From contig JBFMDQ010000004.1 of NCBI GenBank assembly GCA_040753955.1, forward strand, positions 5,889 through 69,888: DNA of 64,000 nt, in the 5' to 3' direction. Within the stretch, counting starts at the first letter, position 1. Every line of letters begins with the position of its first letter. The position numbers and the translations under genes were made by a program. Positions 1-64,000 of this stretch are shown piece after piece. The stretch is from Nitrospirota bacterium. Lineage in GTDB: Bacteria > Nitrospirota > Thermodesulfovibrionia > Thermodesulfovibrionales > SM23-35. The notes under the pieces are model-generated. The model did no database searches. It was not told the origin of the DNA and worked only from the letters and a program-made list of their open reading frames with translations.

Positions 1-201
1 CCTTCCCTTAAGCCCCGTCTCTTCTGCGACCTCCCTTATTGCAGCCTTTTCAGGGCTCTCACCTTTATCAATAAGGCCCTTGGGAAGGCACCATACCTTA
101 CCACCCTTAACAGCAACAAGGGCAATCTCTATTGAGGCATTATTTTTTCTAAATATAACCCCACCTGATGAAACCTGCCTTTTTATGGTCCCCGGCCTCA
201 T
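1..201 (-). CDS. Nudix hydrolase (partial; C-terminal part lies beyond the window start)
   Basis: Not in ORF track because it runs off the edge. Reverse-strand translation from ATG 201-199 gives MRPGTIKRQVSSGGVIFRKNNASIEIALVAVKGGKVWCLPKGLIDKGESPEKAAIREVAEETGLKG. It contains the Nudix box Gx5Ex7REVxEETG. ATGA start/stop overlap with the rseP stop (198-200). Confidence 0.75.
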   Translation of the reverse strand, partial: MRPGTIKRQVSSGGVIFRKNNASIEIALVAVKGGKVWCLPKGLIDKGESPEKAAIREVAEETGLKGR

Positions 202-1268
202 GGGATTGGCTTACCCGTAATGACTCTTATTATATCATTGTAAAGGGCGAAGGCCATTATGAAAAGGATTATTGCAAGTCCGACCCTCTGGGCAACGGAT
301 ATGAGCTTCTCGTTGAGTGGCTTTCTTCTGATCGCCTCAATCCCCAGGAACAATATGTGCCCTCCGTCAAGGATCGGGATAGGGAGCAGGTTCAGTATCC
401 CGAGGTTGATATTTATAACAGCCATAAATATGAAGAAATTTAAGATTCCCAGAGACGCCTGCTCCCCTGCCATCTGGATAATAAGTATGGGACCTCCAAT
501 TGTCTCCATGGGTATTACCCTCTGAATGAGCTTCGCAACAGCGACTAAGGTCAGGACAGATATCTCCCACGTCTTTCTGACTGAATTGGCTATAGCCTCT
601 GTAAGGTCACTCTTCCTTACGAAGGTATCTCCCGAGGGCTTTATTCCTATAAGTCCAACCTCTTTCTCCTGGCCAAAGATGTCTTTAACCCTTTTTCTCT
701 CTGGAATAATTGATATATTGACAACCTCGGTCTTCCTTTTAACCTTCAAATTGAGGCTCCTGCCAGGACTATTGTGTATGATCTTTGTCATCTCGTCCCA
801 CTGGGTTATTTGAGAATCATTAATAGAGATAATGGTATCTCCCCTCATAAGCACAGCCCTTTCTGCAGGTGACAGGGGTAGCACACCTCCGACCTCGGGA
901 AGCAATACAGGAATGCCGTATAAAAAGACAAAGACGAAGATAACCGTAGCAAATAACAAATTAAAGAGTGGCCCTGAAGATACTATTATAAACCTCTTCC
1001 ATACAGGCTGGTAGCTATAGGCAAGTACCTTCTCTCCTTCCATTAGTTCCTCTCCCCTGCTCTCGCCGAGCATCTTTACGTAACCACCAAAGGGGATTGA
1101 AGATATGAGGTATTCAGTATCACCATATTTTCTTCCCACAAGTTTTGGACCAAAACCGAGTGAGAATTTTAGGACCCCCACACCCATCAGCTTTGCAGAG
1201 AGGAAGTGCCCAATTTCGTGTATAAATATAATTGCACCGAGAAGGATTATTGCTAATAGAAATGCCAC
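198..1268 (-). CDS. rseP: RIP metalloprotease RseP (site-2 protease, PDZ domain)
   Basis: HEIGHF zinc motif near the N-terminus, central PDZ-like segment, NLLPIPILDGGH motif, multiple TM segments. Conserved context dxr-cdsA-uppS upstream. Confidence 0.9.
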   Translation of the reverse strand: MAFLLAIILLGAIIFIHEIGHFLSAKLMGVGVLKFSLGFGPKLVGRKYGDTEYLISSIPFGGYVKMLGESRGEELMEGEKVLAYSYQPVWKRFIIVSSGPLFNLLFATVIFVFVFLYGIPVLLPEVGGVLPLSPAERAVLMRGDTIISINDSQITQWDEMTKIIHNSPGRSLNLKVKRKTEVVNISIIPERKRVKDIFGQEKEVGLIGIKPSGDTFVRKSDLTEAIANSVRKTWEISVLTLVAVAKLIQRVIPMETIGGPILIIQMAGEQASLGILNFFIFMAVININLGILNLLPIPILDGGHILFLGIEAIRRKPLNEKLISVAQRVGLAIILFIMAFALYNDIIRVITGKPIP

Positions 1269-1270
1269 CT

Positions 1271-2431
1271 TTATATCTGCCTAATAACCGCTTCTGCCGT
1301 TTTCCTTGCCCACCTGTCGGCCTCTATTACTGCATCGAGTTCCGTATCAGGCATCACAACATGCCTTTCCATCGTTACTCTGATTATAAGGGGTATCTCG
1401 ATGAACCTTATTATGCCTTTCAGGAATGCATCCACTGCAACCTCATTAGCTGCATTAAGTACAGAAGGCATTGTGCCTTTAGCCTCCATAGCCATGTATG
1501 CATAAGAGAGGCATGGGAAGCATTCGTTGTCCGGTTTTTTAAAAATAAGAGATTCGATCCTGTCGAGGTCAAGACCCTGCATCACATCCTCAAGCCTTTC
1601 CGGGTAAGAGAGGGCATAAGCTATCGGCCCTTTCATATCAGGTATCGAAAGTTGCGCAATACAGCTTCTGTCATTAAACTCGACTATGGAATGAACAATG
1701 CTTTGTGGGTGGATGAGCACTTCTATCCTTTCGGGCTGAAGGCCAAATAGATAGTGCGCCTCTATCATCTCGAACCCTTTGTTCATGAGCGTTGCAGAGT
1801 CTATAGTTATCTTCTTTCCCATGCGCCAACTCGGATGTTTGAGTGCATCCTCTGGCTTAATATCATCAAGTTCTAAAATTCCCTTGCCTGCAAAAGGTCC
1901 GCCTGAGGCCGTGAGCATAATCCTTCTCACATCTTCTCTCCTATATCCTTCGATACATTGGAATATCGCGCTATGTTCGCTGTCCACAGGAAGGATTCTC
2001 ACCCCATATTTCTTTGCCTCTTCGGTCACAATCCTTCCTGCCATCACAAGGGCTTCCTTGTTTGCAAGTCCAATCGTCTTTCCGGAGCGTATGGCTGATA
2101 TTGTTGGGATCAGTCCAGCAGCTCCGACAATTGCGGAAAGGACAAAGTCTGAGTCTTCGTAGCTTGCGGCCTCAGCAACACCATCATGGCCTGATAGTAT
2201 CTTTAGGGAAGGGGCATGTCTTCCCATCCTCCTCTGCAATTCACTGGCAGCTGCCTCATCAGCAACGGCAACAACTTTGGGAGAAAAGGATTTTATTTGT
2301 TCTTCAAGGAGGTCGATGTTTCTCCCTGCCGTCAGTACAACAACCCTGAACCGATCTCTGTGGCTTGAAACAATATCAAGGGCATTTCTCCCCACCGAGC
2401 CTGTTGAACCGAGAATTGTTATGCACTTCAT
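1271..2431 (-). CDS. dxr: 1-deoxy-D-xylulose-5-phosphate reductoisomerase
   Basis: ILGSTGSVG NADPH-binding N-terminus, full-length 386 aa, typical uppS-cdsA-dxr-rseP synteny. Confidence 0.95.
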   Translation of the reverse strand: MKCITILGSTGSVGRNALDIVSSHRDRFRVVVLTAGRNIDLLEEQIKSFSPKVVAVADEAAASELQRRMGRHAPSLKILSGHDGVAEAASYEDSDFVLSAIVGAAGLIPTISAIRSGKTIGLANKEALVMAGRIVTEEAKKYGVRILPVDSEHSAIFQCIEGYRREDVRRIMLTASGGPFAGKGILELDDIKPEDALKHPSWRMGKKITIDSATLMNKGFEMIEAHYLFGLQPERIEVLIHPQSIVHSIVEFNDRSCIAQLSIPDMKGPIAYALSYPERLEDVMQGLDLDRIESLIFKKPDNECFPCLSYAYMAMEAKGTMPSVLNAANEVAVDAFLKGIIRFIEIPLIIRVTMERHVVMPDTELDAVIEADRWARKTAEAVIRQI

Positions 2432-2438
2432 GAACCTA

Positions 2439-3257
2439 CTATTTTATTATTCCCAAGGCTGTTAAAATCCAGAAAAGAATTGGTCCTGCAAAAAGTACCC
2501 CGTCAATCTTGTCTAATATACCTCCGTGCCCCGGGATTATAGTGCCTGAATCCTTGACGCCAGCGTCACGCTTAAACATGGATTCCACAAGATCGCCGAG
2601 GACGGAGATGATTCCAATTATTATACCAATTAAAAGTGCAGAGGGCACAGATAGAACAGGTATAAGGGTAGCTTTCATAATCATCGCAGCGATAACACCA
2701 CCAACGAGAGAACCTGCTGCGCCTGCTACGGTCTTATTGGGGCTTACCTCCACATAGAGTTTTCTCTTTCCCATCAATGTGCCAAGATAGTAAGCCACGC
2801 TGTCTGCTGCCCATACTGTCGCATAAAGGAGTATTATCCACTCAGGTCCGATCTCTCTGATCTGCGCCTGAAATGTGAGTAGGCACGGGATGTAGAACAA
2901 CCCAAAGACAGGGAGAGAGATTTCAGAAAGGGAGGACACGGGATTCCTCTTGAAAAAAAGCCTTATACCTGCTATCGCGATTACAGAAAAAATAATGATA
3001 TCGAGCAGGAGATCTTTCGAAATGTAAGATATACTGAGGATTGAGATTCCAGAGAACAGACCTGCATATCTTAAAATTCCTTCTATGCGATACATGGAAT
3101 AAAATTCTGACATGGCAATGATGGACATGAATATAAGAAAAAAGAGAAAATATATCGCAGGGAGATACATGATATAGAGATAAAGAGCAGGCAGAAGGAC
3201 TGCTGCAACAGCTATCCTCTTAAGGGCGTTGATATTATCTACGCCCTTAAGGTGCAT
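2439..3257 (-). CDS. cdsA: phosphatidate cytidylyltransferase
   Basis: C-terminal CDS signature SMFKRDAGVKDSGTIIPGHGGILDKID and a polytopic membrane profile. Start trimmed to ATG 3257 (MHLKG..) because the ORF-track start at 3383 lies inside uppS. Confidence 0.88.
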   Translation of the reverse strand: MHLKGVDNINALKRIAVAAVLLPALYLYIMYLPAIYFLFFLIFMSIIAMSEFYSMYRIEGILRYAGLFSGISILSISYISKDLLLDIIIFSVIAIAGIRLFFKRNPVSSLSEISLPVFGLFYIPCLLTFQAQIREIGPEWIILLYATVWAADSVAYYLGTLMGKRKLYVEVSPNKTVAGAAGSLVGGVIAAMIMKATLIPVLSVPSALLIGIIIGIISVLGDLVESMFKRDAGVKDSGTIIPGHGGILDKIDGVLFAGPILFWILTALGIIK

Positions 3258-3966
3258 CTCTCCTCGTAGAGATGACTCCGAACCTCCTCTCTCTCTGCTG
3301 ATAATCCTGTATTGCGAGAAAGAACTCTTCCTTTGTAAAATCTGGCCAGAGCGTATCCGTAAAATATAGTTCTGAATACGCACCCTGCCAGAGCAGAAAA
3401 TTACTTATGCGCATCTCTCCGCTGGTCCTTATAATAAGGTCCGGGGCAAGCAGGCCAGCAGTATCAAGGTAAGAGCCGAAAGACTCTTCAGTCAGTTCTT
3501 CAGGCCTGATACCTGAATAGAGAACCTTCTTTGCGGCCCTGAGGATCTCATTCCTTCCGCTATAACTTAATGCAGCAACAAGGGCCATGCCCTTGTTAGA
3601 AGCGGTCTTTTCCTCTACCTCCCTTATGAGGACCTGTATTTCTCCAGGCAGCCTCCGTATATCTCCAATCGTTTTGAAGACAATATCTTTTGCCATCAAC
3701 TCAGGTAGTTCTTTTTTCAGATATAATTCGAGAAGCCTCATCAAGGTCTTGACCTCTGATGTTGGTCTCTGCCAGTTCTCTAAAGAAAAGGCATAAAGGG
3801 TTAATGCCTTTACCCCGAGTTCCGCTGCTGCCTCGAGTATCTCACTCACGCGTTCAGCCCCTCGTCTGTGCCCCTCTATCCTCGGAAGGCCGCGCAGCTC
3901 AGCCCACCTTCCATTTCCGTCCATAATAATTCCTACATGTCTCGGTATACGTCCGGTTAATAGCAA
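3247..3966 (-). CDS. uppS: undecaprenyl-diphosphate synthase (cis-prenyltransferase)
   Basis: HVGIIMDGNGRWA and RTSGEMRISNFLLWQ motifs. Confidence 0.95.
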   Translation of the reverse strand: MLLTGRIPRHVGIIMDGNGRWAELRGLPRIEGHRRGAERVSEILEAAAELGVKALTLYAFSLENWQRPTSEVKTLMRLLELYLKKELPELMAKDIVFKTIGDIRRLPGEIQVLIREVEEKTASNKGMALVAALSYSGRNEILRAAKKVLYSGIRPEELTEESFGSYLDTAGLLAPDLIIRTSGEMRISNFLLWQGAYSELYFTDTLWPDFTKEEFFLAIQDYQQRERRFGVISTRRDAP

Positions 3967-3977
3967 TTCTCTCTCCT

Positions 3978-5777
3978 CTACCCCCTTTTAACCGAATAGA
4001 TGTAAAGTATTGATCCCAGTGGATTTTCTCCCTTCAGTATGTTTTCAGGCTTGATGCCAAACATGGGGCTTACCAGAACCATGACCTTGTCACCAATGAC
4101 TGCATAATCAAGGACAGAACCTTTTATGTCATCTATCATAACGCCTTCCTCCATAGAAAGCCCATCCCACCATAAGTTTTTAATCTGGGACCTTTTATAA
4201 CCAAGTCCCCTTGCCATCTCTAAAAAAGGAATCCTCTTGACTAAAAGAACCTCCCTGTTTCTAAGGAACAACCTATCTTTAATCGCCCATTCACCTCTGT
4301 CAATGAGTATCGAGGGAGATGACTTTTTGAAGGTTGTGAGAAAGCCCCCTGTGTCAGTTTTGCTCCTCCATAACCTTATATCTTTGTCATATAGATTAAG
4401 AAATCCTTTGTCATCGTAAGCAAGGATCAGTCTACCTGTTCGAGAGTCATCGACAAATATGAAATCATATATGTTAATCCCTTCTGGGAGTCCTATTGAG
4501 CTTCCCCTTTTATATTCTCCTTCCCATAATATACTGAATACATCACCCGTAAACCCTTCATCTTTCGAATAATCCTGGGCTATAAGTTCCTTTTCTATTC
4601 TCCGCAGAAAGACATTGTCTTTGTATAAAAGAACAAATTCCGTACCCCTCAGCTCATAGATGTAGGATACAATACCACCACTTCTAACTGAGGAGAGGGT
4701 GACCTCATCCCTCCCGTTTCTGTAAACGTCTTCTGTCTCAGCTTTTCTTCTCATTGAGGTGACGATGATCTCATCCCTTCCGTTTTCGTTAAGGTCTATT
4801 GTTTCAATCCAGAGGTGGTCGTCAAGGTTAGAGCCCTTTATATGGATTCCGCCCAGGGCAGGCTGTAGGTCCGCACCAGGCGTATAAATCCTGACATCCT
4901 TTCCTGTGCTGAGCAGAATCTCCTGGTTTCCATCTCCATCGATGTCACCTACTGTTAAAAGCCTTACGCCGAAGGGCAGGTCTACCTGTAGCCATGCCTC
5001 TTCCTTACGGAGTGTGAAGAACTCCTCACCGAACCTCATCTCCTTTGCATAGGCGGCATCGATCTTTGTATCCATCTCAGCAAACCCGAGGCCGTCAGAG
5101 ACCCAGAAAAGTCTCTGTGTGAGAAGCATGCCTGAGTCGACTATCCTGGATGTCAGGAGGAGTGCAACTTCTGCATTAAGCCTCTTCGCTTCCTTGATAA
5201 CCCCTTGTGGGTCATCCGTCTCAATGCCTGTTTCAATAAGATTAAATCTTCCTGTCTCCTTCAGAACTCTGTAATATGAGTCAGCTATATACCAGTCAAT
5301 ATCTCCTGACTGGCAGAAGAGCATACTGACTTGTGTCTCCGATATCCTGACCTTATCGCCTTCCTTTGCTTCTCCCGTAATTATGATGCCCATTGATGAG
5401 TCAATGCCGGCTTCTTTTATCTCGAGCCTGCCCACAGGAAACTCTAATTTTCCCAATGCCTTTTTTGTGACAGGGTGTATGAATGTAGCTCCTTCTCTCA
5501 GTATTGTAAATCTCATGCCAGTCTTCACAGAGTCTCCTGTCCCTAAATTAACTAAGCCCCTCTGACCCTCGACCTTTATGACTCTGCCTGTCATGGGTTT
5601 AAAATAGGAAACTGTTTCATCTCTCATTCCGTTAAGTAAATTACCATCAGCGTTAGCAGCGACAGGAAAGCATAGGGCATAGAGCACAGGGCATAGAGCT
5701 ATTAGCAATGCATACGTTAAACGGTTAAGGCAATAAAGTCCGTTTCGGTTACCCTTATCCTTTTCTCTACGAGTCAT
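3978..5777 (-). CDS. secreted/lipid-anchored FG-GAP (VCBS-like) repeat protein, function unknown
   Basis: N-terminal hydrophobic signal (LLIALCPVLYALCFPVAANA). Calcium-binding FG-GAP-like motifs DIDGDGNQEILL and DLNENGRDEIIV. Overlaps the GH57 stop by 11 nt, suggesting co-transcription. Confidence 0.5.
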   Translation of the reverse strand: MTRREKDKGNRNGLYCLNRLTYALLIALCPVLYALCFPVAANADGNLLNGMRDETVSYFKPMTGRVIKVEGQRGLVNLGTGDSVKTGMRFTILREGATFIHPVTKKALGKLEFPVGRLEIKEAGIDSSMGIIITGEAKEGDKVRISETQVSMLFCQSGDIDWYIADSYYRVLKETGRFNLIETGIETDDPQGVIKEAKRLNAEVALLLTSRIVDSGMLLTQRLFWVSDGLGFAEMDTKIDAAYAKEMRFGEEFFTLRKEEAWLQVDLPFGVRLLTVGDIDGDGNQEILLSTGKDVRIYTPGADLQPALGGIHIKGSNLDDHLWIETIDLNENGRDEIIVTSMRRKAETEDVYRNGRDEVTLSSVRSGGIVSYIYELRGTEFVLLYKDNVFLRRIEKELIAQDYSKDEGFTGDVFSILWEGEYKRGSSIGLPEGINIYDFIFVDDSRTGRLILAYDDKGFLNLYDKDIRLWRSKTDTGGFLTTFKKSSPSILIDRGEWAIKDRLFLRNREVLLVKRIPFLEMARGLGYKRSQIKNLWWDGLSMEEGVMIDDIKGSVLDYAVIGDKVMVLVSPMFGIKPENILKGENPLGSILYIYSVKRG

Positions 5778-7902
5778 ATATAAATTTTATATTAAACCCT
5801 AACCTTCTCTCATCACCAAAATCAAGCTTTTTCACGAATAGAAATGCTGTGCCCTGATAGATTCTCTCCACACCCTGCTCTGAAAGGGATATGGTCTCTA
5901 CAGGATAGTGCCAGAGATCTATCTCTTCATCAAAATTATAACCAATGCTGAGGTTCAAAGACTCATCCTTCAGATAAAACTCCTTAACATCACCATGGGT
6001 TCCCTTGTTCCTTATAGGGAGATTTTTATCACCCACAAGGATGGAAGAATAGGGAGAGCCGAAAAAGGAGATGTTAAACTCTACAGCAAAAAGTCCGGAA
6101 AATACACCATCAATTTTGTAACCTACCCTCAGTTCCAGAGGCATAGTTAATCTCAATGTCTTCAGAAGTTTTAAAGGATTGCCATTCACGATACCCTTTC
6201 TAAAAAGGTCCACGGTAACAGTATCTCCCTCTTTAATGTAATTCAATGAATAGATACCTTCAATGAAGTCACCCTGTTCCTCATACCTGGAATGCATCAG
6301 ATCGTCAACATTTGTGCCGTCCCTCAGAAAATGGTCAAGGAGTGATGCCCGCCTGTAATTGTCATAGACCATATAATCGATGATGTCTACTTCTTTTACA
6401 ATGAACTGTTCATGAATAGTCCTCGTCTCACCTGTATTAGAAACTGATGCCTGCGCGATCCTTGAATGGTAGGCCTCGGGCCTCCTCGCAATGATGTCAA
6501 GTATATTAATAGCCTTTTCCTTCAGAGATAGTTCTCTAAGGCTACCCCCCTGTTCTGTTAGCGAAAGTGAGATATCCCCCTCGCTAATATAAATATCTTC
6601 AAAACCATCACAATCATAGTCAGACCTTTCTACAGTTAATTTCTCACTAAGTACGCCTTCAGCTATGCCCTCTGCCCTCAGGAGATGCCTGTAAAGGGAT
6701 GACCTCAGGTGAGGCAGATAAAGTCCGCCAAAGATGCCGTGCCAGTAGGCATCATTACATTGGCCCTTCCAGAGCTCATGCAATAACCCCCCTATTTCCC
6801 CCCTTAGTAAGGGGGGAAATGAAGGGGGGTGAACGTTTAACTTTGAACTTTCAACTTTTAACTTTTTTATTGCTCTATGTACTTTTTTACTTATCATTAA
6901 CATGCGTTTCTGGATGTGGTTTGACTCAGGATATTTTGCGAAAAAGGAACGCCATATCCCACCTCTCAGGAGGCTCTTTGCCTTGTCCCCTATCAATCTT
7001 TGCATCTCCCTCAATGCATATTCATAATCGAGTGCCCTTTCAGGAGGAAGCACCCACTCACCCATTTCCCTGTATGATGCTGTGGGAAGATAAACCCTCC
7101 CTACAGGCCGAAACCGAGAATGATAGTCGCTGAATGTTGTCGTCTCTATCCAGTCAGAATTTTCTTCAATGGCATTAAAGAATCTTTCAAGCCAGCCATC
7201 TTCATAGCAGTGCTTGTAGGTTCCAGGCCATACACCAAACTTTTCTCCATCATCTGCCATTGTAAGCAATGGTTTGCCACCCCTCATGTGTATCTCTCCG
7301 GAGTATGAGAGAATTTCATCAATATTCCTGAAAGGTATATAATATCTCAGTTTCTCGCTACCTGGAAATACGCTGAGCTTACAGCCTTCTTCTTCTGTGA
7401 TGTAATAGCCTAAAAGGTCTTCCTCTTCAAGACCTGAAAGCTTGAAATGATAATCATCAACCGGCACATACTCGATGCCAGCTGTCGAGATATATTTTGG
7501 CATCTGTGGTTCCCATACCCTCTCTGCCAGCCACATGCCCTTTGGTGAATAGCCGAGGAGCTTTTTGATATACCCGGAGAGTTCCTTTATCTGAGATACC
7601 CTGTCCTTTTCCGGAATCGCGGAGAGTATTGGCTCGTAAAAACCTCCCGAGAGTATCTCGACCCTTTTCGCCGAGACGAGAGAATGGATCATTTCAAGGG
7701 CTTCGGGATGGCGTTTTTCAAACCATGAGAGGAGATTACCCGAATAATGAAGCACAACCTTTAATGAGGGATGAAGGTTGAGGACTTCGAGAAAAGGCAG
7801 ATAAGCCTTTCTATAAGATTCCTCAAATATATGTTCGAAATTTCCTACAGGTTGATGATTATGGATTGCAAGGATTAAATAGAGCTTTGAATTATTTACC
7901 AG
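5767..7902 (-). CDS. glycoside hydrolase family 57 (alpha-glucan processing enzyme); probable CTG start
   Basis: GH57 hallmarks: HNHQPVGNF (encoded upstream of the ORF-track start), WLAERVWEP, CNDAYWHGIFGGLYLPHLR. The frame is open from the TAA at 7923-7921, and the conserved N-terminus KLYLILAIHNHQP lies at 7890-7756. The only plausible start is CTG 7902-7900, 6 nt after GGAGGA (7914-7909). Confidence 0.8.
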   Translation of the reverse strand: MVNNSKLYLILAIHNHQPVGNFEHIFEESYRKAYLPFLEVLNLHPSLKVVLHYSGNLLSWFEKRHPEALEMIHSLVSAKRVEILSGGFYEPILSAIPEKDRVSQIKELSGYIKKLLGYSPKGMWLAERVWEPQMPKYISTAGIEYVPVDDYHFKLSGLEEEDLLGYYITEEEGCKLSVFPGSEKLRYYIPFRNIDEILSYSGEIHMRGGKPLLTMADDGEKFGVWPGTYKHCYEDGWLERFFNAIEENSDWIETTTFSDYHSRFRPVGRVYLPTASYREMGEWVLPPERALDYEYALREMQRLIGDKAKSLLRGGIWRSFFAKYPESNHIQKRMLMISKKVHRAIKKLKVESSKLNVHPPSFPPLLRGEIGGLLHELWKGQCNDAYWHGIFGGLYLPHLRSSLYRHLLRAEGIAEGVLSEKLTVERSDYDCDGFEDIYISEGDISLSLTEQGGSLRELSLKEKAINILDIIARRPEAYHSRIAQASVSNTGETRTIHEQFIVKEVDIIDYMVYDNYRRASLLDHFLRDGTNVDDLMHSRYEEQGDFIEGIYSLNYIKEGDTVTVDLFRKGIVNGNPLKLLKTLRLTMPLELRVGYKIDGVFSGLFAVEFNISFFGSPYSSILVGDKNLPIRNKGTHGDVKEFYLKDESLNLSIGYNFDEEIDLWHYPVETISLSEQGVERIYQGTAFLFVKKLDFGDERRLGFNIKFIYDS
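6787..6829. repeat. 43-bp nested polyC/polyG palindrome (copy in GH57)
   Basis: Structure C6-TATTT-C6-TTAGTAA-G6-AAATGAA-G6. It is followed at 6830-6880 by AACTTT-type short repeats. Translated on the - strand as KLKVESSKLNVHPPSFPPLLRGEIGG. Confidence 0.85.
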
Positions 7903-7908
7903 AGAGAA

Positions 7909-7914
7909 TCCTCC
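7909..7914 (-). promoter_or_regulatory. Shine-Dalgarno GGAGGA for the GH57 CTG start
   Basis: GGAGGA followed by a 6-nt spacer (TTCTCT) and CTG. No ATG/GTG/TTG occurs in frame between the upstream stop and codon 50. Confidence 0.55.
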
Positions 7915-8080
7915 AAAAGTTATTTATTTTTAATTTAATTATAACACAGTTCATTTTTAACGGAAGACAAGCTTAAGATTGATGAAAAAAAATTTGAATT
8001 GTAATGATATAATAAGTCACTTTAAAGAATGGGTAACACTTTTATGGGTTAACCCTTAAGTTGAGAGATCGGGAATAGAA

Positions 8081-8959
8081 ATGAAAGGTATAATCTTGGC
8101 TGGAGGCTCGGGGACAAGATTACACCCTGCTACCCAGGTTGTGAACAAACATCTTCTACCTATATATAACAAGCCCATGATTTATTACCCCCTTTCTACC
8201 CTTATGCTTATGGATGTGATAGATGTCCTCATTATCTGTAATAAAGAAGATTTAGAAGTTTATAGAAAACTCTTCTGGGACGGTTCCAAAATGGGAATTA
8301 ATATATCTTACAGGATTCAGGAAAAGCCGAGAGGTCTTGCAGAAGGATTATTACTTGCTGAAGATTTTGTGGAAGATGATGATGTGTGCATGATCCTCGG
8401 AGACAATATATTCTTTGGTCACGGGTTACCCGATCTCTTATTGGAGACACGAAGAGATCTTGAGAAAAATGGGGGAGCCATAATATTCGCCTACTGGGTC
8501 CATAATCCGAGAAAGTATGGTGTTGTTGAGTTTGATGAAAAAAGGGGTGTTCTGTCCATTGAAGAGAAGCCTAAACACCCCAAGTCAAACTGGGCAGTGA
8601 CAGGACTTTACTTTTACAATAATAAAGCTGCTGAGATCGCAAAAAATATCAGGCCTTCTCATAGGGGAGAGCTCGAAATTACAAGTGTAAATGAAGAATA
8701 TCTAAAAAGGGGAGAATTGAAAGTAAAACTCCTGGGGAGAGGTTTTGCATGGTTTGATGCCGGCACTTACGACAGCTTTTTGGAGGCGAGCGATTTCATA
8801 GCGACTATCGAAAATAAAACGGGGCTTTTGATTGGTTGTATCGAAGAGATTGCTTATAGAAAGGGGTGGATGAACAAGGGTCAGCTAATAAAGCTCGCCC
8901 AGCCATTGAAAAAGACAGAATATGGGGGATATCTTCTTAAGATAGCAGAGGAGAAATAA
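8081..8959 (+). CDS. rfbA: glucose-1-phosphate thymidylyltransferase
   Basis: [17 protein letters not shown]-terminus, full-length RmlA-like 292 aa, first gene of the rml set. Confidence 0.95.
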
Positions 8960-9532
8960 ATGCCTTTTAAATTTTCCCGCCTGGAAATTCCCGATGTGAT
9001 ACTCATTGAGCCTCTTTCTTTTGAAGACGTGAGGGGTTTCTTTATGGAAATCTATAAGTATTCAGACTTTGCCAAAGCGGGCATAAAGGAATATTTCCTC
9101 CAGGATAATTATTCCAAATCAGCAAAGAATGTCCTAAGGGGTCTCCATTATCAGAAAGATCCCGGGGCACAGGGGAAATTGGTGCGATGCATAAAAGGTA
9201 GAATCTTTGATGTAGCCGTAGATATAAGGAAGGGTTCTCCGACCTATGGTCATTGGGTTGGTGTTGAAATGTCGGGAGATAACAACCTCATGCTTTATAT
9301 CCCCTATGCCTTTGCCCATGGTTTTGTTGTCTTAAGTGATTTTGCTGAGGTTATTTATAAATGCACTGAGGAATATCACCCTGAGAATGATAGGGGGATT
9401 ATCTGGAACGACCCTGATATTAGAATAAACTGGCCTGTTAAAAAGCCTATCCTTTCAGAAAAGGATAGTAAACATCCAATGTTAAAGGACGCTGATAATA
9501 ATTTTAAGTATGGTAACAGCTTAGCCATATAG
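8960..9532 (+). CDS. rfbC: dTDP-4-dehydrorhamnose 3,5-epimerase
   Basis: RmlC cupin motifs (RGLHYQ, GKLVRCIKGRIFDVAVDIR). Start abuts the rfbA stop. Confidence 0.95.
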   Translation: MPFKFSRLEIPDVILIEPLSFEDVRGFFMEIYKYSDFAKAGIKEYFLQDNYSKSAKNVLRGLHYQKDPGAQGKLVRCIKGRIFDVAVDIRKGSPTYGHWVGVEMSGDNNLMLYIPYAFAHGFVVLSDFAEVIYKCTEEYHPENDRGIIWNDPDIRINWPVKKPILSEKDSKHPMLKDADNNFKYGNSLAI

Positions 9533-9576
9533 AGTGAAAAGATTCATAGGTTTTCAGAACATCTTTTTACACAAGT

Positions 9577-9683
9577 GTCATTCCCGCTTGTCGGGAATCT
9601 TTCTTCTGTTGTTACGCTTTAAAGAAGGATTTCGGACAAGCCCCGTTAGAAAGTTTATTTCTAACGGGGTAAGCCGAAATGAC
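9577..9683. repeat. GTCATT...AATGAC-bounded palindromic element (rfbC-rfbD spacer)
   Basis: GTCATTCCCGCTTGTCGGGAAT ... CCGAAATGAC. Internal hairpin CCCCGTTAGAAAGTTTATTTCTAACGGGG (9641-9669). Confidence 0.7.
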
Positions 9684-9720
9684 AGAACCCCATGGGCTTA
9701 AAGGGTCTAAACTACAAATT

Positions 9721-10557
9721 ATGAGGTTTCTCATTACCGGTGCAAAGGGGCAACTTGCGGGAGGGTTTCTAAGAACGCTACAAAATGATAAACATGAAAT
9801 AACGGCCCTGAACAAAGAAAGACTGGATGTTTCTGTTCTTAGTACTGTTTTAGAGGCAGTTTCACACTATAGACCTGATGTTGTTATTAATTGTGCTGCC
9901 TACAATTTTGTCGATAAGGCCGAAGAGGATTTTGATACCGCCTTCAGAGTAAATGCCATGGGACCTAAAAACTTAGCATCTGCCTGTAAAAAACATAACG
10001 TCCTTTTGATCCACTATAGTACAGATTATGTCTTTGATGGGAAAAAAGAGGATTTTTACACAGAACAGGATGAGCCAAACCCAATTAACAAATATGGCAA
10101 GAGCAAATTAGAGGGTGAAAGATTTCTAATAGAGGAAACAGATAACTTCTTATTATTCAGGGTTAGCTGGGTATTTGGGGAGGGCAGGCAGAATTTCCTT
10201 TACAAACTAAAAGAGTGGGTAAAGGAACAGAGAATTATAAAGGTGGTTTGCGATCAGACCTCTATACCTACGTACACAGAGGACATTGTGAGATTTACGA
10301 TCCATGCCATCGATGAAGGACTAAGAGGGGTGTACCATCTAACAAACAGTGGATATGCCTCCCGATATGAAGTTGCACGCTATTTTACTGAAAGACTTGG
10401 CCTTAATAATTTAATACTTCCTGTAGGCTCAGACCATTTCCCCGCACCAGCTAAAAGACCTTACTTTTCTGCAATGTCCAATGCTAAAATTTCAAAGGCA
10501 TTAAAAATTGACATTCCCCACTGGAAGGATGCTGTTAATAGGTTTATTAAAAGGTAA
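9721..10557 (+). CDS. rfbD: dTDP-4-dehydrorhamnose reductase
   Basis: MRFLITGAKGQLA Rossmann N-terminus, RmlD-like length. The ORF-track start at 9679 lies inside the terminal repeat of an intergenic element, so ATG 9721 is preferred. Confidence 0.9.
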   Translation: MRFLITGAKGQLAGGFLRTLQNDKHEITALNKERLDVSVLSTVLEAVSHYRPDVVINCAAYNFVDKAEEDFDTAFRVNAMGPKNLASACKKHNVLLIHYSTDYVFDGKKEDFYTEQDEPNPINKYGKSKLEGERFLIEETDNFLLFRVSWVFGEGRQNFLYKLKEWVKEQRIIKVVCDQTSIPTYTEDIVRFTIHAIDEGLRGVYHLTNSGYASRYEVARYFTERLGLNNLILPVGSDHFPAPAKRPYFSAMSNAKISKALKIDIPHWKDAVNRFIKR

Positions 10558-10567
10558 CCTTTCAACC

Positions 10568-10593
10568 GTCATTCCCACGAAAGTGGAAATGAC
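10568..10593. repeat. minimal GTCATT...AATGAC hairpin (rfbD-rfbB spacer)
   Basis: GTCATTCCCACGAAAGTGGAAATGAC, which is the termini only. Confidence 0.7.
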
Positions 10594-10648
10594 AAAAGAG
10601 AGGGAACGAAAACAATTAAAAGTAAAAATTAAAAGACCGGTGAATTGA

Positions 10649-11605
10649 ATGAAAAAGCTTCTTGTTACAGGTGGAGCTGGCTTTATAGGAAGTGAATTTG
10701 TCAGACAGGGAGTCAAGCATGGATATGAGATAGTAGTGGTTGATAAGCTCACATATGCCGGGGATTTAAGGAGAATAAAGGAGGTTGAGAAGGAGATAAC
10801 TTTTTATAGAGCGGACATTTCAAATAAAGAATCTTTGGAGTATATTTTTGCTAAAGAAAAACCAGATTCTGTCATACACTGGGCAGCAGAAAGTCATGTT
10901 GATAGAAGCATATGGGATGCCTCACCCTTTTTAGAGACAAACGTAAAGGGGGCCCAGATTTTGCTTGAGATTTCTAAGCGTTATCGAATAGAGAGATTCA
11001 TAAACATATCAACGGATGAAGTATATGGAGAACTTAAGGGCAGAGGTAATTTTTATGAAACATCCCCTCTAAATCCCAATTCTCCCTATTCAGCAACCAA
11101 GGCTTCTGCTGACATGTTAGCAAGGGCCTATTTTAGGACCTATGGTGTGCCCGTGATAACAGTGAGGCCATCAAATACCTATGGTCCATTCCAGTATCCC
11201 GAAAAACTCATTCCCGTAGTTATCAGCAGGGCAATAGACAATAAGCCCGTCCCTGTATATGCAAAAGGTAAAAATGTGAGGGAGTGGCTCTATGTGGAGG
11301 ATTGTGTAAGTGGCACTTATGCTGTGCTGGAGAAGGGAAAGATCGGGGAAATTTACAATTTAGGGAGCGGACAGGAGAGGAGAAATATAGATGTAGTAAG
11401 GAGGATTCTTTTTATCCTCGGTAAATCCGAGAGCTTGATAGAGTTTGTTCAGGACAGACCAGGGCATGACTTCAGATACAGTTTGAACTCGGAGAAGATA
11501 AAAAATGAACTTGGCTTTGAGGCTGAAACAGGATTTTATGAGGGATTAGAAAAGACCATCCGATGGTATGTGGATAATGAATGGTGGTGGAGAAGGCTCC
11601 TGTAA
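10649..11605 (+). CDS. rfbB: dTDP-glucose 4,6-dehydratase
   Basis: GGAGFIGS, STDEVYG and YSATKASAD (YxxxK) SDR motifs. Confidence 0.95.
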   Translation: MKKLLVTGGAGFIGSEFVRQGVKHGYEIVVVDKLTYAGDLRRIKEVEKEITFYRADISNKESLEYIFAKEKPDSVIHWAAESHVDRSIWDASPFLETNVKGAQILLEISKRYRIERFINISTDEVYGELKGRGNFYETSPLNPNSPYSATKASADMLARAYFRTYGVPVITVRPSNTYGPFQYPEKLIPVVISRAIDNKPVPVYAKGKNVREWLYVEDCVSGTYAVLEKGKIGEIYNLGSGQERRNIDVVRRILFILGKSESLIEFVQDRPGHDFRYSLNSEKIKNELGFEAETGFYEGLEKTIRWYVDNEWWWRRLL

Positions 11606-11606
11606 G

Positions 11607-12722
11607 ATGAGACTTGCATTTATAAAAAAGAGTTTCTCTATTCACGGCGGGGCAGAAAGGTACCTCCAAGCACTCGTAACAAATTTAAAAAGTGCAGGCC
11701 ATGAAATACACATCTTTGCAAATCAATGGTCAGGAGAAAATGGTATTTTTTTTCACAAAGTCGACACCCTATCCCTTAGTTCATTTCTCTCTGTTATAAC
11801 TTTTAATAAAAATGTTAAAAGGGCAATCAAGAAAGATAGTAGACCTGACTGTTTGATAAGTTTTGAACGAACTACCTGTCAGGATATATATAGAGCTGGG
11901 GAAGGGTGCCATTCAGAATGGCTTGAAATAAGATCAAAATTTGAGCCTCTCTACAAAAGATTGTCATTCAAAATAAATCCCCTTCATACCTCCCTGATCA
12001 ATCTGGAAAAGAGACTTTTCTCTAATACCAGACTTATACTTGCCAATTCAAAAATGGTAAAGGAGCAGATTATAAAACACTATGCCGTCCCGGAGGAAAG
12101 GATAACTGTAATTTATAACGGAGTTGATTTGATGAGGTTTTCCCCAGAAAATAAAGACAAATGGCATAGGGATGTAAGAAGGAGTCTTAACATATCAAAT
12201 GATCCAAAGGTGTTGCTCTTTGTTGGCTCTGGCTTCAAAAGAAAGGGGCTAAAAACCCTTATAAATGCTATCCCTATAATAAAAAGAGAGGATATTAAAG
12301 CTCTGATTATCGGCAAGGGTGATGTGAACGAATACAAGACCTTGGCAGAAAAGTACGGTATCTCTGATAAAATCATCTTCCTTGGAGCTCAAAAAGAGAT
12401 AGAAAAATTCTATGCAGCAGCAGACCTTTTTATATTGCCAACCCTTTATGATCCATTTAGCAATGCTACCTTAGAGGCAATGGCATCAGGTCTTCCTGTA
12501 ATTACAACAAGAAATAACGGGATGGCTGAACTCATAGAAAACGGACATGAGGGCTTTGTTCTGGATAACCTTTTCGATGCACAGGAATTAGCTGATAAGA
12601 TATCTCTCTCCTTAGGCAATATTGCACATGTGGGAGAAAAGGCAAGAAAAAAGGCAGAGAAATTTCCCATAGAAAAAGCTGCCTGTGAATTCATGGAGAT
12701 CATAAAGCAAGCTGTAAAATAA
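11607..12722 (+). CDS. GT4 glycosyltransferase (RfaG/WaaG-like)
   Basis: GT-B GT4 pattern: HGGAERY N-terminus, FVGSGFKRKGL, and the EX7E region PTLYDPFSNATLEAMASGLPVITT. Start set to ATG 11607 (MRLAFIKK), just after the rfbB stop. Confidence 0.8.
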   Translation: MRLAFIKKSFSIHGGAERYLQALVTNLKSAGHEIHIFANQWSGENGIFFHKVDTLSLSSFLSVITFNKNVKRAIKKDSRPDCLISFERTTCQDIYRAGEGCHSEWLEIRSKFEPLYKRLSFKINPLHTSLINLEKRLFSNTRLILANSKMVKEQIIKHYAVPEERITVIYNGVDLMRFSPENKDKWHRDVRRSLNISNDPKVLLFVGSGFKRKGLKTLINAIPIIKREDIKALIIGKGDVNEYKTLAEKYGISDKIIFLGAQKEIEKFYAAADLFILPTLYDPFSNATLEAMASGLPVITTRNNGMAELIENGHEGFVLDNLFDAQELADKISLSLGNIAHVGEKARKKAEKFPIEKAACEFMEIIKQAVK

Positions 12723-12729
12723 TTCATAA

Positions 12730-13812
12730 ATGCTTACCATACTTCATACAGAGGCATCACTGGGCTGGGGAGGTCAGGAGATCAGGATTCTTCATGAATC
12801 TCTGGGTATGATAAAAAGAGGATATAAGGTTTTAGTTGCCTCACCTGGAGAGAGTACTATTTCTAAAAAGGCAAAGGAAGCCGGCATAAATGTCTCACCT
12901 GTATATTTTCAGAAAAGGAATCCAACTTCTATATTAAAAATGGTCTCATTGCTTAATAGAGAAAAATTCAACATCATCAATACTCATAGCTCTTCTGATA
13001 GCTGGGTTGCAACTATAGCAGCAAAAATATCTCCAAACAAACCGAAGATTATCAGAACCAGACATCTTTCTACACCCATAAGTAACTCATTTCTCAGTCG
13101 TTTAATCTATGACATATTGCCCGATGCTTTGGTTACCACAGGTGAGTCTATAAGAGAGAGAATGATAAATTACAATAGATTTGATGCCTCAAAGATTTAC
13201 TTAATCCCTACGGGCATAGACTTGAAGCAATTCGACCCTGCAAGAGTAAGGCGTGCATTTTACACAGATTGCTTTTCCGTTGGGATGGTTGGTGTATTAA
13301 GAAGCTGGAAAGGCCACAGATATTTTCTCGAAGCAATTCCCATTATACTAAAACAAATACCTGATGCATATTTTTATATAGTAGGCGATGGACCTCAAAG
13401 GGAAAACATTACAAATCTCATTAAAAAACTTAATTTACAGGAGAAGGTCGTTTTACTCGGTCACAGAGAAGATATTCCTGAAATAATGGCATCTCTTGAT
13501 GTTATTGTCCACCCTTCATATGCAAATGAGGGTGTTCCTCAGTCAATACTTCAAGCTATGGCAATGGAGAAACCCGTGGTAGCCTCTGATGCAGGGTCTA
13601 TAAAAGAGGTTGTCATAAATAAAGAGACAGGTTTTCTCACAAAGCCTAAAAATCCAGAACAGCTTGCAGAAAAGGTTATTGAGCTTTACAAACATCCTGA
13701 ATACAAAAAAGAATTCGGGAAGAAAGGCAGAAAACTCGTTGGGGAGAATTATTCCTTAGAAGACATGCTTGATAAAATAGAATCACTATATAAGAAGCTT
13801 TTAAACCATTAA
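12730..13812 (+). CDS. GT4 glycosyltransferase
   Basis: WGGQEIRIL N-terminus and PSYANEGVPQSILQAMAMEKPVVASD EX7E-type motif. Confidence 0.85.
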   Translation: MLTILHTEASLGWGGQEIRILHESLGMIKRGYKVLVASPGESTISKKAKEAGINVSPVYFQKRNPTSILKMVSLLNREKFNIINTHSSSDSWVATIAAKISPNKPKIIRTRHLSTPISNSFLSRLIYDILPDALVTTGESIRERMINYNRFDASKIYLIPTGIDLKQFDPARVRRAFYTDCFSVGMVGVLRSWKGHRYFLEAIPIILKQIPDAYFYIVGDGPQRENITNLIKKLNLQEKVVLLGHREDIPEIMASLDVIVHPSYANEGVPQSILQAMAMEKPVVASDAGSIKEVVINKETGFLTKPKNPEQLAEKVIELYKHPEYKKEFGKKGRKLVGENYSLEDMLDKIESLYKKLLNH

Positions 13813-13824
13813 GAATAGTTTAGA

Positions 13825-14811
13825 ATGAAGATTCTTCTTTCGGTTCCCGGACATTTAAAGACTGTGCCGATGAATGATTATGTATTCAGAACTCTGAAAG
13901 AAATGGGGCATGAAGTAAGGCTTTTTAATTTTGGTGCTCATGGATTCTATCAACAAATTCTCAAAAAAATCTCTGAAGAGAGGTTTTTTAGTTACATAAA
14001 CAGGAAAGTTGAAGGATTAGTGAACAATTTCAGGCCCGATGTATTCTTTACAATCTGTGGATTTGATCATGGGAGAACAAGTATAGAATACATAAAGAAT
14101 AAATGTGTCCTTACAATCTGCTGGTGGCTTAATGACCCTTTCCAGCTTAAGAGGTCATTAAGACAAGCAGCCTTTTATGACTATTACTTTACAAATTCAA
14201 AGGGAACGATTAAAGATTACTATGCTAACAACATAAAAAATGTCTTCTATCTGCCTGTAGGCTGTTATCCACCTGTTCACCGAAAACTCATGAATGAAGA
14301 TAATAGATATGATGTCTGCTTTGCAGGTGATTGGCATCATGTGCGAGAAGAGATATTAAGTTCTCTTGCGCAGGACTTCGATGTCTCGATTTTCGGCCCG
14401 TGGAAGAAAAAAATAAACAAAAATTCCCATCTCACAAAAAATGTGGTAAGAGATGGATTCTTTTCACCTGAAGAGATGGTAAATATATTCAACCAATCAA
14501 AGATTATACTTAACATCCATACATGGCTTGGAAAATGGGACTATGGTATAAACCCCCGTATATTTGAGGCAAATGGCTGTGGTGCATTTCAGGTCTCTGA
14601 TTATAAAGAAGAGATACCTGAACTTTATGAGCCCGAGAGGGAAATTGTTCTTTATAAAAACACAGGGGAACTCAGAGAAAAAATATCCTTTTTTCTCACC
14701 CACGACAAAGAGAGGATTGATATAGCAGAAAAGGGTCTTCTAAAAACATTGAGATACCATACATATGAACAGAGACTTAGGGAGATGTTCCAAATTGCCC
14801 GCCTTGAATGA
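13825..14811 (+). CDS. CgeB-like glycosyltransferase (Glyco_trans_1_2-type C-terminal domain)
   Basis: C-terminal NPRIFEANGCGAFQVSDY...YHTYEQRLREMF resembles the CgeB/DUF3880-type family. Paralogous C-termini occur at 24139-25098 and 20679-21713. Confidence 0.6.
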   Translation: MKILLSVPGHLKTVPMNDYVFRTLKEMGHEVRLFNFGAHGFYQQILKKISEERFFSYINRKVEGLVNNFRPDVFFTICGFDHGRTSIEYIKNKCVLTICWWLNDPFQLKRSLRQAAFYDYYFTNSKGTIKDYYANNIKNVFYLPVGCYPPVHRKLMNEDNRYDVCFAGDWHHVREEILSSLAQDFDVSIFGPWKKKINKNSHLTKNVVRDGFFSPEEMVNIFNQSKIILNIHTWLGKWDYGINPRIFEANGCGAFQVSDYKEEIPELYEPEREIVLYKNTGELREKISFFLTHDKERIDIAEKGLLKTLRYHTYEQRLREMFQIARLE

Positions 14812-15614
14812 TTAAAGATTTCCGTAATTATCACAGTCTTTGATGGAGTTTGCGTTTTCTAAAGAATATCAAAAATAGTTATTTTTAACAGTTTTTGCTA
14901 AACTAAAATATTCTTTATTTATGCTATTTAAACTGCATTTAGGTATATATATCGTTGCTGTCCAAGATATTTTGAAATATGGTTCTCTTATTTTGGACAA
15001 GTCTTTATTATATATATTAAACAATGGGCTTTTTATGCCCCTTTAAAAAAATTATTTGCAATGCATGAATTCAAAGACGTTAAAAAAATCCTTGTTATAA
15101 AACTCAGGCACATTGGAGATGTCGTTCTTTCCATACCTGTGTTCAGGGCTTTACGTGAAAATTTTCCAAAAGCGCATATTTCAGCCTTTGTGAATTCAGG
15201 TACAGAGGATGTACTGACAGGGAATACACTTATTGATGAGATAATAGTATTTGATAGAAATATCAAAAAGATGAATCCTTTGCAGAGATATATTAACGAG
15301 CTACTATTCTTGAAATCAGTTAGGAGGAGAAAATTTGATATGACAGTTGACCTCACAAGTGGAGACAGGGCGGCGATAATATCCCTTGTTTCAGGTGCAA
15401 AGTACAGGCTTGCATACGATCCTGGCAAAGACGGGTTTTTGGGAAAGAAATATCTTTATACCCATCTTGCAAAGAAGGATGGTAGTCAGCATATGGTACT
15501 ACAGAATCTTGGCGTTGTCAGGCATTTTGGAATAAACACAGAAAATCTTTCTGTAGATTTTCATATTCCAGAAAAAGACAGGGTCTGGATTAGAAAAGTC
15601 CTTGAAGAAAATAA

Positions 15615-15653
15615 CCCCCCCTTACCCCCCTTTACTAAAGGGGGGACGGGGGG
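15615..15653. repeat. polyC/polyG palindrome (39-bp variant) at the first frame break of the GT9 gene
   Basis: Structure C7-TTA-C6-TTTACTAAA-G6-AC-G6. Frame-1 reading is NPPLPPFTKGGTGG*. Confidence 0.85.
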
Positions 15654-15840
15654 TTAAGGAATACTGTTGTACACGTTCATCCGACATCAAGGTGGCTATT
15701 CAAATGCTGGAAAGATGAGTATATGTCAGAAGTGATAAGCTGGCTTGTTGAACAGGGGGTAAAGGTAACAGTGACATCCTCGCCTGATAAAAGAGAAATG
15801 GAAAAAGCAAAGAGAATTTTGTCTTTAATCTCCGAATTTA

Positions 15841-15883
15841 CCCCCCCTTTGCCCCCCCTTGGCAAGGGGGGGCAAAGGGGGGG
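15841..15883. repeat. 43-bp perfect nested polyC/polyG palindrome at the second frame break of the GT9 gene
   Basis: Structure C7-TTTG-C7-TTGGCAA-G7-CAAA-G7. Reading is TPPLPPLGKGGQRGGN* (frame 0) or ARGGKGGVI (frame 1). Confidence 0.9.
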
Positions 15884-16189
15884 TAATTGACCTGTGTGGT
15901 CAAACTACCATAAAACAACTTGCTGCAATCTCAGAGGCATCTGACCTATTTCTTGGAGTTGATTCTGCTCCGATGCATATAGCGGCTGCTGTAGGGACAT
16001 CTGTTATCGCCCTTTTTGGTCCGACAGGTGAGGCCCAGTGGGGGCCATGGGGAGACAGGCATGTGGTTTTAAACAAGATAGAGTCGTGCACTGATTGCAA
16101 GTTTGACGTATGCGAGAATGCCGGCGTAAGGAAATGTCTTGAAATTATAACGGTGGAGGAAGTTATTACTGCCATTACAAAGATATTGA

Positions 16190-17290
16190 ATGGATAAAAA
16201 CTTTACAAACCTGATAGTTAAAGCTATTATAACTATCTCACAGAAACTAAATATTCCTGCAAGAAATGTAAGAAATCCCACTTCTCCATCTTTTCTCATA
16301 ATTTGTCAAACAAGGGTTGGAGACACTGTATTTTCGTTGCCAGCTATTAGGGCCTTACGGGAAGAGTTTCCGCAAAGCTATATTGGAATATTAACAAACT
16401 ATGTAGGGTTGGAGATATTTAAACATAATCCAGATATTAATGATATTTTTGTCCTTAAAAAGGAAGGAATATGTATTTATCATCTCTTTCCGTCTTAAAA
16501 CTGATGAGAAAGAAGCATATAGATACTGTATTTGTATTCAATGCCGTTGACCGCATTATATGGCCATTATGCTTTTTTACCGGTGCATCGCAGATAGTCG
16601 GCTTGCATGGGCAGAATAAGGGACTTGATTTCCTCCTCACACATATTGTTCATCTGCCAGAAGGGTTACATGCTGCAGAATGGAGACTTAAATTGCTTGA
16701 GCAGATAGGCATTATAAAATCCAGTGCAGCAGCTTCAATTTATCTATCTCAAGATGAGAAAGAACAGATGAGGCAATTTTTATGTAACAATGGCATATCA
16801 GAGAAAAAGCCATTAATTGGGTTTCACCCCGGCGCAGATGGTTTATATAGATGCTGGCCTGCTGAAAAATTCATAGAGGCTGGTAATATATTAACAGAAA
16901 GATTAAGTGCACAAATCGTTATTACAGGGGGGCCTGGCGAAGGAGATTGGCTAATATAATTGCTTCTGCGATAAAAGGCGCTATATCTTTTGCTGGAGAG
17001 CTCTCTTTAAGAGATACTATTGCGCTTATAGAGAGAATGGATTTGTTTATTGTCGGCGACACTGGCCCTATGCATATAGCAGATGCACTAAGAACGCCAA
17101 TGATAACCCTCTTTTGTCCTTCCGAGCCCAAAATAACCGGGCCTTATCACGCAGAGAAGGCAATAATAGTAAAAAAACCATGCCGTGTAATCCGTGTAAA
17201 TTAACTAATTGTAATAATAATTTTTGTATGGAGCAAATAACTGTAGAAGAAGTTGTTAATCACGCCAGAAGATTACTGTGTAAAGAGTAG
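16190..17290 (+). pseudogene. decayed GT9 heptosyltransferase-family paralog (three frameshifts)
   Basis: Four collinear fragments in frames 2,1,0,2 (16190-16498, 16471-16959, 16947-17204, 17171-17290). They align end to end with the intact neighbour 17295-18422, e.g. DRIIWPLCFFTGASQIVGLHGQNKGLDF vs DRIIWPISFLTGAAEIIGIEGQNKGLDF and CMEQITVEEV vs CMEQIKVEEV. Confidence 0.8.
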
Positions 17291-17294
17291 AGCC

Positions 17295-18422
17295 ATGAGA
17301 AAATTACATCAAAAAACCAAAAATTTCGCAATTAAAACAGTTATAAATCTGATAAAACAGATGAATCTTGTTGACATAAATTATTGTGCAGTACCATCCA
17401 AATTCCTTGTTATCAGTACTACTGGCATCGGAGATACACTATGGGGAACTCCTGCAATCAGGGCATTAAAGGAAACCTATCCCGAATGTTATATAGGAGT
17501 TCTGACAAACCCTGCAGGATTTGAGCTCCTTCGGGAGAATCCGAACATAGATGGGCTGTTCATTTTCAGAAGGGGATTAAAGGGAATTCTTTCATTACCA
17601 ATCCTGTTAAGGGCACTCAGACAGAAAAGGTTTGAAATAGTTTTTATATTTCATGCCTCTGACCGTATTATATGGCCAATAAGTTTTTTAACAGGAGCAG
17701 CCGAAATCATTGGCATTGAAGGACAGAACAAGGGGCTTGATTTTGTGCTTACACGGAGACTCGCACCACAGAATAATATACATGGTATAGAGGCAAGATT
17801 AAACCTTATTAATTTGATAGGAGCCGAAACTTCTAATAAGAGCATCTCTATTTATTTAACAGAGAAAGACAGAGAGACAGCTGAAAGATTTTTAAGAGAT
17901 AATGGTATTACTCAGGATACATTATTAGTGGGTCTTCATCCGGCTGCACAGAAGCCTTTTAAATGCTGGCCTCAGGAGAATTTTATAACTCTTGGGAATA
18001 CACTTACAGAAAGATTTAAATGCAGAATTATAATAACCGGTGACTCTGGGGAAAAGGCACTGGCTGATATGGTATCTTTAAAAATAAATGATTCAATCAC
18101 TTTCGCAGGGAAATTAACTATCAGAGAGACCGCAGCATTGATAGAAAGATTGAATATATTTATTACCAATGATACAGGTCCCATGCATATTGCATTTGCC
18201 CTGAAAACACCCACTATAGCCCTCTTTTGCCCGACAGACCCCAAGCTCTGTGGTCCTTATCATACAGAAAGAGTTGTTATAATAGAAAAACCAAAGACAT
18301 GCAATCCATGCATCGGGAAAAAATGTGATACCCCCAGATGTATGGAGCAAATTAAAGTTGAAGAGGTACTGGAATCAGTGAAATCTTTATTAAACTCAAA
18401 GATCAGGGACAATATAAAATGA
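17295..18422 (+). CDS. GT9 glycosyltransferase (heptosyltransferase family), intact
   Basis: GIGDTLWGTPAIRAL N-domain, NDTGPMHIAFALKTPTIALFCPT C-domain, CNPCIGKKCDTPRCM tail. ATG 17295 chosen because the ORF-track TTG at 17253 overlaps the pseudogene tail. Confidence 0.8.
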   Translation: MRKLHQKTKNFAIKTVINLIKQMNLVDINYCAVPSKFLVISTTGIGDTLWGTPAIRALKETYPECYIGVLTNPAGFELLRENPNIDGLFIFRRGLKGILSLPILLRALRQKRFEIVFIFHASDRIIWPISFLTGAAEIIGIEGQNKGLDFVLTRRLAPQNNIHGIEARLNLINLIGAETSNKSISIYLTEKDRETAERFLRDNGITQDTLLVGLHPAAQKPFKCWPQENFITLGNTLTERFKCRIIITGDSGEKALADMVSLKINDSITFAGKLTIRETAALIERLNIFITNDTGPMHIAFALKTPTIALFCPTDPKLCGPYHTERVVIIEKPKTCNPCIGKKCDTPRCMEQIKVEEVLESVKSLLNSKIRDNIK

Positions 18423-19891
18423 CTGAAAAAGTGACCCCGCCAAAAGAAATCAGAAGCGGATTTCCGAGGGTAAGCATCATAATACTCAACTGGAACAAAC
18501 TCGAATACCTGAAACAGTGCATTGAGAATGCTGTCAAAAATACCGATTATCCAAATTATGAGATTATCGTCCTCGATAATGCTTCGACTGAAACCGGCAC
18601 AAGAGAGTATCTTGAATCCCTGCCTTATATATCTATTATGAGTCCAGTAAATCTCGGGTTTGGAAAAGGCAATAATAAGGCTGCAAGGGCAGCTTCAGGT
18701 GAATATCTGCTTTTGCTAAATAATGATACAATTCCAAAACATGACTGGCTTACGCCAATGGTTGACCTGATGTTGAATACTCCCGGATGCGGTATTGTCG
18801 GAAGCAAGCTTCTATATCCTGACGGGACAATTCAGCACATAGGAGTATATATGGATTTTAAGGGAAGGAGAAAACACTATTTTAAAAAGTATCCTGCTAA
18901 TATCCCAGAAGCACTCGAAGTCAGAGAATGCGAGGCAGTTACCGCAGCATGTCTGCTTATTAAAAAATCTGTTTTCGAAAAAGTCGGTGGCTTTGATGAA
19001 CGATATATCCAGGGAGTCGAGGATATGGACCTCTGCTTAAAAGTCAGAGAATTAGGTTATAAGATATTTTTCTGTCCACATAGTGTTTTAATCCACTTTG
19101 AAGGTTCGAGCATGAAGGATATGGTGGACAAACAGCGAAAAAAAAATAAGAAAAGAAACGACAGGAACAATGAAAAGATTTTCCATAAAAAATGGGGCAA
19201 AAAAATTGATAGCTTCATGCTTGAGCTTCATCCGTGGAAATTCAAGTCATACTCTTATTACACCAGAGAATTCTCACATATCGTAAACTTGATCCCCCCT
19301 ACCGCAAAAAACATACTTGATGTTGGCTGCGGGGCAGGATTGTGCGGCAAAGAAATACGAGGAGCCGGCATTCGTGGAAATATAGTAGGTATAGAAATAA
19401 ACCCGGTTGTTGCCAAAGACGCTGAAATGCATATGGACAGGGTTATTGTGGGAGATGTTGAGAACCTTGATATACCGGGAGACACCAAATTTGATTGTAT
19501 TATATTAGGCGACATTCTGGAGCATCTTATAGACCCATGGACGATACTAAGGAAATTAAGTGAATGTTTATCGGAAGACGGGATTGTCATTGCGAGCATT
19601 CCGAATATCCGGCATTACAAAATAATAAAAGACATTCTCAGGGACAGATGGTTTTATCGTAAAGACGGGATTTTGGACGGCGGACACCTGAGATTCTTTG
19701 GCATCTCTACAATAAAACACATGTTTTCTGTATCAAGGCTTGATATTGTTAAGACAGAGCGATTACAAAAGGCAGAAGGTTTTATGAAATTGCTGAACAA
19801 GATTTTAGCGGGCAAGCTGAATGAATTCCTGACTTATCAATACCTGATAGTGGCAAAGAGAAAAAAGACCATGGGTAACAGGGGATTTTAG
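18419..19891 (+). CDS. bifunctional GT2 glycosyltransferase / class I SAM-dependent methyltransferase
   Basis: N-terminal VSIIILNWNKLEYLKQCI..IIVLDNASTE..EDMDLC (GT2, DxD). C-terminal ILDVGCGAGLCG..ILGDILEHL (SAM-binding motif I and post-I). ATGA overlap with the preceding GT9 gene. Confidence 0.8.
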   Translation: MTEKVTPPKEIRSGFPRVSIIILNWNKLEYLKQCIENAVKNTDYPNYEIIVLDNASTETGTREYLESLPYISIMSPVNLGFGKGNNKAARAASGEYLLLLNNDTIPKHDWLTPMVDLMLNTPGCGIVGSKLLYPDGTIQHIGVYMDFKGRRKHYFKKYPANIPEALEVRECEAVTAACLLIKKSVFEKVGGFDERYIQGVEDMDLCLKVRELGYKIFFCPHSVLIHFEGSSMKDMVDKQRKKNKKRNDRNNEKIFHKKWGKKIDSFMLELHPWKFKSYSYYTREFSHIVNLIPPTAKNILDVGCGAGLCGKEIRGAGIRGNIVGIEINPVVAKDAEMHMDRVIVGDVENLDIPGDTKFDCIILGDILEHLIDPWTILRKLSECLSEDGIVIASIPNIRHYKIIKDILRDRWFYRKDGILDGGHLRFFGISTIKHMFSVSRLDIVKTERLQKAEGFMKLLNKILAGKLNEFLTYQYLIVAKRKKTMGNRGF

Positions 19892-19892
19892 C

Positions 19893-20660
19893 ATGAAATT
19901 AGCTGTCTTTTTTGACAAATTTGCACCTATTCATGAGACAAAAGACCCCGGTCAAATTGTGCAGGGATTAATAGACATCGGGATACAAAGCGAGCTGTTC
20001 ACAATAGATAAGCCTGCATTAAGGAAAGGCTTTCCTTCTATTCCAATCAGACTATTATTAATGGAGCAGGCATCCGATGTTGAATACTGGCGTGGTGTTC
20101 CTTATGATGTAATTGTTGCATATACAAGGTTATATTCACAGATTGCTTATACATTAAAAAAAGCCAGTAAAACAGTCTTAGTAAAGGCTGACACCGACGG
20201 CAGACGCATTTTTCCTATATATCCGAGAGACATGTCATATTATCCGTTTAAGAAAGCAACAGAAAAAATTAAAATTTTTTATAAAAGGGTCAAAAGACGG
20301 TTAGAAGGCCGGACCCGTGCCAACAAGCTTGCCGAACACATAAATCTTGCAGATGGCGTAATAGTGGAATCTCCGCAGGCATATATCAACCTTGCTTACA
20401 TATTGTCATATTGGGAGATGCCGGAATTAATCAAAAAAATCTTTGTTATCCCAAATCCAGTCTCTGATTATTTTACTGCAACTCCACTATCTATTAAAAA
20501 CAAACTGATAGTAGCAGTTGGAGAATGGGATGGAAGGGTTGGCAGCTCGTATATAAAGAATACAGACACGATGGTTAAAGCGCTATGGTTGCTGCATCGA
20601 GAAGTAATTGCAAAAAGCTATTTACAGACAGCAGAGCAATTGTGGGAAAGAGCAACATAA
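19893..20660 (+). CDS. hypothetical protein, possibly a C-terminally truncated GT-B (GT4-like) glycosyltransferase
   Basis: Resembles a GT4 N-domain and ends shortly after IPNPV...LIVAVGEW, where a GT4 C-domain would begin. No EX7E region is present. Weak, pattern-based call. Confidence 0.35.
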   Translation: MKLAVFFDKFAPIHETKDPGQIVQGLIDIGIQSELFTIDKPALRKGFPSIPIRLLLMEQASDVEYWRGVPYDVIVAYTRLYSQIAYTLKKASKTVLVKADTDGRRIFPIYPRDMSYYPFKKATEKIKIFYKRVKRRLEGRTRANKLAEHINLADGVIVESPQAYINLAYILSYWEMPELIKKIFVIPNPVSDYFTATPLSIKNKLIVAVGEWDGRVGSSYIKNTDTMVKALWLLHREVIAKSYLQTAEQLWERAT

Positions 20661-20678
20661 TTTAACAGGATATTTACA

Positions 20679-21713
20679 ATGGAAGCTTACAAAGACAGAA
20701 AACCCAGAATTCTTATTTTTAAAGAAAGCATGGGCGGAGATCTGCAATTCTTAATGGAAACGGATGTCGCAGAGGTCTATGTCAGGAGCGCAGCGGATTA
20801 TTTTACCGAGAAGAAGAAGTTATTAAATAAAGAATATGATTTTATATTAGCAACCCCTTGGCGAGATCCTGTTTGGCATAGTGGCCGTCCATTTGTAAAA
20901 AATTGCTTTAGGGCAATAACAACACTTATTAAAAAACCGTCAACTTATTTTCCGGTGGTTTTGAGAAGATTAGTGCAAAAGACCGGAATGCGGCTTGGAA
21001 TAGTTGACTCAATTGATGCGCCGCTGATAGCAAAAAGGAATTTCGGGCTGTTGGATGTGTGTCATCGGTATTTTAAAAGGGAATTGCCCCAGAATCACTA
21101 CAATATATTTTTGTATACAACAGCAAGAAATAAGGACGCAGTAAACATTGTCCGGCAGGATTTTTTTCTGAAAAATGAAAGAAAATTAAGGCCAATACAA
21201 TTTGGGATTTCTGACAAGAAGTTTAATTTGGTAGAGCTTGAAAAGAACGAGAAAGAATACGATATTTTTTATGCGGGCAAGTCACATTATTGTACCGTAA
21301 GACAAAATGGCATTAAAGAGCTTCTACAGCTGAAGGGAGAGGGTGTGAGGGTTTATTTACCTGAGGAGAGGTTATCGCCGGAAGATTTTTACAGGGCATG
21401 CGGCAAGTCACGGTTAGTGTTGTCACCAGCAGGGTTGGGGTAGGATTGCAATCGGCATTATGAGGCTCTTGCCGCAGGAGCAGTGCCGGTGATAAATTAT
21501 CCGTGGATTGAACAATATTCAGCTTTTATTGATAGAGAACACTGCTTTTACTATGGTGTGGAGCCGTATGGATTGTTTAAAACAGTAAAAGAGGCATCGA
21601 AAGACAAGGAGCGGTTGAAGAAGATGAACGCCAATGGGCGGGAATGGATAATGAAAAATCTGACATTTAACCGCATTCTTGAATATGTTATCAAAGAAAT
21701 GATGAGCGATTAG
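20679..21713 (+). pseudogene. CgeB-like glycosyltransferase interrupted by a single in-frame TAG (21441-21443)
   Basis: ORFs 20679-21443 and 21483-21713 are in the same frame. The sequence reads ..LVLSPAGLG*DCNRHYEALAAGAVPVINYP.. straight across the stop. Paralog 13825-14811 has W at the matching spot (GKWDYG..RIFEANGCGAF). Confidence 0.6.
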
Positions 21714-21764
21714 AATTTTTAGGCTCTTTCTCATTTCAAGGGGCAGAAAAGGCAGGCAATTAAA

Positions 21765-22967
21765 ATGCAGAAACGGTTATCAATTAATTTTATTGTTCCG
21801 AAATTGGAGAAATATAAATTCAGTGCTGGCATTTACTCCATTTTAAAATATGCTGATGGTCTATCTAAAAAAGGACATGTAGTAAATATCATACCTCCAA
21901 TTGGGAGCAAAAAACCGAAGTGGATAGACTGTTCTGCCAATTTTATGCTCAATGCTAAAGAGAGGCTTTTAGGACATTCTGTTAATTCAACAGTCAAGAA
22001 TATCGTAAACTGGCTTGATAAAAAACTATACAGGAAAAAAAATGTCTTTACTCAAAGAGCTATTCGTATGGATTACATGCGATATGCCATACCGGATGCA
22101 GACATAACAATAGCAACTCTATGGGATACAGCCGAGATTGTATACAGATTTGGCAAAGGAGAAAAGGCGTATCTCATACAGCATTTTGAGCCTGTATTTT
22201 TTGAGACAGAGAGCTACGAGAAAAAGCTTTGCGAATGGTCTTATCAATTACCTCTTAATAAGATTGTTATTTCCACATGGATAGAGCAAAAGGTAGAAAC
22301 CTATTGCAAAAACCACAAAATTACTGATAAGGTTTACAAATGTGTCCATGCCGTTGATTTAGACATTTTTAAGAAAATTCCTGTAGAGGATTATAGAGAA
22401 AATCCAAAACATTTAAAGATCATCAGCTATGGCGGACGAAATGTAAAATGGAAGGGATTTGAGGAAATGGCGCAGGCTATAGCTATGGTAAGGGAGAAAT
22501 TGCCTGATTATAATATTGAATGGCTCGTTTATGGAGATGCGATGCTTCCCCCTAACAACCCAATTGCAGAATATACGCAGTTAGGCTTTTTGCAACCAAG
22601 GAAACTTGCCCTTGCATATAATAAATGTGACATCATGTTAAGCGCTTCTTGGTATGAAGGCTTTTCTGTGTTCGCCCTGGAGGCAATGGCATGTGGACTT
22701 GCTGTTATTACAACAAGATATGGGACAGAAGATTATGCCATTCATGGTTTCAATGCTGAAATAGTGGAGGAAAGAAATCCATACTCTATTGCTAATGGTA
22801 TTATTAAGTTAGTTACCGATAAAGAATATAGAAAAAAGCTGTCACATAACGGCCATGCTACAGCACAGAGATTTAATTGGAGTTTCTCCATAAACAACAT
22901 GGAACAGATTTTGTTTGAAATTTTAGAAGTAGAGCAATCATCAAAGGATGCCAAAAATAAAGTTTGA
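21765..22967 (+). CDS. GT4 glycosyltransferase
   Basis: SASWYEGFSVFALEAMACGLAVITT EX7E-type motif; 400-aa GT-B architecture. Confidence 0.85.
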   Translation: MQKRLSINFIVPKLEKYKFSAGIYSILKYADGLSKKGHVVNIIPPIGSKKPKWIDCSANFMLNAKERLLGHSVNSTVKNIVNWLDKKLYRKKNVFTQRAIRMDYMRYAIPDADITIATLWDTAEIVYRFGKGEKAYLIQHFEPVFFETESYEKKLCEWSYQLPLNKIVISTWIEQKVETYCKNHKITDKVYKCVHAVDLDIFKKIPVEDYRENPKHLKIISYGGRNVKWKGFEEMAQAIAMVREKLPDYNIEWLVYGDAMLPPNNPIAEYTQLGFLQPRKLALAYNKCDIMLSASWYEGFSVFALEAMACGLAVITTRYGTEDYAIHGFNAEIVEERNPYSIANGIIKLVTDKEYRKKLSHNGHATAQRFNWSFSINNMEQILFEILEVEQSSKDAKNKV

Positions 22968-23079
22968 TTTTTTAATAGTTGGTGCTGGATTTGCAGGTTG
23001 CACCCTTGCTGAGAGAATTGCTACACAACTTAACAAAAAAGTATTGCTCGTGGAGCAATGCAATTGTTTTGGAGGTTAA
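22948..23079 (+). pseudogene. glf: 43-codon remnant of UDP-galactopyranose mutase (glf) N-terminus
   Basis: Not in ORF track. Reads MPKIKFDFLIVGAGFAGCTLAERIATQLNKKVLLVEQCNCFGG*, the FAD-binding GxGxxG N-terminus of UGM, ending right after the ..IGG motif. No continuation in any frame. Overlaps the preceding GT4 stop, and its last codons form the RBS of the next gene. Confidence 0.7.
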
Positions 23080-23082
23080 AAG

Positions 23083-24087
23083 ATGGGTAATAAAAAAGAA
23101 AGAATCGCTGCAAATATACCAACCTATAACAGGAAGCAATTATTGGGTGAGTGTCTTGATGCCCTGCTTAATCAGACATACCCACTTGACGCTATTTATA
23201 TCATTGACAATGCTTCTACAGATGGTACTCCTGAATTCTTGCTGGAGAGAGGTTTTATAAACGTTTTATTAACTCCTGATAAAGAACCGATTAAATCAGT
23301 AAAAGCTATCCCATTGCCAACTTTTCCTGATAAAACTGTTGAGATACATTATGTAAGAATGCCCGAAAACACTGGCAGTGCAGGCGGCTACTACGAGGGC
23401 ATCAAAATGGGCTATAAGGCAGGATTTGATTGGTTGTGGTTGATGGATAATGATGGAGAGCCAAGAGAAGATGCTTTAGAAATGTTATTAAAAGCCATTA
23501 AATCAATCTGTTATCAAGAAAAGAAGATAGGTTTTTTAGTAAGCAAAGTAATTTGGAAAGATTACAAGCCGCATCATATGAATTTACCGCAAATTTCCTC
23601 TTTTGCGGGAACATTGCCTTTCAATTTGTTTGATGCGTCAGATTTATACTTAGTTAAAGCTGCTTCTTATACCTCTGCAATTATTTCTAGAGATGCTGTC
23701 GCACATGTCGGGTACCCTATTAAGGAATTCGTAATTTGGTTTGATGATATTGAATATACTTCGAGAATTGTGTCAGCAGGATTTTTAGGTGTTTATGTGC
23801 CTAAAAGTATTTGCATTCACAAAACTCCGGAAAATTACAGCGCAAATATTTATACCGATAAAGTAGAAAACCTATGGAGGTATAACCATGAAATCCGTAA
23901 TAGACTTTTTGTGATAAAGAGTAAATCTTTATTGAAGTTTTTAGGAAGATTATTTGATAGATTACTTGTTATAAATTTAAAACTTTTGGTAAAACGTAAG
24001 CAGAATAAATTGAGTTTTATTATTGCCAATACAAGGGCTACTATTGCTGCCATTGGTTTCAAACCAAAGATAGAGAAACCATGTTAG
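23083..24087 (+). CDS. GT2 glycosyltransferase
   Basis: IPTYNRKQLLGECLDALLNQTYPLDAIYIIDNASTDGT and WLMDNDG (DxD-like) motifs. Confidence 0.85.
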   Translation: MGNKKERIAANIPTYNRKQLLGECLDALLNQTYPLDAIYIIDNASTDGTPEFLLERGFINVLLTPDKEPIKSVKAIPLPTFPDKTVEIHYVRMPENTGSAGGYYEGIKMGYKAGFDWLWLMDNDGEPREDALEMLLKAIKSICYQEKKIGFLVSKVIWKDYKPHHMNLPQISSFAGTLPFNLFDASDLYLVKAASYTSAIISRDAVAHVGYPIKEFVIWFDDIEYTSRIVSAGFLGVYVPKSICIHKTPENYSANIYTDKVENLWRYNHEIRNRLFVIKSKSLLKFLGRLFDRLLVINLKLLVKRKQNKLSFIIANTRATIAAIGFKPKIEKPC

Positions 24088-24138
24088 ATGATCACTGGGA
24101 TGTAAGGCGTGGATAGCTAATAGCAATAAAGTCTTGTC

Positions 24139-25098
24139 ATGAAGATAGCTATTAACTACAGAAAAGGTAACCTAAGACTCAAAGAAGGCATTGAATCAGC
24201 CGGACATGAGGTCATAGATAATATCTGGGATATCAACTCAATTGTCTCTGAAAGAATTAATGCCGTAATCTTTGAGTTCAAATATATTTTTAAGGAAAAG
24301 TGGAAGTTCCTGTCGCTAATTTACAGATTAAAGCGGCATGGGATACCTGTTATTACATGGAATGTTGATTCCCCATGGAATGCGGGGATAAGAAAATGGA
24401 AAGTAAATTTGCTTCTAAGAAGCAATATTCTCTCATTATATGCAACCCACTCCCTTCAGGATACTGATTGGACCAAGCATACGAGAACTATATATCTACC
24501 GAATGCTGCATGGATTAGTAAATACAATCTTCGTAGTGCTACTTTAGAGGATCTAAGAAGACCAAATATTTACAAATGGGATGTATTCTTTATAGGTAAT
24601 ATGGACAAAGAAAGGTATCGCGAGCACGAAAACAGGGTTGAATTCTTAGAGAGAATTGGTAGGTTTTTAACAAAGAAGGGGATAAATTTTCTGTTTGCAG
24701 ATGGCAAGGACTTATCCTTTGATGAACAGGTAGAGATCATTCAAAGAAGCAAAATTAACTTGAGTTGCTTATCAGCGGCTGACTCTGTGTATGGAAAAAG
24801 CTGGGGGCTCCCTGAAAGGTGTTACGGTATCCCAGCATGCGGTGGTTTTCTTCTGATGGATGATCGTGTACATATCAAAGATGATTTTAGCATTGGCGAT
24901 GAAGTTGTTACATATTCTGATATTGAAGATTGTAAAAATAAGATATTCTATTATTTAGACAAACATGAAGAACGCAGAAGGATTGCAGAAAGAGCTTATC
25001 AAAAGGTGATGAAAGAACATACCTATATGCATAGAGCTCGAAAACTAATCTCGGAGATACAAAATCTAAAAAACAATGTCAATTTCCAAACAAATTAA
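24139..25098 (+). CDS. CgeB-like glycosyltransferase
   Basis: C-terminal ERCYGIPACGGFLLMDD..EHTYMHRARKL, paralogous to 13825-14811. Confidence 0.6.
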   Translation: MKIAINYRKGNLRLKEGIESAGHEVIDNIWDINSIVSERINAVIFEFKYIFKEKWKFLSLIYRLKRHGIPVITWNVDSPWNAGIRKWKVNLLLRSNILSLYATHSLQDTDWTKHTRTIYLPNAAWISKYNLRSATLEDLRRPNIYKWDVFFIGNMDKERYREHENRVEFLERIGRFLTKKGINFLFADGKDLSFDEQVEIIQRSKINLSCLSAADSVYGKSWGLPERCYGIPACGGFLLMDDRVHIKDDFSIGDEVVTYSDIEDCKNKIFYYLDKHEERRRIAERAYQKVMKEHTYMHRARKLISEIQNLKNNVNFQTN

Positions 25099-26041
25099 GA
25101 GATTATTTACACCAGGTCTTAGTAAAATCCTATCAATGGCAGTAAGGCGAAGAGATAAAAAATTTCTTGTCGCATGGAATAGAGGATTCGGTGATATACC
25201 ATTGGGGCTTTATGCCTTTGTAGATAGAGTGAAACAGTATATACCAGAGGCAGAAATAACTTTTCTTACACGTCCTGAACTCGAAGAGGCTTTTCGCTTA
25301 TTGGAAGGTGTTGAAGTTATTGTTGTGCCTTCATGGAAAAGAAAGGACGGCACTCCAACTATCCCTGTTATAAAGGAGACGCTTAAAACAATGGGCATTG
25401 ACTATAAGTATTACGATGTCATCTTAGACAAAGTAGATCCTACTGGTGAACTCAGAGATTATTGGGGCAAACTCATCCCAAGGCTTAAGTGGAAGGATGA
25501 GTATGACAACTTATGGAAACGCTTTAATTTACAGGACTCATCATTCTATATTGCTGCCCACGTAAATACAGAAACCCAGCAGTTTTATGGCTATAAAAAA
25601 GATTGGCCAGTCGATAGCTGGAAGATGCTTTTTGAAAAACTTTCTGAAAAATCAGATACAAAAATAATACTGTTTGGTCATAGTAAAACAGACTCTTTTA
25701 ATCTGTCTTCAATCATAGACCTCAGGGGTAAGACCAGCCTCCTTGAAATGCTCTCAATAATCAAAAACTGCTGCGATATCCTCATTGCTCCGGATGGAGG
25801 GGTTTTGTCAATAACATACTACATCGATGTTTACTTCCCTATAACTGTAATCTCATTGTGGGGAGATGCTAATCAGGGGATTATGAAACAGGCAATACCT
25901 TCACCGAATATAGAACTTAAACATATCCCTATAATCGGGAAAGGGAAGGATATATCAAAAATAAGTGTTGACGAGGTATACAACACTCTAAGCAATTACC
26001 TGATTGCACTTTCTATCTTCCTATTGAAAGTCTTTCAATAA
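25076..26041 (+). CDS. divergent GT9-like glycosyltransferase
   Basis: FLVAWNRGFGDIPLGLYAF N-domain and DLRGKTSLLEMLSIIKNCCDILIAPDGGVLSI C-domain follow the GT9 pattern. Start uncertain (25076 or 25136). Confidence 0.55.
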   Translation: MSISKQIKRLFTPGLSKILSMAVRRRDKKFLVAWNRGFGDIPLGLYAFVDRVKQYIPEAEITFLTRPELEEAFRLLEGVEVIVVPSWKRKDGTPTIPVIKETLKTMGIDYKYYDVILDKVDPTGELRDYWGKLIPRLKWKDEYDNLWKRFNLQDSSFYIAAHVNTETQQFYGYKKDWPVDSWKMLFEKLSEKSDTKIILFGHSKTDSFNLSSIIDLRGKTSLLEMLSIIKNCCDILIAPDGGVLSITYYIDVYFPITVISLWGDANQGIMKQAIPSPNIELKHIPIIGKGKDISKISVDEVYNTLSNYLIALSIFLLKVFQ

Positions 26042-26732
26042 GTAATGAAGGTAGACCCTCTTTTATCATCTTTTTCTGTACTGCCTCCACATCATAGGGA
26101 ACCCTCACTATCTCCATCTTCTCATCATCAGCGATTGCATAACATGCCCCCGGGTTACCATCTCTGGGCTGACCGACACTTCCAGCGTTTATTATGTACC
26201 TCTCCGTTTTTCCTATAGGAGCTGCCTTCTTATATGTGGCAAGCTCTCCTGACGGGAGCCTCTCTATAATAAACGGCTGATGGCTATGCCCGAGGAAGCA
26301 GAATTTATTGTCGAAATAATGGAAATTTATCTCTGCATCCCAGAGTGTGAGTAGATAATGCCACTCCTCCGGTTCCTTCGGGGTCGAATGCACAAGAAGT
26401 ATATCTCCCATTTCTTTTTTAACAGGGAAGGATCTGAGGGTTTTGCGATTCTTTTCTGTGAGCACACGCTTTGTCCACTCTATCGCTGCCCTTGCATATA
26501 CATTGAAGTATGCGATATCTGTTAGTCCGAGTACCCCCCAATCGTGGTTGCCGGCAAGCATGATTTCACATCTATTTACGAGAAGCTCAATGCATTCATT
26601 CGGGTTAGGGCCGTATCCTATTGAATCCCCCAGAAATAAGACATCTTCTATCTTCCTTTTATCTATATCTTCTATGACGGCTTTGAGGGCTTCGAGATTT
26701 GAGTGGACATCAGAAAGCACGGCATAGGGCAT
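26013..26732 (-). CDS. metallophosphoesterase (YfcE/MJ0936-like)
   Basis: DVHSN, GDSIGYG, GNHD and GHSH phosphoesterase motifs. Confidence 0.8.
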   Translation of the reverse strand: MPYAVLSDVHSNLEALKAVIEDIDKRKIEDVLFLGDSIGYGPNPNECIELLVNRCEIMLAGNHDWGVLGLTDIAYFNVYARAAIEWTKRVLTEKNRKTLRSFPVKKEMGDILLVHSTPKEPEEWHYLLTLWDAEINFHYFDNKFCFLGHSHQPFIIERLPSGELATYKKAAPIGKTERYIINAGSVGQPRDGNPGACYAIADDEKMEIVRVPYDVEAVQKKMIKEGLPSLLIERLSIGR

Positions 26733-27142
26733 CAGGCTTTACTAACCTCTTTCGCAAGCCTGTCAAGAATACCATTGATGAAGGGAGCTGCCTCTGAAGA
26801 AGAGAATTTTTTTGCTATCTCTATTGCCTCATTTATCGTAACGGCAGACGGAATATCTTTCCTGTAGAGTATTTCATATGTAGCAAATCTCAGTATATTC
26901 CTGTCTACTGCAGCCATCCTCTTTAGTATCCAGTTTTCTGCTACCCTTTCAATCATCGAGTCTATCTCATTCAGCCTTTTTATGGTCCCCCTGACAAGGT
27001 CCTCTGTGAACCTCTTAACGTCCTCGCTCTCTTCTTTGCCTGACCAGAAATCTTCGAGGTCCCTGCTATCAATCTCTTTCCCTTTAAAATCTACCTGGAA
27101 TAGCATCTGCAGTGCATACTCTCTTGCCCTGCGACGCTTCAT
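26732..27142 (-). CDS. nusB: transcription antitermination factor NusB
   Basis: RRRAREYALQMLFQ N-terminus, 136 aa, downstream of ribH as in many bacteria. Confidence 0.9.
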   Translation of the reverse strand: MKRRRAREYALQMLFQVDFKGKEIDSRDLEDFWSGKEESEDVKRFTEDLVRGTIKRLNEIDSMIERVAENWILKRMAAVDRNILRFATYEILYRKDIPSAVTINEAIEIAKKFSSSEAAPFINGILDRLAKEVSKA

Positions 27143-27144
27143 TT

Positions 27145-27257
27145 GAAAGTGAAAAGTGAAAAGTGAAAAGCCTTCGACCCGAGCTCAGGCCGAGGGTTGA
27201 AAAGTGAAAAAAGACCCGTTTTATAGTCTTTATTGATCACTGTTCACTACTCACTGT
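27145..27257. repeat. GTGAAAA tandem repeats plus inverted TCACTGTTCAC arm (ribH-nusB spacer)
   Basis: (GTGAAAA)x3 at 27149-27170, a GC hairpin at 27171-27196, then GTGAAAA again. Opposed by TCACTGTTCACTACTCACTGTTCAC at 27237-27261. Confidence 0.7.
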
Positions 27258-27719
27258 TCACAGTTTTTTGAGGAGTTGTGCCATTTCAATAGCTACCATT
27301 GCTGCATCCCATCCCTTATTACCACTCTTTGTGCCAGCCCTTTCAACAGCCTGCTCTATGGTATCAGAAGTTATGATTCCAAAGGCTACAGGCACACCTG
27401 TCTCTATCGATGCTGATGCAATGCCTTTTGACACCTCTGCAGCAATATATTCGAAATGTGGGGTTGAACCCCGTATAATTGTACCGAGACATAGGATTGC
27501 ATTATATGTCCCTTTCAATGCCAATTTTCTGGCTAACATAGGGATCTCAAAAGAGCCCGGAACCCTGATAATATCTATATCCTCTTCCTTTGCCCCATGC
27601 CTTAATAAGGCATCAAGGGCACCATCGAGCAACCTGCTTGTAATAAAATCATTAAACCTGCTGACTACTATACCAAATCTTAGCCCTTTGGCCTGAAGCT
27701 CACCTTCAATAGTCTTCAT
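27258..27719 (-). CDS. ribH: 6,7-dimethyl-8-ribityllumazine synthase
   Basis: [31 protein letters not shown] motifs. ATG 27719 is preceded by AAGGAGGA. Confidence 0.92.
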
Positions 27720-27759
27720 AAATCCTCCTTTTTTCAAACAACATTCAGCTTCAAATCAA

Positions 27760-27945
27760 CACGTCAAATAATCAATCACCAATAACCAAACACCAAATAA
27801 ATTCCAATAACCAAGCACCAAGTTCCAAACAATTTCAAGCACTTGTAACCAAACACAAAATAAGCCTATGCCTGTCCATTGGTTATTGAAACATTGGTTA
27901 TTATTTGGTCATTGTAATTTGATCATATTGATTATTAGGTATTTT
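27760..27945. repeat. ~180-bp imperfect palindrome of the CCAATAACC family (ribBA-ribH spacer)
   Basis: Left arm AATCAATCACCAATAACCAAACACCAAATAAATTCCAATAACCAAGCACCAAG. Right arm CATTGGTTATTGAAACATTGGTTATTATTTGGTCATTG. Confidence 0.7.
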
Positions 27946-29158
27946 AGACATTATCAAGTATATGCCCTAACTTCTTCTTCTTTGTTTTGAGATAGATAAT
28001 ATTTTTTTCATGCGGCCTTACCTCTATAGGGACCCTTTCAACCACCTTAAGGCCATACCCCTCGAGTCCGATGATCTTCCTCGGATTGTTCGTCATAAGT
28101 CTCATCTTCCTCACACCGAGGTCAACAAGTATCTGTGCACCAATGCCATAGTCTCTGAGGTCAGGTCTGAAACCGAGCTTGATATTAGCCTCAACAGTGT
28201 CAAGACCCTTATCCTGCAGCTCATATGCCTTCAGCTTGTTTATCAAACCAATGCCTCTGCCTTCCTGCCTTATATAGAGGATAACCCCTTTGCCCTCTCT
28301 CTTAACCATCTCCATTGCCCTGTGTAGCTGCTCTCCACAGTCGCATCTCTTTGAACCGAAGACCTCTCCCGTAAGGCACTGAGAATGGACCCTGACGAGG
28401 ACCTCATCTTCTGGTTTGATTTCACCTTTAACCAGGGCAACATGAATATTGTCGTCAATATCATTGGTATAAGCTATAGCATTAAACTCGCCGCCATATT
28501 CCGTTGGCAGTTTTACCGTTACGAACCTTTTTACAAATGACTCTGCCCTCATCCTGTATCCAATAAGGTCCTTTATTGTGACTATCCTGAGATTATGTTT
28601 TTTTGCAAATTCCATAAGCTGAGGAACCCTTGCCATTGTCCCATCATCATTCATTACTTCACAGATAACACCTGCTGGATAAAGCCCTGAAAGCCTTGTT
28701 AAATCAACAGAGCCCTCTGTCTGTCCTGCCCTTTGAAGCACACCACCTGGCCTTGCCTTCAAGGGAAAGACATGACCGGGCCTTACAATGTCTTCTGGTT
28801 TCGTCTTCGGGTCAACAGCGGTCCGTATTGTCGTTGCCCTGTCTGCTGCTGAGATGCCTGTCGTGACGCCTTTTTTTGCCTCTATCGAGACTGTAAAGGC
28901 GGTGCCAAAAACTGATGTATTGTCATCTGTCATCATCGGGAGCCTCAGTTCTTCTACTCGCTCTGGGGTAAGGGAAAGACAGATGAGCCCCCTTCCATAC
29001 TTTGACATGAAATTGATCGCCTCCGGTGTTACCTTCTCTGCTGCCACACACAGGTCACCCTCGTTTTCCCTATCCTCATCGTCAACAAGGATAACCATTT
29101 TGCCCTTTGCTATATCCTCTATGGCTTCGTCAATTGTATTGAATCTATACCTTTCCAT
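27944..29158 (-). CDS. ribBA: bifunctional 3,4-dihydroxy-2-butanone-4-phosphate synthase / GTP cyclohydrolase II
   Basis: [11 protein letters not shown] (DHBP synthase) and [19 protein letters not shown] (GCH II) motifs. ATG 29158 follows GGAGAGG. The ORF-track extension to 29338 only translates intergenic repeats. Confidence 0.92.
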
Positions 29159-29237
29159 TTTTAACCTCTCCAAAAATGAATAACCCTTGGCAAGACCCCA
29201 GGGTATCGAAGTATTGTTCACAATGATACCGTATGGC

Positions 29238-29306
29238 GTCATTCCGGGCTTGACCCGGAATCCAGTTCCTTTCATTTTCCTGGATTCCCGCTTTCGCGGG
29301 AATGAC
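29238..29306. repeat. GTCATT...AATGAC-bounded double-hairpin element (ribE-ribBA spacer)
   Basis: GTCATTCCGGGCTTGACCCGGAATCCAG..CTGGATTCCCGCTTTCGCGGGAATGAC. Flanked by CCGTAT/ATACGG and by two GGCAAGACC hairpins and AATTTTAAATTT repeats (29165-29406). Confidence 0.75.
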
Positions 29307-29407
29307 AGAATACGGATAACCCTGTGGCAAGACCACAAGGAATTGTTGAGTTAAAATTTTTAAATTTTGGTCTGTAATTTTAAATTTTTCTTTTTGAATT
29401 TTAAATT

Positions 29408-30046
29408 TCACTTGATATACCCCTCTTCTTTTAAAGTTTTCATTAGACCCAAATCTTTTCTCTCCATCCTGAGAAATCTTGCAACATACTTTCCTATAAC
29501 ATCCACCTCGATATTCACAGTATCGCCAGGGCCTTTGAATCCCATCGTTGTGAGCCTTGCTGTATGTGGGATAATCACTACAGTAAAACTGCCTTTTAGT
29601 ATATTAACAACGGTGAGGCTTATTCCATCTACAGCAACTGAGCCTTTCTCAACAAGAAAACCAATGATTTCCGGAGGCGCCTCTATCTCTATCTTGAAGG
29701 CATCTCCTATATCTGTCCTTGACCTTATCCTGCCTATACCATCCACATGTCCTGAAACAAAATGCCCGCCGAGCTTTGAGTCAGGCCGAAGGGAAGGCTC
29801 AAGGTTAACACGGTCGCCAGGTCTCAGCTGACCAAGGTTTGTAGACCTCAGGGTCTCATCAGAAAGGTCGAATCTTACGGTGCCACCTTTTATATCAACT
29901 GCTGTAAGACATACACCATTGACCGAGATGCTGTCGCCTATCCTTGCATCTTTTATGATCTCTCTTGAATTCAGGGAAAGGTGGACAATACCCTTCTTCT
30001 CTATCGAAGTTACTTCCCCCATCTCTACAATAATACCAGTAAACAT
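29408..30046 (-). CDS. ribE: riboflavin synthase (alpha chain)
   Basis: MFTGIIVEMGEV N-terminus, duplicated lumazine-binding halves. Confidence 0.9.
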   Translation of the reverse strand: MFTGIIVEMGEVTSIEKKGIVHLSLNSREIIKDARIGDSISVNGVCLTAVDIKGGTVRFDLSDETLRSTNLGQLRPGDRVNLEPSLRPDSKLGGHFVSGHVDGIGRIRSRTDIGDAFKIEIEAPPEIIGFLVEKGSVAVDGISLTVVNILKGSFTVVIIPHTARLTTMGFKGPGDTVNIEVDVIGKYVARFLRMERKDLGLMKTLKEEGYIK

Positions 30047-30047
30047 C

Positions 30048-30368
30048 TTACCTCTCTGTGTCAATAGTAAACTTGAGGGTTTTTCGATATATACCGAGTA
30101 TATCTACTACCTCGAACCACGAAGTCCTAATCCTCATAATCCTACCAGTTCTGGAGACCTCTATATCTCCTTTACTTATGGGTATCTTCAACTCTTTTGC
30201 CCTTTCAAATACCTTGTCCCTGATCTCCTCCTTATTTTCGAGGGAAACCCTCGAAATTTCTTTTGCATCAGCCTTAAAGGCTAAATATCGGTAATAGGGC
30301 ATGCCGAATTTAATACCCGAATATGCAAGAAAGGCAAAAAGTAGGAGCCAAAAAATTGCCTTTTTCAT
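30048..30368 (-). CDS. small membrane-anchored hypothetical protein
   Basis: Single N-terminal TM (AIFWLLLFAFLAYSGI), 106 aa, overlaps the lepB stop by 4 nt. Confidence 0.4.
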   Translation of the reverse strand: MKKAIFWLLLFAFLAYSGIKFGMPYYRYLAFKADAKEISRVSLENKEEIRDKVFERAKELKIPISKGDIEVSRTGRIMRIRTSWFEVVDILGIYRKTLKFTIDTER

Positions 30369-30979
30369 TGTACTGACCTTCCTACTCTATTAAACCTGAG
30401 CCAATTTTTTTTGGAATCCCAGGACCAATAAATAATAAGGGCCTCACCCTTTATATCCTTTATATCAACGAATCCCCAGTATCTGCTATCATGACTCTGG
30501 TCTCGATTATCCCCCATAACAAAGACCTTATTCTTAGGCACGGTTATTGGCCCAAAATTGTCCCTCGGGTTACTCCCCTTTGGTATGATATAGCTATCAG
30601 AATGATGCGCATAGGGTTCTATAACTGCCTTTCTGTTCACAGAAACTGTTTTGTCCCTCGACTCTAGAATATCACCCTCGGTGGCGATAACCCTTTTTAT
30701 AAAATCCTTCTTAGGGTTCTCAGGGTATCTAAAAACTATTATATCTCCTCTTTCCGGCTCCTTGAATACCAGAAACCGCCTATCAGAAAAGGGAATCTTT
30801 GTTCCGTATATAAACTTATTGACGAGTATATGGTCACCAATAAGAAGTGTAGGAATCATTGAGCCAGAAGGAATCTTAAAGGCCTGTATGACATAGGCCC
30901 TTATAACGAGTGCAAGTAACAGGGCCGTGAGTATAGCCTCTGCGTACTCCCTTATAAGTCTTTTTCTGTCCTTTTTCAT
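30365..30979 (-). CDS. lepB: signal peptidase I
   Basis: PSGSMIPTL (catalytic Ser), GDHILVNK and GDNRDQSHDSRYWG boxes. Confidence 0.92.
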   Translation of the reverse strand: MKKDRKRLIREYAEAILTALLLALVIRAYVIQAFKIPSGSMIPTLLIGDHILVNKFIYGTKIPFSDRRFLVFKEPERGDIIVFRYPENPKKDFIKRVIATEGDILESRDKTVSVNRKAVIEPYAHHSDSYIIPKGSNPRDNFGPITVPKNKVFVMGDNRDQSHDSRYWGFVDIKDIKGEALIIYWSWDSKKNWLRFNRVGRSVQ

Positions 30980-31918
30980 TCAGAATATAACCTCGAAAGG
31001 GTCATTCTCAAAGACAAGCCCTGCAGAGCCAATAATCCCTGCATCTTCTCCAAGTAAAGAAGGGATTATCTCTACTGCACCAAAGAGTTCCTTAAAGGCC
31101 CTTTTAGATGCCTCCTTTATAGCCTCCTGGATATATATATCCCATGCCCCTGTAAGGCCACCCGCGAGGATTATTGCCTCAGGACTCATCACGTTAATAA
31201 TATTTGCAATTCCGATGCCGAGATACCTCCCAGCTTCCCTAAGTGTCTCCCTTGCGAGACTGTCTCCACCGAGAGCTGCTCTGTAGATATCCTCTGCCGT
31301 GAGTTTGTAAAAATTCCCACCACAGAGTTCCTTCAGTATACTCTCTCTGCCCTTTTCGAGAGCAGATACTAATTTTGATAGCATCGCCCTCGCAGATGCG
31401 TAGGATTCGAGACATCCATAATTACCACAGAAACATTTTTCACCATCTGCATTTATGGTCATGTGCCCTATCTCTGCAGCCACATTGAGAAGTTTTTTGT
31501 CCTGTATTATTCCACCTCCTATGCCCGTACCGAGGGTAAAAAGGACAAGGTTTGAGAATCCCTTTCCCGCACCAATCCATTTTTCTCCAAGTGCTGCGGC
31601 ATTTGCATCATTCTCAATGAACACGGGCACCCTGAATTTCTCTCTCATTTCATTTACAAGATTAATCCCTTCTACAGCAGGGAGGTTCGGAGAGATTACT
31701 ATCCTGCCGCCTTCCCTGTCGACAAGCCCTGCCACACCGAGACCGATTCCTGCAATCTCGTCAGAAAAAAGGCTGCCTGCTACCCTGAAAATAGAGTCAA
31801 GTATCTTCTCGGATGTCGGCTCCTTCATCTTCCTGATAATCTCACCATCCCTCGTGACCAATGCCACCCTCAGATTTGTGCCACCGAGATCGATACCTAT
31901 GGCATGTCTTTTATTCAT
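30980..31918 (-). CDS. glk: ROK-family glucokinase
   Basis: GIDLGGTNLRVA ATP-binding N-terminus and ROK zinc motif CFCGNYGCLE. Confidence 0.8.
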   Translation of the reverse strand: MNKRHAIGIDLGGTNLRVALVTRDGEIIRKMKEPTSEKILDSIFRVAGSLFSDEIAGIGLGVAGLVDREGGRIVISPNLPAVEGINLVNEMREKFRVPVFIENDANAAALGEKWIGAGKGFSNLVLFTLGTGIGGGIIQDKKLLNVAAEIGHMTINADGEKCFCGNYGCLESYASARAMLSKLVSALEKGRESILKELCGGNFYKLTAEDIYRAALGGDSLARETLREAGRYLGIGIANIINVMSPEAIILAGGLTGAWDIYIQEAIKEASKRAFKELFGAVEIIPSLLGEDAGIIGSAGLVFENDPFEVIF

Positions 31919-32131
31919 TTACTCTTCTTTATAGACCTCTATCACTATTTCAGGGCACATCTGTGCACATATAGCACAACCCGTGCATTTCTCCTGATGT
32001 TCAGGGTGTGCAGGGAAAAAGCCCTTTCCGTTGAATCTATCTGAAATAATTATAACCCCCAATGGGCATGCATCCACACAATAGGTACAGCCTTTACACA
32101 GCTCCTTATCTATTACAATCATACCTTTCAT
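31919..32131 (-). CDS. 2x[4Fe-4S] ferredoxin
   Basis: Two CxxCxxCxxxCP clusters (CKGCTYCVDACP, CTGCAICAQMCP), 70 aa. Confidence 0.8.
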   Translation of the reverse strand: MKGMIVIDKELCKGCTYCVDACPLGVIIISDRFNGKGFFPAHPEHQEKCTGCAICAQMCPEIVIEVYKEE

Positions 32132-33780
32132 ACAGCACTTCCGAGTAATTCCTGCGCATGCTTTAAGGAGACCTCTGTAATCTTACCACTCAGCATGCGT
32201 GCTACCTCATCCAGTCTTTCCCTACCTGTAAGCTCTTCTACCTCAACATATACCCTTTCATCTCTCTGTCTCTTATCAATTTTTAGATGGAAATCTCCGA
32301 GAGAGGCAATCTGTGGTAGGTGGGTCGTGCAGAGCACCTGGTGCTTATTGGATATTGCCTTTAGTTTATTTCCTACAACCTCTGCAGTCCTTCCTCCAAT
32401 TCCTGCGTCAACCTCATCAAAAATGAGAATGGGTATATTGTCAACATCTGCAAGGACGCCCTTTAGAGCAAGCATAACTCTCGAGAGCTCACCGCCTGAT
32501 GCGATCTTTATAAGTGGCTTTGGAGGCTCTCCAGGGTTTGCAGAAAACATAAACTCAACCCTATCGAGGCCGTTAGATGTGATAGAATCCTGCCTTATAT
32601 CTATTCTGAATTCCGCTTTACTGAAGGCAAGCTCTTCCAGTTCCTTTTCGACAAGCTCCTCTATCCCTTTAGCAACCTTCCTCCTTTTTTCAGAAAGGGA
32701 AAGGGCAGCCTTTAGAAGCATATCTTCTTTCACATTGAGCTCAGCCTCTATAGAGTCGAGCCTTTTATCTGAGAGCTCAAGTCCCTTAAGTTCTTTCTCT
32801 GTCTCATCCCGGTATCTGAGGATAGTTTCGATACCTTCGCCATATTTCCTTTCGAGTCTCTTGACTAATTCGAGCCTCTCTTCGATTTCAGCAAGCCTTT
32901 CAGGTTCAAGGTCATATTTGTCCCTAAATCCTCTAAGGGAGATAGCTGCATCCTCAAGGAAGGGAAGTGCTGACTCAAGTAAATTCAGGGTCCCAGATAC
33001 GCTCTGGTCTATAGAGGACATCTCCCTCACCTTAGCTATTACAGAAGAAAGCCTTTCCGCACAAGAGCCCTCAGAGCCATAGAGTATTGAATAGGCCATC
33101 TCTATTAATTCCTTTAACCTGCTCAGGTTTGATAGAATCGTCCTCTCTTCAGTGAGTGTCTCTTTCTCGCCATGCCTCAGAGAGGCTGCATCTATTTCAT
33201 TAATTTGAAACCTGAGAAGGTCAAGCCTGTGTGCCCTCTCTTTCACCTTTTGTTTTAAATCATCCTTTTCCCTTCTGAGTGCCTGAACCACGCTATAAAG
33301 GGATTCTACAGTTTCTCTGTCATCACGGAGTTTGCCGTATGAGTCAAGAAGGTCTCTATGTTTCTCAATTGAGGTAAGGCTCTGATGTTCGTGCTGTCCA
33401 TGTATATCAACAAGGTATCTTCCGACCTCTACAAGGCTCTGCAGGTTTACCATCGTGTCATTTATGTATGCCCGGCTTTTGCCTCCAGGAAAAATAGACC
33501 TCCTTAGGATAAGGCCATCGGATATACCAATGCCAAGATCAGGGATATTGTCCCCTTCTACTTCAAAATATGCCTGAACAGCTGCCTCCTTTTCACCTGA
33601 TCTGACTAAATCTGACTGTGCCCTACTGCCCAGGGCAAGACTAAGGGCATCCACGATTATTGACTTCCCGGCGCCTGTCTCACCTGTGAGTACATTGAGT
33701 CCATTCTCGAATCTCACTGTAAGGTCATCAATGATAACAAGATTTTTGATTCTTAGTTCTTTTAGTTTCAATTTTGTCAA
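32128..33780 (-). CDS. recN: DNA repair protein RecN
   Basis: Walker A GETGAGKS, long coiled coil, C-terminal SGGELSRVMLALK / LIFDEVDAGIGG. Confidence 0.92.
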   Translation of the reverse strand: MTKLKLKELRIKNLVIIDDLTVRFENGLNVLTGETGAGKSIIVDALSLALGSRAQSDLVRSGEKEAAVQAYFEVEGDNIPDLGIGISDGLILRRSIFPGGKSRAYINDTMVNLQSLVEVGRYLVDIHGQHEHQSLTSIEKHRDLLDSYGKLRDDRETVESLYSVVQALRREKDDLKQKVKERAHRLDLLRFQINEIDAASLRHGEKETLTEERTILSNLSRLKELIEMAYSILYGSEGSCAERLSSVIAKVREMSSIDQSVSGTLNLLESALPFLEDAAISLRGFRDKYDLEPERLAEIEERLELVKRLERKYGEGIETILRYRDETEKELKGLELSDKRLDSIEAELNVKEDMLLKAALSLSEKRRKVAKGIEELVEKELEELAFSKAEFRIDIRQDSITSNGLDRVEFMFSANPGEPPKPLIKIASGGELSRVMLALKGVLADVDNIPILIFDEVDAGIGGRTAEVVGNKLKAISNKHQVLCTTHLPQIASLGDFHLKIDKRQRDERVYVEVEELTGRERLDEVARMLSGKITEVSLKHAQELLGSAV

Positions 33781-33784
33781 AGGT

Positions 33785-34063
33785 CTAATATTTTACGGTG
33801 AATCCTTTCAGGTCACCCCTGGGTTGTTCCCATTTCACCTCTATATTTGTAACCCTTGCGCCAGGCGGGCCGATATAGCACTCTCTAATAGCCCACTCTA
33901 TAACCCCTTTCGTGCCCTCAAATACAGCTTCAACCCTGCCATCGCGGAGGTTTCTTACCCAGCCTTTCAGACCGAAGGTATATGCAATATCCCTGGCAAA
34001 GGCCCTATAAAAGACCCCCTGTACCCTTCCCTCGACGAATAAATGAGCTCTTGCCTCATCCAT
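33785..34063 (-). CDS. acyP: acylphosphatase
   Basis: VEGRVQGVFYR and GWVRNLRDGRVE signatures, 92 aa. Confidence 0.85.
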   Translation of the reverse strand: MDEARAHLFVEGRVQGVFYRAFARDIAYTFGLKGWVRNLRDGRVEAVFEGTKGVIEWAIRECYIGPPGARVTNIEVKWEQPRGDLKGFTVKY

Positions 34064-34180
34064 ATTTTCAAATTATATCATACCGACTGAGTGGAAGGAA
34101 TATTTAAAAGTTGGGATAATATCTAAAATTTAAACTTCTAAAAGTTATTTCGGAACAGAAGGCAAAAGGATCTGCTTCAT

Positions 34181-34215
34181 ATTATAAAAGAAAGAGGCCG
34201 CCCTTCGGGCGGCCT
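34181..34215 (-). terminator. rho-independent terminator downstream of the porin gene
   Basis: Hairpin AGGCCGCCC-TTCG-GGGCGGCCT (34195-34215), followed on the - strand by CTCTTTCTTTTAT. Confidence 0.6.
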
Positions 34216-34275
34216 TAATATTTTTAGTACAGATTAAGAATTGGACAAAAGTCAGAGTTAAGAACGCTCTATCCC

Positions 34276-35895
34276 TTAAAACGAGAGATTGACCTCAAAG
34301 TATGGCCACCAATCATGCTGAAACTTCGAGCTCCCTAATATGGAAAGATCGGTACCTGCTATTTTAGACTCATGCTTTGTGTATATGAAGTCCATTAAGC
34401 CCAGACGGAAGCGCACATTGGGACGAAAATAGTAGTCATAGTAGGCATCCCATACCCCGGCATTAAATGGATAAAAACCTGCAATGTTGCTACCGCCACC
34501 ATAAAATTCATTTGCAGCGGGTTGCAGTACCGTACCTTTCCTCCTATAACCACGGTAATTGAAGGGATTGATCCATGCATCGCTTCCCTTAGCATATTCA
34601 ACACATAGCTGGTGATTCCGCCCGATTATATCTCCTGTGTTAAACCCTAAATACCAGATATGTCCGGGAAAACCATCTCCTTCAAATGTTCTGCTGCCGT
34701 ACGTATGTTCCGGTACTTTGAAATGGCTATAATAATGAGCTCCGTATACCTGAAATCCTGTAAGCTGTGTATCTACATAAAAGCCGGTCAAATAATAAGG
34801 AGTTTTAATATTCAAGTTAGACACAGCAGTTACGCCACTGGTGTTAGGCATATGCCAGTCATCCATATAAAGACCGTCCAGAATGATAGCTGTATCCTTG
34901 CCTATCTTCACCTCTGCCTGTGCCAGATATACGTCAGCATCTTCCGGCAGCGAAATCTTCCTTTCATCATATTTTAAGTATCCCAATATAATACCGCTTC
35001 TTTCTTTGACCTTCCTTTCGTAGCCCTCGAGCGTAACAAATCTCCTTACCTCCCCTTCAGGTTTACCAGCAGCGGCCGTGCTTGTCGATCCTCCACCCCA
35101 TAGTTTCTTTGTCCACGGGAGTTCTATGTCATCGAGCGCTGTCTTAGGTGCATCCCATTTGATTAATGTACCATCAATCTCGGAGTCTATAAAGAGTCTC
35201 GGGAAGAGGCTCCTTGCCTGACGTGATGGAGGACCATCCAGCCCTGGAAGGCGTCCAACATACCAGGTGATATCATAGGGTAGCTTGAATGTTGCATAGG
35301 CCTGTTCAAATCGTGCATTGATGTCATGTCCGATGCTTGCTTCAAAAGAATTTGGTTTATTAAATGGATCAGTGGCAGTAGTATCATAAGCACCCCAACG
35401 TTTGTTTATAGTCAGACGTGTATAGAAATCCACAATATCGGGCACAACTTCGGCATGCCCGTTCAACCTGATTCGTACAGGGAAAGAAGTTTCGTCTTTT
35501 TGTTCGAAACTCTCCGTAGGTTTTCCAATACCATAAAAACCTGACTCAGTTCTGGCTGTCTCACTCATAATACGAAACCGTGCTTCACCGCTTAGTTCGA
35601 CACGGTCCTTTAGTGACCTTTTTTCGGCCTTTTCTGCCTTTTTCTCGACCTCAGCAACCTTCTTCTCAGCCTCTCCTGCCTTTTTCTCAACCTCTATTGC
35701 CTTTTTTTCAGCCTCTTTTGCCTTCATCTCGGTCTCAGTCTGCCTTTTTTCTAAATCTTCGATTTTCTTTAGAAGCTTCCGTACCTCTCCTTTAAGCTGT
35801 TCTATCTCTTCTGACGGGTCAGCAGCTAAAACAGGCATAACCCATACCCAAAAAAGGAAAATCGCAGCAAAAAAAGAACATATTACCTTTTTCAT
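34276..35895 (-). CDS. putative outer-membrane beta-barrel (porin-like) protein with N-terminal coiled coil
   Basis: Signal peptide, then about 70 aa of EKKA-type heptad repeats (EAEKKAIEVEKKAGEAEKKVAEVEKKAEKAEK), then an aromatic/Gly-rich alternating region ending in a terminal ..NLSF (C-terminal Phe typical of OMPs). Confidence 0.5.
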   Translation of the reverse strand: MKKVICSFFAAIFLFWVWVMPVLAADPSEEIEQLKGEVRKLLKKIEDLEKRQTETEMKAKEAEKKAIEVEKKAGEAEKKVAEVEKKAEKAEKRSLKDRVELSGEARFRIMSETARTESGFYGIGKPTESFEQKDETSFPVRIRLNGHAEVVPDIVDFYTRLTINKRWGAYDTTATDPFNKPNSFEASIGHDINARFEQAYATFKLPYDITWYVGRLPGLDGPPSRQARSLFPRLFIDSEIDGTLIKWDAPKTALDDIELPWTKKLWGGGSTSTAAAGKPEGEVRRFVTLEGYERKVKERSGIILGYLKYDERKISLPEDADVYLAQAEVKIGKDTAIILDGLYMDDWHMPNTSGVTAVSNLNIKTPYYLTGFYVDTQLTGFQVYGAHYYSHFKVPEHTYGSRTFEGDGFPGHIWYLGFNTGDIIGRNHQLCVEYAKGSDAWINPFNYRGYRRKGTVLQPAANEFYGGGSNIAGFYPFNAGVWDAYYDYYFRPNVRFRLGLMDFIYTKHESKIAGTDLSILGSSKFQHDWWPYFEVNLSF

Positions 35896-36039
35896 AAAAA
35901 CCCCCTTTAGAAATTAAAAATAGGTCTTTATAGCGGTCTTAAAATAAGTCATCTCATTTTAAAAATCAACCTTTTTAATTGTTGTGAATGAATAATAAAG
36001 TATATTTCTGCATCCAAAATATCCTGAAACATGCAAAAG

Positions 36040-36075
36040 AGTTTACAAAAAGAAAGCCGCCCTTCGGGCGGCTTT
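36040..36075 (-). terminator. rho-independent terminator downstream of usp
   Basis: Hairpin AAAGCCGCCC-TTCG-GGGCGGCTTT (36053-36075), followed on the - strand by CTTTTTGT. It shares the 17-nt core GCCGCCCTTCGGGCGGC with the terminator at 34195-34215. Confidence 0.6.
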
Positions 36076-36102
36076 CGATATTTTAGTATTAAAAACTTTC
36101 TT

Positions 36103-36951
36103 TTATGGTTTTCTCACGACCAGAATAGGACACCCTGCATGTCCTATCACCCTTTCTGTTACGCTTCCCATAAAGAGTCTTTCAAGCCCTGTTCTTCCAT
36201 GGCTTCCAACAACTATGAGACCTGCATTCTTCTGATCTGCTGTCTTGACTATGACCTCATATGGCTCACCTTTTAGGGCCAGGGCCTCCACCTTTACGCC
36301 TTCCCTTTCTGCAACCTTTCTTACTATATCAACACTTTCTTTTGCCACTGGTAAGTTTTCGTCCTTTTTTGCAACGGAAAGGACGATCAGATTACTTCCA
36401 CAGCGCTTTGCTAAACTGATAGCCTCACGTGTCGCAGCCTCACTGTATTTTGAACCATCAGTAGCTATGAGGATACTTTCGCAGGGACATCTAAGTTCGG
36501 CAGCCCTCGGGACGACCAATACCTTGCATGGTGCATAGCCTATGACCTTTGCGGTCACGCTTCCCATCATAACCCTTTTAAGACCTGTCCTTCCCCTCCT
36601 TCCCATGATTATCATTTCAACTTTGTTTTTAGCTGCCTCATCAACAATATATTGATATGGTTCTTCTCCCTCATGTACAATAATCTCGCAGTCAACGCCC
36701 TCCTTTGATGCCTTTGATTTAACAGATTCGAGATGCTGCCTCGTCTCTTTTTCCATCTTTTCGACAAGCCCAGGTGCAAGGGCCTCAAACTCGGGATTTA
36801 CCTCTACAACGGATATCGCATAGAGTTTACTCCCACAGGTCTTTGCTAAATTAATAGATTCTCTTACCGCACCCTCGCTGAGTTCAGAACCATCTGTGGA
36901 TAAAAGTAACTTTTCAAGTCTTGCTACAGGACATGCCTGATATGCGCTCAT
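36103..36951 (-). CDS. tandem-domain universal stress protein
   Basis: Two UspA-like halves, each ending in G(S/R)(H/R)GRTGL(K/E)R..MGSVT..V. Confidence 0.85.
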   Translation of the reverse strand: MSAYQACPVARLEKLLLSTDGSELSEGAVRESINLAKTCGSKLYAISVVEVNPEFEALAPGLVEKMEKETRQHLESVKSKASKEGVDCEIIVHEGEEPYQYIVDEAAKNKVEMIIMGRRGRTGLKRVMMGSVTAKVIGYAPCKVLVVPRAAELRCPCESILIATDGSKYSEAATREAISLAKRCGSNLIVLSVAKKDENLPVAKESVDIVRKVAEREGVKVEALALKGEPYEVIVKTADQKNAGLIVVGSHGRTGLERLFMGSVTERVIGHAGCPILVVRKP

Positions 36952-36952
36952 A

Positions 36953-37375
36953 TTAGTGCCCTCCTGACTTTAAGATTCCACTTGCTGCAAGGACCAATAC
37001 TGCAACCTCTAATATTGCTATAATTGTATAAGAAGTATCTTTCTTTTTCATGAATATTGGCAATATTACCAGGTAGCACAGAATCGTAAGCCCTGCAAGG
37101 AGCGCTATCCCCACGAAATTAAGATAATCCCCTTTACCCACCATCGCCAACCAATCCCATCCTGTTGGGGCCTGCAAGTTATGTATGAAATCTCCCGACT
37201 TCATAGTCCAGTATTTAGGGATCTCCTGAGGGGAGATAAAAGGCGGTATTATCCCCAGGGCATACACGATGAAGGTCACCGTTATGATCGCAAGCCCTAT
37301 GTACATTCCAATATTTAAGATATTTGCATATGCTATCTGTTCTCCTGCTGCCTTTGTTCTTTTTTCTTCTGCCAT
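36953..37375 (-). CDS. small membrane protein (DUF1634-like), TauE partner
   Basis: 140 aa, 3-4 TM segments, immediately downstream of a TauE/SafE permease, the usual DUF1634 context. Family assignment is from memory of the context, not from a motif. Confidence 0.5.
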   Translation of the reverse strand: MAEEKRTKAAGEQIAYANILNIGMYIGLAIITVTFIVYALGIIPPFISPQEIPKYWTMKSGDFIHNLQAPTGWDWLAMVGKGDYLNFVGIALLAGLTILCYLVILPIFMKKKDTSYTIIAILEVAVLVLAASGILKSGGH

Positions 37376-37384
37376 ACTACCCTC

Positions 37385-38356
37385 CTATTTCCATATTCCA
37401 AGCCCTTTAAGTAGGGCCCTGAGTCCTGCAAATAATAGAAGTCCTATGACTATCCACCTGACTGCCTTTGGCTTTGCCACGGCAAGTATCCTCACACCAG
37501 CGATAGAGCCAAGCATAATCCCGATGACTGATGGGACAACTATCATTGGAAGCACTGCGCCTGAATTGAGATAAATCCATGCGGCAGATGTATCGGTTAT
37601 GGAGAGTAAAAACTTGCTTGTTGCAACAGATATCTTAAGTGGAGCACCCATCAAAAGATTCAAGACCGGGACATTTGCCCACCCGGCACCGAGCCCAAAC
37701 ATTCCTGCCATTATGCCAATAACTATAAATAGAACTAACCCTGGAACTGTTCGGTGTATCTGCCAATCAATATCTTTCCCGAGGGATTCTTCCCTGTAGA
37801 TCCCCATTATACCGAGGGTCTGGGACAAACCATCTGCTCTTGGGACATCTGGGAATTCAGATTTTTTTGCCGTTGCCATGATAACCACAATACCTAAAAT
37901 GGTTGCACCAAGGAGGGTCTGAACTATATGGGCAGGAAGTGCAAGGCCAATCATCGCTCCGATTATAGCAGCAGATGATGCAATAAGTGCAACTGGCAGG
38001 GCAAGACGGAGACTGGCGAGGTTTCTCTTGAGAAGTCCTGGTCCTGCCGCAAGGGCACCAGAGAGGGCCACTACAAGACCAGCACCTCTAACAAAGTCAA
38101 TGTGAAAGGGGAAAAAACCACTGACAAGTGGGACGAACAAGACGCCACCTCCTACACCACCGAGAACAGCCAAGATACCCAAAATAAATGTGAAGACTAA
38201 TAGTATAATCGGCCATACCCACCACTGCATCTGTGAGCCTGAGGTTGCCTCTGGCACTGCTGACGGTTCAGTAGTCGCAAATACAGTACCTGCTACTAAA
38301 ATTAATGTCAGAAATAACAAGCCTATAAATATAAATCTTGATAATCGCTTTTCCAT
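37385..38356 (-). CDS. TauE/SafE-family anion (sulfite-type) exporter
   Basis: Polytopic membrane protein with the duplicated GGGVLFVPL / GLGAGWANVPVL glycine-rich motifs typical of TauE/SafE. Confidence 0.75.
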   Translation of the reverse strand: MEKRLSRFIFIGLLFLTLILVAGTVFATTEPSAVPEATSGSQMQWWVWPIILLVFTFILGILAVLGGVGGGVLFVPLVSGFFPFHIDFVRGAGLVVALSGALAAGPGLLKRNLASLRLALPVALIASSAAIIGAMIGLALPAHIVQTLLGATILGIVVIMATAKKSEFPDVPRADGLSQTLGIMGIYREESLGKDIDWQIHRTVPGLVLFIVIGIMAGMFGLGAGWANVPVLNLLMGAPLKISVATSKFLLSITDTSAAWIYLNSGAVLPMIVVPSVIGIMLGSIAGVRILAVAKPKAVRWIVIGLLLFAGLRALLKGLGIWK

Positions 38357-38582
38357 ATTCTCCTTTTTGTCCTCCTTATCTATATTTTTTACCCCTCCAA
38401 TATAGGTTTACCTGATATCCTCAAATGCTCAAATGTATGTTTCGGTTTGCAACATATTGGATGTATTTCGAAATGTGACTTGCTTAAGGATTATAATTTA
38501 TCTAAATCGTAATTTTCCAGTCAATTAAATAACACTCATAAACTTATTAAATATTCTGATAACTTAAATTTTAATAGTCCTC

Positions 38583-39464
38583 TTATTCAGCTGTTACAAT
38601 CGTTAAGAAACCTATGAACATCAGCATTGCTCCGGAAAGCCTATCCCTTATATTTTCTTCTTTAAAAAATAAAAAACCATATAGAACCCCGATAATAAGG
38701 CTCATCCTTTTTATGGATATTACATAGGCTACCTTTGCAAGGCTTATTGCAACCATATGGGATACCACCATAAGAGAGTAAAAAATACCTGGCAGAAGAA
38801 GTGCATGGGGGAGACGTTGTCTCCCCCATGAGCCCCCTAAATCTTTCCCCCCCTTATACAACGCGATGGGTGTAAAGAGGAGAGTTAATACTGTGAAGTA
38901 AGTAATCCCGAAAAACAGGGGTGAAGAATGCTCTATAGCCATCTTGCCGAGTGATGAAGTGATACTGTAAATCAGTGCAACACCTATCATCAAGATCGAG
39001 CCTCTCTCTTTTATTATTGCCCTGATGGGCTCAAATAACCCCTCCCTAATTTTGCCAATATTCAATGTATAGCTTCCTGATGCAATTAAAAGGATACCTA
39101 CACTACCCCGCAAAGAGACTCTCTCACCGAGTATGATATAAGAGACAAAGATAAGGAATACAGGAGTAAGAGCAAGGAAAGGAAGGGTAAGACTTAACGG
39201 CGAAAGCTTCAGGGCCTTTATATATAAAACTATCGATAATATCTCCAGTGGCAGAGAAAGTAAAAAGGCAGTATAAAAAGCCCTATCAAGCTCAGGCACA
39301 GGTATAAATAAAAAGATGACGAACAACAGGGGCAGTGAAAAGATAAGCCTTAGCCATGCAACTATATACTCATTACTGGAGGTAAGGGCCTTCTTGGTAA
39401 GGGCATCGCTTGTTGCAAGTGTAAAGGCAGATATTAATGAAAGTAGTACCCATGAATAATCCAT
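38583..39464 (-). CDS. EamA/DMT-family transporter
   Basis: 10-TM profile, two EamA-like halves, 293 aa. Confidence 0.75.
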   Translation of the reverse strand: MDYSWVLLSLISAFTLATSDALTKKALTSSNEYIVAWLRLIFSLPLLFVIFLFIPVPELDRAFYTAFLLSLPLEILSIVLYIKALKLSPLSLTLPFLALTPVFLIFVSYIILGERVSLRGSVGILLIASGSYTLNIGKIREGLFEPIRAIIKERGSILMIGVALIYSITSSLGKMAIEHSSPLFFGITYFTVLTLLFTPIALYKGGKDLGGSWGRQRLPHALLLPGIFYSLMVVSHMVAISLAKVAYVISIKRMSLIIGVLYGFLFFKEENIRDRLSGAMLMFIGFLTIVTAE

Positions 39465-39518
39465 AATATAGACTGCATCTATACGATGAAGTTGTCAAGA
39501 AACAAAAAACCATATATT

Positions 39519-39685
39519 CGAATAACCAATGACCAAATTCCAATAACCAAATAGAATTATCAATGCAAAATTATCAGTGAACATTTAATCTGATAATTGC
39601 TTATTGATAATTTTGACTTGAATTTTTGGTGATTGGTTATTGAAATTTATTTGATGCTTGGAATTTGGTTATTTGGGGTTTGGTT
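39519..39685. repeat. ~165-bp imperfect palindrome of the CCAATAACC family (upstream of the 841-aa gene)
   Basis: Left arm CGAATAACCAATGACCAAATTCCAATAACCAAATAG. Right arm GGTGATTGGTTATTGAAATTTATTTGATGCTTGGAATTTGGTTATTTGG. Nested inner inverted repeats AATTATCAA/TTGATAATT. Confidence 0.7.
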
Positions 39686-39693
39686 TATAACAT

Positions 39694-42219
39694 ATGATAG
39701 AAAGCATTTTGCAAAAATTCACCACAAAGTATAATTTTAAAACCATGTATAGAGACCCAAGGATATTCTTAGTAATATTCCTGTGCTCCTTTTCGAGCCT
39801 TGCCTATGAGATAGCCCTCACGAGGATATTTTCTGTCTCCCTCTGGTACCACTTTGCTTTTATGATAATAAGTATTGCCATGCTTGGCATCGGTGCAAGC
39901 GGGACATTACTATCCCTCTATCCTAAACTTAGAAGCCTATCCAATATCGGTATTTATAGCCTGTTGCTCGGTACCGGAATATCTCTGAGTTATCTTTTTT
40001 CAAATCAGATACCCTTTGATCCAGTGAGGCTTTCTTGGTCAAGGATGCAGTTGCTTTATATCGGTCTCTACTACGTAACACTCTCGATGCCATTTTTCTT
40101 CACAGGATTGATCATCGCCACAGCATTCTCCTGTATAAGCGAGAAATCAGGTATGATTTATGGTGCAGACCTTCTCGGTGCAGGTATAGGCTCAATAGGA
40201 ATCCTGTATCTCATGACAATCACAGGGCCTGATAAGGCTGTTTTTATCCTCTCTTCAATCGTACTCATGGCATCATTCATTATCGGCAAGAAAAGGCTGA
40301 AGGCAATCTCTCTGGTATTAATCTTACTTAACCTTTCTGCTCTGTTCTTTCAACCTGTATTTATTAACCTCAGGATGTCTCCATACAAGGGGCTTCAGGT
40401 AGCCCTGAGATATCCTGAAGCAGAACATTTAAAGACCTATTTCAGTCCCTTCTCAAGGATAGACACGTTTAAGAGCCCTGTAGTGCGTTTTGCCCCTGGC
40501 CTGAGCCTCAGGTATCTTGATAAACTCCCTGAACAGATAGGGTTTTCAATAGACGGAAGCGAGATAAATGCTATAACAGCTTTCCATGGGGGGATCCCCC
40601 AAAGGGGAACGGAGTCCCCCTTTGGCACTTTTCTTAGATACCTGCCATCTGCACTCCCCTATGAAGTAAGCGTAGGGGAGGATGTATTAATCCTTGACCC
40701 AAAAGGAGGTCTTCAAGTCATCGTTGCAGCTCATTACAGCTCAAAAAATCTCTATAAGGTCGAGTCCAATCCTCTCTTGATAAAAATCATCAGGGATGAA
40801 TTCAAAGCCTTTTCTGGCAATATCTACAGGGACGATACATGGTCAGGGCTCGGAAGGTCGTGGCTCAAGTCAGGTTACAAGAAATTCGATATTATCGACA
40901 TCTCATTGATGGGTTCAGCACCCTCTGGTTCTTTTGGAATATCAGAGGACTACAGGTCTACTGTTGAGGCATTCATGGAATACATAGGCCATCTAAAACC
41001 GGAGGGGCTTTTGAGCATAAACCTCTTTATATTACCGCCTCCACGAATAGAATTGAGACTCATAAATACCATTATTACAGCTATGGAGGAGCTCGGGATA
41101 AAAGATATGGAAAAACAGGTTGTAGCTATTCGAAGTTGGGGAAGTATGTGTATTCTCATAAAAAGATCACCCTTTACCCTTAATGAGATAGAGGCTATCA
41201 AGGAGTTTTCAAAAGACAGACGGTTCGATTTAATACACTATCCGGGCATCAAAGAAGAGGAGGCAAACGTCTATATTCGAATGCCCTCAAATGAATATTT
41301 CACTGCCTTTAAAAATATCCTGAATCCCGAAACACGTACAGGGTTTATACATGATTATATCTTTGATATAAGCCCTGTCCGTGATGACAGCCCATTTTTT
41401 CATTATTATCTCAAACTCAAAAACATCAAGGAGACCTATAAAATTATGGGGGAAAAATGGCAGTATTTTATAGAAGAAGGATACATCCTTCCAGTGATCT
41501 TCATGCAGGTAATGTTTTTAAGCCTGATTCTTATAATTCTCCCGGCCTTATCAAGAAAATCATATGTCATTGCGAGGAGGTCGTTTCGACCGACGAAGCA
41601 ATCCCAACAGCAAATACTAAGAGGCAAAGACGAGATTGCTTCGCCCCGTATTGAATACGGGGCTCGCAATGACATGGGAAAAAGGTTTTTACCTTATTTC
41701 GCCTTCCTAGGTCTCGGATTCATGTTTGTAGAGGTGTCTCTGATCCAGAAGATCATCCTTCCCCTTGAAAACCCCTCCTATGCAGTCGCTACCGTCCTCA
41801 CATCAATCCTCATAAGTTCAGGTATCGGGAGTCTATTGAGTCACAGGGTTTCAGGTCTCAGAAGCCCCTCTGTAACAATCGCTCTCTCCTTTCTTATCAT
41901 CCTTTACAGCGTTCTTCTCCCATCTATCCCAGATATAATTTCTCCTTATTCGATACCGGTAAAGATTATCTCTGTATTCTTCATCCTCATGCCGCTCGGC
42001 CTTCTCATGGGTATCCCCTTCCCCGCGGGTCTGAAAATCCTCGGTGAGAAGAATGAATCATTAATCCCCTGGGCATGGGCGATAAACGGTTGCCTATCAG
42101 TCCTCGCACCTATCCTGACTATTATGTTAGCAATAGTCATCGGGTTCAAAATGGTCCTCTGGCTGGGGGCATTAACATATGTGATGGCGTTTGTATTTAT
42201 AAAGAAATTTGCCTCATGA
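39694..42219 (+). CDS. polytopic membrane protein with central spermidine-synthase-like domain; carries two intragenic repeat insertions
   Basis: The N-terminal TM block LAYEIALTRIFSVSLWYHFAFMIISIAMLGIGASG is typical of membrane-fused spermidine-synthase-like proteins. Soluble central domain, C-terminal TM block. Repeats at 40588-40625 and 41566-41673 are read through in frame. Confidence 0.6.
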   Translation: MIESILQKFTTKYNFKTMYRDPRIFLVIFLCSFSSLAYEIALTRIFSVSLWYHFAFMIISIAMLGIGASGTLLSLYPKLRSLSNIGIYSLLLGTGISLSYLFSNQIPFDPVRLSWSRMQLLYIGLYYVTLSMPFFFTGLIIATAFSCISEKSGMIYGADLLGAGIGSIGILYLMTITGPDKAVFILSSIVLMASFIIGKKRLKAISLVLILLNLSALFFQPVFINLRMSPYKGLQVALRYPEAEHLKTYFSPFSRIDTFKSPVVRFAPGLSLRYLDKLPEQIGFSIDGSEINAITAFHGGIPQRGTESPFGTFLRYLPSALPYEVSVGEDVLILDPKGGLQVIVAAHYSSKNLYKVESNPLLIKIIRDEFKAFSGNIYRDDTWSGLGRSWLKSGYKKFDIIDISLMGSAPSGSFGISEDYRSTVEAFMEYIGHLKPEGLLSINLFILPPPRIELRLINTIITAMEELGIKDMEKQVVAIRSWGSMCILIKRSPFTLNEIEAIKEFSKDRRFDLIHYPGIKEEEANVYIRMPSNEYFTAFKNILNPETRTGFIHDYIFDISPVRDDSPFFHYYLKLKNIKETYKIMGEKWQYFIEEGYILPVIFMQVMFLSLILIILPALSRKSYVIARRSFRPTKQSQQQILRGKDEIASPRIEYGARNDMGKRFLPYFAFLGLGFMFVEVSLIQKIILPLENPSYAVATVLTSILISSGIGSLLSHRVSGLRSPSVTIALSFLIILYSVLLPSIPDIISPYSIPVKIISVFFILMPLGLLMGIPFPAGLKILGEKNESLIPWAWAINGCLSVLAPILTIMLAIVIGFKMVLWLGALTYVMAFVFIKKFAS
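40588..40625. repeat. G/C-tract palindromic hairpin inside the 841-aa membrane protein gene
   Basis: GGGGGGATCCCCC overlaps the hairpin CCAAAGGGG-AACGGAGTC-CCCCTTTGG. Translated in frame as HGGIPQRGTESPFGT. Confidence 0.7.
41566..41673. repeat. 108-bp MITE-like element with perfect 11-bp terminal inverted repeats, inserted in frame (36 codons)
   Basis: Termini GTCATTGCGAG ... CTCGCAATGAC. Internal inverted pair GAAGCAATC/GATTGCTTC and hairpin CCCCGTATTGAATACGGGG. Flanked by AT on both sides. Translated as VIARRSFRPTKQSQQQILRGKDEIASPRIEYGARND. Confidence 0.8.
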
Positions 42220-42240
42220 CGAATTTTTTCAGTACTCTCC

Positions 42241-42282
42241 AGTCCCAAATCAACAATAACCAAGTCCCAAGCACCAAATAAG
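42241..42282. repeat. half-copy (single arm) of the CCAATAACC family (downstream of the 841-aa gene)
   Basis: AGTCCCAAATCAACAATAACCAAGTCCCAAGCACCAAATAAG. Confidence 0.55.
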
Positions 42283-42286
42283 ACCT

Positions 42287-43009
42287 TCACTTTTGTGCTT
42301 CGCCAACCATTGGCACAAAGGCCACAGGGCCCATCTGCTCGACATCAAGCTCGCCCTTCTTCTTTGTCACAAGGGTCAATACCTGATAATAGACTGTGCT
42401 TCCTAAAGGGATTATGAGTCTTCCTCCCTCTTTAAGCTGCTTAATCAAGGGCGGAGGGACATGGTTCGCAGCAGCAGTTATGATTATTGCATCAAAGGAG
42501 GCATATTCTTCCCATCCAGAATAACCGTCAGCATGTTTCACCTTCACATTCTTATAACCGAGGTCTTTAAGCCTCTTAGCCGCCATGTCTGCAAGGGATT
42601 TCCTTATCTCTATCGTGTAAACCTCTTTTACTATTTCTGCCAGTACCGCTGCCTGGTAACCTGAGCCTGTGCCTATTTCAAGCACCCTGTCAGTTGGCCT
42701 TAACATTAATGCCTCTGTCATTAGGGCAACGACATAGGGCTGAGAAATTGTCTGTCCCTCTCCTATCGGTAGCGGATAATCTGCATATGCCCTACCCCTC
42801 AGATATTCATCCACAAAAAGGTGCCTCGGAATCTTTCCCATCACCTCAAGAACCCTTTTATCTTTTATACCTCTGCCCTTTATATCATTCTCTACCATGG
42901 CCTGACGCTTCTGTAGATAAGGGTCCGATGCTGAAAGATCACAAGGGGATTGAAAAAACAAAAGGAGAAACAAGTAAAGGGTTATGGAAGACAGGACAGG
43001 GTGTTTCAT
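42287..43009 (-). CDS. pcm: protein-L-isoaspartate O-methyltransferase (with signal peptide)
   Basis: [19 protein letters not shown] and [17 protein letters not shown] motifs. Confidence 0.9.
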
Positions 43010-43380
43010 TGTATTCTTGCCTTGAGAACAAGGGTAACCATAGGCCTTTTAGGGTCATTGGAGGAAACCCGTACGCTTTTATAGATAGGGCCCACTCTGC
43101 CCTTTATATCAATCTTTGCAATAACCTTTCCTTTTTCCCCAGGCTTCAGGCGGCTCGAACTGGCCATCACCGCTGTGCACCCTCAGGAGGGAATCAGTTT
43201 TTCTATGACGAGCTCCTCATTACCTGCATTTGTAAACTCAAATGTATATTCGATCATTTCACCTACATCTATTGTCCCAAAATCATATCTGTCTGTATCG
43301 AACAATATTAAAGGCTGGGAATAGGAGACCACTGGGAAGAGGAGTAAAAACAATAGCAAAAAAATCTTTCTCATGGACAT
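43006..43380 (-). CDS. DUF1573 family secreted protein with in-frame TGA at the conserved Cys (selenocysteine candidate or nonsense pseudogene)
   Basis: Reads [42 protein letters not shown][TGA][35 protein letters not shown]. The TGA (43185-43183) aligns with the first Cys of the DUF1573 SCGCT motif. The downstream part stays open for 58 codons and ends in an ATGA overlap with the pcm start. Confidence 0.6.
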
Positions 43381-43542
43381 ATATTACAACATACCTTTTA
43401 AATAAGGAAATATCTCTGGTTATCGGGTAGCCGCAGACTTTAGCCTGCGTGCATTTTAGAAGTATTGGTTCTGAAGAATCGAGTCTCTTGAGGGTCTATT
43501 AACTTATTCGTATGCTTTAGGTTATATTGAAAAGATACTAAA

Positions 43543-46062
43543 ATGCAGAATTACATAACAATAAAAGGCGCAAGAGAGCATAATCTCAAGAATATCGACC
43601 TCTCAATACCCAGAGATACAATAACTGTAATAACAGGCCCATCAGGTTCAGGTAAATCATCCCTTGCTATCGATACGGTATATGCAGAGGGACAGAGGCG
43701 CTATGTCGAAAGTCTTTCAGTTTATGCAAGGCAATTCCTTGAGCAGCTCCGTAAACCCGATGTGGACTATATTGAGGGACTGTCTCCGTCTATCGCTATA
43801 GACCAGAAGACCGCAATAAGGAGTCCTCGCTCGACCGTCGGCACCATTACCGAGATATACAACTACATGCGCGTCCTTTACACGAGGATAGGCAAGCCAT
43901 ACTGTTATAATTGCGACTCTCTAATATCAAAACAGGAATCTAAGGATATTATTAATTCCGTTATGTCCTTACCCCGGGGCAGCCGTCTGCAAATCCTTGC
44001 ACCCATAGTCAGGGACAGAAAGGGCGAATACAGGAAAAAGCTTCAGCAGATGAGAAGAGAAGGGTTTATAAGGGCAAGGATAGATGGAAGGATGATGGAT
44101 CTCACAGAGGATATTGCCCTTAAGAAGCAGAAACGCCATACCATAGAGATTGTTATAGACAGGCTGATTATAAAGCCGGGCATTGATCGCCAGATAAAGA
44201 ATGCAATCGAAACAGCCCTGAGTTATTCGGATATTGTAGTAATAAACTTGATTGATGAAAACAGGGATATCCTGTTTTCGAAGACCCTTGCCTGCCCAAA
44301 ATGCGGAATTAGCTACCCCGATGTAAACCCTATGTTCTTCTCCTTTAATAGCAAGCAGGGTGCCTGCCCGAGATGTAATGGCCTTGGTTTTGAGAACATC
44401 GAGGAGAACTCTACCGAGCTTGAGGACCAGAAATATTGCAGACTCTGTAATGGTTTAAGGTTGAGAAGAGAGGCATTAAACATAAAAATACAGGATATAA
44501 ACATAGGTGAATTTGCAAGGATGTCTGTGAGGGATGCGCTGTTTTTTATCAACAATCTAAAACTCACGGAGAGAGAGCAGACAATTGCATCTCGTGTTCT
44601 TAAGGAGGTCAAGGACAGACTTAATTTCCTCGAGAAGGTAGGATTAGGTTATCTCACGCTTGATAGGTCATCCCTTACGATCTCGGGTGGAGAGTCACAG
44701 AGGATAAGGCTTGCAACACAACTGGGCTCTTCCCTGACAGGGGTTCTCTATATACTCGATGAGCCAACAATAGGAATGCATCCGAGGGACTGCAAAAAAC
44801 TCCTCGAAAGCCTTTCGTCAATAAGGGATGCTGGGAACACCGTTATCGTTGTCGAGCACGATGAGGAGACAATAAGGTGGGCAGACCATGTTGTGGATAT
44901 GGGGCCTGGGGCAGGGCTGAATGGTGGCTGGGTTACAGCCTCAGGGAAACCCGAGGAGATAGAGAAAAACGAAAAGTCAATAACAGGAAAATACCTCAGT
45001 GGCTCGATATCAATAGATACTCCTCTTATAAGGAGAAAGCCAGAGGACTTTATCAGGATAATAGGTGCTCAGGAATTCAATCTCAAGGATATCAATGTCA
45101 ATATCCCCCTCGGAACCTTCGCATGCGTAACAGGGGTTTCAGGTTCAGGCAAAAGCACACTCGTGCTGGAGGTACTCTATAAGGCACTCTTAAAGGAAAT
45201 TTACAGGAGCAAATTGACACCCGGCCGACATAAAGAGATAATAGGAGCGGATAAGATAGATCGTGTGATATGTGTTGACCATTCACCTTTGGGAAAGACC
45301 CCCAGATCTAATCCAGCAACCTATACCGGGGTCTTCTCATTTATTAGAGAGTTATTCTCACATGTGCCTGATTCAAAGATAAGGGGCTACACCCCTTCAA
45401 GGTTCAGTTTCAACCTGTCTGGCGGAAGATGCGAATCCTGCCGCGGAGATGGACTGATCAAGGTAGAGATGCACTTTCTCCCCCATGTTTATATACCGTG
45501 CGATACCTGCAAGGGGAAAAGATACAATAAGGAGACCCTCGAGATCAGATATAAAGGTAAAAATATTGCTGAGGTGCTTGATATGACTGTATCCGAGGCA
45601 CTTCAATTTTTCTCATTCATTCCTTCAATAAGGCAAAAACTCGAGGTCCTCGAAGATGTCGGGCTTGGGTATTTACAGCTCGGACAGCCTGCAGCAACAC
45701 TTTCAGGGGGTGAGGCACAAAGGGTGAGACTCTCAAAAGAGCTCGGGAAAAAATCAACAGGCAACACGCTCTATATACTCGATGAACCCACAACAGGGCT
45801 TCATTCTGTTGATATACATAAACTGCTCAATGTAATAAACAGACTCATAGATTTAGGAAATACGGTCATCATAATAGAACACAATCTCGATGTGATAAAA
45901 TCAGCCGACTACATTATAGACCTCGGGCCTGAAGGTGGAGAAGAAGGAGGAAGGGTTGTTGCAGAAGGCACCCCAGAGGAGGTCAGCATGAACCCCAATT
46001 CCTATACAGGGAAATTCTTAAGGAATAAACTGTTAAGGCCCAGTCACGCAAGAGTAGCATGA
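43543..46062 (+). CDS. uvrA: excinuclease ABC subunit A (short form lacking the insertion domain)
   Basis: Both ABC modules ([21 protein letters not shown]), zinc modules and LSGGE signatures. 839 aa versus about 940 in E. coli. Confidence 0.92.
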
Positions 46063-46229
46063 AGATTATCTGCCCTATATGTAAAAAAACAACAACGTGG
46101 GAGGAAAATCCCTGGAGGCCATTTTGTTCCGAGAGGTGCAAACTCATTGACCTCGGCAAATGGGTATCAGAGGAATACAGGATTGCAGGGGAAAAGCAAG
46201 AGGAGAAGAAAGAGGAAAAGAAAGAATAA
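46059..46229 (+). CDS. yacG: DNA gyrase inhibitor YacG (zinc-finger protein)
   Basis: Not in ORF track (56 aa). Reads [40 protein letters not shown].., matching the YacG CPxC..PFCSxRCxxIDLGxW pattern. ATGA overlap with the uvrA stop. Confidence 0.7.
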
Positions 46230-46244
46230 AGACAGGAGGTTATT

Positions 46245-47048
46245 ATGGTCAGGATAGCAGTTGCAGGGGCAGCAGGAAGAATGGGTAGCAGAATCACTGC
46301 CCTTTCGAGGGAATATCCTGAATTGAAACTCACAGGTGCCTTCGAAAAAAAGGGGCATGATGCGGTGGGAAAGGACATTGGACTTGTAATCGGAATAGGT
46401 GAGATAGGGATAAAACTTCAAGACAGCCTTGAAGATATTATTGACAATGTAGATGTAATTATCGACTTTACTACTCCGAGCTCGACAAAAGAAAACGTAA
46501 GGCTTTCGGCTAAGAAAGGTAGGGCAATGGTGATAGGAACAACCGGATTCTCAAGGGATGAAATGAAGGAGATAGAGGCTTCGATAAAAAATATACCATG
46601 CGTTATGTCATCCAATATGAGCGCAGGCGTAAATCTCCTGCTGAAGGTGTTGCAGAATACAGCAAAGGTTTTGGGTGACGAATACGATATAGAAATTATC
46701 GAGGCACACCACAGGATGAAAAAGGATGCACCCAGTGGCACGGCAATGAAGATGGCACAGTTAATTGCAGATGCTATAAACAGAAATCTTGATGAGGTTG
46801 CTGTATACACAAGAAAAGGGCTTATTGGCGAGAGAACCAGGAAAGAAATTGGCATACAGACTATACGTGCAGGTGACATTGTAGGAGAACATACCGTTAT
46901 ATTTGGTGGCCTCGGTGAAAGGATCGAGATTACCCATAAGGCATCAAGCAGGGACACATTCGCAAGGGGTGCATTAAAGGCAGCTATGTGGGTATATGGT
47001 AAACCAGCAGGTCTTTATGATATGCAGGATGTGCTTGGGCTGAAGTAA
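46245..47048 (+). CDS. dapB: 4-hydroxy-tetrahydrodipicolinate reductase
   Basis: GAAGRMG N-terminus and EAHHRMKKDAPSGTA catalytic motif. Confidence 0.95.
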   Translation: MVRIAVAGAAGRMGSRITALSREYPELKLTGAFEKKGHDAVGKDIGLVIGIGEIGIKLQDSLEDIIDNVDVIIDFTTPSSTKENVRLSAKKGRAMVIGTTGFSRDEMKEIEASIKNIPCVMSSNMSAGVNLLLKVLQNTAKVLGDEYDIEIIEAHHRMKKDAPSGTAMKMAQLIADAINRNLDEVAVYTRKGLIGERTRKEIGIQTIRAGDIVGEHTVIFGGLGERIEITHKASSRDTFARGALKAAMWVYGKPAGLYDMQDVLGLK

Positions 47049-47050
47049 AC

Positions 47051-47082
47051 CCCGTTAGAAGACCTTTCGCCCTTCTAACGGG
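47051..47082. repeat. CCCGTTAGAA...TTCTAACGGG hairpin just after the dapB stop
   Basis: 11-bp stem CCCGTTAGAAG/CTTCTAACGGG. Same stem family as 9641-9669. No U-tract, so it is a repeat hairpin rather than a clear terminator. Confidence 0.6.
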
Positions 47083-47137
47083 ATTGCTCACACGAGGCAT
47101 TGACCCCGTGTTCGCTTGAAAAGGAACTTATTTTCAT

Positions 47138-47187
47138 CCCCGCTCTGCCCGCCCCGCTTCGCGGAGCGAGGCCGGGGAAGAGCGGGG
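47138..47187. repeat. GC-rich compound hairpin
   Basis: CCCCGCTCT..CCGCTTCGCGG..AGAGCGGGG (9-bp outer stem with an inner hairpin). Confidence 0.55.
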
Positions 47188-47226
47188 CTTTATGGGGTGC
47201 GGGGTAAAGCAGGATCTTTTATTTAA

Positions 47227-47394
47227 ATGAAAAAACCTACAAAAAGGAAAAAACCAAAACCCCGCCTTCCTATCGAGGCAGCCTTGAAACTCCGCAGCCA
47301 TCCCGTTATAGCAAAAAAGGGTGAGAAAGGATATGATAGAAGGCGTATTAAGCAGCAAACCACGGAAATCATTGAAGAAGAAAAAATTGAATAA
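47227..47394 (+). CDS. small highly basic ORF (55 aa), function unknown; faint ArfA-like pattern
   Basis: Not in ORF track. Reads MKKPTKRKKPKPRLPIEAALKLRSHPVIAKKGEKGYDRRRIKQQTTEIIEEEKIE*. An AT-rich hairpin AAAAAATTGAAT/ATTGAATTTTTT straddles the stop codon. Coding status unproven. Confidence 0.3.
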   Translation: MKKPTKRKKPKPRLPIEAALKLRSHPVIAKKGEKGYDRRRIKQQTTEIIEEEKIE

Positions 47395-47443
47395 AAAAGA
47401 TTGAATTTTTTGCCTTTATCTGGTATATTTCCATCGCTTTGCG

Positions 47444-47974
47444 ATGGAAGACAGAGAAAAGATATCGGTGTTTGAAGCACTCTTGTTTCTTTCAGGGGAA
47501 CCAATAACGCCTTCCACTATAAAGGATGTGATAGAGCTCCCTGAGTCTGAAATAAAAAGGCTTATGGAAGAGTTGATGGCACAGTATAAAGAGCGAAATG
47601 CAGGGCTACTGATAGTTGAGATAGCAAATGGCTACCAAATGGTGACAAATCCTGAGTATTCGGAATGGGTAAAGAAGTTCAAAAGTGCCCATTTATCAAG
47701 CAGACTCTCAATGCCTGCCCTCGAGACCCTCGCCATAATAGCATACAGACAACCCATAATCAGGGCCGAGATCGAACAGCTAAGAGGTGTTAATTCGGAC
47801 AGCGCTATCAGGACTCTCCTCGATAGAAGGCTCATAAGGGTAATAGGCCGTAAAGAGGCACCTGGCAGGCCCTTTCTTTATGGAACAACAAAGGAATTTT
47901 TGCAATGTTTTGGTTTAAAAGACCTTACAGAACTGCCGACCCCTAAAGACCTCGTGAGGGAAGAGGCAGCCTGA
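47444..47974 (+). CDS. scpB: segregation and condensation protein B
   Basis: ALLFLSGEPI.., LSMPALETLAIIAYRQPIIRAEIEQLRGV winged-helix motifs. Confidence 0.9.
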   Translation: MEDREKISVFEALLFLSGEPITPSTIKDVIELPESEIKRLMEELMAQYKERNAGLLIVEIANGYQMVTNPEYSEWVKKFKSAHLSSRLSMPALETLAIIAYRQPIIRAEIEQLRGVNSDSAIRTLLDRRLIRVIGRKEAPGRPFLYGTTKEFLQCFGLKDLTELPTPKDLVREEAA

Positions 47975-47989
47975 TCCTGGAAGGGTGTT

Positions 47990-48878
47990 ATGAAGAGATT
48001 TTATTTATTGACCTTGCTCTTAACCTTTTCTATTCTGCTTACAGCCTATGCTCACGCAGAGAAGAGAGCCGAAGCCACACCCGAGACCAAATATCATACT
48101 GTAAAGAAAGGTGATACCCTATCAGCCATATCGAAAAGGTATTCCATATCAGTCAGTGAACTCAAGGAAATCAATAACCTCAGATCAGTAAAACTCAGAC
48201 CTGGACAGAAACTCCTTGTTAAATGGATCGGACCGAAGACCTATACGGTCAGAAAAGGCGATAACATCTTTAAGATTGCCAGAAAATGTAATATTGATGC
48301 AGACGAACTGAAAGATATCAATGGCCTCGAGACAGATTTATTAAAACCGGGGCAGAAACTCCTTCTCGAACCTGAAGAGGAATTGAATGAACTAAAAAAA
48401 ATATGAGACAATACCCTCACAGGCTCGCATAGATGAAGGGATAGAAAAGGTAGTCGAATCTAAAGAACTCAGCGAAATCGGGCTGCAGGACAGAATTATC
48501 CTGTTCGCAAAAAAATTATTAAATGTTCCTTACAGGTTTGGTGGAAACAGCCTCATGGGAATTGACTGTTCAGCATATGTTCAGAAAGTATATGGCCTTC
48601 TCGAAATTAACTTGCCACGATCAGCAAGAGAGCAGTTCCATGCTGGAGAAATGGTTGAAAAAGATGACCTTTCCATCGGCGACTTAGTATTTTTTAGGAC
48701 ATACGCATCTTTCCCTTCGCATGTAGGTATTTATCTCGGAAATGACCTGTTTATACATGCCTCAAAAAAGGGCAGAAAGGTCACTATAGACAGCCTTAAT
48801 ACCCCCTATTATCTCAAGAGATTTATAGGGGCGAAGAGAATTATTGAAGGAGAGGGCGAAAAAGGAGAACTACACTAA
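47990..48878 (+). pseudogene. LysM-LysM-NlpC/P60 cell-wall peptidase split by a frameshift in an A8 tract
   Basis: 47990-48406 holds a signal peptide and two LysM repeats (YHTVKKGDTLSAISKRY.., YTVRKGDNIFKIARKC..). The NlpC/P60 domain (FAKKLLNVPYRFGGNSLMGIDCSAYVQKVY..HVGIYLG) lies in the adjacent frame, which opens exactly at the A8 run 48394-48401. A7 would fuse the two parts. Confidence 0.7.
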
Positions 48879-48892
48879 AGGATGAAGGATAA

Positions 48893-50815
48893 CTAACCTT
48901 CGTACATCACCTCTCCCATGTCTGATATATCATATCCTCCAAGCCCTATCACCATCTCCCTGAATTCAGCATCTTCTTTTATAATCTTCAGGAGATACTG
49001 TAGCATCTCGGTCTTGAAGAATTCATGAGGTATGGCAAGGTCATACCTCTCTTTTGCAACAGGGATAAAATCAAGACCCAGGGCCCTCGCAGATGCAAGG
49101 ATTGCAAGACCTGTGTCTGCAATCCCAGTAAGCACTGCTGATGCTACACCCATGTGTGTGTATTCTTCCCTTTCATAGCCTTTAACATCTTTCGGGTTTA
49201 TACCAAGTTTCCTCAAGCACTTGTCAGTAAGAAGCCTCGTCCCTGCACCTGACTGCCTGTTAACAAAAACAACATCATCTCTTGTTAAATCCTCAAATCC
49301 CTTTATGCTTTTGGGATTGCCTTTTAGCACAAGAAGGCCTTGCTCTCTATAGACAAGATTTACAAGTATAATCCTTTTATCAGAAAGGAGTCTTTTTATA
49401 AATGGTACATTGTAATCCCCTGTCTCCCCATCAAGAAGGTGCGTTCCTGCGAGATGTGCTTCGCCCTTTTTCAATGCCATCAGGCCGCCCACTGAGCCAA
49501 CATGGGCTGAGGAGAAGGAAAACTCTGGGTACCTCTTCTTTAATATGTTTGCAAGCAGATCAAGTGCATTGTCATGGCTTCCTATACAGACAACCGTATT
49601 TTCGATATCACCTTTAGATCTCATTAGCTCCACATCCACCTCTGTGCCTGCCCCGATACCTTCAGACATGGCAGGTATCCGGACAAAGCCATCAGCGCGC
49701 ACCAGAGACATAAGCACACCTGCCCCACGGCTAACGGGAGTTGCTATAAAATTATCTCCTACCTTCCCTACCTTTACCCTCAGGAATTCCTCATGCCCGA
49801 GGGTGGATGCAACCTGCCTCGAAATCTTTGCCCTGAGCATATCAGGCTTTTCAACCTCAAGGCCCTGCCATCTGTAGATAAGAGGCTTTGCAAATAACTG
49901 GAATGTTATATATGCAGATACAGGATAGCCAGGGATTCCAAGCACAGGTTTACCTTTCACCCATCCGAGGATAACAGGCTTGCCCGGCTTTATATTAACC
50001 CCGTGAAGCATCATTTCTCCAAGCTCTTCTATAGCCTTTGCGGTAAAATCCTCTGAACCAGCAGATGCACCGGCATTAACAACAATCAAATCTCCCATGT
50101 CAAGGGCTTCAAGTATCGCTTTTCTGATTTCATCAGGCCTGTCAGGCACTATCCTGAATCTCACTGGCTCTCCACCCCATTCAGAGACAAGACCACTCAG
50201 AATTCCCGAGTTGTATTCGATAATGTCACCCTTCTTTAATTCGGTGCCCGGTTCTACAATCTCCGTTCCTGTAGGTATAATGACTACCCTCGGCCTCCTC
50301 CTGACCACAATCTCCGTATGCCCACCTGCAAGCATTGCACCTATGTCAACAGGTCTTATCCTATGGTTCTCGGGGATTATCAACTCCGTTGCCACGATGT
50401 CTTCACCAATTACCCTCACATTCTGCCAGGGTGTTGCAGGCGAAATAATTTCAATAAAGTCACCCACTATATTCACATCCTCTATCATTATCACTGCATT
50501 AAACCCATCAGGCATGGGGTCACCTGTATCAATATACATCGCCTGCTCGCCTATCCTGAGTCTCCTGGGATTAGTTTCCGAGGCGCTGAATGTATCAGCG
50601 AACCTGACGGCGTAGCCGTCCATTGCTGATGAGTGATAGAAGGGAGACGAGATTTTTGCGATAACTGCCTTTGCAGTAATCCTTCCGAGAGAATCCTCAA
50701 ACCTAATTGTCTCACCTGAAAGAGGTCTTCCAACCCCTTCAGAATCAAGCTTCCTAAACCACTTTGTCAGCGCCTCATTTAAAGGTGTGCCTTCAAGATA
50801 GATTTTTCGGGACAT
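48893..50815 (-). CDS. moeA: molybdopterin molybdotransferase MoeA fused to a periplasmic-binding-protein-like (molybdate/tungstate-binding type) domain
   Basis: N-terminal 400 aa are MoeA-like (SPFYHSSAMDGYAV, GGVSVG-like GASAGSEDF region). The C-terminal about 230 aa have a PBP-like fold pattern (GSHDNALDLL..GTHLLD..NRQSGAGTR). Confidence 0.75.
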   Translation of the reverse strand: MSRKIYLEGTPLNEALTKWFRKLDSEGVGRPLSGETIRFEDSLGRITAKAVIAKISSPFYHSSAMDGYAVRFADTFSASETNPRRLRIGEQAMYIDTGDPMPDGFNAVIMIEDVNIVGDFIEIISPATPWQNVRVIGEDIVATELIIPENHRIRPVDIGAMLAGGHTEIVVRRRPRVVIIPTGTEIVEPGTELKKGDIIEYNSGILSGLVSEWGGEPVRFRIVPDRPDEIRKAILEALDMGDLIVVNAGASAGSEDFTAKAIEELGEMMLHGVNIKPGKPVILGWVKGKPVLGIPGYPVSAYITFQLFAKPLIYRWQGLEVEKPDMLRAKISRQVASTLGHEEFLRVKVGKVGDNFIATPVSRGAGVLMSLVRADGFVRIPAMSEGIGAGTEVDVELMRSKGDIENTVVCIGSHDNALDLLANILKKRYPEFSFSSAHVGSVGGLMALKKGEAHLAGTHLLDGETGDYNVPFIKRLLSDKRIILVNLVYREQGLLVLKGNPKSIKGFEDLTRDDVVFVNRQSGAGTRLLTDKCLRKLGINPKDVKGYEREEYTHMGVASAVLTGIADTGLAILASARALGLDFIPVAKERYDLAIPHEFFKTEMLQYLLKIIKEDAEFREMVIGLGGYDISDMGEVMYEG

Positions 50816-51165
50816 TATTCCCTGCCGAGCAACTTTCTTATCATGGACTTAAGTTCAACGAGGTCTGATGACTTAACAATATAAGCCTCTGAGGCCCATA
50901 CAGAAAAATCATTCCTGTAATCATAAGCAGTAGACATAATAATGGGCAACTTCGGTCTCTTCTCCTTCATCTGCCTCAGGAGATAGATACCATCTGCATC
51001 AGGCAATCGTATATCGAGCGTAACAAGGTCGGGACTCTCTCTCTCAAACATTTCCATTGCCTCAGCCCCATTAGCTGCTACGACAACTTCATAGCCCTCC
51101 TCAGTTAGCTCTTCTTTATAAAGCCTCTGGATATGCAGGTCATCATCAACAACGAGTATTTTCAT
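50815..51165 (-). CDS. single-domain response regulator (CheY-like receiver)
   Basis: MKILVVDDD..DLVTLDIRLPDADG..K (receiver Asp pocket), 116 aa, no output domain. Confidence 0.85.
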   Translation of the reverse strand: MKILVVDDDLHIQRLYKEELTEEGYEVVVAANGAEAMEMFERESPDLVTLDIRLPDADGIYLLRQMKEKRPKLPIIMSTAYDYRNDFSVWASEAYIVKSSDLVELKSMIRKLLGRE

Positions 51166-51166
51166 G

Positions 51167-53227
51167 TTACTCCCCCCCTACTTCTTCTCTAATTTTCAAT
51201 GGCAGAAACACCTTAAATGTGCTTCCCATGTTAGGTTTACTTTCGACCTCGATCCTTCCATTGTGTTTTTCTATAATCTTATGTGTGATCGTAAGTCCAA
51301 GGCCGGTACTGCCAGCACCCTTCGTAGTAAAAAACGGGTCGAATATAAACGGCATGACCTCCTCTGATATGCCATGACCGGTGTCTTTTATTTCGACTAC
51401 GACAGAGTCTTTCTCCACATATGTCTTAACAACAATTGTGCCATTGCTTCCGATAGCATGAACAGCATTTGTGAGGATATTGAGCAAGGCCTCTCTGACA
51501 TTACCAGGATCCATATACACCTCGAAGGGGGCGTTAAGTTCCTTAATAAGGACTATCTGCCTTTCTTCGAGCTCAGACTTTATCACAATAGTAACCTCAT
51601 CTACAAGGGAGTTAATATCTGCCATCTGCTCTTCAAGACTTACCCCTCTGACAAAGGCGAGAATCTCGCCGAGGACAATCTCGAGTCTCGCAATCTCTTT
51701 AGCAATTATCCCTGCATATTCCTTAAGATTTCCCCCTAAATTCTTTTCGAGTCTCCTTGCAAATCCACCAATAGAAACGAGAGGATTTCTTATATCATGT
51801 GCTACCTTTGCCGCAACCTCCCCGAGTGCCACCATCCTCTCCGCCAGAACGAGTTTCTCCTTTAGTTTCTTAATCTCTGTTATATCTGTGGCTACATGGA
51901 TCGTACCTATGAATTCCCCTGTGCCATCAAATATTGGGGAGCTCGAGGTAATGAAGGTCCCTCCAAGGTTCGGTTCTTCGAGTTCCTCGGCATAGGGCTT
52001 TTTTGTCTCGATAGTTTTATGATGAGGGCACTCTAACCATGGTTCGCTCCTGCCATGAAATACCTCATAGCACCTCTTTCCTATGATCTCTTCAGGCGGT
52101 TTCCCCAACCTTTCACTGACAGCCTTATTAACCTTTCTAATCACATAATCCTTACTGGTGAAAAAGACCATATCTGATATTGACTTAAATATGTTTTCAA
52201 GCTCCCGTTCTGCAAGGGCAACCTGCTCGAAGAGCCTTGCGCTCTCTACAGCGCTTGCGACGTGGTTCGAAAAGGCGCTCAAAAACCTCATATCCTCCTC
52301 GAGGATAGGTCTCCTGTTAAAATGGTTGTCAACCCAGATAACACCTATTACCTTATCTCTCGATATCAGAGGTGCGACGGCATAAGCCTGCGTGCCTAAC
52401 TGCTGTGTGAGGACAGCATCCGAGAGTGACTCCTCTTTTACATTCTGAATATTAAAGGGCCACTTCTCTTTAACCGTTTTTGTAAGGATTGTTTCCTCTG
52501 ATAGAGGTATCTCTATACCGAGGCTGAGCCTATCGAGAAATGAATCCTTTCTCAACGGCCCTGTCTCAATCTCATGAATCATATCAGACAGCGTTTTCTT
52601 CTCTAAGGAAAGCCTCTCCCATATCTGCCATGCCTCCTCATGGCTTGCAGGTCCAACTCCCATAGTCCCTTTCAACAAACCTTTATTTTCGTCAATGAGA
52701 AAGAGGATTGCACGGTTAAAGCCGAGGCCATCACTCATGGTTACCGCTGTTAATATCATCCTTAAAAGTCTGTCGAGTTCAAGTGTTCCCCTCATTGCCG
52801 AACTAATAAAGAAGAGTCTTGAAAGCTCCTGGTTTCTCCTTATCAGCTCCTTCTCCACGCGCTTTTTCTCCGAGATATCCCTCGATATGCAAGCAACTCC
52901 TGCAATCCTTCCTTCTACATCTCTTATCGGCGAGAGAGTAAGGCTGACCTCTGTGATCGTGCCATCTTTCCTCTGTCTGATGGTATCGAGATCCTTCAGG
53001 ACCTCTCCATTTCCTATCCTCTCGATGTTTTCCTTCTCAGCCCCAATAAGAAATTCCGGGACAAAGGGCAAAAATCTCCCCATGACCTCTTCCTTCGTGA
53101 AGCCATACATCTTCTCTGCACCCATATTCCATAATGTAACAATACCGTTCAGGTCAGAGATAACGATAGCATCTGCAAAATTGTCAATAATGCCTTGAAG
53201 GTACTCCTTATCCATCACAAATCCCAT
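51167..53227 (-). CDS. PAS-GAF-PAS sensor histidine kinase
   Basis: PAS (TLWNMGAEKMYGF), GAF region, second PAS, H-box AHDIRNPL, and N/G boxes NAVHA..DTGHGI..GLGL. Confidence 0.85.
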   Translation of the reverse strand: MGFVMDKEYLQGIIDNFADAIVISDLNGIVTLWNMGAEKMYGFTKEEVMGRFLPFVPEFLIGAEKENIERIGNGEVLKDLDTIRQRKDGTITEVSLTLSPIRDVEGRIAGVACISRDISEKKRVEKELIRRNQELSRLFFISSAMRGTLELDRLLRMILTAVTMSDGLGFNRAILFLIDENKGLLKGTMGVGPASHEEAWQIWERLSLEKKTLSDMIHEIETGPLRKDSFLDRLSLGIEIPLSEETILTKTVKEKWPFNIQNVKEESLSDAVLTQQLGTQAYAVAPLISRDKVIGVIWVDNHFNRRPILEEDMRFLSAFSNHVASAVESARLFEQVALAERELENIFKSISDMVFFTSKDYVIRKVNKAVSERLGKPPEEIIGKRCYEVFHGRSEPWLECPHHKTIETKKPYAEELEEPNLGGTFITSSSPIFDGTGEFIGTIHVATDITEIKKLKEKLVLAERMVALGEVAAKVAHDIRNPLVSIGGFARRLEKNLGGNLKEYAGIIAKEIARLEIVLGEILAFVRGVSLEEQMADINSLVDEVTIVIKSELEERQIVLIKELNAPFEVYMDPGNVREALLNILTNAVHAIGSNGTIVVKTYVEKDSVVVEIKDTGHGISEEVMPFIFDPFFTTKGAGSTGLGLTITHKIIEKHNGRIEVESKPNMGSTFKVFLPLKIREEVGGE

Positions 53228-54688
53228 TTAAACCATGCCCTTTCTCTTCTTAATAGCATAATCGTAGAGTTCAATGTATCTTTCTGCTGATCTCTTCCAC
53301 GAAAAGTCCGCCTTCATAGCATTTACGATTATCCTCTGCATTTTATCCCTATCAGTATAAACGCAGAGTGCCCTTTTTACAGCATCCAGCATTGCAGATG
53401 GGGTATAATCAGAAAAAAGGAATCCCGTTCCCTTTAAGGTCAGTGGGTAGAAGTCCTGGATAGTATCAGCAAGACCACCTGTCTTCCTCCCAATGGGAAT
53501 ACTGCCATACCTCATCGAAATAAGCTGGCCAAGTCCGCATGGCTCATACCTCGAAGGGGCGAGAAAGAAGTCTGAACCTGCATAAATCCTGTGGGCAAGT
53601 GGCTCTTCAAATCCAATTGTAACAGAGACCCTACCCTTATATCTGTTGGCAACCTCTGAAAAACCAATATGGAATGCCTCCTCCCCTTTGCCCAGGAGAA
53701 TAAGGTTTACACCTAAAGATAAAAGTTCCTCAATAGATTGCAGAACAAGGTCTAAACCTTTCTGAGCAGAGAGCCGGGTGATCATACCTATAAGGGGCCT
53801 TTCGAGTTTCTCAAGAGATACCTCCTTTACAAGCTGCCTCTTGCATTCTCTCCTACCCTGAAGATTTTTGATATTAAAATTTTTGGGTAAAAACCTATCC
53901 TTAAATGGATCCCACTCCTTATAATCTATACCATTTATAACACCATAGAGGTCTTTTTCTCTTCTCTGCAAAACGCCTTCGAGGCCAAAACCAGATTCCT
54001 TTTTTAGAATCTCTTTTGCATAGGTGTAACTAACCGTTGTCAGTACATCTGTAGATATGAGACCTGCCTTCAGAAAGTTTATCCTTCCATAAAACTCTAT
54101 ACCTTCAGGGTTAAAAAGCTCCCATCCAAGGCCAGTAAGGGACATCTCAGAGGCTGGAAAAAGCCCCTGATAACCAAGGTTATGTATTGTGAGTACAGTA
54201 GCTGTTTCATCGAAAAATTGATCTAATCTATATATTGTCTTGAGATATAAAGGTATAAGGCCTGTCTGCCAGTCATTACAGTGAATTACATCTGGTTTGA
54301 GGTTAAGTGCCTTGCATGTCTCTATTACTCCCCTTGAGAAGAATATAAATCGAGATGCATTATCAATATAATCTCCTTGAGGAGTACCATATAATTCCTC
54401 TCTGTCAAAAAATTCATCACAATCTATAAAGTAGGTTAAGGATTCGTCGCTGAATATCCCCCCCTCTATTTCTCTATCTCCTATAGGTACTTTTATCTTT
54501 AAACCCGTATTTTGTAGGGGCGTATAGCTATACGCCCCTACCTTCTTCATCTTTCTGTAAAGAGGCAGGATAATATATGCCTCCTTATTCATATCTCTAT
54601 ACTTCTTTATAAGCGCGCCTGCAACATCTGCAAGGCCCCCGGTCTTTGCATAAGGTACTGCCTCAGGAGTTGCAATCAGTATTCTCAT
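53228..54688 (-). CDS. glgA: glycogen synthase (ADP-glucose type)
   Basis: PYAKTGGLADV N-terminal motif, PSRYEPCGL, 486 aa. Confidence 0.9.
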   Translation of the reverse strand: MRILIATPEAVPYAKTGGLADVAGALIKKYRDMNKEAYIILPLYRKMKKVGAYSYTPLQNTGLKIKVPIGDREIEGGIFSDESLTYFIDCDEFFDREELYGTPQGDYIDNASRFIFFSRGVIETCKALNLKPDVIHCNDWQTGLIPLYLKTIYRLDQFFDETATVLTIHNLGYQGLFPASEMSLTGLGWELFNPEGIEFYGRINFLKAGLISTDVLTTVSYTYAKEILKKESGFGLEGVLQRREKDLYGVINGIDYKEWDPFKDRFLPKNFNIKNLQGRRECKRQLVKEVSLEKLERPLIGMITRLSAQKGLDLVLQSIEELLSLGVNLILLGKGEEAFHIGFSEVANRYKGRVSVTIGFEEPLAHRIYAGSDFFLAPSRYEPCGLGQLISMRYGSIPIGRKTGGLADTIQDFYPLTLKGTGFLFSDYTPSAMLDAVKRALCVYTDRDKMQRIIVNAMKADFSWKRSAERYIELYDYAIKKRKGMV

Positions 54689-55683
54689 ATCTTTGCCTCT
54701 CTCATAAACCTGGCTGCCTCCTCAGGAGGAGTGGGATTAATATAAAATCCCGAGCCCCACTCGAAACCGGCAATCTTGGTAAGCTTAGGAATAAGTTCCA
54801 GATGCCAGTGGTAGTACTCATTTATCTCATCGTGGAGAATGGATGTATGGATTACAAAATTATAAGGAGGTATATCGAGTATCCTGTCCATCTGTCTCAA
54901 GACCTTTTGAAGTATATCTGCAAGACCCGAAAAATCCTCTTCAGGTGGATAGAAATGGGGTTCATGCGCCTTTGGGAGAATCCACGTCTCAAAGGGCAAC
55001 CTCGATGCAAAGGGTGCGAGGGCAACGTAACCACCGTTTTGATATATTACCCTTCTGCCGTCTTCAAGTTCTTGATTTATAAGATCACAGAATATGCATC
55101 TTTCCTTAAATTCATAATACCTCCTGGATGCATCTATCTCCTCTTTAACAAGCCTGGGGATAATCGGGAGTGCTATCAACTGGGAATGCGTATGCTCAAG
55201 AGATGCACCTGCCACCTCTCCTTCATTTTTGAATACCATTACATATTTAAACCTCTCATCCCCTTTAAGGTCAGAAAGCCTGAAATAATACGCCCACAAT
55301 ACATCCTCAACCGCTTTTAATGGCATTGTCGAGAGAGATTGAAAATGCTCAGGTGTCTCTACAATTACCTCATGGGCGCCTATTCCATTCATCATATCAA
55401 AGACTCCCTCTCCCATCTTATTCAAGTCCCCATGGACTTGGAGGGCAGGGAATTTATTAGGCATAACCCTCAATCCCCACCCTGGCGAGTTCGGCTTTGT
55501 ATCGGGGGGTCTGAAGGCAAGTATCTCAGATGGAGTAGTATATTCATTACCGGGGCAGAATGGGCAAAAACCACCTTTCTTTCTCTGGGAGAAGGGGGAG
55601 ACAAAATCTGTTGGTCTTTTACCTCTTTCCACGGAGATGATAACCCAGCGGCCAGTCACAGGGTCCTTTCTAAGTTCGGACAA
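54685..55683 (-). CDS. galT: galactose-1-phosphate uridylyltransferase family (HIT-type hexose-1-P nucleotidyltransferase)
   Basis: CPFCPGNE zinc site and HTHSQ (HxHxQ) catalytic motif. 4-nt overlap with glgA. Confidence 0.8.
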   Translation of the reverse strand: MSELRKDPVTGRWVIISVERGKRPTDFVSPFSQRKKGGFCPFCPGNEYTTPSEILAFRPPDTKPNSPGWGLRVMPNKFPALQVHGDLNKMGEGVFDMMNGIGAHEVIVETPEHFQSLSTMPLKAVEDVLWAYYFRLSDLKGDERFKYVMVFKNEGEVAGASLEHTHSQLIALPIIPRLVKEEIDASRRYYEFKERCIFCDLINQELEDGRRVIYQNGGYVALAPFASRLPFETWILPKAHEPHFYPPEEDFSGLADILQKVLRQMDRILDIPPYNFVIHTSILHDEINEYYHWHLELIPKLTKIAGFEWGSGFYINPTPPEEAARFMREAKI

Positions 55684-55704
55684 ATTTCCTCCAAACTATC
55701 GTGA

Positions 55705-55767
55705 AACGTAAGGCGTCAGGCACAAGGAGTCTCAAAATCCCTTACGCCTAACGCTTAACGCCTAACG
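55705..55767. repeat. TAACGC-type short repeats with hairpin (upstream of galT)
   Basis: CGTAAGG...CCTTACG 7-bp stem followed by CTAACGCTTAACGCCTAACGG. Related ACGCGTAA/TAACGCGTAACG words occur at 63622-63650 between clpP and clpX. Confidence 0.5.
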
Positions 55768-55814
55768 GATTTTGGATTATTATATCATAACAGGATAATA
55801 GGATATAATAACTC

Positions 55815-56783
55815 ATGAAACCTACATTCATTCACAGGCTGATAAATAGCCCTTTTGAAGACCCCTCTCTTTTTATCAGGATAATAAGGGAAAGGAGGGC
55901 ATTTTTATTTGACATAGGCAGCATAGACAGACTTAAACCCGGTGATTTGCAAAAGATAACGGACGTCTTTGTAACGCATACGCATATAGACCATTTCATT
56001 GGATTTGATACACTTCTCAGGGCACTCCTCAGGAGGGAGAGGCCTCTGAGGATATATGGCCCTCCAAATATAACGGACTGTATAGAGGGTAAGCTAAGGG
56101 GCTACACATGGAATCTTGTAAAGGAATATCCTCTGAAGATAAAGGTCTTATGCATAAAGGGAGATAAAATAATCACCTCAAGCTTTCATGCCGAAAACTG
56201 CTTTGAGAGGATAGATAATGGTGTATCCGATTTCAATGGTACCATCTTAAGGGAGCCTTTATTCGGGGTAAAGGCTATCCAGTTAGACCATCAGGTGCCG
56301 TGCCTCGCCTTCTGCCTCGGGGAAGAATTTCACATTAACATAAATAAGGCTACCTTAATAGAGAGGGGACTTCCCGTTGGGCCATGGCTTTCAGAACTGA
56401 AAAGGGCTATCAGGGAGCAAAAATCAGGGGATACAGAGTTCATAATCTCTAACAGGGGATATAAGCTCGAAGAGTTGAGAGACATCGCAAAGATAACAAA
56501 AGGTCAAAAGGTCTCTTATGTCACTGATGTATCCTTAGATGACGAAAATATTAAAAAAATTGTTGAGTTTGTGCACGACTCTGATACACTTTACTGTGAG
56601 GCCTATTTCCTGGAAAAAGACAGAGACAGGGCATTGGAGAGGTTCCACCTTACAGCAAAGGCCGCCGGAAGGATTGCAAGAGAAGCGAAGGTCAAGAATC
56701 TTATCGTCATGCATTTTTCACCTAAATATAGAAGACAGCCAGAAACCCCAGAGGATGAGGCAATTAGGGAGTTCAAAGGCTAA
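55815..56783 (+). CDS. MBL-fold metallo-hydrolase (RNase Z/BN-like)
   Basis: HTHIDH metal-binding motif, 322 aa. Confidence 0.7.
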   Translation: MKPTFIHRLINSPFEDPSLFIRIIRERRAFLFDIGSIDRLKPGDLQKITDVFVTHTHIDHFIGFDTLLRALLRRERPLRIYGPPNITDCIEGKLRGYTWNLVKEYPLKIKVLCIKGDKIITSSFHAENCFERIDNGVSDFNGTILREPLFGVKAIQLDHQVPCLAFCLGEEFHININKATLIERGLPVGPWLSELKRAIREQKSGDTEFIISNRGYKLEELRDIAKITKGQKVSYVTDVSLDDENIKKIVEFVHDSDTLYCEAYFLEKDRDRALERFHLTAKAAGRIAREAKVKNLIVMHFSPKYRRQPETPEDEAIREFKG

Positions 56784-56824
56784 CCCCGCCATCCTCCCCT
56801 TAGTAAGGGGAGGTTAGGGAGGGG
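56784..56824. repeat. degenerate member of the polyC/polyG palindrome family in the convergent MBL/fabF gap
   Basis: CCCCGCCATCCTCCCC-TTAGTAA-GGGGAGGTTAGGGAGGGG, with the same TTAGTAA loop as copy 6787-6829. It overlaps the last fabF codons (..KTPP*) and is a possible bidirectional terminator. Confidence 0.65.
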
Positions 56825-58022
56825 TCTTGAAAACCAGCACCGCATTTACTCCACCGAAGCCGAAGGAATTAGATATAGCAGCCTCGATCTCGGCCTTTCT
56901 TGGTTGCCTCACATAATCGAGGTCACATTCAGGGTCACTTTCCTCCAGATTGATTGTAGGCGGGATAACTCCTTCATTTATACCCATTAGGGTGAAGGCT
57001 GCCTCAATGGCCCCCGATGAAGCAAGCATATGACCTGTCATGGATTTCACGGAGCTTACAGGGATGTCCTTTGCCTTTCTACCAAATACAATTTTTATCG
57101 CCTCTGCCTCTGTCTTATCACCAAGGGGTGTTGATGTGCCATGGGCATTAATATAGTCAATATCTTCAGGTCTCAACCCTGCCTCATCTATTGCCAGTCT
57201 CATCGCTTTCGCCTCACCCTCAGATAGGGGTATTGTTTGGTGAAATGCATCTGTTGTGTTACCATACCCTGCAATCCCTCCATAAATATTTGCACCTCTT
57301 TTTAATGCACTTTCATAATCTTCTATTACAAGAATGCAAGCGCCCTCTGCAATAACAAAACCATCCCTTGTCCTGTCAAAGGGCCTGCTCGCTGTAGAAT
57401 CATTAACCTTAGATAAAGCACCTGATACACCATATCCTTCAACACATACCCTGCATACAGGAGCCTCGGTACCACCACATAGCACAGGACCTCGATAGCC
57501 TGACTTGATTAACCTATATGCCTCACCTATTGCATTTGTGCCTGAGGCGCAGGCATTAGATATACCGAGACAGTAGCCTTTTATGCCCAGTTTCTGAGCA
57601 ACATAGGATGAGGCCATGCTGATTGTTGTTGAAGGCATAAGATAGGCAGATATGCGTGACGACTTAAGACTATTGACTATCGACTGTTCTATTGTGCTTA
57701 TTCCGCCGCGGCTTGACCCAATAATAACACCACCTAAAGTCAAATAGTCGTTTATCAGTCCTGCATCTTCCACAGCCATCATTGATGCAGCAACAGCATA
57801 ATGCACGAATGGGTCAAGACGGTTTATCTCTTTTTGAGAAAGATACTCCCCTGCATCAAATCCTTTTAATTCCCCTGCTACCTTCCATCTCATCTCAGAG
57901 ATATCAAATCTCCTTATAGGCCCTATGCCTGATGACCCGGCCTTTGCAGCCTTCCAGGACTCATAAAAGGAATTGCCGAGGGGACTAACAGCCCCGATAC
58001 CAGTAACAACAACCCGATTCAC
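56814..58022 (-). CDS. fabF: beta-ketoacyl-ACP synthase II
   Basis: VVVTGIGAVSPLG, active-site NACASG, HGTSTPLGD and GHMLASSG motifs. Confidence 0.85.
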   Translation of the reverse strand: MNRVVVTGIGAVSPLGNSFYESWKAAKAGSSGIGPIRRFDISEMRWKVAGELKGFDAGEYLSQKEINRLDPFVHYAVAASMMAVEDAGLINDYLTLGGVIIGSSRGGISTIEQSIVNSLKSSRISAYLMPSTTISMASSYVAQKLGIKGYCLGISNACASGTNAIGEAYRLIKSGYRGPVLCGGTEAPVCRVCVEGYGVSGALSKVNDSTASRPFDRTRDGFVIAEGACILVIEDYESALKRGANIYGGIAGYGNTTDAFHQTIPLSEGEAKAMRLAIDEAGLRPEDIDYINAHGTSTPLGDKTEAEAIKIVFGRKAKDIPVSSVKSMTGHMLASSGAIEAAFTLMGINEGVIPPTINLEESDPECDLDYVRQPRKAEIEAAISNSFGFGGVNAVLVFKTPP

Positions 58023-58154
58023 CTGAATCTTCCAATCGCATTATCTGGGTTCATTGTTAGCTATAATAGCATAGTGGAGTTTGCAATTCTCCTTAGATTT
58101 ATTGCTCTTATACATGTTATTATTGGCAGAACTCCCTATATATAAGGAGAGCAA

Positions 58155-58835
58155 TTGGTAGGGGAGATACTGAGGAAAAGACGTGAGGAATTAGGCCTGG
58201 ATCTCGAGGAAATCGCCGGAATTACGAAGATAAGACATGACTACCTGAAGGCGATTGAGGATGATACCTTCGAAAAACTTCCTGCGGAGGTCTATGTAAA
58301 GGGCTATGTCAGAGAATACGCTAAAATCCTAAATATCGACCCAGAGACTGTCATAGATGTTTACATTCAGCAGACATCAACGACTGAAGAGAAGGAAGTC
58401 CCTCAAAAGGAGATTTCACAGAGGAAAAGGCTAAAGATTCGATATCTATTAATTCTGTTAATCCCGGTGATAACCTTCGCATCTATTATTCTCTACCCCT
58501 TTGCTCCGGAAAAACAAAAGATGCCATCTCGCCCTTCCGAGACTAAAAAAGAAGACCTTTTCGAAGCTAAGTATGATACACCACTTATCCTCGAGGTTAT
58601 TGCCGAGGATACAACCTGGCTGCTCGTAAATATAGATGGAACAAGATCGAAAGAAATACTGCTGAGGTCCGGGGAGTCAGTTAAGTGGGATGCCAAGAAT
58701 AGTTTCTCCTTAAAAATTGGTAACGCAGGTGGGATTAAATTGGTCTTTAACGGAAAGGAGATCGGACCTCTCGGAGAAAAGGGCCAGGTCATAAGGCTAA
58801 ACCTTCCGCCTTCTGAACTCAAGAATAAGGGATAA
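58155..58835 (+). CDS. rodZ: RodZ-like cytoskeleton protein (HTH + TM + DUF4115)
   Basis: N-terminal HTH (LRKRREELGLDLEEIAGITKIRHDYLKAIE), central TM, C-terminal WLLVNIDG..VKWDA..LKIGNAGGIKLVFNG. TTG start. Confidence 0.7.
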   Translation: MVGEILRKRREELGLDLEEIAGITKIRHDYLKAIEDDTFEKLPAEVYVKGYVREYAKILNIDPETVIDVYIQQTSTTEEKEVPQKEISQRKRLKIRYLLILLIPVITFASIILYPFAPEKQKMPSRPSETKKEDLFEAKYDTPLILEVIAEDTTWLLVNIDGTRSKEILLRSGESVKWDAKNSFSLKIGNAGGIKLVFNGKEIGPLGEKGQVIRLNLPPSELKNKG

Positions 58836-58887
58836 TGGTATCTTAATAAAAGAAGGCGAGCAAATAAGGATTAAGGTCTCGATAGCC

Positions 58888-58972
58888 TGGTGCGAGAGAG
58901 GGGAGTTGAACCCCTACGGGTTGCCCCACTGGATCCTAAGTCCAGCGCGTCTACCAGTTACGCCACTCTCGC
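58888..58972 (-). tRNA. tRNA-Leu (anticodon UAG), CCA encoded
   Basis: Reverse strand reads GCGAGAGTGGCGTAACTGGTAGACGCGCTGGACTTAGGATCCAGTGGGGCAACCCGTAGGGGTTCAACTCCCCTCTCTCGCACCA. It has a 7-bp acceptor stem, anticodon stem CTGGA/TCCAG with loop CTTAGGA, a long variable arm, and T-arm GGGG-TTCAACT-CCCC. Confidence 0.9.
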
Positions 58973-58991
58973 AATTTTAACTTGTTACTGC

Positions 58992-61664
58992 TTAGTGCGC
59001 CTCTACCCAGTTTTCCCCGCAACCGATATCTACTCTTATAGGCACAGAAAGCCTTATTACACCTTCCATCTCCTTTCTGACAATATCTGTAGCGACTCCG
59101 AGCTCCCGCATGGGAAGCTCGAATAAAAGTTCATCATGAACCTGCAGAATCATCCTTGCCTTCAAACCTCTCTCTTTAAACCTCTTCCATATATTTATCA
59201 TCGCAATTTTAATAATATCTGCTGCTGTTCCCTGCACAGGAGAGTTTATCGCAAACCTCTCACCCTGCTGTCTTATATTTGAGTTCTGGTTTTTTAGCTC
59301 TGGAATGAAACGCCTCCTTCCAAATAGTGTTGCCACATAACCCCTATTCCTTGCACCCTCGAGGGTTTCCTCTATATACCATTTGACGCCAGGGTGTCTA
59401 TTAAAATACTGCTCTATATATTTTCTTGCATCATCTCTGGATATACTGAGGGTTTCTGATAACCCGAATGGCGATATACCATAGATAACCCCGAAGTTTA
59501 CTGTCTTTGCAATCCTCCTCATATCGGGAGTGACTTTATCTATTGGAATACCAAAGAGCTCGGATGCTGTCCTTGCATGTATATCGAGGTCATTTCTGAA
59601 GGCCTCAAGAAGACCCTCGTCCTGACTCAGATGGGCAAGTATCCTTAATTCAACCTGTGAATAATCTGCTGAAAGCAGGATATTACCTTCTTCTGCTATA
59701 AAGGCCTCTCTTATACGCCTGCCCCACTCTCCCCTGATCGGGATGTTCTGTAGATTCGGCTCGCTGCTGCTTAGCCTTCCCGTAGCTGTTGCTGTCTGGT
59801 TAAAGAAGGTATGTACCCGCCCCGTCTTTAAATTTACTAAGCGAGGCAGCACATCCACATAAGTAGTTTTTAGTTTACTCAGACTCCTATAATTGAGTAC
59901 CTCTCTGGGGAGTTCATGGGATTCTGCGAGTTCTTCAAGTACACTCAACTCCGTAGAATAACCTGTCCTTGTCCTTTTAGTTGGTTGGAAACCGAGACTT
60001 TGAAACAAAACCCTGCTAAGCTGTTTTGGTGAGTTTATGTTAAACTCTTCTCCTGCAAGAAAATATATCCTCCTCTGAATTCCATCAAGCTCTCTTTCAA
60101 GCTCCTTTGAGATTCCCTCGAGTTTATTAGAATCAATTTTCACTCCTGCCTCTTCCATATCGGCAAGTACATAAACAAGGGGCATCTCTATATTAAAATA
60201 AATATTTTCAAGATCATTTTCTCTGAGTTTACTGAATAGTATCTCTTTTAGTTCAAGGCTGAGACTTACATCCTCAGCCACATAGGGGGCGGCCTCTTCT
60301 AAAGGAACCTCTGAAAATGAACTTCTCTTTCCCAGAACCTCCGCAAAGGTCTTTTTCCTATACGATAGATATTCCAGTACAACCTCTTCGAGACTGTGGT
60401 TAGGTTTGTTTGGATTAATAAGGTACGATGCAATCATCGTGTCAAACAATGTTCCTTTAATATGAATGCCATCCTCTTTTAGAATTAAAATGTCATATTT
60501 GAGATTATGCCCTATCTTTGATATCCTTCCGTCTTCGAAGATCTTGGTAAACTCCCATGATATATCCTTCCTATTTATCTGAACGGGCACTCCAGGATAC
60601 GAATGGGAAACAGGGATATAAAAGGCGTGACCTTTCTCTATGCATAATGCCAGGCCAACAAGGCTGTCAGTTATAAGATTTCTGCCTCCGCCTGAGGTGG
60701 ATGCCTCGGTGTTAAAAGAAAACTCTCCGCCTGCGGATTCTATTAATGTGACTATCTCCTTGAGCCTTTCAAGGGAAAGAACTATTTCATATTCCCTTTC
60801 TCTGGATTTTACTGGGATGAGCTTCATAAGGCTACCGAATTCAAATTCCCTGAATAAGGAAAGGAGATGAGGCCAGTCAGGCTCTTTTAATCTGAATTCT
60901 TCCATATCAATATCAAGAGGCACAGATGTGTCAATGGTCGCAAGTTTCTTACTTAACCTCGCTATATCAGCGTTTTCGGACACAAGCAGCCTCAACTTAT
61001 CTTTTTTTATCCTGTCTGTATTATTCAGCAGGTCATCAAGGTTTTCAAACTCTGAAAGAAGTCCTTTAGCTGTCTTTTCACCAATACCTTTAATCCCCGG
61101 GATATTATCAACCGTATCTCCTGTAAGGGCCATAAAATCTGTAATCCTTTCAGGCCCGACGCCGAATCTCTCTTTTATGTATTCTTCACCGAGGATTCTA
61201 TCCTTCATCGGATCGTAAATCTTAATGCCTCTATTAACAAGCTGGAGCATATCCTTATCTCCGGTAACGATGAATACATCTATTCCTTCAGATGCTAAGC
61301 TCTTTGCAACTGTACCGATGAGGTCATCTGCCTCATAGCCAGGCATCTCGAATATCTTTATTTTAAAGGCAGAAATCAGCTCCATTATATGTGGCATCTG
61401 CTCCACAATCCCTCGAGGGGTTTCGGGCCTGTGGGCCTTGTATTCTTCAAAGATTATGTGCCTCTTTGTTGGGATAGGTGAATCAAAAGATACGGCAATG
61501 CCGTCTGGTTTCTTTTCCCTGATGATTTTAAGGAGCATATTTGTAAAGCCATAGATGGCATTGGTAGGGAATCCCTGTGATGTTGAAAGCTCTTTTATAG
61601 CATAGTAAGCCCTATAGGCATAAGAGTTTCCATCAATAAGATAAATAGTCATGGTGTTTGACAA
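58992..61664 (-). CDS. polA: DNA polymerase I
   Basis: 5'-nuclease N-terminus, 3'-5' exonuclease-like middle, and polymerase motifs (DYSQVELRILAH, KTVNFGVIYG, QVHDEL). Confidence 0.95.
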   Translation of the reverse strand: MSNTMTIYLIDGNSYAYRAYYAIKELSTSQGFPTNAIYGFTNMLLKIIREKKPDGIAVSFDSPIPTKRHIIFEEYKAHRPETPRGIVEQMPHIMELISAFKIKIFEMPGYEADDLIGTVAKSLASEGIDVFIVTGDKDMLQLVNRGIKIYDPMKDRILGEEYIKERFGVGPERITDFMALTGDTVDNIPGIKGIGEKTAKGLLSEFENLDDLLNNTDRIKKDKLRLLVSENADIARLSKKLATIDTSVPLDIDMEEFRLKEPDWPHLLSLFREFEFGSLMKLIPVKSREREYEIVLSLERLKEIVTLIESAGGEFSFNTEASTSGGGRNLITDSLVGLALCIEKGHAFYIPVSHSYPGVPVQINRKDISWEFTKIFEDGRISKIGHNLKYDILILKEDGIHIKGTLFDTMIASYLINPNKPNHSLEEVVLEYLSYRKKTFAEVLGKRSSFSEVPLEEAAPYVAEDVSLSLELKEILFSKLRENDLENIYFNIEMPLVYVLADMEEAGVKIDSNKLEGISKELERELDGIQRRIYFLAGEEFNINSPKQLSRVLFQSLGFQPTKRTRTGYSTELSVLEELAESHELPREVLNYRSLSKLKTTYVDVLPRLVNLKTGRVHTFFNQTATATGRLSSSEPNLQNIPIRGEWGRRIREAFIAEEGNILLSADYSQVELRILAHLSQDEGLLEAFRNDLDIHARTASELFGIPIDKVTPDMRRIAKTVNFGVIYGISPFGLSETLSISRDDARKYIEQYFNRHPGVKWYIEETLEGARNRGYVATLFGRRRFIPELKNQNSNIRQQGERFAINSPVQGTAADIIKIAMINIWKRFKERGLKARMILQVHDELLFELPMRELGVATDIVRKEMEGVIRLSVPIRVDIGCGENWVEAH

Positions 61665-61718
61665 AGTCTCGCTATTATTTTAACATTAAAATATTAATAA
61701 AAATTCGAGGAGGAAAAA

Positions 61719-63032
61719 TTGCTCCAGGTGGTAGAAGATATCAGTCCGACAAAGAAGCGTCTCAGGGTAGAGATTCCATCAGACGTGATCGAAAAGGAGA
61801 TAAAGGATTCTCTCGAAAGGTTAAGACAGAAAACTAATATACCGGGGTTCAGGCCTGGCAGGGCTCCAGTTAATCTAATAGAAAAACGCTTCGGCAAAGG
61901 GGTTGAAGCAGAGGTACTTGATAAGGTAATCTCTGAATATTACAGCAAGGCATTAAAAGAAGCTGAACTCATACCTGTAACAATGCCTGTATTTGATGAG
62001 AAGCTTGGCTTTAAAAGAAACAATCCACTTAATCTTTCATTCACGGTTGAAGTGATGCCGAAGATTGAGAATCTTAATTACGAAAATATAAAGATAAAGG
62101 ATATTCCTATAGTTGTCGATGAGGCTGAGGTAGATGATTACATTAAAAAACTCCAGGATAAAAAGGCTATATATGAAGTTGCTGAAAAAGATGTAGATAT
62201 GGATGACCTTGTCACATTTGAGTATGTAGACTGTAAAATGATCGGGGAAGAAAGCCCCCCATCCATAAAGGAACAGATATTGAAGATGGGTAAAGAGATA
62301 TTCCCCCTGGACATAATGGAAAGAGTGATGGGGAAGAAAAAGGGCGAGGTAGTGGAGTTCACTACCACATTCAATGAAGGTTGTAAGTCAAAAGAACTTG
62401 CGGGAAAGACGGTTGATATGAAAGTTATGATAAAGGAGGTAAAGCAGAAAATCCTACCGGCAATTGATGATGAATTTGCAAAGGATCTTGGTTTTGAAAA
62501 TATCTTGGAATTGAGAGAAAGGATAAAAGAAGATATATATAAAGCTAAAAAAGAACAGGCTATGAAAATCCAGAAGGCAGAGATTCTCCATAAGATTATT
62601 GAGCCCCATGATTTTGAGGTACCAGAAACCCTGCTCAGAAATGAGCTGGAATCCCTTATGATGCAAGAAAACACCCCCCTCACTCCCCCCTTACCAAGGG
62701 GGGAATTTAAGGGGGGTGATGCTGGCAGCCCAGAACAGGAAAAAGAGGATGTCGAAAACTTACAGGCTAAACTGAAACATAAGGCATTGAGGAACGTACA
62801 GGCATCGATAATTATAGATGCCATAGGCCAAAAAGAGGAAATCGCAGTAACAGAAGATGAAGTGAAGGATCGAATCCATTTTATAGCGGAAAGGCTCTCG
62901 GCCAAACCAGAGGTTGTCATGAAATTCTACATAGCGAGAGATGGCTCTCTGGAAGGCCTGAGGCATTCGATCTATGAGGATAAAGTCCTGGATATGCTTT
63001 TGTCCAAAGCCATTTCTGAGAAAGGAGAGTAG
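61719..63032 (+). CDS. tig: trigger factor (carries a 43-bp palindromic insertion)
   Basis: N-terminal ribosome-binding GFRPGRAP motif, PPIase-like middle, tig-clpP-clpX synteny. TTG start. Confidence 0.9.
   Translation: MLQVVEDISPTKKRLRVEIPSDVIEKEIKDSLERLRQKTNIPGFRPGRAPVNLIEKRFGKGVEAEVLDKVISEYYSKALKEAELIPVTMPVFDEKLGFKRNNPLNLSFTVEVMPKIENLNYENIKIKDIPIVVDEAEVDDYIKKLQDKKAIYEVAEKDVDMDDLVTFEYVDCKMIGEESPPSIKEQILKMGKEIFPLDIMERVMGKKKGEVVEFTTTFNEGCKSKELAGKTVDMKVMIKEVKQKILPAIDDEFAKDLGFENILELRERIKEDIYKAKKEQAMKIQKAEILHKIIEPHDFEVPETLLRNELESLMMQENTPLTPPLPRGEFKGGDAGSPEQEKEDVENLQAKLKHKALRNVQASIIIDAIGQKEEIAVTEDEVKDRIHFIAERLSAKPEVVMKFYIARDGSLEGLRHSIYEDKVLDMLLSKAISEKGE
62674..62716. repeat. 43-bp nested polyC/polyG palindrome (copy in trigger factor)
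   Basis: Structure C6-TCACT-C6-TTACCAA-G6-AATTTAA-G6. Translated in frame as TPLTPPLPRGEFKGG. Confidence 0.9.
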
Positions 63033-63623
63033 ATGAGTATTATCCCTATCGTTATAGAGCAGACAGGTCGTTCAGAGAGGGCCTATGACATTTACTCAAG
63101 GCTCCTTAAAGACAGAATTATCTTCATCGGCACGGGTATAGATGACCATATAGCTAACACGGTTATCGCACAACTCCTCTTTCTTCAGACAGAAGACCCT
63201 GACAAGGACATTCATCTCTATATTAATTCACCGGGGGGTATAGTATCCTCTGGCCTTGCAATATACGACACGATGCAGTATGTAAAGTCGAGCATCGCAA
63301 CCTACTGCATCGGACAGGCAGCCAGCATGGGTGCACTCCTGCTTGCAGCAGGTACAAAGGGCAAGAGATTCGCGCTCCCTCATTCAAGGATTATGCTGCA
63401 TCAGCCCATGGGCGGTTTCCATGGACAGGCCACCGATATTGAAATCCATGCTCGAGAGATACTCAGGATGAAGGATACACTTAACAGGATACTTGCAGCC
63501 CACACGGGGCAGTCTCTTGATAAGATACAGGCAGATACAGACAGGGATTTCTTCATGTCAGGAGATGAGGCAAAGGAGTACGGGATAATAGATGAAGTGA
63601 TACACAGCATTAAAAGTAAGTGA
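63033..63623 (+). CDS. clpP: ATP-dependent Clp protease proteolytic subunit
   Basis: [11 protein letters not shown], catalytic [13 protein letters not shown] motifs. Confidence 0.95.
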
Positions 63624-63660
63624 CGCGTAATATGTAACGCGTAACGTGTGTGGAGGATAT

Positions 63661-64000
63661 ATGGCCAAGAAAGACGAGAGTTTGCCCAAATGCTCATTCT
63701 GCGGTAAGGAGCACAATGAGGTAAAAAAGCTCATTGCAGGGCCCTCGGTTTATATATGCAATGAGTGCGTTGCGCTCTGCAATGAGATCATTGCAGATGC
63801 TTTCCATACAGATGTGGAAGGTCCCACGTTTCCGAAGCTTCCTACTCCGAGGGAGATCCATTATTTCCTTAACGACTACGTTATAGGCCAGGAGAGGGCA
63901 AAAAGGATACTCTCCGTCGCTGTATATAACCATTATAAGAGGATCTACAGCCCAGGTGAATCAGAAGTGGAACTACAGAAAAGTAACATACTCCTGATAG
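63661..64000 (+). CDS. clpX: ATP-dependent Clp protease ATP-binding subunit ClpX (partial, continues beyond window end)
   Basis: Not in ORF track because it runs off the edge. Reads [44 protein letters not shown].. (C4 zinc finger), then [35 protein letters not shown]. Confidence 0.9.

Follow-up and report, generated by a model that had tools for sequence, protein, structure and literature searches.

What are the short nested palindromes of C- and G-runs that recur in a 64-kb stretch of Nitrospirota DNA (the whole stretch analysed, hereafter the window), and how did they come to lie inside ordinary genes? We identified five family copies in the window, four strict and one degenerate, the family pattern being a C6-7/spacer/C6-7/TTnnnAA/G6-7/spacer/G6-7 hairpin. 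Copy 1 (6787-6829; C6 TATTT C6 TTAGTAA G6 AAATGAA G6) is inside a GH57 gene and copy 5 (62674-62716; C6 TCACT C6 TTACCAA G6 AATTTAA G6) is in the trigger factor gene (tig); both keep the frame. Copies 2 (15615-15653, 39 bp; C7 TTA C6 TTTACTAAA G6 AC G6) and 3 (15841-15883; C7 TTTG C7 TTGGCAA G7 CAAA G7) share a GT9 heptosyltransferase gene, with a frameshift at copy 2 and a return of frame at copy 3. The degenerate copy 4 (56784-56824; CCCCGCC AT CCTCCCC TTAGTAA GGGGAGG TTAG GGAGGGG) occupies a convergent MBL/fabF junction. All five are in genes or at gene ends. The coordinates and sequences in the first-pass annotation were all correct on re-check, including a length of 43 bp for each of copies 1, 3 and 5 and the perfect palindrome of copy 3, which is odd-centred.

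The strict pattern had no match in 100 dinucleotide-preserving shuffles. A looser scorer with a 5/6-tract threshold recovered only the four strict copies and 56784-56824, and again nothing in shuffles. DNA folding of the five copies gave hairpins of -15.5 to -30.9 kcal/mol (z-scores of -3.5 to -7.5), the most stable being that of copy 3 (-30.9 kcal/mol, z = -7.5). In the inner arms of copy 4 (CCTCCCC/GGGGAGG), a C>T change is matched by a G>A change, so that pairing has been kept up. A hairpin at 40588-40625, earlier taken to be a relative, has the tract order G..C..G..C rather than C..C..G..G and was rejected as a member (z = -1.4; 24 of 200 shuffles fold equally well).

The great stability of the hairpins and the compensated change in copy 4 would suit a signal in DNA or RNA that has a function for the host and owes its spread to selection rather than to selfish mobility. 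Candidates at the DNA level are a cruciform or a protein-binding site; in RNA, the hairpin might make ribosomes or RNA polymerase pause, stabilise the mRNA or end transcription. A signal is also in line with spacers that vary around fixed C/G tracts and a fixed TTnnnAA loop, with recurring asymmetric internal loops (TTTAATT/ACATA; TTTCAT/ACAGA) and with the location of many copies at the ends of genes or, as at MBL/fabF, in convergent gaps. However, the cross-phylum invariance of the tracts was imposed by the search pattern, and no U-tract follows the copies. Rfam at the gathering threshold identified no hairpin family in the window (one tRNA was the sole match), and the hairpins gave only sub-threshold matches to generic miRNA hairpins. 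We regard a signal as unlikely, given that copies occur in unrelated genes and positions, in both orientations and all phases, that two of them are missing from a 93%-identical relative, and that most tig and GH57 orthologues are without them.

The GH57 alpha-amylase / 4-alpha-glucanotransferase gene (5767..7755, - strand; Pfam PF03065, PF09094, PF09095) has an ORF that runs on upstream with no canonical start; the NCBI call is 718 aa. Copy 1 is read on the - strand as HPPSFPPLLRGEIGG, and the middle domain has 98 residues versus 78 matched profile positions. The homologue alignment confirms an earlier proposal that the insert lies in a variable stretch before a conserved block: the site is hypervariable and directly ahead of LLHELWKGQCNDAYWHG. 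Most GH57 homologues lack the insert, and basal 691-aa homologues have nothing at its position. One orthologue (L054) also has a copy at this junction, ahead of LLHELW, with spacers that diverge from those of the window far more than the flanks do. Such divergence at orthologous sites could reflect repeated insertion, conversion or fast decay.

In tig (61719..63032, + strand), copy 5 encodes residues 319-333, TPLTPPLPRGEFKGG; this translation and that of copy 1 had been quoted correctly. The peptide is present in about a dozen of 120 homologues and absent from the rest, and the closest relative (83% amino acid identity) is without it. In an AlphaFold2 model, residues 319-333 fall within the sole segment with pLDDT <50, a coil joining two C-terminal-domain helices, so the insert is predicted to be placed in a loop. 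Among the tig and GH57 orthologues compared, we saw neither TPLTPPLPRGEFKGG nor the GH57 peptide encoded by non-palindromic codons.

The GT9 heptosyltransferase gene with copies 2 and 3 (GT9 #1; 15061..16197, + strand) is split into three frames (15061-15657, 15654-15890 and 15859-16197), with the breaks precisely at the final G-runs of the two elements, and each copy coincides with a ±1 frameshift in the G-run. These two copies had also been presented as in-frame insertions, which does not hold, as they are not read through in one frame. Adding one G in 15648-15653 would restore the frame at copy 2, and removing one G in 15877-15883 would give ...KGGQRGVIDLCGQ at copy 3. After these two 1-nt tract corrections the gene is a single 378-aa ORF with 52% identity, over the full length, to an intact orthologue (L073), in which a copy of a different subtype is inserted in frame where copy 2 lies. 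The GT9 paralogue next to it in the window is broken, too, in several frames. The frameshifts could represent a pseudogene, tract slippage or a miscall; no alternative tract-length alleles of GT9 were found in metagenome contigs.

Homopolymer contingency loci are familiar from surface-glycan glycosyltransferases of Neisseria, Haemophilus and Campylobacter. The GT9 copies similarly put G6/G7 runs into an LPS-core gene, each one base off the in-frame length. However, classical phase-variable tracts occur singly, usually have 8 nt or more and lie outside any palindromic repeat family, whereas the runs here belong to a four-tract palindromic repeat, switching in GT9 is hypothetical, and the neighbouring paralogue has simply decayed. 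The two G-runs that are off by one base, the broken paralogue and the origin of the window from a metagenome-assembled genome are also what an assembly or sequencing artefact might leave. As a source of the element this is extremely improbable and is refuted by the architecture in finished or near-finished isolate genomes and hundreds of independent assemblies, by copies inherited at orthologous sites and by the in-frame bias (see below); doubt is confined to the precise lengths of the G-runs at 15648-15653 and 15877-15883.

The MBL/fabF junction is the one site where the junctions are known base by base. The gene for the metallo-beta-lactamase-fold protein (MBL; 55815..56783, + strand) ends with a TAA stop that directly adjoins copy 4, and that for the fabF-type beta-ketoacyl-ACP synthase (56814..58022, - strand) has its last codons and stop within the right arm of the copy. 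A relative (GCA_030019415.1; L124) has 93.4% DNA identity to the window over 8.1 kb and lacks both copies of the shared ~8-kb stretch. Positions 56787-56824 are a clean 38-bp gap in this relative, with conserved flanks. The ends of the two genes differ between the genomes in step with copy 4, which brings a new MBL stop and, as the first-pass annotation had it, the last fabF codons. The copies are recent gains or losses, and their presence or absence is polymorphic between close relatives.

Such gains could in principle arise locally and independently by a generic mutational process, with no transposing family and with likeness between phyla due to convergence. Possible routes are template switching or hairpin-primed repair at existing C- or G-runs, and break repair with non-templated C/G addition. 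At the empty MBL/fabF site of the relative (GGCTCAACC^TCCTGAAAACC) there is no run of C or G from which these events could start, which counts against a local origin.

A scan of one genome per species, with a pattern forcing the C/G tracts and TT..AA, identified at least 120 loci; among the matches listed, ~68 are cyanobacterial, 30 are from Nitrospirota and 9 from Planctomycetota. The element had been thought lineage-specific, and the family instead crosses phyla (Cyanobacteria, Nitrospirota, Planctomycetota and others). Carriers include finished or near-finished isolate genomes, among them those of Crocosphaera watsonii WH 8501 (complete), Scytonema HK-05, Nostoc NIES-4103 and Baaleninema PCC 7105, and the same architecture is found in the hundreds of independent assemblies mentioned above. 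Elements among the matches listed are 36-46 bp long, with spacers very heterogeneous in length and sequence. The four-tract order, TTnnnAA loop and A...T flanks recur in at least 140 copies, and shared ancestry of all cross-phylum matches is not proven because the search pattern itself forced the tracts and TT..AA. Some long asymmetric spacer pairs are found repeatedly, both inside a clade and in different clades: TTTAATT/ACATA is shared by Nitrospirota and a phage contig, TTTCAT/ACAGA by Cyanobacteria and Planctomycetes. Few spacers are nearly identical between phyla, and ~1-2 such pairs are possible by chance given the skewed composition. One phage contig contains the identical copy twice, and single genomes too have identical copies. 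At the orthologous sites L022/L113, L028/L051 and L043/L060, copies have been inherited vertically and have changed in tract length.

The heterogeneous spacers are compatible with local origin, and a pattern-based search would gather convergent look-alikes. Yet the shared tract order, loop and flanks, the recurrence of specific long spacer pairs and the identical copies are not expected from it, and few single-hairpin precursors were found (24, most of them with three tracts, versus 139 doubles among the matches listed). The ends of the element bear on the same question. The flanks are A...T or AT...AT, and in many cyanobacterial copies GAT...ATC, which puts these copies inside a GATC/HIP1-like core. 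There is no consistent target-site duplication, with no direct repeat in 81 of 141 copies among the matches listed; the sole enriched class is a 2-nt AT/TA one, seen as AT..AT direct repeats in cyanobacterial copies (44 of 141 copies versus 18 expected). A 5' GTAG/GTGG/CGTC tag within 8 nt was identified in at most 1 of the 141 copies among the matches listed, and flank complementarity is 1-3 nt at most. No mobilising gene was found near copies: recurring neighbours belong to common families, nearby TnpB genes act as hosts, no Y1-transposase-like family recurs among 2,107 ORFs within regions of up to 8 kb around copies, and no RAYT gene was seen adjacent at ~140 loci among the matches listed. 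The absence of a consistent duplication, of tags and of an associated gene, and the short complementarity, are in keeping with local origin, which, set against the evidence above, we consider distinctly unlikely.

Among the matches listed, 74 of 135 copies (55%) are at least 40 codons inside long ORFs, and ~45% are intergenic, at gene ends or frame-breaking. Host proteins include UvrA (L007), topoisomerase I (TopA), ValRS, GH57, a PEP-utilising enzyme and Ser/Thr-kinase/AAA/His-kinase proteins. Copies with at least 60 open codons on each side are in frame in 68 cases and frame-breaking in 12 (among the matches listed; chance expectation 1/3). Thus, judging from frame conservation, intragenic copies are evidently translated. 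The earlier suggestion that in-frame insertions are tolerated as loop peptides is upheld by tig, GH57 and this bias, but not by the GT9 copies, both of which break the frame. Orientation is balanced (38 vs 30, p = 0.40) and all codon phases are used (28/30/19), both among the matches listed. The encoded peptides vary with phase and orientation, and the same classes recur across many proteins. This recurrence might mean that selection acts on the peptide PPLx(K/R)GG..GG, for use as a Pro/Gly hinge or an interaction motif, with the DNA palindrome incidental. However, Pro-then-Gly needs no palindromic DNA, yet the arms pair and the loop is the centre of the palindrome. Both strands yield the same kind of peptide, the three phases give different ones, and the ~45% of listed copies that are intergenic, at gene ends or frame-breaking, with others in a non-coding structured element, make a selected peptide very improbable.

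In-frame hairpins in ordinary genes, together with the same architecture in Cyanobacteria and Planctomycetes, look like an undescribed and very small mobile element. The copies are probably a non-autonomous palindromic insertion element of just 36-46 bp. The unit has two C-runs (C6-8), separated by 2-8 nt rich in T, then a TTnnnAA loop and two G-runs (G6-8), separated by 2-8 nt rich in A; it is bordered by A on the C side and T on the G side and folds into a two-step hairpin with a usually asymmetric internal loop. Genomes may gain and lose copies on a short time scale, and landing may be in either orientation and any codon phase. About four of six frames are stop-free and the C- and G-runs encode Pro/Leu/Ser and then Lys/Arg/Gly, so that a frame-keeping copy would become a flexible ~14-aa Pro/Gly loop. 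Selection would retain copies only at tolerant places (linkers, surface loops and gene ends), and the four homopolymer runs may slip by ±1, restoring or breaking the frame, as in GT9. Spread may occur by transposition in trans via a hairpin-forming single strand, using an enzyme encoded elsewhere, most plausibly of HUH/Y1 type or another structure-specific nuclease. We infer that they have no function and are selfish or neutral.

It is a much more tentative idea, and a doubtful one, that a single ~40-bp hairpin family moves both within genomes and between phyla (Cyanobacteria, Nitrospirota, Planctomycetota and occasionally phage) by a structure-specific, duplication-free route unlike that of RAYT/REP. 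If so, it would be among the smallest mobile elements known and would serve generally as a source of new Pro/Gly loops in essential proteins. Through slippage in its four runs, copies could tune the host frame or toggle it, as hinted by the two offset LPS heptosyltransferase copies.

As had been supposed, the nearest analogue is the Rickettsia palindromic elements (RPE), and we found no description of a double-C/double-G element in the searchable literature; the best reading is a variant of REP/RPE-like non-autonomous palindromic elements. RPE are ~100-150 bp, occur only in Rickettsia, encode a conserved family-specific peptide, and are in-frame palindromes at permissive sites of unrelated, often essential genes, with no transposase within (Ogata et al. 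2000, as summarised in PMC10969869 and PMC3733652). Our element is likewise an in-frame palindromic insertion that adds a peptide at a permissive site and contains no transposase. By comparison with that RPE description, it differs in its length of 36-46 bp, its four homopolymer runs, its several phases and orientations, and its occurrence in Nitrospirota, Cyanobacteria, Planctomycetota and others instead of Rickettsia.

REP/REPIN sequences, including intragenic GTAG/CGTC REPs, are mobilised by RAYT (TnpA-REP) HUH-Y1 transposases (Di Nocera 2013, PMC3733652; Quentin 2018, PMC6006769). REPs are 20-65 nt, form bulged imperfect hairpins, are high-copy and cross-phylum, and are occasionally in frame in uvrA (PMC3733652, PMC6006769). 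The size range, imperfect hairpin, copy number, cross-phylum occurrence and UvrA host are shared here. In contrast to REPs, however, the copies listed lack the tag and an adjacent RAYT, are not mainly extragenic, have homopolymer arms and form no REPIN doublets. MITEs are 70-300 bp, with terminal inverted repeats that match an IS and a fixed-length target-site duplication, unlike this shorter element, which has no consistent duplication. Fungal mitochondria have mobile GC clusters, double-hairpin elements and 'byp' elements, which are short G+C-rich palindromes in A+T-richer genomes, some in coding genes; ribosomes skip byp elements. These are organellar and unrelated in sequence, and the in-frame bias here argues for ordinary read-through rather than byp-like skipping.

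The small repeats SDR1-8 of Nostoc and its relatives are reportedly 21-27 nt, hairpin-forming and confined to a coherent cyanobacterial subgroup; they are said to be nested in other repeats or mini-transposons, SDR5 inside HIP1. Our element is also a small hairpin repeat that occurs in cyanobacteria; it can have GAT...ATC flanks and can be nested in a structured repeat, but it is set apart from SDRs so described by its 36-46 nt, its double C and double G runs and its presence in other phyla. The nesting is seen in seven Nitrospirota copies of a structured, multi-copy element of ~140 nt, whose apical loop contains the hairpin. The hairpin is an independent add-on to the ~140-nt element, being absent from at least 15 of its metagenomic copies.

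We identified four copies of the element with strict architecture in the window (6787-6829, 15615-15653, 15841-15883 and 62674-62716), each with C6-7, a spacer of 3-5 nt, C6-7, a loop, G6-7, a spacer of 2-7 nt and G6-7. The loop is TTnnnAA, in one copy TTTACTAAA. Checked on the window sequence, the copies read exactly as written in the first-pass annotation. The strict pattern was found four times in the window and never in 100 dinucleotide-preserving shuffles. A tolerant scorer (threshold of 5/6 C or G per tract) recovered these four and a fifth copy at 56784-56824, with no others in the window and none in shuffles. The inner arms of the fifth copy carry a compensated change (CCTCCCC/GGGGAGG). 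Folded as DNA hairpins, the five copies span -15.5 to -30.9 kcal/mol (z-scores between -3.5 and -7.5). The window has a G+C content of about 42%, and C or G runs of at least six are otherwise rare: 16 of the 27 lie inside the four strict copies. The G/C hairpin at 40588-40625, previously listed as a related copy, was removed from the family, given its different tract order, its failure with the tolerant scorer and a fold on a par with shuffles (z = -1.4). Inside an EamA-family transporter gene (38583-39464, - strand) there is another perfect hairpin, GGGGGAGAC GTT GTCTCCCCC, at 38807-38827, with more C-runs after it as far as 38853; this hairpin lacks the family architecture.

Comparison with a related genome indicates how two of these copies arose. 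Contig L124 (GCA_030019415.1, Thermodesulfovibrionales) is syntenic with the window over 55.7-64 kb (93.4% DNA identity, 8,104 aligned bases) and lacks both copies of the shared stretch. Opposite window 56787-56824 it has a clean 38-bp gap between well-conserved flanks, the empty site reading GGCTCAACC^TCCTGAAAACC. The convergent genes at this site, for a metallo-beta-lactamase-fold (MBL) protein and a fabF-type ketoacyl synthase, overlap in L124; in the window the insert contributes the stop codon of the MBL gene and the final codons of fabF. Judged from these alignments, the copies are insertions, some of them recent.

The window trigger factor (tig), host of the copy at 62674-62716, is 100% identical to P0001, a protein from a Nitrospirota MAG; a separate look-up by exact protein sequence gave no entry for it. 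Among 120 aligned tig homologues, TPLTPPLPRGEFKGG-like peptides occur in about a dozen and nothing comparable is present in the rest, of which P0002 is the closest (83% aa). The extra peptide is thus an insertion relative to orthologues, as the first-pass annotation had proposed. It had also placed the peptide in a loop, and this agrees with an AlphaFold2 model (mean pLDDT 79): the element encodes residues 319-333, and pLDDT falls below 50 solely at residues 320-337, where a coil is predicted to join helices 303-316 and 338-372. In relatives (P0003-P0109; L124 about 6780-6850) the tig linker contains other recurrent short inserts, SDARYKPAPASEARPGMQD and ESGI(M/T)HPTSE, the latter encoded in L124 by a TCTGATG...CATCAGA palindrome. 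Several small palindromic elements thus seem to share this linker as an insertion hotspot.

The copy at 6787-6829 lies in a GH57 amylase/4-alpha-glucanotransferase identical to protein P0121. In the protein, the insert immediately precedes LLHELWKGQCNDAYWHG, in a stretch that is empty in basal 691-aa homologues. A polyC/G-type peptide is found at this site in 4 of 120 homologues, including the orthologue on contig L054, so the earlier reading of an insertion into a variable stretch stands. The flanks of the L054 orthologue share 82% DNA identity with the window, and its spacers are quite different despite the orthologous position. In Pfam alignments the extra residues appear as insertions (e.g., the GH57 middle domain has 98 residues for 78 profile positions). 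The GH57 reading frame (- strand) continues upstream through NNSKLYLILAIHNHQP (window about 7756-7925) without ATG, GTG or TTG. The L054 orthologue starts with MSKLYLIL, the window has AAT at that ATG, and the NCBI annotation gives a 718-aa product. AACTTT-type hexamer repeats adjoin the GH57 hairpin (window 6830-6870), where they code for KKLKVESSKLNV. At the same site, a palindromic insert of another, A+T-rich kind (…KVKKSKKTFNSKLLTPN…) is present in most close GH57 homologues, and L124 has a 43-bp AACTTTTAACTTTT insert downstream of clpP, opposite window ~63652. Together these suggest that the clade has a second family of small repeats, in frame or intergenic.

The two copies in the first of three GT9 heptosyltransferase paralogues (15061-16197) do not leave the frame open. 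The gene is split into three frames (15061-15657, 15654-15890 and 15859-16197), and each break falls within the terminal G-run of an element copy. The two 1-nt offsets compensate each other: with one G added at 15648-15653 and one removed at 15877-15883, the gene becomes a single 378-aa ORF. This ORF aligns end to end, at 52% identity, with the intact orthologue on contig L073, whose copy at the first site is in frame and of another subtype. The offsets possibly reflect a decaying paralogue, phase-variation-like slippage of homopolymers within the population, or a miscalled consensus. The second paralogue (16190-17290) is also broken, into four overlapping frames (16190-16498, 16471-16959, 16947-17204 and 17114-17290) and at a distance from any hairpin, which favours decay or low consensus quality in this LPS-core cluster; the third (17253-18422) is intact. 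No alternative alleles of the GT9 G-runs were found in the metagenome contigs searched.

The element occurs well beyond the window: a strict pattern scan of one genome per species (185,579 species) returned at least 120 loci. By record titles among the matches listed, about 68 are cyanobacterial, from many genera, about 30 are from Nitrospirota, nine from Planctomycetota and two each from Nitrospinota and Calditrichota, with other groups represented singly. Finished or isolate genomes among the cyanobacterial carriers include Crocosphaera watsonii WH 8501, Scytonema HK-05, Nostoc NIES-4103, Baaleninema PCC 7105 and Microcoleus isolates. Given this spread, the element is not lineage-specific, and we give almost no credence to the idea that it is an artefact, the miscall considered for GT9 notwithstanding. 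The anatomy and distribution of the element are solid. Homology of all matches is not proven, because the search pattern itself fixes the tracts and TT..AA, and near-identical long spacer sets between phyla are few (e.g., L006, L004 and L049 of Planctomycetes vs L020 of Scytonema, with 1-2 mismatches). Some spacer pairs do recur, TTTAATT/ACATA in Nitrospirota and phage contig L123 and TTTCAT/ACAGA in Cyanobacteria and Planctomycetes, and we regard a local, convergent origin of the copies as quite unlikely. Phage were rejected as the vector, since only 3 of 2.9 million viral contigs have the strict pattern. Two contigs carry Nitrospirota-like DNA under other labels: L073, labelled a Methanobacteriota archaeon, is 77% identical to the window GT9 region, and L068, labelled Pseudobdellovibrionaceae, is 99% identical to Nitrospirae contig L030; both are probably mis-binned contigs in public MAGs.

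Frame and location were counted for 135 copies in the at least 120 genome loci listed by the pattern scan. Among these matches, 74 of the 135 copies lie at least 40 codons inside long ORFs. Where at least 60 codons are open on both sides, the frame is the same across the copy in 68 cases and not in 12; one third would be expected by chance if frame were irrelevant. From this conservation we infer that the copies are read through rather than removed. Hosts among the matches listed include UvrA, topoisomerase I, ValRS, Ser/Thr-kinase, AAA and His-kinase proteins, TnpB, and a PEP-utilising enzyme with three copies. It is very improbable that the encoded peptide is the selected unit, as intragenic copies among the same matches use all three codon phases. 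They show no orientation bias relative to the coding strand (38 vs 30). Length modulo 3 of the tract-to-tract unit shows no pattern with intragenic residence. A composition selected to be stop-free in all frames was rejected, with on average 3.9 of six frames open vs 4.7 in composition-matched shuffles and 3.6 in random genomic 41-mers; thus, the element is not specially designed for ORFs. TnpB (IS605 OrfB-type) hosts occur in five cyanobacterial loci, with copies in frame in L066 (6803-7477), L088 (2478-3761) and L075 (1734-3050, two copies) and frame-breaking in L018 (7033-7403) and L029 (3059-4502). Residence in TnpB could stem from amplification of IS copies, from relaxed selection, or from a mechanistic connection to IS200/IS605.

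Anatomy was compiled from ~140 copies among the matches listed. Elements are 31-47 bp long, mostly 36-44, with tract sets of a 6-type and a 7-type and frequent ±1 deviations. Perfect complementarity of the spacers is limited to 11/139 copies; most hairpins accordingly contain an internal loop, which is often asymmetric (7/5, 6/5, 7/3). A or T precedes the first C-run and T or A follows the last G-run, the two bases being complementary in 86%; among cyanobacterial copies, many have GAT|...|ATC flanks. Flank complementarity exceeds the control only at positions 1-3 and is at background by position 4. Insertion into the centre of pre-existing palindromes was therefore rejected as a general rule, although individual copies do resemble loop insertions. 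A GTAG/GTGG/CGTC tag is present in at most 1 of 141 copies, and no general target duplication was found among the 141, with only a 2-nt AT/TA class enriched. Self-nesting of a single C6-loop-G6 unit was rejected, as true singles are rare; the 24 non-double matches are mostly three-tract variants. Four cyanobacterial variants of the form GAT-C6-TAA-C6-TTnnnAA-G7-ACAAGA, without the outer G-run (L014 1441-1480 and 2324-2363, L065 776-815, L104 1400-1440), may be a related subfamily or decayed copies. Flanks of the orthologous sites compared are 81-97% identical. At some of these sites (L022/L113, L028/L051, L043/L060) copies differ by only 1-2 substitutions and a tract-length change, which fits vertical inheritance; at others, such as the GH57 site shared with L054, the spacers differ strongly. 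That the host selects the hairpin as a nucleic-acid signal seems unlikely, given the two empty sites in L124.

The best-supported reading is that of a non-autonomous palindromic insertion element whose copies come and go over short periods. Intragenic copies would be kept only if the total insertion preserves frame and lands in a tolerant loop, and ±1 slippage of the four homopolymer runs could rescue or break the frame. Mobilisation would occur in trans, by a structure-specific enzyme acting on the single-stranded hairpin, to judge from the likeness to REP/RAYT (tagged palindromes and their transposase) and IS200/IS605. Among 2,107 neighbouring ORFs we found no candidate for a recurrent transposase or nuclease, only common families and the TnpB hosts. 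In working, the element resembles Rickettsia palindromic elements (RPEs) and intragenic REPs (Di Nocera 2013, PMC3733652; Quentin 2018, PMC6006769). RPEs had been named as the best-known precedent, which holds for their working and not for their defining length and taxon; unlike REPs, the element has neither the defining 5' tag nor the extragenic habit. Rfam has no family for the hairpin. The literature searched (on CCCCCC/GGGGGG palindromes, intragenic palindromic repeats in Cyanobacteria and Nitrospira, and the encoded peptides) does not describe the architecture or peptides, in line with the earlier statement that no such double C/double G family was known. The small dispersed repeats of Elhai are reportedly tiny, nested and HIP1-associated in cyanobacteria. 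By that description our element may be similar in these respects; it is longer and cross-phylum.

If this is a mobile family, in-frame palindromic "gene decoration", before mainly a matter of RPEs and a few tagged REPs, reaches free-living Cyanobacteria, Nitrospirota and Planctomycetes. Its simple signature allows loop insertions specific to a lineage to be found in many signalling proteins as well as in UvrA, TopA, ValRS and trigger factor, and copies are useful as strain-level markers. In MAG annotation they can lead to false frameshifts, to genes called in pieces and to odd segments of low complexity. The mechanistic question is by what means a 40-bp hairpin moves when it has neither a REP tag nor a target duplication.

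A larger structured element of about 140 nt (130-160), itself present in multiple copies, carries the hairpin in its A/T-rich apical loop in seven Nitrospirota cases: L005 5542-5702, L008 2172-2329, L010 1205-1364, L055 2346-2506, L067 2055-2231, L087 6894-7051 and L099 7343-7523. At least 15 clear metagenome copies of the larger element have no hairpin (e.g., L127 4765-4891 and L233 206-332). The existence of both forms shows, as far as sequence goes, that the hairpin is an add-on to another repeat. A model search found nothing convincing for the larger element in the window, and no Rfam family matches it; the hairpin-bearing copies score 67-103 bits with the model. Its invariant core is GAGCGG..TTTTGCCGATA..GAGGCAAAA..GAGAATGAGCGAAAATAC, its outer stem shows double compensatory changes in 17/31 pairs, and one MAG has three copies with different stems. 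The larger element may be either a non-coding RNA or a structured mobile repeat.

What the first reader, a model, noticed from the sequence alone, without database searches (positions are those of the whole stretch)
15061..16197. GT9 heptosyltransferase-like gene split into three frames exactly at two polyC/polyG elements: candidate phase-variable LPS gene
The N-domain (frame 1), middle (frame 0) and C-domain (frame 1) are collinear GT9 sequence. The two flanks share a frame, while the middle is offset.

Junction 1 is repaired only by adding one G to either G6 tract at 15640-15645 or 15648-15653. The element starts with C7, so its mirror tract would be G7. This gives ..KGGTGGLRNTVVHVHPTSRW.. 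with no stop.

Junction 2 is repaired by removing one nucleotide anywhere between 15829 and 15887, i.e. in any of the four 7-nt C/G tracts.

Homopolymeric G/C tracts of this length in LOS/LPS glycosyltransferase genes are the classic slipped-strand phase-variation switch in Campylobacter, Helicobacter, Neisseria and Haemophilus. Here the tracts are delivered by a repeat element, and two compensating offsets would give four ON/OFF combinations.

Alternatives are a dead gene or homopolymer sequencing errors.
Basis: partly seen in the sequence, partly recalled or inferred. Interest (0 to 1): 0.7.

Follow-up and report, generated by a model that had tools for sequence, protein, structure and literature searches.

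The report
Heptosyltransferase gene broken at two hairpin repeats
An LPS heptosyltransferase gene in an uncultured Nitrospirota genome is broken by small deletions inside two tiny C/G-rich hairpin repeats that normally sit harmlessly in frame, so it looks like a freshly dead gene rather than an on/off switch.

Summary
Gene 15061-16197 is a collinear heptosyltransferase III gene in three frames. Both frame changes fall inside C/G-tract hairpins, e1 (15615-15653) and e2 (15841-15883).

The phase-variation reading is not supported.
- The hairpins belong to a dispersed repeat family. Two more copies in the window lie in frame in the GH57 and trigger-factor genes. Copies occupy the same two loops in many orthologues, read as PPxPP..GGxGG.
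- At e1 the window is 1 nt shorter than in-frame orthologues, within an inferred G7 run. That fits slippage.
- At e2 the in-frame orthologues also have four 7-nt tracts. The window differs in the spacers: TCACAT became TTTG (-2 nt) and CATA became CAAA. This makes a perfect 49-nt palindrome, which fits a template-switch mutation rather than slippage.
- About 76 distinct orthologous metagenome loci are all in frame.
- The adjacent GT9 gene carries three 1-nt deletions in A runs. Strains about 97% identical have it intact.
- The roughly 60 other genes are intact, and a second assembly gives the same sequence, so general assembly error is unlikely.
- Gene 1 is otherwise well conserved, so inactivation was recent.

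Best reading: a young pseudogene in a decaying GT9 cluster. Reversible switching cannot be excluded without reads.

The parts
15061..15657 (+). N-terminal fragment of the heptosyltransferase III gene (198-aa ORF). It holds the GT-B N-domain and ends at a TAA just after e1.
   Evidence: ORF list. Pfam GT9 profile positions 4-93. Annotated in NCBI as MEW6162049.1, hypothetical protein AB1606_01825.
15612..15656 (.). Element e1: a two-stem C/G hairpin repeat, TAA C7 TTA C6 TTTACTAAA G6 AC G6 TTA, with its core at 15615-15653.
   Evidence: Sequence. RNA fold -32.5 kcal/mol, z = -2.75. Homologous in-frame copies occupy the same codon position in L133, L008 and L007.
15646..15653 (+). Lesion 1: AC + G6, where in-frame orthologues have a 3-nt spacer + G6. 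The inferred change is G7 to G6, a 1-nt deletion.
   Evidence: Alignment of site 1. From AAT to TTAAGG there are 39 nt in L133 and L008 but 38 in the window.
15654..15887 (+). Middle segment of the gene, in the frame offset by one. It encodes LRNTVVHVHPTSRWLFKCWKDEYM... and contains family-invariant residues.
   Evidence: Translation. Pfam GT9 positions 107-162. Invariant columns in alignment A1.
15838..15886 (.). Element e2: a perfect 49-nt palindrome, TTA C7 TTTG C7 TTG G CAA G7 CAAA G7 TAA, with its core at 15841-15883.
   Evidence: Inverted repeat I1, 24-nt arms, 100% complementary. RNA fold -50.8 kcal/mol, z = -6.3.
15848..15851 (+). Lesion 2: the left spacer is TTTG where in-frame orthologues have TCACAT (2 nt longer). 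It is now the exact reverse complement of the right spacer CAAA (15873-15876), which is CATA in orthologues.
   Evidence: Site-2 alignment of the window with L140, L145, L133, L136, L005, L135 and L164. The tract lengths, 7/7/7/7, are identical in the in-frame copies.
15859..16197 (+). C-terminal fragment of the gene (112-aa ORF from TTG), in the same frame as the N-terminal fragment.
   Evidence: ORF list. Pfam GT9 positions 165-243. MEW6162050.1. 11 synonymous against 1 non-synonymous codon differences from strain L004.
16190..17290 (+). Second GT9 gene, also a pseudogene. It is split into four frames by 1-nt deletions in A runs at 16457-16461 (A5 against A6), 16939-16940 (A2 against A3) and 17171-17177 (A7 against A8).
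   Evidence: Alignment with L003 and L004, where the gene is an intact 365 aa (P0127, P0129). Codon analysis gives 16 synonymous and 13 non-synonymous differences plus indels. A-run coordinates.
17253..18422 (+). Third GT9 gene, intact. It is context for the cluster.
   Evidence: Pfam GT9 positions 5-242 of 247. NCBIfam hits.
6787..6829 (-). Element e3 (C6 TATTT C6 TTAGTAA G6 AAATGAA G6), in frame inside an intact GH57 amylase/4-alpha-glucanotransferase gene. It is read as PPSFPPLLRGEIGG.
   Evidence: Pfam shows about 20 extra residues in the middle domain. Fold -36.0 kcal/mol.
62674..62716 (+). Element e4 (C6 TCACT C6 TTACCAA G6 AATTTAA G6), in frame inside the intact trigger-factor gene. It is read as TPLTPPLPRGEFKGG.
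   Evidence: Fold -35.1 kcal/mol.
56784..56822 (.). Probable degenerate fifth copy (CCCCGCC ATC CTCCCC TTA.TAA GGGGAG GTTA GGGAGG), lying between two convergent genes.
   Evidence: Inverted repeat I9. ORF map. Not examined further.

Best explanation
This is a recently inactivated LPS heptosyltransferase III gene of a Nitrospirota (Thermodesulfovibrionia-like) MAG.

The gene carries two old, normally harmless passengers. They are ~40-45-nt C/G-tract two-stem hairpin repeats, translated in frame as Pro-Pro-x-Pro-Pro ... Gly-Gly-x-Gly-Gly peptides. They sit in two surface loops: the inter-domain linker, and the loop before the IDLCG strand.

In this lineage each passenger suffered a small deletion:
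- e1 lost one G from an inferred G7 run, which is replication slippage.
- e2 had its asymmetric left spacer TCACAT rewritten to TTTG, the exact complement of its right spacer. It lost 2 nt and became a perfect palindrome. This is the signature of an intra-hairpin (quasi-palindrome) template switch.

The two losses sum to -3, which is why the N- and C-terminal parts share a frame while the 62 codons between them do not. The product is truncated after the N-domain, so the enzyme is off.

The adjacent GT9 paralogue was lost earlier, through three A-run deletions and under relaxed selection. That probably released this gene from selection, and its most mutable sites failed first.

Shown: the frames, the element family, the orthologous in-frame states, the exact differences, the neighbour's decay and the integrity of the rest of the window. 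Inferred: the mutational mechanisms, the order of events and the loss of function.
For: Frames and collinearity. The repaired product is TIGR02201, 231.9 bits against a 170.2 cutoff.

Element family:
- Four clear copies in the window, two of them in frame in intact genes.
- In-frame copies in radical-SAM, CbiG, RecJ, PrmC and UvrA genes of other Nitrospirota.
- Orthologues with PPxPP..GGxGG inserts at the same two loops, and others without them.
- In an AlphaFold model (pTM 0.82) the two inserts are the low-confidence loops 187-198 and 261-270, between regular secondary-structure elements.

Lesions: the site-1 and site-2 DNA alignments.

Rarity: about 76 distinct orthologous loci keep the motifs KLRHIGD, HPTSRW and SAPMH in one frame, and all length differences are multiples of 3.

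Locus decay: the second GT9 gene is intact in L003 and L004 but has three A-run deletions here, with 16 synonymous and 13 non-synonymous codon differences.

Recent event: the gene-1 C-terminus shows 11 synonymous to 1 non-synonymous difference against L004. There is only one singleton substitution at otherwise invariant columns, no more than in intact orthologues.

Not an artefact: the Logan assembly of SRR29635779 is 100% identical over 9640-15645 and 15616-22197. All other suspicious ORF pairs in the window are complete, separate genes.
Against: - Outside the two lesions the gene shows no decay at all. That is equally expected for a gene kept under selection while switching ON and OFF.
- Both lesions lie in sequences that can in principle slip back: G6 to G7 at e1, and -1 in any of four 7-nt tracts at e2.
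- The Logan contigs break inside e1, which could reflect a length variant in the reads. A second element copy sharing the 30-mer explains the exact break points at least as well.
- The survey of orthologues is biased towards intact genes, because the best 80 tblastn hits were kept.
- The template-switch mechanism is inferred from the end state only. Gene conversion from another, unseen copy of the element is an alternative source of the perfect palindrome.
Confidence: 0.6

Rival explanations
1. This is a reversible phase-variable (contingency) gene. Slippage in the G/C tracts of the two elements turns the heptosyltransferase ON and OFF in the population, and the assembled consensus happens to be the double-OFF state.
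For: - The e1 lesion is a 1-nt loss in an inferred G7 run.
- e2 offers four 7-nt tracts in which a -1 slip would restore the frame.
- The gene is otherwise pristine: 11 synonymous to 1 non-synonymous difference, and one singleton change at invariant columns.
- It is an LPS glycosyltransferase, the classic class of phase-variable genes (established knowledge for Campylobacter, Helicobacter, Neisseria and Haemophilus).
- The Logan contig breaks inside e1.
Against: - The e2 lesion is a spacer rewrite, not a tract-length change. The 7/7/7/7 tracts are the conserved in-frame state.
- Two independent events are needed to reach ON.
- The tracts are only 6-7 nt. At e1 they are interrupted in orthologues (GGATGG, CGGGGA), so no long tract is being maintained.
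- About 76 distinct orthologous loci show no frame variation.
- The neighbouring gene carries three irreversible-looking frameshifts, including A3 to A2.
- The protein database holds no ON or half-ON variant of this allele. The best full-length hit is 72% identical.
Confidence: 0.2
2. This is an assembly or sequencing artefact. The real gene is intact, and the consensus is wrong at GC-rich hairpins and homopolymers, or is a chimera of co-occurring strains.
For: - Homopolymers and strong hairpins (-32 and -51 kcal/mol) are hard templates.
- The window is a MAG contig, and the LPS region is strain-variable (L004 carries a different repeat at site 2).
- Orthologues from long-read assemblies are indeed broken at these elements, together with many neighbouring genes.
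Against: - Two different assemblies of the sample give identical sequence, including all tracts.
- About 60 other genes in the window, many with A7-A8 and C/G runs, are intact.
- The e2 difference is a multi-base spacer change that no homopolymer miscount produces.
- 31-mers joining the unique left flank to the new spacer must exist in the reads for both assemblers to place them (inference from de Bruijn assembly).
- The neighbour's A3 to A2 deletion is not a typical homopolymer error.
Confidence: 0.07
3. The gene is expressed despite the frame breaks through recoding. The candidates are transcriptional slippage on the G/C runs, ribosomal frameshifting, or translational bypassing of the hairpins, as in T4 gene 60 or the GC-rich 'byp' inserts of Magnusiomyces mitochondria.
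For: - Very stable hairpins sit exactly at the frame changes.
- The -1 and -2 offsets sum to a whole codon, so the N- and C-terminal parts share a frame.
- The coding sequence is fully conserved.
Against: - Every other copy examined in accurate assemblies is simply in frame and needs no recoding.
- I found no matched take-off and landing codons flanking e2 that would land in the right frame (manual inspection).
- The 62 middle codons contain invariant residues, and reading them would need two separate recoding events.
- The neighbouring gene is decaying as well.
Confidence: 0.03

Closest known systems
Slipped-strand phase-variable LOS/LPS glycosyltransferase genes (contingency loci of Campylobacter, Helicobacter, Neisseria, Haemophilus)
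   Same: A surface-glycan transferase gene with intragenic poly-G/poly-C runs. One of the two frame breaks (e1) is a 1-nt loss in a G run.
   Different: The tracts are short (6-7 nt). They belong to a dispersed hairpin repeat rather than a dedicated tract. One lesion is not a tract-length change. Two events are needed to restore the frame. No ON/OFF polymorphism was seen among about 76 distinct orthologous loci. The flanking paralogue is decaying.
Rickettsia palindromic elements (RPEs) and intragenic REP/MITE copies (e.g. GTAG/CGTC REPs, Coxiella QMITEs)
   Same: Small palindromic repeats dispersed through a genome. They are found inside protein-coding genes, in frame, at positions tolerated by the protein, with presence/absence differences among orthologues. 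PMC3733652 reports REPs inside genes, many of them replication and repair genes. Here RecJ and UvrA are among the hosts.
   Different: These are much shorter than RPEs (~40-45 nt against ~100-150 bp). They have no GTAG or CGTC tag. They are defined by four C6-7/G6-7 tracts with poorly conserved spacers. No associated transposase, terminal inverted repeats or target-site duplication were identified.
Quasi-palindrome template-switch mutagenesis (Ripley model; studied in E. coli reporter systems)
   Same: An imperfect inverted repeat, seen in the orthologues, is replaced by a perfect one through a clustered multi-base change that copies one arm from the other, giving a frameshift.
   Different: Here it is inferred only from comparing species. 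The event itself was not observed, and gene conversion from another element copy is not excluded.
Small dispersed repeats of cyanobacteria (Elhai et al. 2008, Genome Res; recalled from memory, the paper could not be opened)
   Same: Very small hairpin-forming dispersed repeats. A related motif, (A/G)AT C6 N2-3 C6 TT..AA G6, is abundant in Nostoc, Microcoleus, Calothrix and Microcystis loci.
   Different: I could not check whether the published families include this motif. In my small sample the four-tract cyanobacterial copies (L031, L067, L071) do not sit inside long ORFs; the three-tract copies were not tested for coding context. The Nitrospirota copies are mostly in-frame intragenic inserts.

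Membership tests
Slipped-strand phase-variable (contingency) gene | A simple-sequence tract (a homopolymer, usually of 7-8 nt or more) lies within the reading frame. | tested here: met
   G6/G6/C6/C7 in e1 and C7/C7/G7/G7 in e2, all inside the gene.
Slipped-strand phase-variable (contingency) gene | The frame state is set by tract length, so the OFF allele differs from ON by repeat-unit number only. | tested here: not met
   This is true at e1 (one G short of the orthologues). At e2 the tract lengths equal those of the in-frame orthologues, and the difference is a 2-nt shorter, resequenced spacer.
Slipped-strand phase-variable (contingency) gene | Tract-length polymorphism occurs within a population or among close strains, giving both ON and OFF alleles. 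| not testable with these tools
   No read-level access. Indirect results: no ON or half-ON allele in the protein database. About 76 distinct orthologous loci are all in frame. The close strain L004 carries a different repeat at site 2.
Slipped-strand phase-variable (contingency) gene | A long uninterrupted tract is conserved across relatives. | tested here: inconclusive
   The e2 tracts of 7 are conserved in L140, L145 and L133. The e1 tracts are interrupted in L133 (GGATGG) and L008 (CCCCCT, TCCCGC, CGGGGA).
GT9 / putative LPS heptosyltransferase III (NCBIfam TIGR02201) | A full-length match above the curated cutoff. | tested here: met
   The conceptually repaired product scores 231.9 bits against a 170.2 cutoff, covering profile positions 1-343 of 344. 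The orthologues are named heptosyltransferase III by NCBI and JGI.
GT9 / putative LPS heptosyltransferase III (NCBIfam TIGR02201) | An intact reading frame encoding both Rossmann-like domains. | tested here: not met
   Three frames. The longest product is 198 aa and ends in e1.
Intragenic palindromic repeat elements (RPE-like / intragenic REP-like) | Multiple dispersed copies with hairpin potential. | tested here: met
   Four clear copies and one degenerate copy in 64 kb. Folds of -32 to -51 kcal/mol with z-scores of -2.8 to -6.3. Copies in other Nitrospirota MAGs.
Intragenic palindromic repeat elements (RPE-like / intragenic REP-like) | In-frame occupancy of coding sequences, with presence/absence among orthologues. 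| tested here: met
   e3 and e4 are in frame. The GT9 orthologues with and without inserts at the two loops differ by multiples of 3. Different sub-types occupy the same loop in different lineages.
REP / RAYT system | A GTAG or CGTC tetranucleotide tag at one end, and an associated RAYT transposase. | tested here: not met
   No GTAG or CGTC tag flanks the four copies; the flanks are TAA/TTA, ATAA, or ACA/TGA. The presence of a RAYT gene in the genome was not tested.
MITE | Terminal inverted repeats plus target-site duplication, and a cognate IS. | tested here: inconclusive
   The whole element is an inverted repeat. I could not define a consistent duplication: TA flanks at e2, none evident at e3 or e4. 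No parent IS was identified.
Quasi-palindrome template-switch mutation | The ancestral repeat is imperfect, and the derived allele has a clustered change that makes the arms exactly complementary. | tested here: met
   The orthologues have TCACAT ... CATA, which are not complementary. The window has TTTG ... CAAA, which are exact complements, giving a 49-nt perfect palindrome.

The most novel reading that the evidence does not exclude
The C/G-tract hairpins are an undescribed family of very small mobile or self-propagating elements. They settle in protein loops in a translation-compatible form, always readable as PPxPP..GGxGG. Because they combine homopolymers with a quasi-palindrome, they act as portable fragile or hypermutable cassettes. 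In this LPS gene they would provide a reversible ON/OFF switch delivered by a repeat, which would be the first such case in Nitrospirota.
Probability: 0.12. Interest if true: 0.65.

Novelty: new member of a known kind. Interest (0 to 1): 0.35.

Why it matters
For annotation: broken genes at such hairpins should be read against orthologous element copies before being called phase-variable or erroneous. Here that comparison separates a slippage lesion from a template-switch lesion.

For biology: this Nitrospirota lineage tolerates ~15-residue Pro/Gly loops from selfish hairpins in housekeeping proteins such as trigger factor, RecJ, UvrA, PrmC and GH57. These passengers are the first places where a gene fails once selection relaxes.

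If read data later showed length heterogeneity, it would extend repeat-delivered phase variation of LPS to an environmental phylum. As it stands, the case is a well-resolved young pseudogene and is not a surprise to a specialist.

Tried and rejected
1. General homopolymer or assembly error. Rejected: the ORF map and Pfam checks of ten suspicious ORFs show complete, separate genes, and the Logan assembly is identical.

2. Truncated orthologues P0132, P0133 and P0135 as evidence of recurrent OFF states. Rejected: their contigs (ENA ERZ25039515, ERZ1286166) have many split genes around them, which is typical of error-prone long-read assemblies.

3. Exact excision of the elements as mini-introns or bypass units. 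Removing the 43-nt core of e2 does restore the frame, but the 39-nt core of e1 does not. In-frame copies elsewhere have cores of 38, 39, 41, 43 and 45 nt. There is therefore no fixed excisable unit.

4. Known RNA family. Rfam at gathering thresholds finds nothing on the elements in the window or in eight other loci. The only hits were a tRNA and an unrelated HEARO RNA.

5. Literature. Seven full-text searches and two papers searched for terms gave no description of this C6/G6 motif. Elhai et al. 2008 could not be opened.

6. Looking for closer strains of gene 1. The fragment clusters have a single member. Strains L003 and L004 cover only the 3' end, and L004 has a different repeat at site 2 with a recombination-like drop in identity 5' of about 15920.

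7. Structural homology. PDB hits (3TOV, 1PSW, 2GT1) confirm GT9, but the alignment skips residues 171-279. AlphaFold was used instead to place the inserts in loops.
Full report
**Source and context**

The window comes from a metagenome-assembled genome labelled 'Nitrospirota bacterium'. Its proteins are NCBI MEW6162047-55, the locus tags are AB1606_018xx, and the contig is 77,755 nt. The finding sits in an LPS/glycan cluster of GT4, GT2 and three tandem GT9 genes.

- ORFs 15061-15657 and 15859-16197 share a frame. The stretch 15654-15887 is offset by one.
- The three pieces match Pfam GT9 profile positions 4-93, 107-162 and 165-243.
- Adding a G after 15645 and deleting one base at 15848 gives a 378-aa protein with no stop. 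It passes NCBIfam TIGR02201, putative LPS heptosyltransferase III, at 231.9 bits against a cutoff of 170.2.
- Both frame changes lie inside C/G-tract hairpins. e1 is C7 TTA C6 TTTACTAAA G6 AC G6 (15615-15653). e2 is C7 TTTG C7 TTGGCAA G7 CAAA G7 (15841-15883).
- e2 is a perfect 49-nt palindrome, the longest in the window.
- Such double C-tracts occur 9 times in the window against 0.03 expected by chance.

**What the elements are**

The window holds two more copies, and both are in frame in intact genes.
- Copy e3 (6787-6829) lies in a GH57 amylase/glucanotransferase gene and is read as PPSFPPLLRGEIGG.
- Copy e4 (62674-62716) lies in the trigger-factor gene and is read as TPLTPPLPRGEFKGG.
- A degenerate fifth copy lies between convergent genes at 56784-56822.

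As RNA the four copies fold at -32 to -51 kcal/mol.

Homologues of the GT9 protein come from Nitrospirota/Thermodesulfovibrionia MAGs at 57-72% identity and range from 353 to 444 aa. The alignment shows that the length differences concentrate at the same two positions. Many orthologues carry PPxPP..GGxGG inserts there, for example NNINPPCPPLSKGGEGGFNK and EFTPPHIPPLVRGGIGGVIDLCG. Others carry different repeat peptides or nothing.

In an AlphaFold model (pTM 0.82) the two inserts are the low-confidence loops 187-198 and 261-270. The first lies between helix 171-184 and strand 203-207. The second lies between helix 244-255 and strand 274-277.

In other Nitrospirota loci the same kind of element sits in frame in radical-SAM, CbiG, RecJ, PrmC and UvrA genes.

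The elements are therefore a dispersed hairpin repeat family that survives inside genes as short Pro/Gly loops. This is the same kind of thing as Rickettsia palindromic elements or intragenic REPs (PMC3733652, PMC3184786). I found no GTAG/CGTC tag, no clear target duplication and no associated transposase. No Rfam family matches. I found no published description.

**What actually broke the gene**

I fetched orthologous DNA by exact-protein look-ups and by one metagenome scan, then aligned the two sites.

- *Site 1.* L133 and L008 have 39 nt between AAT and TTAAGG, arranged as G6-N3-G6 with spacers ATG or ACG. The window has 38 nt (G6-AC-G6). The C7 on the left arises from a synonymous AAT to AAC change, not from slippage.
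- *Site 2.* The in-frame copies in L140, L145 and L133 read A C7 TCACAT C7 TTGGCAA G7 CATA G7 TA (45 nt). All four tracts are already 7 nt long in the functional state. The window differs only in the spacers. The left spacer changed from TCACAT to TTTG (-2 nt), and the right spacer from CATA to CAAA. The new left spacer is the exact reverse complement of the right one.

A clustered change that perfects an imperfect inverted repeat is the classical footprint of a quasi-palindrome template switch. That mechanism rests on established knowledge and is inferred here, not observed. Conversion from another element copy is the alternative.

The two lesions (-1 and -2) sum to -3. This explains why the flanks share a frame.

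**Is it a switch, a corpse or an error?**

*Error is unlikely.*
- An independent Logan assembly of SRR29635779 is identical over 9640-15645 and 15616-22197.
- Every other gene checked in the window is complete.
- The e2 change is not a homopolymer miscount.
- The Logan contigs do break inside e1 with a 30-nt overlap, which is k-1 for Logan's k=31 (from my own knowledge). The shared 30-mer is exactly the part of the element expected to recur in another copy, so a repeat branch explains the break without invoking length variants.

*Evidence against a dedicated switch.*
- One lesion is not tract-length based.
- Two events are needed to restore the frame.
- The tracts are only 6-7 nt, and at e1 they are interrupted in orthologues.
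- About 76 distinct orthologous metagenome loci keep three conserved motifs in one frame, with all insert-length differences being multiples of three. Among them 18 site-1 and 9 site-2 sequences carry such elements. This sample is biased towards intact genes.
- Truncated orthologues do exist, but they come from assemblies with many split genes around them.

*Evidence for decay of the locus.*
- The next GT9 gene (16190-17290) is an intact 365 aa in two strains about 97% identical (L003, L004).
- Here it has 1-nt deletions in A runs at 16457-16461, 16939-16940 and 17171-17177.
- Its ratio of 16 synonymous to 13 non-synonymous codon differences indicates relaxed selection.

*Evidence that gene 1 died recently, or is still under selection.*
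- Its C-terminal part shows 11 synonymous to 1 non-synonymous difference against L004.
- It has only one singleton substitution at otherwise invariant columns, no more than intact orthologues.

**Verdict**

The most likely account (about 0.6) is a young pseudogene. The paralogue was lost first, selection on this gene relaxed, and its two most mutable sites, the resident hairpins, failed first by two different mechanisms.

| Explanation | Confidence |
|---|---|
| Young pseudogene | about 0.6 |
| Reversible phase variation | about 0.2 |
| Assembly or sequencing artefact | about 0.07 |
| Recoding | about 0.03 |

Phase variation stays possible because the gene is otherwise pristine and slips could restore it. 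It needs read-level evidence that I could not obtain.

As a finding, this is an ordinary kind of event resolved in unusual detail. It sits on top of a moderately interesting and possibly undescribed intragenic hairpin repeat family.

Noticed in passing
Genome-contig loci L009-L128: The motif (A/G)AT C6 N2-3 C6 TT..AA G6 is spread across phyla. I saw it in many Cyanobacteria (Nostoc, Microcoleus, Calothrix, Microcystis, Lyngbya), Nitrospirota, Deltaproteobacteria/Desulfobacterota, Beta- and Gammaproteobacteria, Planctomycetota, Chloroflexota, Deinococcota and others. The 5' AAT/GAT flank is strikingly conserved. Whether this reflects one mobile family, convergence or a shared mechanism is unknown.
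   Followed up: partly
L108 (Microcystis ichthyoblabe chromosome NZ_CP191408.1, record range 3848001-3856000); also L033: At least twelve head-to-tail copies of a 37-nt unit, ATCCCCCCTTAGTCCCCCCTTGATAAGGGGGGTGCCG. This is the three-tract version of the motif arranged as a tandem array with no spacers.
   Followed up: no
GT9 orthologues P0003, P0015, P0001, P0006, P0002, P0010, P0026; L004:1-30: The same two loops, plus a third near the C-terminus, host other repeat-derived peptides in different lineages. Examples are SYQLSAISYQL, SRITHHASRL/SLVTRHSSLL (DNA is a GTCACTC 7-mer run in L004), GDSPDSTASPVNLGQS and QKSEVRSQKSE. These genomes therefore carry several families of intragenic repeats.
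   Followed up: no
window 15616-15645 (end of L001 / start of L002); start of L004: Short-read unitig assemblies (Logan) break inside repeat elements at these two loops: within e1 in the source sample, and within the GTCACTC repeat at the position corresponding to e2 in a related sample. These repeats fragment assemblies and can hide the state of the gene.
   Followed up: partly
L129, L130, L131 (ENA ERZ25039515, ERZ1286166): Orthologous GT9 genes in long-contig ENA assemblies are truncated at or near the elements. Neighbouring genes, such as APS kinase and GT4 genes, are split too. These are probably homopolymer errors, a caution against reading tract 'variation' from such assemblies.
   Followed up: partly
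window ~15888-15920 compared with L004: Identity to strain L004 drops from about 98% to about 80% just 5' of about 15920, and L004 carries a different repeat at site 2. This suggests a recombination boundary inside gene 1 between strains.
   Followed up: no
window 54514-54541: A perfect 28-nt palindrome, GTAGGGGCGTATAGCTATACGCCCCTAC, starting with GTAG. It resembles a GTAG-tagged REP and lies within or at the start of a coding region.
   Followed up: no
window 58891-58972 (-): A tRNA gene (Rfam RF00005, 60.6 bits).
   Followed up: no

What the first reader, a model, noticed from the sequence alone, without database searches (positions are those of the whole stretch)
41566..41673. 108-bp element with perfect 11-bp terminal inverted repeats inserted as exactly 36 codons in a membrane protein gene
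GTCATTGCGAG...CTCGCAATGAC bound a 108-bp segment with internal inverted repeats (GAAGCAATC/GATTGCTTC, CCCCGTATTGAATACGGGG). It is flanked by AT on both sides.

The host ORF reads through it: ..SYVIARRSFRPTKQSQQQILRGKDEIASPRIEYGARNDMGKRF... The insert sits between the soluble domain and the C-terminal TM block.

The same termini family (GTCATT[C/G]C...G[A/C]AATGAC) bounds intergenic elements at 9577-9683, 10568-10593 and 29238-29306. This therefore looks like a MITE-like family member that landed in a gene without breaking it. The length is a multiple of 3 and it contains no stop in the host frame, which suggests selection or a recent event.
Basis: seen in the sequence. Interest (0 to 1): 0.55.

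Follow-up and report, generated by a model that had tools for sequence, protein, structure and literature searches.

The report
Translated hairpin-repeat pair inside membrane gene
A 108-base palindromic piece of repeat DNA, from a family found across many bacterial phyla and linked to small single-strand-DNA nucleases, sits in frame in a loop of a membrane enzyme and is read as 36 extra amino acids. In related bacteria the same loop carries other palindromic repeats.

Summary
Window 41566-41673 is a 108-bp nested palindrome read through by an 841-aa ORF.

It is not a classical MITE. It is an inverted pair of two ~40-nt hairpin units: YGTCATTGCGAG, a variable inner hairpin, then CGAAGCAATCY. 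Head (GTC) and tail (AATCY) match the Neisseria NTS / Ssn-related motif (SRM) repeats described in 2025, but the stem is ATTGC/GCAAT.

Such pairs occur in at least 120 genome loci from more than 10 phyla and in 111 viral contigs. They have no target-site duplication. They flank the only two single-domain GIY-YIG (Ssn-like) genes found in the fetched DNA.

The insert forms residues 625-660, a low-confidence loop between two transmembrane helices of a protein with a spermidine-synthase-like domain.

It is not recent. Orthologs only ~75% identical carry the same pair at the same junction; others keep one half or a remnant.

About 60% of 120 orthologs carry one of three palindromic sequence classes in this loop. 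Orthologs 91-96% identical can differ in class, so the loop behaves as a swappable cassette.

Trigger factor and a GH57 enzyme in the window also carry in-frame palindromes, which resembles Rickettsia RPEs.

No nuclease gene lies in the window, so the mobilising mechanism is inferred.

The parts
41566..41673 (.). The 108-bp element: an inverted pair (doublet) of two hairpin-repeat units plus a spacer. It is translated as residues 625-660 of the host protein.
41565..41605 (+). Left unit: T-GTCATTGCGAG, variable part GAG-GGTCGTTTCGACC-GA, then CGAAGCAATC-CC. The outer stem is ATTGC/GCAAT, with GTC 5' of it and C 3' of it.
   Evidence: Unit formula derived from 126 family copies; ssDNA fold; the same variant occurs in ortholog L125
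41579..41591 (+). Inner hairpin of the left unit, GGTCG-TTT-CGACC. This is the variable module; orthologs L002, L123 and L124 have CGAAGC here instead.
41604..41633. 30-nt spacer between the two units. It has no family motif and is homologous among orthologs (by my count from the alignment, 5 of 27 aligned bases differ from L002 and 3 of 27 from L123).
41634..41674 (-). Right unit, read on the minus strand: T-GTCATTGCGAG-CCCCGTATTCAATACGGGG-CGAAGCAATC.
   Evidence: The same unit variant also occurs as a single unit at an unrelated intergenic locus (L246/L247).
41643..41663 (.). Inner hairpin of the right unit, GCCCCGTATT-G-AATACGGGGC. It is conserved with 0-1 changes in orthologs L001, L002 and L124.
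39694..42219 (+). Host gene: 841-aa polytopic membrane protein with a central domain of spermidine-synthase (aminopropyltransferase) fold. The insert lies in the loop between helices 599-629 and 660-691.
   Evidence: no Pfam hit; AF2 model pTM 0.80 with pLDDT 46-51 over the insert; Foldseek match to SpeE 1uir, E 4e-6
29238..29306 (.). Sister-type doublet with ATTCC/GGAAT stems. Its minus-strand unit, TGTCATTCCCGCGAAAGCGGGAATCCAG, fits the published NTS/SRM pattern. It lies upstream of the Pfam-matched part of a ribBA ORF.
9577..9683 (.). Sister-type doublet: GTCATTCCCGCTTGTCGGGAATC ... a unit with a CCCCGTTAGAAA/TTTCTAACGGGG inner hairpin ... GAAATGAC. The longest stop-free stretch across it is 58 aa.
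10568..10593 (.). 26-nt palindrome GTCATTCCCACGAAAGTGGAAATGAC. It has a head of the same family at each end and is a short or degenerate form.

Best explanation
The 108-bp segment is an inverted pair of two units of a pan-bacterial hairpin-repeat family. Its arrangement resembles a REPIN.

Each unit is YGTC + ATTGC + variable inner hairpin + GCAAT + CY. This matches the layout of the Neisseria NTS / Ssn-related motif (SRM) repeats (CGTC-ATTCCCGCG...CGCGGGAAT-CYRG), but with an ATTGC/GCAAT stem.

Shown:
- The pair lies in the DNA for a short basic loop between two transmembrane helices of a membrane protein with a spermidine-synthase-like domain.
- It sits in the one phase (GTC = Val ... GAC = Asp) that is stop-free.
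- The ORF therefore stays intact and encodes 36 extra residues, which are modelled with low confidence.
- The insert is not a recent event in this genome. The same allele is present in orthologs about 75% identical.
- The loop is a cassette-like hypervariable site across the protein family.

Inferred:
- Units of this family are bound as single-stranded hairpins and nicked just upstream by a small single-domain GIY-YIG nuclease (Ssn), as shown experimentally for NTS in Neisseria.
- The units spread or are exchanged through ssDNA intermediates and short-patch recombination, not by cut-and-paste transposition.
- The intragenic copy persists because the loop tolerates it.
- The copy stays close to the family consensus through recombination with other copies or alleles, or through constraint at the DNA level.
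For: Anatomy and family
- Both halves follow the same formula, and each folds on its own as an ATTGC/GCAAT stem enclosing an inner hairpin.
These come from Alpha- and Gammaproteobacteria, Bacteroidota, Patescibacteria, Chloroflexota, Planctomycetota, Clostridia, Desulfobacterota and others. There are 111 more stretches in viral contigs.
- In about 220 units the closing motif is GCAATC[CT] in 208, mostly followed by AG as in NTS AATCYRG. The base before GTC is C or T in 120 of 126 copies.

Match to published work
- PMC11893778 reports that in NTS the C just after the palindrome matters most for Ssn binding, and the 3 nt before the palindrome matter most for cleavage. Both are conserved here.
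- In the window, generic units number 6 against 0.68 expected. One unit (29283-29306) fits the published SRM pattern literally.

Link to the GIY-YIG nuclease
- Only two distinct single-domain GIY-YIG genes were found in the ~2 Mb of fetched DNA (L248 repeats the L213 locus). One is in Lacinutrix (L101; PF01541, E 6.6e-18). The other is on IMG/VR contig L213.
- L213 is flanked on both sides by ATTGC-type doublets. L101 has a doublet 8 nt upstream of its ATG and a degenerate unit overlapping its 3' end.
- Six of 120 Flavobacterial homologs end in a unit-like tail (three in ...TKQATDCFVPRN..).

Not a cut-and-paste MITE
- No target-site duplication: 1 of 126 copies.
- Single units occur alone at the same gene site: L125 has only the left unit, L001 only the right.

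Age of the insert
- Window, L002, L123 and L124 share the junction, the spacer and (except L123) the inner hairpin, while their genes are 75% identical at the nucleotide level. L126 keeps only GTC|CAATCCCAAAAGCAA.

The loop tolerates the insert
- pLDDT is 46-51 over residues 630-659, between helices modelled with high confidence.
- The basal loop in orthologs without repeats is 15-19 aa.

Cassette behaviour
- About 73 of 120 orthologs carry class A, B or C peptides in this loop.
- Pairs 91-96% identical differ in class.
- L130 (class C) is 95% identical at the nucleotide level to L002/L123/L124 (class A). The divergence is confined to the loop plus the first 4 codons after it.

Ongoing change
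- L127 and L128 are 98.6% identical and differ by an in-frame 54 nt. This is a new unit nested in the variable part of the old left unit.
Against: - No GIY-YIG/Ssn gene is in the 64-kb window, nor in the 22-kb loci from two related genomes, L001 and L126. The profile used was built from Flavobacterial sequences only. The rest of the genome could not be read.
- The two units do not match the published SRM search pattern literally, because GC falls where the pattern wants YY.
- The link between ATTGC-type units and the nuclease rests on two loci plus six protein tails, all outside Nitrospirota.
- How Ssn-type repeats multiply is unknown even in Neisseria. The paper shows cleavage and an effect on transformation, not transposition.
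- The window holds no second ATTGC-type copy. The sister genome has one (L001 7187-7218).
- Translation of the 36 residues is inferred from the intact ORF, not observed.
- The case for recombination rests on one well-resolved clade.
Confidence: 0.7

Rival explanations
1. It is a classical MITE: a non-autonomous element with terminal inverted repeats, moved as one piece by a DDE transposase, which duplicated an AT target on insertion.
For: Perfect 11-nt terminal inverted repeats, AT on both sides, small size and related elements in the window.
Against: - AT/AT is palindromic and extends the inverted repeat. Family-wide, direct flanking repeats occur in 1 of 126 copies against 98 of 126 with complementary flanks.
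- Orthologs differ in flanks: TGT|...|AAG in L002.
- Each half occurs alone.
- The termini are identical across more than 10 phyla, which fits a conserved protein-recognition hairpin better than the ends of one IS family.
- Clustering ORFs within 2 kb of the doublets at 231 loci found no recurrent transposase.
Confidence: 0.05
2. It is a REP doublet (REPIN) spread by a RAYT-type Y1 (HUH) transposase, not by a GIY-YIG nuclease.
For: The architecture is the same: two short hairpin units in inverted orientation with a conserved 5' head, no target-site duplication, and mostly outside genes.
Against: - The head is YGTCATT, as in NTS, not the GTAG-type REP head (REP head sequence from my own knowledge).
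- The only genes found tightly flanked by these units are single-domain GIY-YIG genes.
- PMC11893778 reports that 71% of ssn homologs have SRMs nearby.
- No recurrent gene other than prophage structural genes was seen near doublets.
- RAYT genes were not searched for with a dedicated profile.
Confidence: 0.1
3. The segment is kept because it does something in this gene. It might be a useful loop extension. It might be a DNA or mRNA hairpin, for example a nuclease or recombination control site, or a translational pause that aids membrane insertion.
For: - Between deep lineages only 0-2 of 20-25 identical-residue codons differ within the element, against about 40% in the rest of the gene.
- The element ranks in the top 5-20% of 90-nt windows of the gene for nucleotide identity.
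- The structure is very stable.
Against: - Most orthologs lack it or carry an unrelated palindrome.
- Halves and inner hairpins are deleted without loss of the ORF (L001, L123, L125, L126).
- Among close relatives the element changes faster than the gene: 83-88% against 95-96% nucleotide identity.
- The left head has decayed in L123 and L124 with no compensating change on the right side.
Confidence: 0.12
4. It is a chance palindrome or an assembly artefact.
For: None beyond the fact that the window comes from a metagenome-assembled genome.
Against: - The same element occurs in independent assemblies from JGI, ENA, NCBI and Logan.
- Fold z-score is -8.
- The family is found in hundreds of loci.
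Confidence: 0.01

Closest known systems
NTS / Ssn-related motifs (SRM) and the Ssn family of single-domain GIY-YIG ssDNA nucleases (Chenal et al., Nat Commun 2025, PMC11893778). NTS includes the Neisseria dRS3 repeat.
   Same: - Oriented hairpin unit of about 30-45 nt with a YGTC head, an ATTxx...xxAAT palindrome and a C(YRG) tail.
- Many copies, spread over many phyla.
- Units flank small GIY-YIG genes on both sides.
- Sister units in this window fit the NTS consensus almost exactly.
   Different: - The stem is ATTGC/GCAAT with an inner variable hairpin, instead of ATTCCCGCG/CGCGGGAAT.
- The published SRM pattern does not match it.
- It is organised as an inverted doublet.
- It is located in frame inside a conserved gene; a term search of the paper's main text found 'in-frame', 'intragenic' and 'intergenic' absent.
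- No ssn gene was seen in the available Nitrospirota DNA.
Rickettsia palindromic elements (RPE; Ogata et al. 2000 and 2002, as summarised in PMC10969869)
   Same: - Palindromic repeats inserted in frame in unrelated housekeeping genes and translated as extra peptide segments that the fold tolerates.
- Several families co-exist in one genome.
- Here, three genes in one 64-kb window carry such inserts.
   Different: - The host is Nitrospirota, not Rickettsia.
- The elements are 40-110 bp, against about 150 bp for RPEs.
- The translated insert has no match in NCBIfam or Pfam.
- The same loop carries different palindrome classes in different orthologs and is swapped between near-identical genes; I did not find this in the RPE passages I read.
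- Whether RPEs themselves carry YGTCAT heads was not tested. The Ssn paper lists Rickettsia among SRM-rich genera.
REP / REPIN elements with RAYT transposases
   Same: Inverted doublets of short hairpin units with a conserved 5' head, no target-site duplication and a single-strand hairpin as the likely substrate. The Ssn paper itself draws this parallel.
   Different: The head sequence differs, and the associated gene seen here is a GIY-YIG nuclease rather than a Y1 transposase.
Bacterial MITEs such as Correia elements
   Same: Small size, terminal inverted repeats, and occasional in-frame fusion with host ORFs.
   Different: No target-site duplication, halves that exist independently, and termini conserved across phyla.

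Membership tests
NTS/SRM (Ssn-related hairpin repeats) | Oriented hairpin unit with a conserved 3 nt (GTC) just 5' of the palindrome and a C just 3' of it. These are the positions critical for Ssn cleavage and binding. | tested here: met
   Both units read GTC-ATTGC...GCAAT-C. Family-wide the closing motif is GCAATC[CT] in 208 of about 220 units. The criteria come from PMC11893778.
NTS/SRM (Ssn-related hairpin repeats) | Literal match to the published search pattern HGTCWYN(0-2)YYVSBRHN(0-5)WNVSBRGN(0-2)RNCYNB. | tested here: not met
   The only hit in the window is the minus-strand unit at 29283-29306. The two units of this element fail because GC falls where the pattern wants YY. The pattern was hand-built from 29 genomes.
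NTS/SRM (Ssn-related hairpin repeats) | Units flank single-domain GIY-YIG (cd10448-like) genes. | tested here: met
   Met for the ATTGC type in other genomes: L101 (Lacinutrix) and L213/L248, plus unit-like tails on 6 of 120 homologs. The sample is small.
NTS/SRM (Ssn-related hairpin repeats) | An ssn gene is present in the same genome. | not testable with these tools
   None was found in the 64-kb window or in the loci from related genomes, L001 and L126. Two look-ups aimed beyond the window ends returned nothing.
NTS/SRM (Ssn-related hairpin repeats) | The unit is bound and cut by Ssn as ssDNA only, on one strand only. | not testable with these tools
   This is a biochemical assay.
NTS/SRM (Ssn-related hairpin repeats) | Many copies per genome, above chance. 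| tested here: inconclusive
   Generic GTCATT-NN...N'N'-AATC units number 6 in the window against 0.68 expected. ATTGC-type units are only the two halves of this element. One more lies in the sister genome (L001 7187-7218).
Classical MITE | Target-site duplication flanking the terminal inverted repeats. | tested here: not met
   1 of 126 family copies has even a 1-nt direct repeat. Ortholog flanks differ.
Classical MITE | The element moves as one unit bounded by its terminal inverted repeats. | tested here: not met
   Left-only, right-only and single-unit copies exist. A single new unit is nested inside an old one.
Rickettsia palindromic elements (RPE) | A palindromic repeat inserted in frame in protein-coding genes and absent from orthologs. 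| tested here: met
   Also true of class-B palindromes in trigger factor and the GH57 enzyme.
Rickettsia palindromic elements (RPE) | Sequence homology to a named RPE family. | tested here: not met
   The translated insert has no NCBIfam or Pfam match at E up to 10. I did not confirm which RPE models those libraries hold, and DNA-level comparison with RPE consensus sequences was not possible.
REP/REPIN-RAYT | A RAYT (Y1 transposase) gene flanked by the units. | not tested
   No Y1 profile was run. Unbiased clustering of ORFs near doublets showed no recurrent transposase.

The most novel reading that the evidence does not exclude
In these Nitrospirota, hairpin repeats of several unrelated classes act as exchangeable coding cassettes. 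The loop between two transmembrane helices of this enzyme, and loops of other housekeeping proteins such as trigger factor, are repeatedly rewritten. This happens by repeat insertion, by nested insertion into the variable part of existing units, and by short-patch recombination between lineages. The Ssn-type ssDNA nuclease system would drive or gate these exchanges. That would make SRM-type repeats a general, cross-phylum generator of protein-loop diversity, an RPE-like process with an identifiable enzyme. It would also mean Ssn/SRM is a mobile or recombination-promoting system, not only a brake on transformation.
Probability: 0.3. Interest if true: 0.75.

Novelty: new variant of a known kind. 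Interest (0 to 1): 0.55.

Why it matters
The Ssn/SRM system was described only in 2025, and how its repeats spread is still open.

This locus gives natural 'before and after' states at one defined site, inside a conserved gene where selection keeps every state in frame:
- a full pair, a left half only, a right half only and a remnant;
- a nested new unit;
- a wholesale swap to another palindrome class.

Such series are what is needed to infer an insertion or recombination mechanism.

It also shows that translated palindromic repeats are not a Rickettsia peculiarity. They occur in free-living Nitrospirota, with three genes affected in one 64-kb window.

Many 'hypothetical' peptide motifs in metagenomic proteins (VIARSEATKQS, ...ARND, PPLxKGG) come from such repeats. 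This matters for gene calling, for ortholog alignment and for structure prediction.

Tried and rejected
- Rfam scan of the whole window found only a tRNA; no known RNA family covers the element.
- Pfam and NCBIfam gave no hit for the host protein or for the 46-aa loop peptide.
- Search for a nuclease gene used phmmer with the L101 GIY-YIG protein and a profile of 120 homologs. The targets were all six-frame ORFs of the window and of all fetched loci. The only hits were L101 and L213. A regex for the GIY-YIG motif gave the same result.
- Two look-ups meant to reach the ~13.7 kb of the contig outside the window failed. One was my own coordinate error on the minus-strand ORF.
- I tested whether family doublets are often read through by long ORFs: 19 of 126 have at least 60 stop-free codons on both sides. 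Most are in high-GC genomes where long open frames arise by chance, and most lengths are not multiples of 3. I do not count this as evidence.
- Clustering ORFs within 2 kb of the doublets at 231 loci, to find a recurrent partner gene, gave only prophage/GTA-like structural genes. This reflects how the viral set was selected. No transposase emerged.
- A scan of viral contigs for Ssn relatives gave only one real locus, the same as L213.
- A neighbour-joining tree of the C-terminal 400 residues interleaves the loop classes. It is too poorly resolved at 70-77% identity to count gains, so I rely instead on pairwise identities of close pairs.
- The Ogata 2002 RPE paper is not in the library, and the Ssn paper's supplements are not held. 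I therefore could not check whether the ATTGC-type variant or RPE consensus sequences are listed there.


Full report

Yes. Window 41566-41673 begins with GTCATTGCGAG and ends with its exact complement CTCGCAATGAC. With the flanking AT the inverted repeat is 13 nt. Inside lie two further perfect inverted repeats:
- CGAAGCAATC/GATTGCTTCG, separated by 30 nt;
- GCCCCGTATT/AATACGGGGC, separated by 1 nt.

The segment folds into a three-way junction far more stable than shuffles. As RNA it gives -55 kcal/mol, z = -8.1, with 0 of 200 shuffles as good. As ssDNA on either strand it gives about -33 kcal/mol, z about -8.1.

The ORF 39694..42219 (+), 841 aa, reads through it in frame as residues 625-660, VIARRSFRPTKQSQQQILRGKDEIASPRIEYGARND. 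The other two sense frames contain stops. Rfam finds nothing there.

**2. Anatomy: two units, not one element with terminal repeats**

The two halves are inverted copies of one unit. Each unit is GTCATTGCGAG, a variable inner hairpin, then CGAAGCAATC.
- The left inner hairpin is GGTCG-TTT-CGACC.
- The right one, read on the minus strand, is CCCCGTATT-C-AATACGGGG.
- A 30-nt spacer separates the units.

Folded alone as ssDNA, each unit forms an ATTGC/GCAAT outer stem around its inner hairpin. GTC stays unpaired on the 5' side and C follows on the 3' side.

**3. The family**

These came from:
- Alpha- and Gammaproteobacteria (many Bradyrhizobium);
- Bacteroidota (Mucilaginibacter, Pedobacter, Flavobacterium);
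- Patescibacteria, Chloroflexota, Planctomycetota, Clostridia, Desulfobacterota, Ignavibacteriota, Zixibacteria, Margulisbacteria and Rickettsiales.

The same pattern occurs in 111 stretches of IMG/VR viral contigs.

The 126 copies in the genome loci are 82-112 bp long, with no preference for multiples of three (43/42/41). They share one unit formula:
- Y-GTCATTGCGAG;
- a variable part, most often CGAAGCGAA (9 nt) or GAGCGAAGCGACGAA (15 nt), but up to 43 nt;
- GCAATC[CT], mostly followed by AG.

There is no target-site duplication. The flanking bases are direct repeats in 1 of 126 copies and complementary in 98 of 126. The base before the head is C in 86 copies and T in 34.

**4. What it corresponds to in the literature**

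A full-text search for the terminal sequences led to Chenal et al. 2025 (PMC11893778). That paper defines:
- the Neisseria Transformation Sequence, CGTCATTCCCGCGMAVGCGGGAATCYRG, which contains the dRS3 repeat;
- more broadly, 'Ssn-related motifs' (SRM).

SRMs are hairpin repeats found in many phyla. They flank genes for small single-domain GIY-YIG proteins (Ssn, cd10448).

Meningococcal SsnA binds NTS only as single-stranded DNA and cuts a few nucleotides upstream. The C just after the palindrome matters most for binding, and the three bases before it matter most for cleavage.

The units here have the same head (YGTC), the same first three palindrome bases (ATT...AAT) and the same tail (C, then YRG/AG). 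They differ in the stem (ATTGC/GCAAT) and in carrying an inner variable hairpin.

The minus-strand unit at 29283-29306, TGTCATTCCCGCGAAAGCGGGAATCCAG, matches the published SRM pattern literally. It is the only such match in the window, against 0.17 expected. Generic units (GTCATT-NN...N'N'-AATC) number 6 in the window against 0.68 expected. The two units of the element under study do not match the published pattern, because GC falls where it requires YY.

**5. Link to the nuclease**

I searched all six-frame ORFs of the window and of all fetched loci (about 2 Mb), first with one GIY-YIG protein and then with a profile of 120 homologs. Only two distinct genes were found; L248 is the same locus as L213:
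- In Lacinutrix venerupis (L101), the 95-aa GIY-YIG ORF (PF01541, E 6.6e-18) has an ATTGC-type doublet ending 8 nt before its ATG. A degenerate unit overlaps its last codons.
- On IMG/VR contig L213, the gene is flanked on both sides by ATTGC-type doublets.

Six of 120 Flavobacterial homologs end in a unit-like tail, three of them in ...TKQATDCFVPRN...

So the SRM-ssn-SRM architecture holds for this variant in other genomes. No such gene lies in the 64-kb window or in the 22-kb loci from two related genomes, L001 and L126. The rest of the genome could not be reached. Clustering ORFs near the doublets at 231 loci showed no recurrent transposase.

**6. The host protein and the site**

The 841-aa protein has no Pfam match. 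A model built with 58 homologs has pTM 0.80. It shows an N-terminal helical membrane block, a central alpha/beta domain and a C-terminal helical block. Foldseek matches the central domain to spermidine synthases and aminopropyltransferases (1uir, E 4e-6, probability 1.0).

The insert (residues 625-660) lies between helices 599-629 and 660-691. Its pLDDT is 46-51, while the next block reaches 89. It is therefore a loop extension between the first two helices of the C-terminal membrane block. The basic flanks (SRKS......GKRF) suggest a cytoplasmic loop by the positive-inside rule; this is an inference.

**7. History at this site**

The 120 best homologs are mostly unnamed metagenomic sequences; nearly all that carry a name are Nitrospirota or Thermodesulfovibrionales MAGs. 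They are 732-886 aa long and differ mainly in this loop. Loops without repeat signatures are about 15-19 aa.

| Locus | Gene identity to window | State of the loop |
|---|---|---|
| L002, L124 | about 75% nt | full pair at the same junction (AAATCATGT\|GTCATT...AATGAC\|AAGGG), homologous spacer, same right inner hairpin |
| L123 | about 75% nt | full pair at the same junction and homologous spacer; right inner hairpin lost |
| L001 | 93% nt | right half only |
| L125 | 77% nt | left unit only, with the same GGTCG...CGACC inner hairpin |
| L126 | 77% nt | remnant GTC\|CAATCCCAAAAGCAA |

The insertion is therefore not recent, and the states differ by in-frame deletions.

Between the deep lineages:
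- The gene is 75% identical at the nucleotide level.
- Third codon positions are 55% identical.
- 39-42% of identical-residue codons use different codons.
- Within the element, nucleotide identity is 81-89%.
- Within the element, only 0-2 of 20-25 identical-residue codons differ.
- The element ranks in the top 5-20% of 90-nt windows of the gene.

Among close relatives the picture reverses. For L002/L123/L124 the gene is 95-96% identical, but the element is only 83-88% identical. The left head has decayed (GCGAG to GCCGG or GACGG) with no compensating change on the right.

The element is therefore locally unstable, yet held near a common form over long distances.

**8. Ongoing activity and cassette behaviour**

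L127 and L128 are 98.6% identical and differ by an in-frame 54 nt. L128 carries a new single unit (TGTCATTGCGAGGGACGAGGTCCCGAAGCAATCTCGG) with its own short flanking stem. It is nested in the variable part of the old left unit and has no duplication. A comparable nested insert is seen in L245.

A metagenome scan for the right unit with its specific inner hairpin found four orthologs of this gene. It also found the same unit, alone, at an unrelated intergenic locus (L246/L247). This composite unit is therefore itself multi-copy.

By regex classification, which is approximate, the 120 orthologs fall into these classes:

| Class | Peptide signature | Orthologs |
|---|---|---|
| A | VIAR..TKQS..EIAS..RND | about 27 |
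| B | PPFxSPLxKGG | about 29 |
| C | KVKVEVE..NLNLSL | about 27 |

- The DNA of a class-B loop (L129) is CCCCCCTTTAATTCCCCCCTTACCAAGGGGGGATACAGGGGGG. This matches the window's own palindromes at 6787, 15615, 15841 and 62674.
- The class-C loop (L130) is also an inverted repeat. I found no second copy, so its status as a repeat family is not shown.

Loop class differs between very close orthologs:

| Pair | Classes | Protein identity |
|---|---|---|
| P0027 / P0040 | A / C | 96% |
| P0003 / P0034 | A / C | 91% |
| P0021 / P0042 | A / B | 91% |
| P0009 / P0019 | A / B-remnant | 92% |

At the DNA level, L130 is 95% identical to L002/L123/L124. The difference is confined to the loop plus the first four codons after it (CTG TTG CCC TAC against CTC CTT CCT TAT). 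This looks like a short imported patch rather than a clean excision and insertion.

The most economical reading is that whole-loop alleles built from palindromic repeats are exchanged between related lineages by short-patch recombination, on top of insertion and deletion of units. This part is an inference from limited data.

**9. How it most likely works**

Shown:
- It is an inverted pair of SRM/NTS-like hairpin units of a cross-phylum family.
- It has no target-site duplication.
- It lies in frame, in the only fully open sense phase, in a tolerant inter-helix loop.
- It is old or shared; it was not newly inserted.
- The loop is hypervariable and cassette-like.

Inferred:
- The units are recognised as ssDNA hairpins by an Ssn-type GIY-YIG nuclease that nicks just 5' of GTC.
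- Copies arise or are exchanged through ssDNA intermediates (replication or transformation) and recombination.
- The 36 residues are translated and tolerated.
- Similarity across deep lineages is kept by recombination with other copies or alleles, or by DNA-level constraint.

The rivals are less well supported, for the reasons given in their entries. They are a classical MITE, a REPIN/RAYT system, a domesticated functional hairpin or loop, and an artefact.

**10. Comparison and novelty**

- As a repeat, it works like an SRM/NTS element. It meets the structural criteria and the gene-flanking criterion in other genomes. It fails the literal published pattern. The same-genome nuclease and the biochemistry cannot be tested here.
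- As a phenomenon, it works like Rickettsia palindromic elements, which are in-frame, translated palindromes in housekeeping genes (PMC10969869). It has no detectable homology to them.
- A term search of the Ssn paper's main text found 'in-frame', 'intragenic' and 'intergenic' absent.
- I rate it a new variant of a known kind. The points of interest are the ATTGC-stem doublet form of the Ssn-type repeats, their in-frame fixation in a conserved gene, and a loop that serves as a swappable landing pad for three palindrome classes.

**11. Wider context in the window**

In-frame palindromes are not unique to this gene.
- A class-B palindrome lies inside the GH57 4-alpha-glucanotransferase ORF (6787-6827; peptide HPPSFPPLLRGEIGGLL).
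- Another lies inside trigger factor (62674-62716). It adds 16 residues relative to E. coli trigger factor.
- Two more sit at the break between two adjacent same-strand ORFs, the second of which matches the C-terminal part of glycosyltransferase family 9.

This supports an RPE-like regime in this Nitrospirota genome.

Noticed in passing
window 62674-62716, inside ORF 61719..63032 (+): A class-B palindrome (CCCCCCTCACTCCCCCCTTACCAAGGGGGGAATTTAAGGGGGG) lies in frame inside trigger factor (PF05697/PF05698). It encodes ...TPLTPPLPRGEFKGGD.... The protein has 16 extra residues here relative to E. coli trigger factor 1w26.
   Followed up: partly
window 6787-6827, inside ORF 5767..7755 (-): A class-B palindrome lies in frame inside a GH57 4-alpha-glucanotransferase (PF03065, PF09094, PF09095), with peptide HPPSFPPLLRGEIGGLL. 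The middle-domain Pfam match spans 98 residues for 78 profile positions, which fits an insertion.
   Followed up: partly
window 15617-15653 and 15838-15886: Two class-B palindromes sit at the break between ORFs 15061..15657 and 15859..16197. The second ORF matches the C-terminal part of glycosyltransferase family 9 (PF01075); the first has no Pfam match. The gene may be split or frameshifted by repeat insertion.
   Followed up: no
window 39512-39673 and 27802-27891: Another family of AT-rich inverted repeats (AATGACCAAATTCCAATAACCAAA ... TTTGGTTATTGAAATT) fills the intergenic region just upstream of the host gene and recurs at 27802-27891. In the sister genome L001 the corresponding intergenic region instead holds an SRM-like doublet (9750-9807). 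Intergenic repeats therefore also turn over between genomes whose host genes are 93% identical.
   Followed up: no
window 9641-9669 and 47048-47085; L001 519-574: A CCCCGTTAGAAA...TTTCTAACGGGG hairpin module occurs as the inner hairpin of SRM-like units and also apparently alone (47048-47085). Its CCCCGT...ACGGGG stem resembles the inner hairpin of the studied element's right unit. Inner hairpins may be a separate nested repeat class.
   Followed up: no
window 54514-54541: Perfect 28-nt palindrome GTAGGGGCGTATAG/CTATACGCCCCTAC with no spacer. Its identity was not examined.
   Followed up: no
window 19586-19596: A third exact GTCATTGCGAG has no partner. By my reading of the frame it lies in coding sequence (...DGIVIASIPNIRHY...); no ORF call or domain search was run there. 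It is most simply native coding sequence rather than a repeat copy, although an exact 11-mer is unexpected by chance (about 0.03 per window).
   Followed up: partly
L127 2319-2408 versus L128 1936-2079: Two host-gene orthologs 98.6% identical differ by an in-frame 54 nt. This is a new single ATTGC-type unit with its own flanking stem, nested in the variable part of the older left unit. There is no target-site duplication and 12 nt are replaced. It is a natural filled/empty pair for working out the mechanism.
   Followed up: yes
L130 loop versus L002/L123/L124: Genes 95% identical carry completely different loop cassettes (class C against class A). The divergent tract extends only 4 codons into the following helix, which suggests short-patch recombination.
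   Followed up: yes
L123 1917, L125 1220, L130 1499 (inside host-gene orthologs): Class-B palindromes also occur at one or more other positions inside orthologs of the same host gene, upstream of the loop studied here. This may account for some of the length variation among orthologs.
   Followed up: no
L131-L241 (IMG/VR contigs): ATTGC-type doublets occur in 111 stretches of viral or prophage contigs. Many lie next to HK97-like or GTA-like structural genes of high-GC Alphaproteobacteria. Phages or gene-transfer agents could carry the family between hosts.
   Followed up: partly
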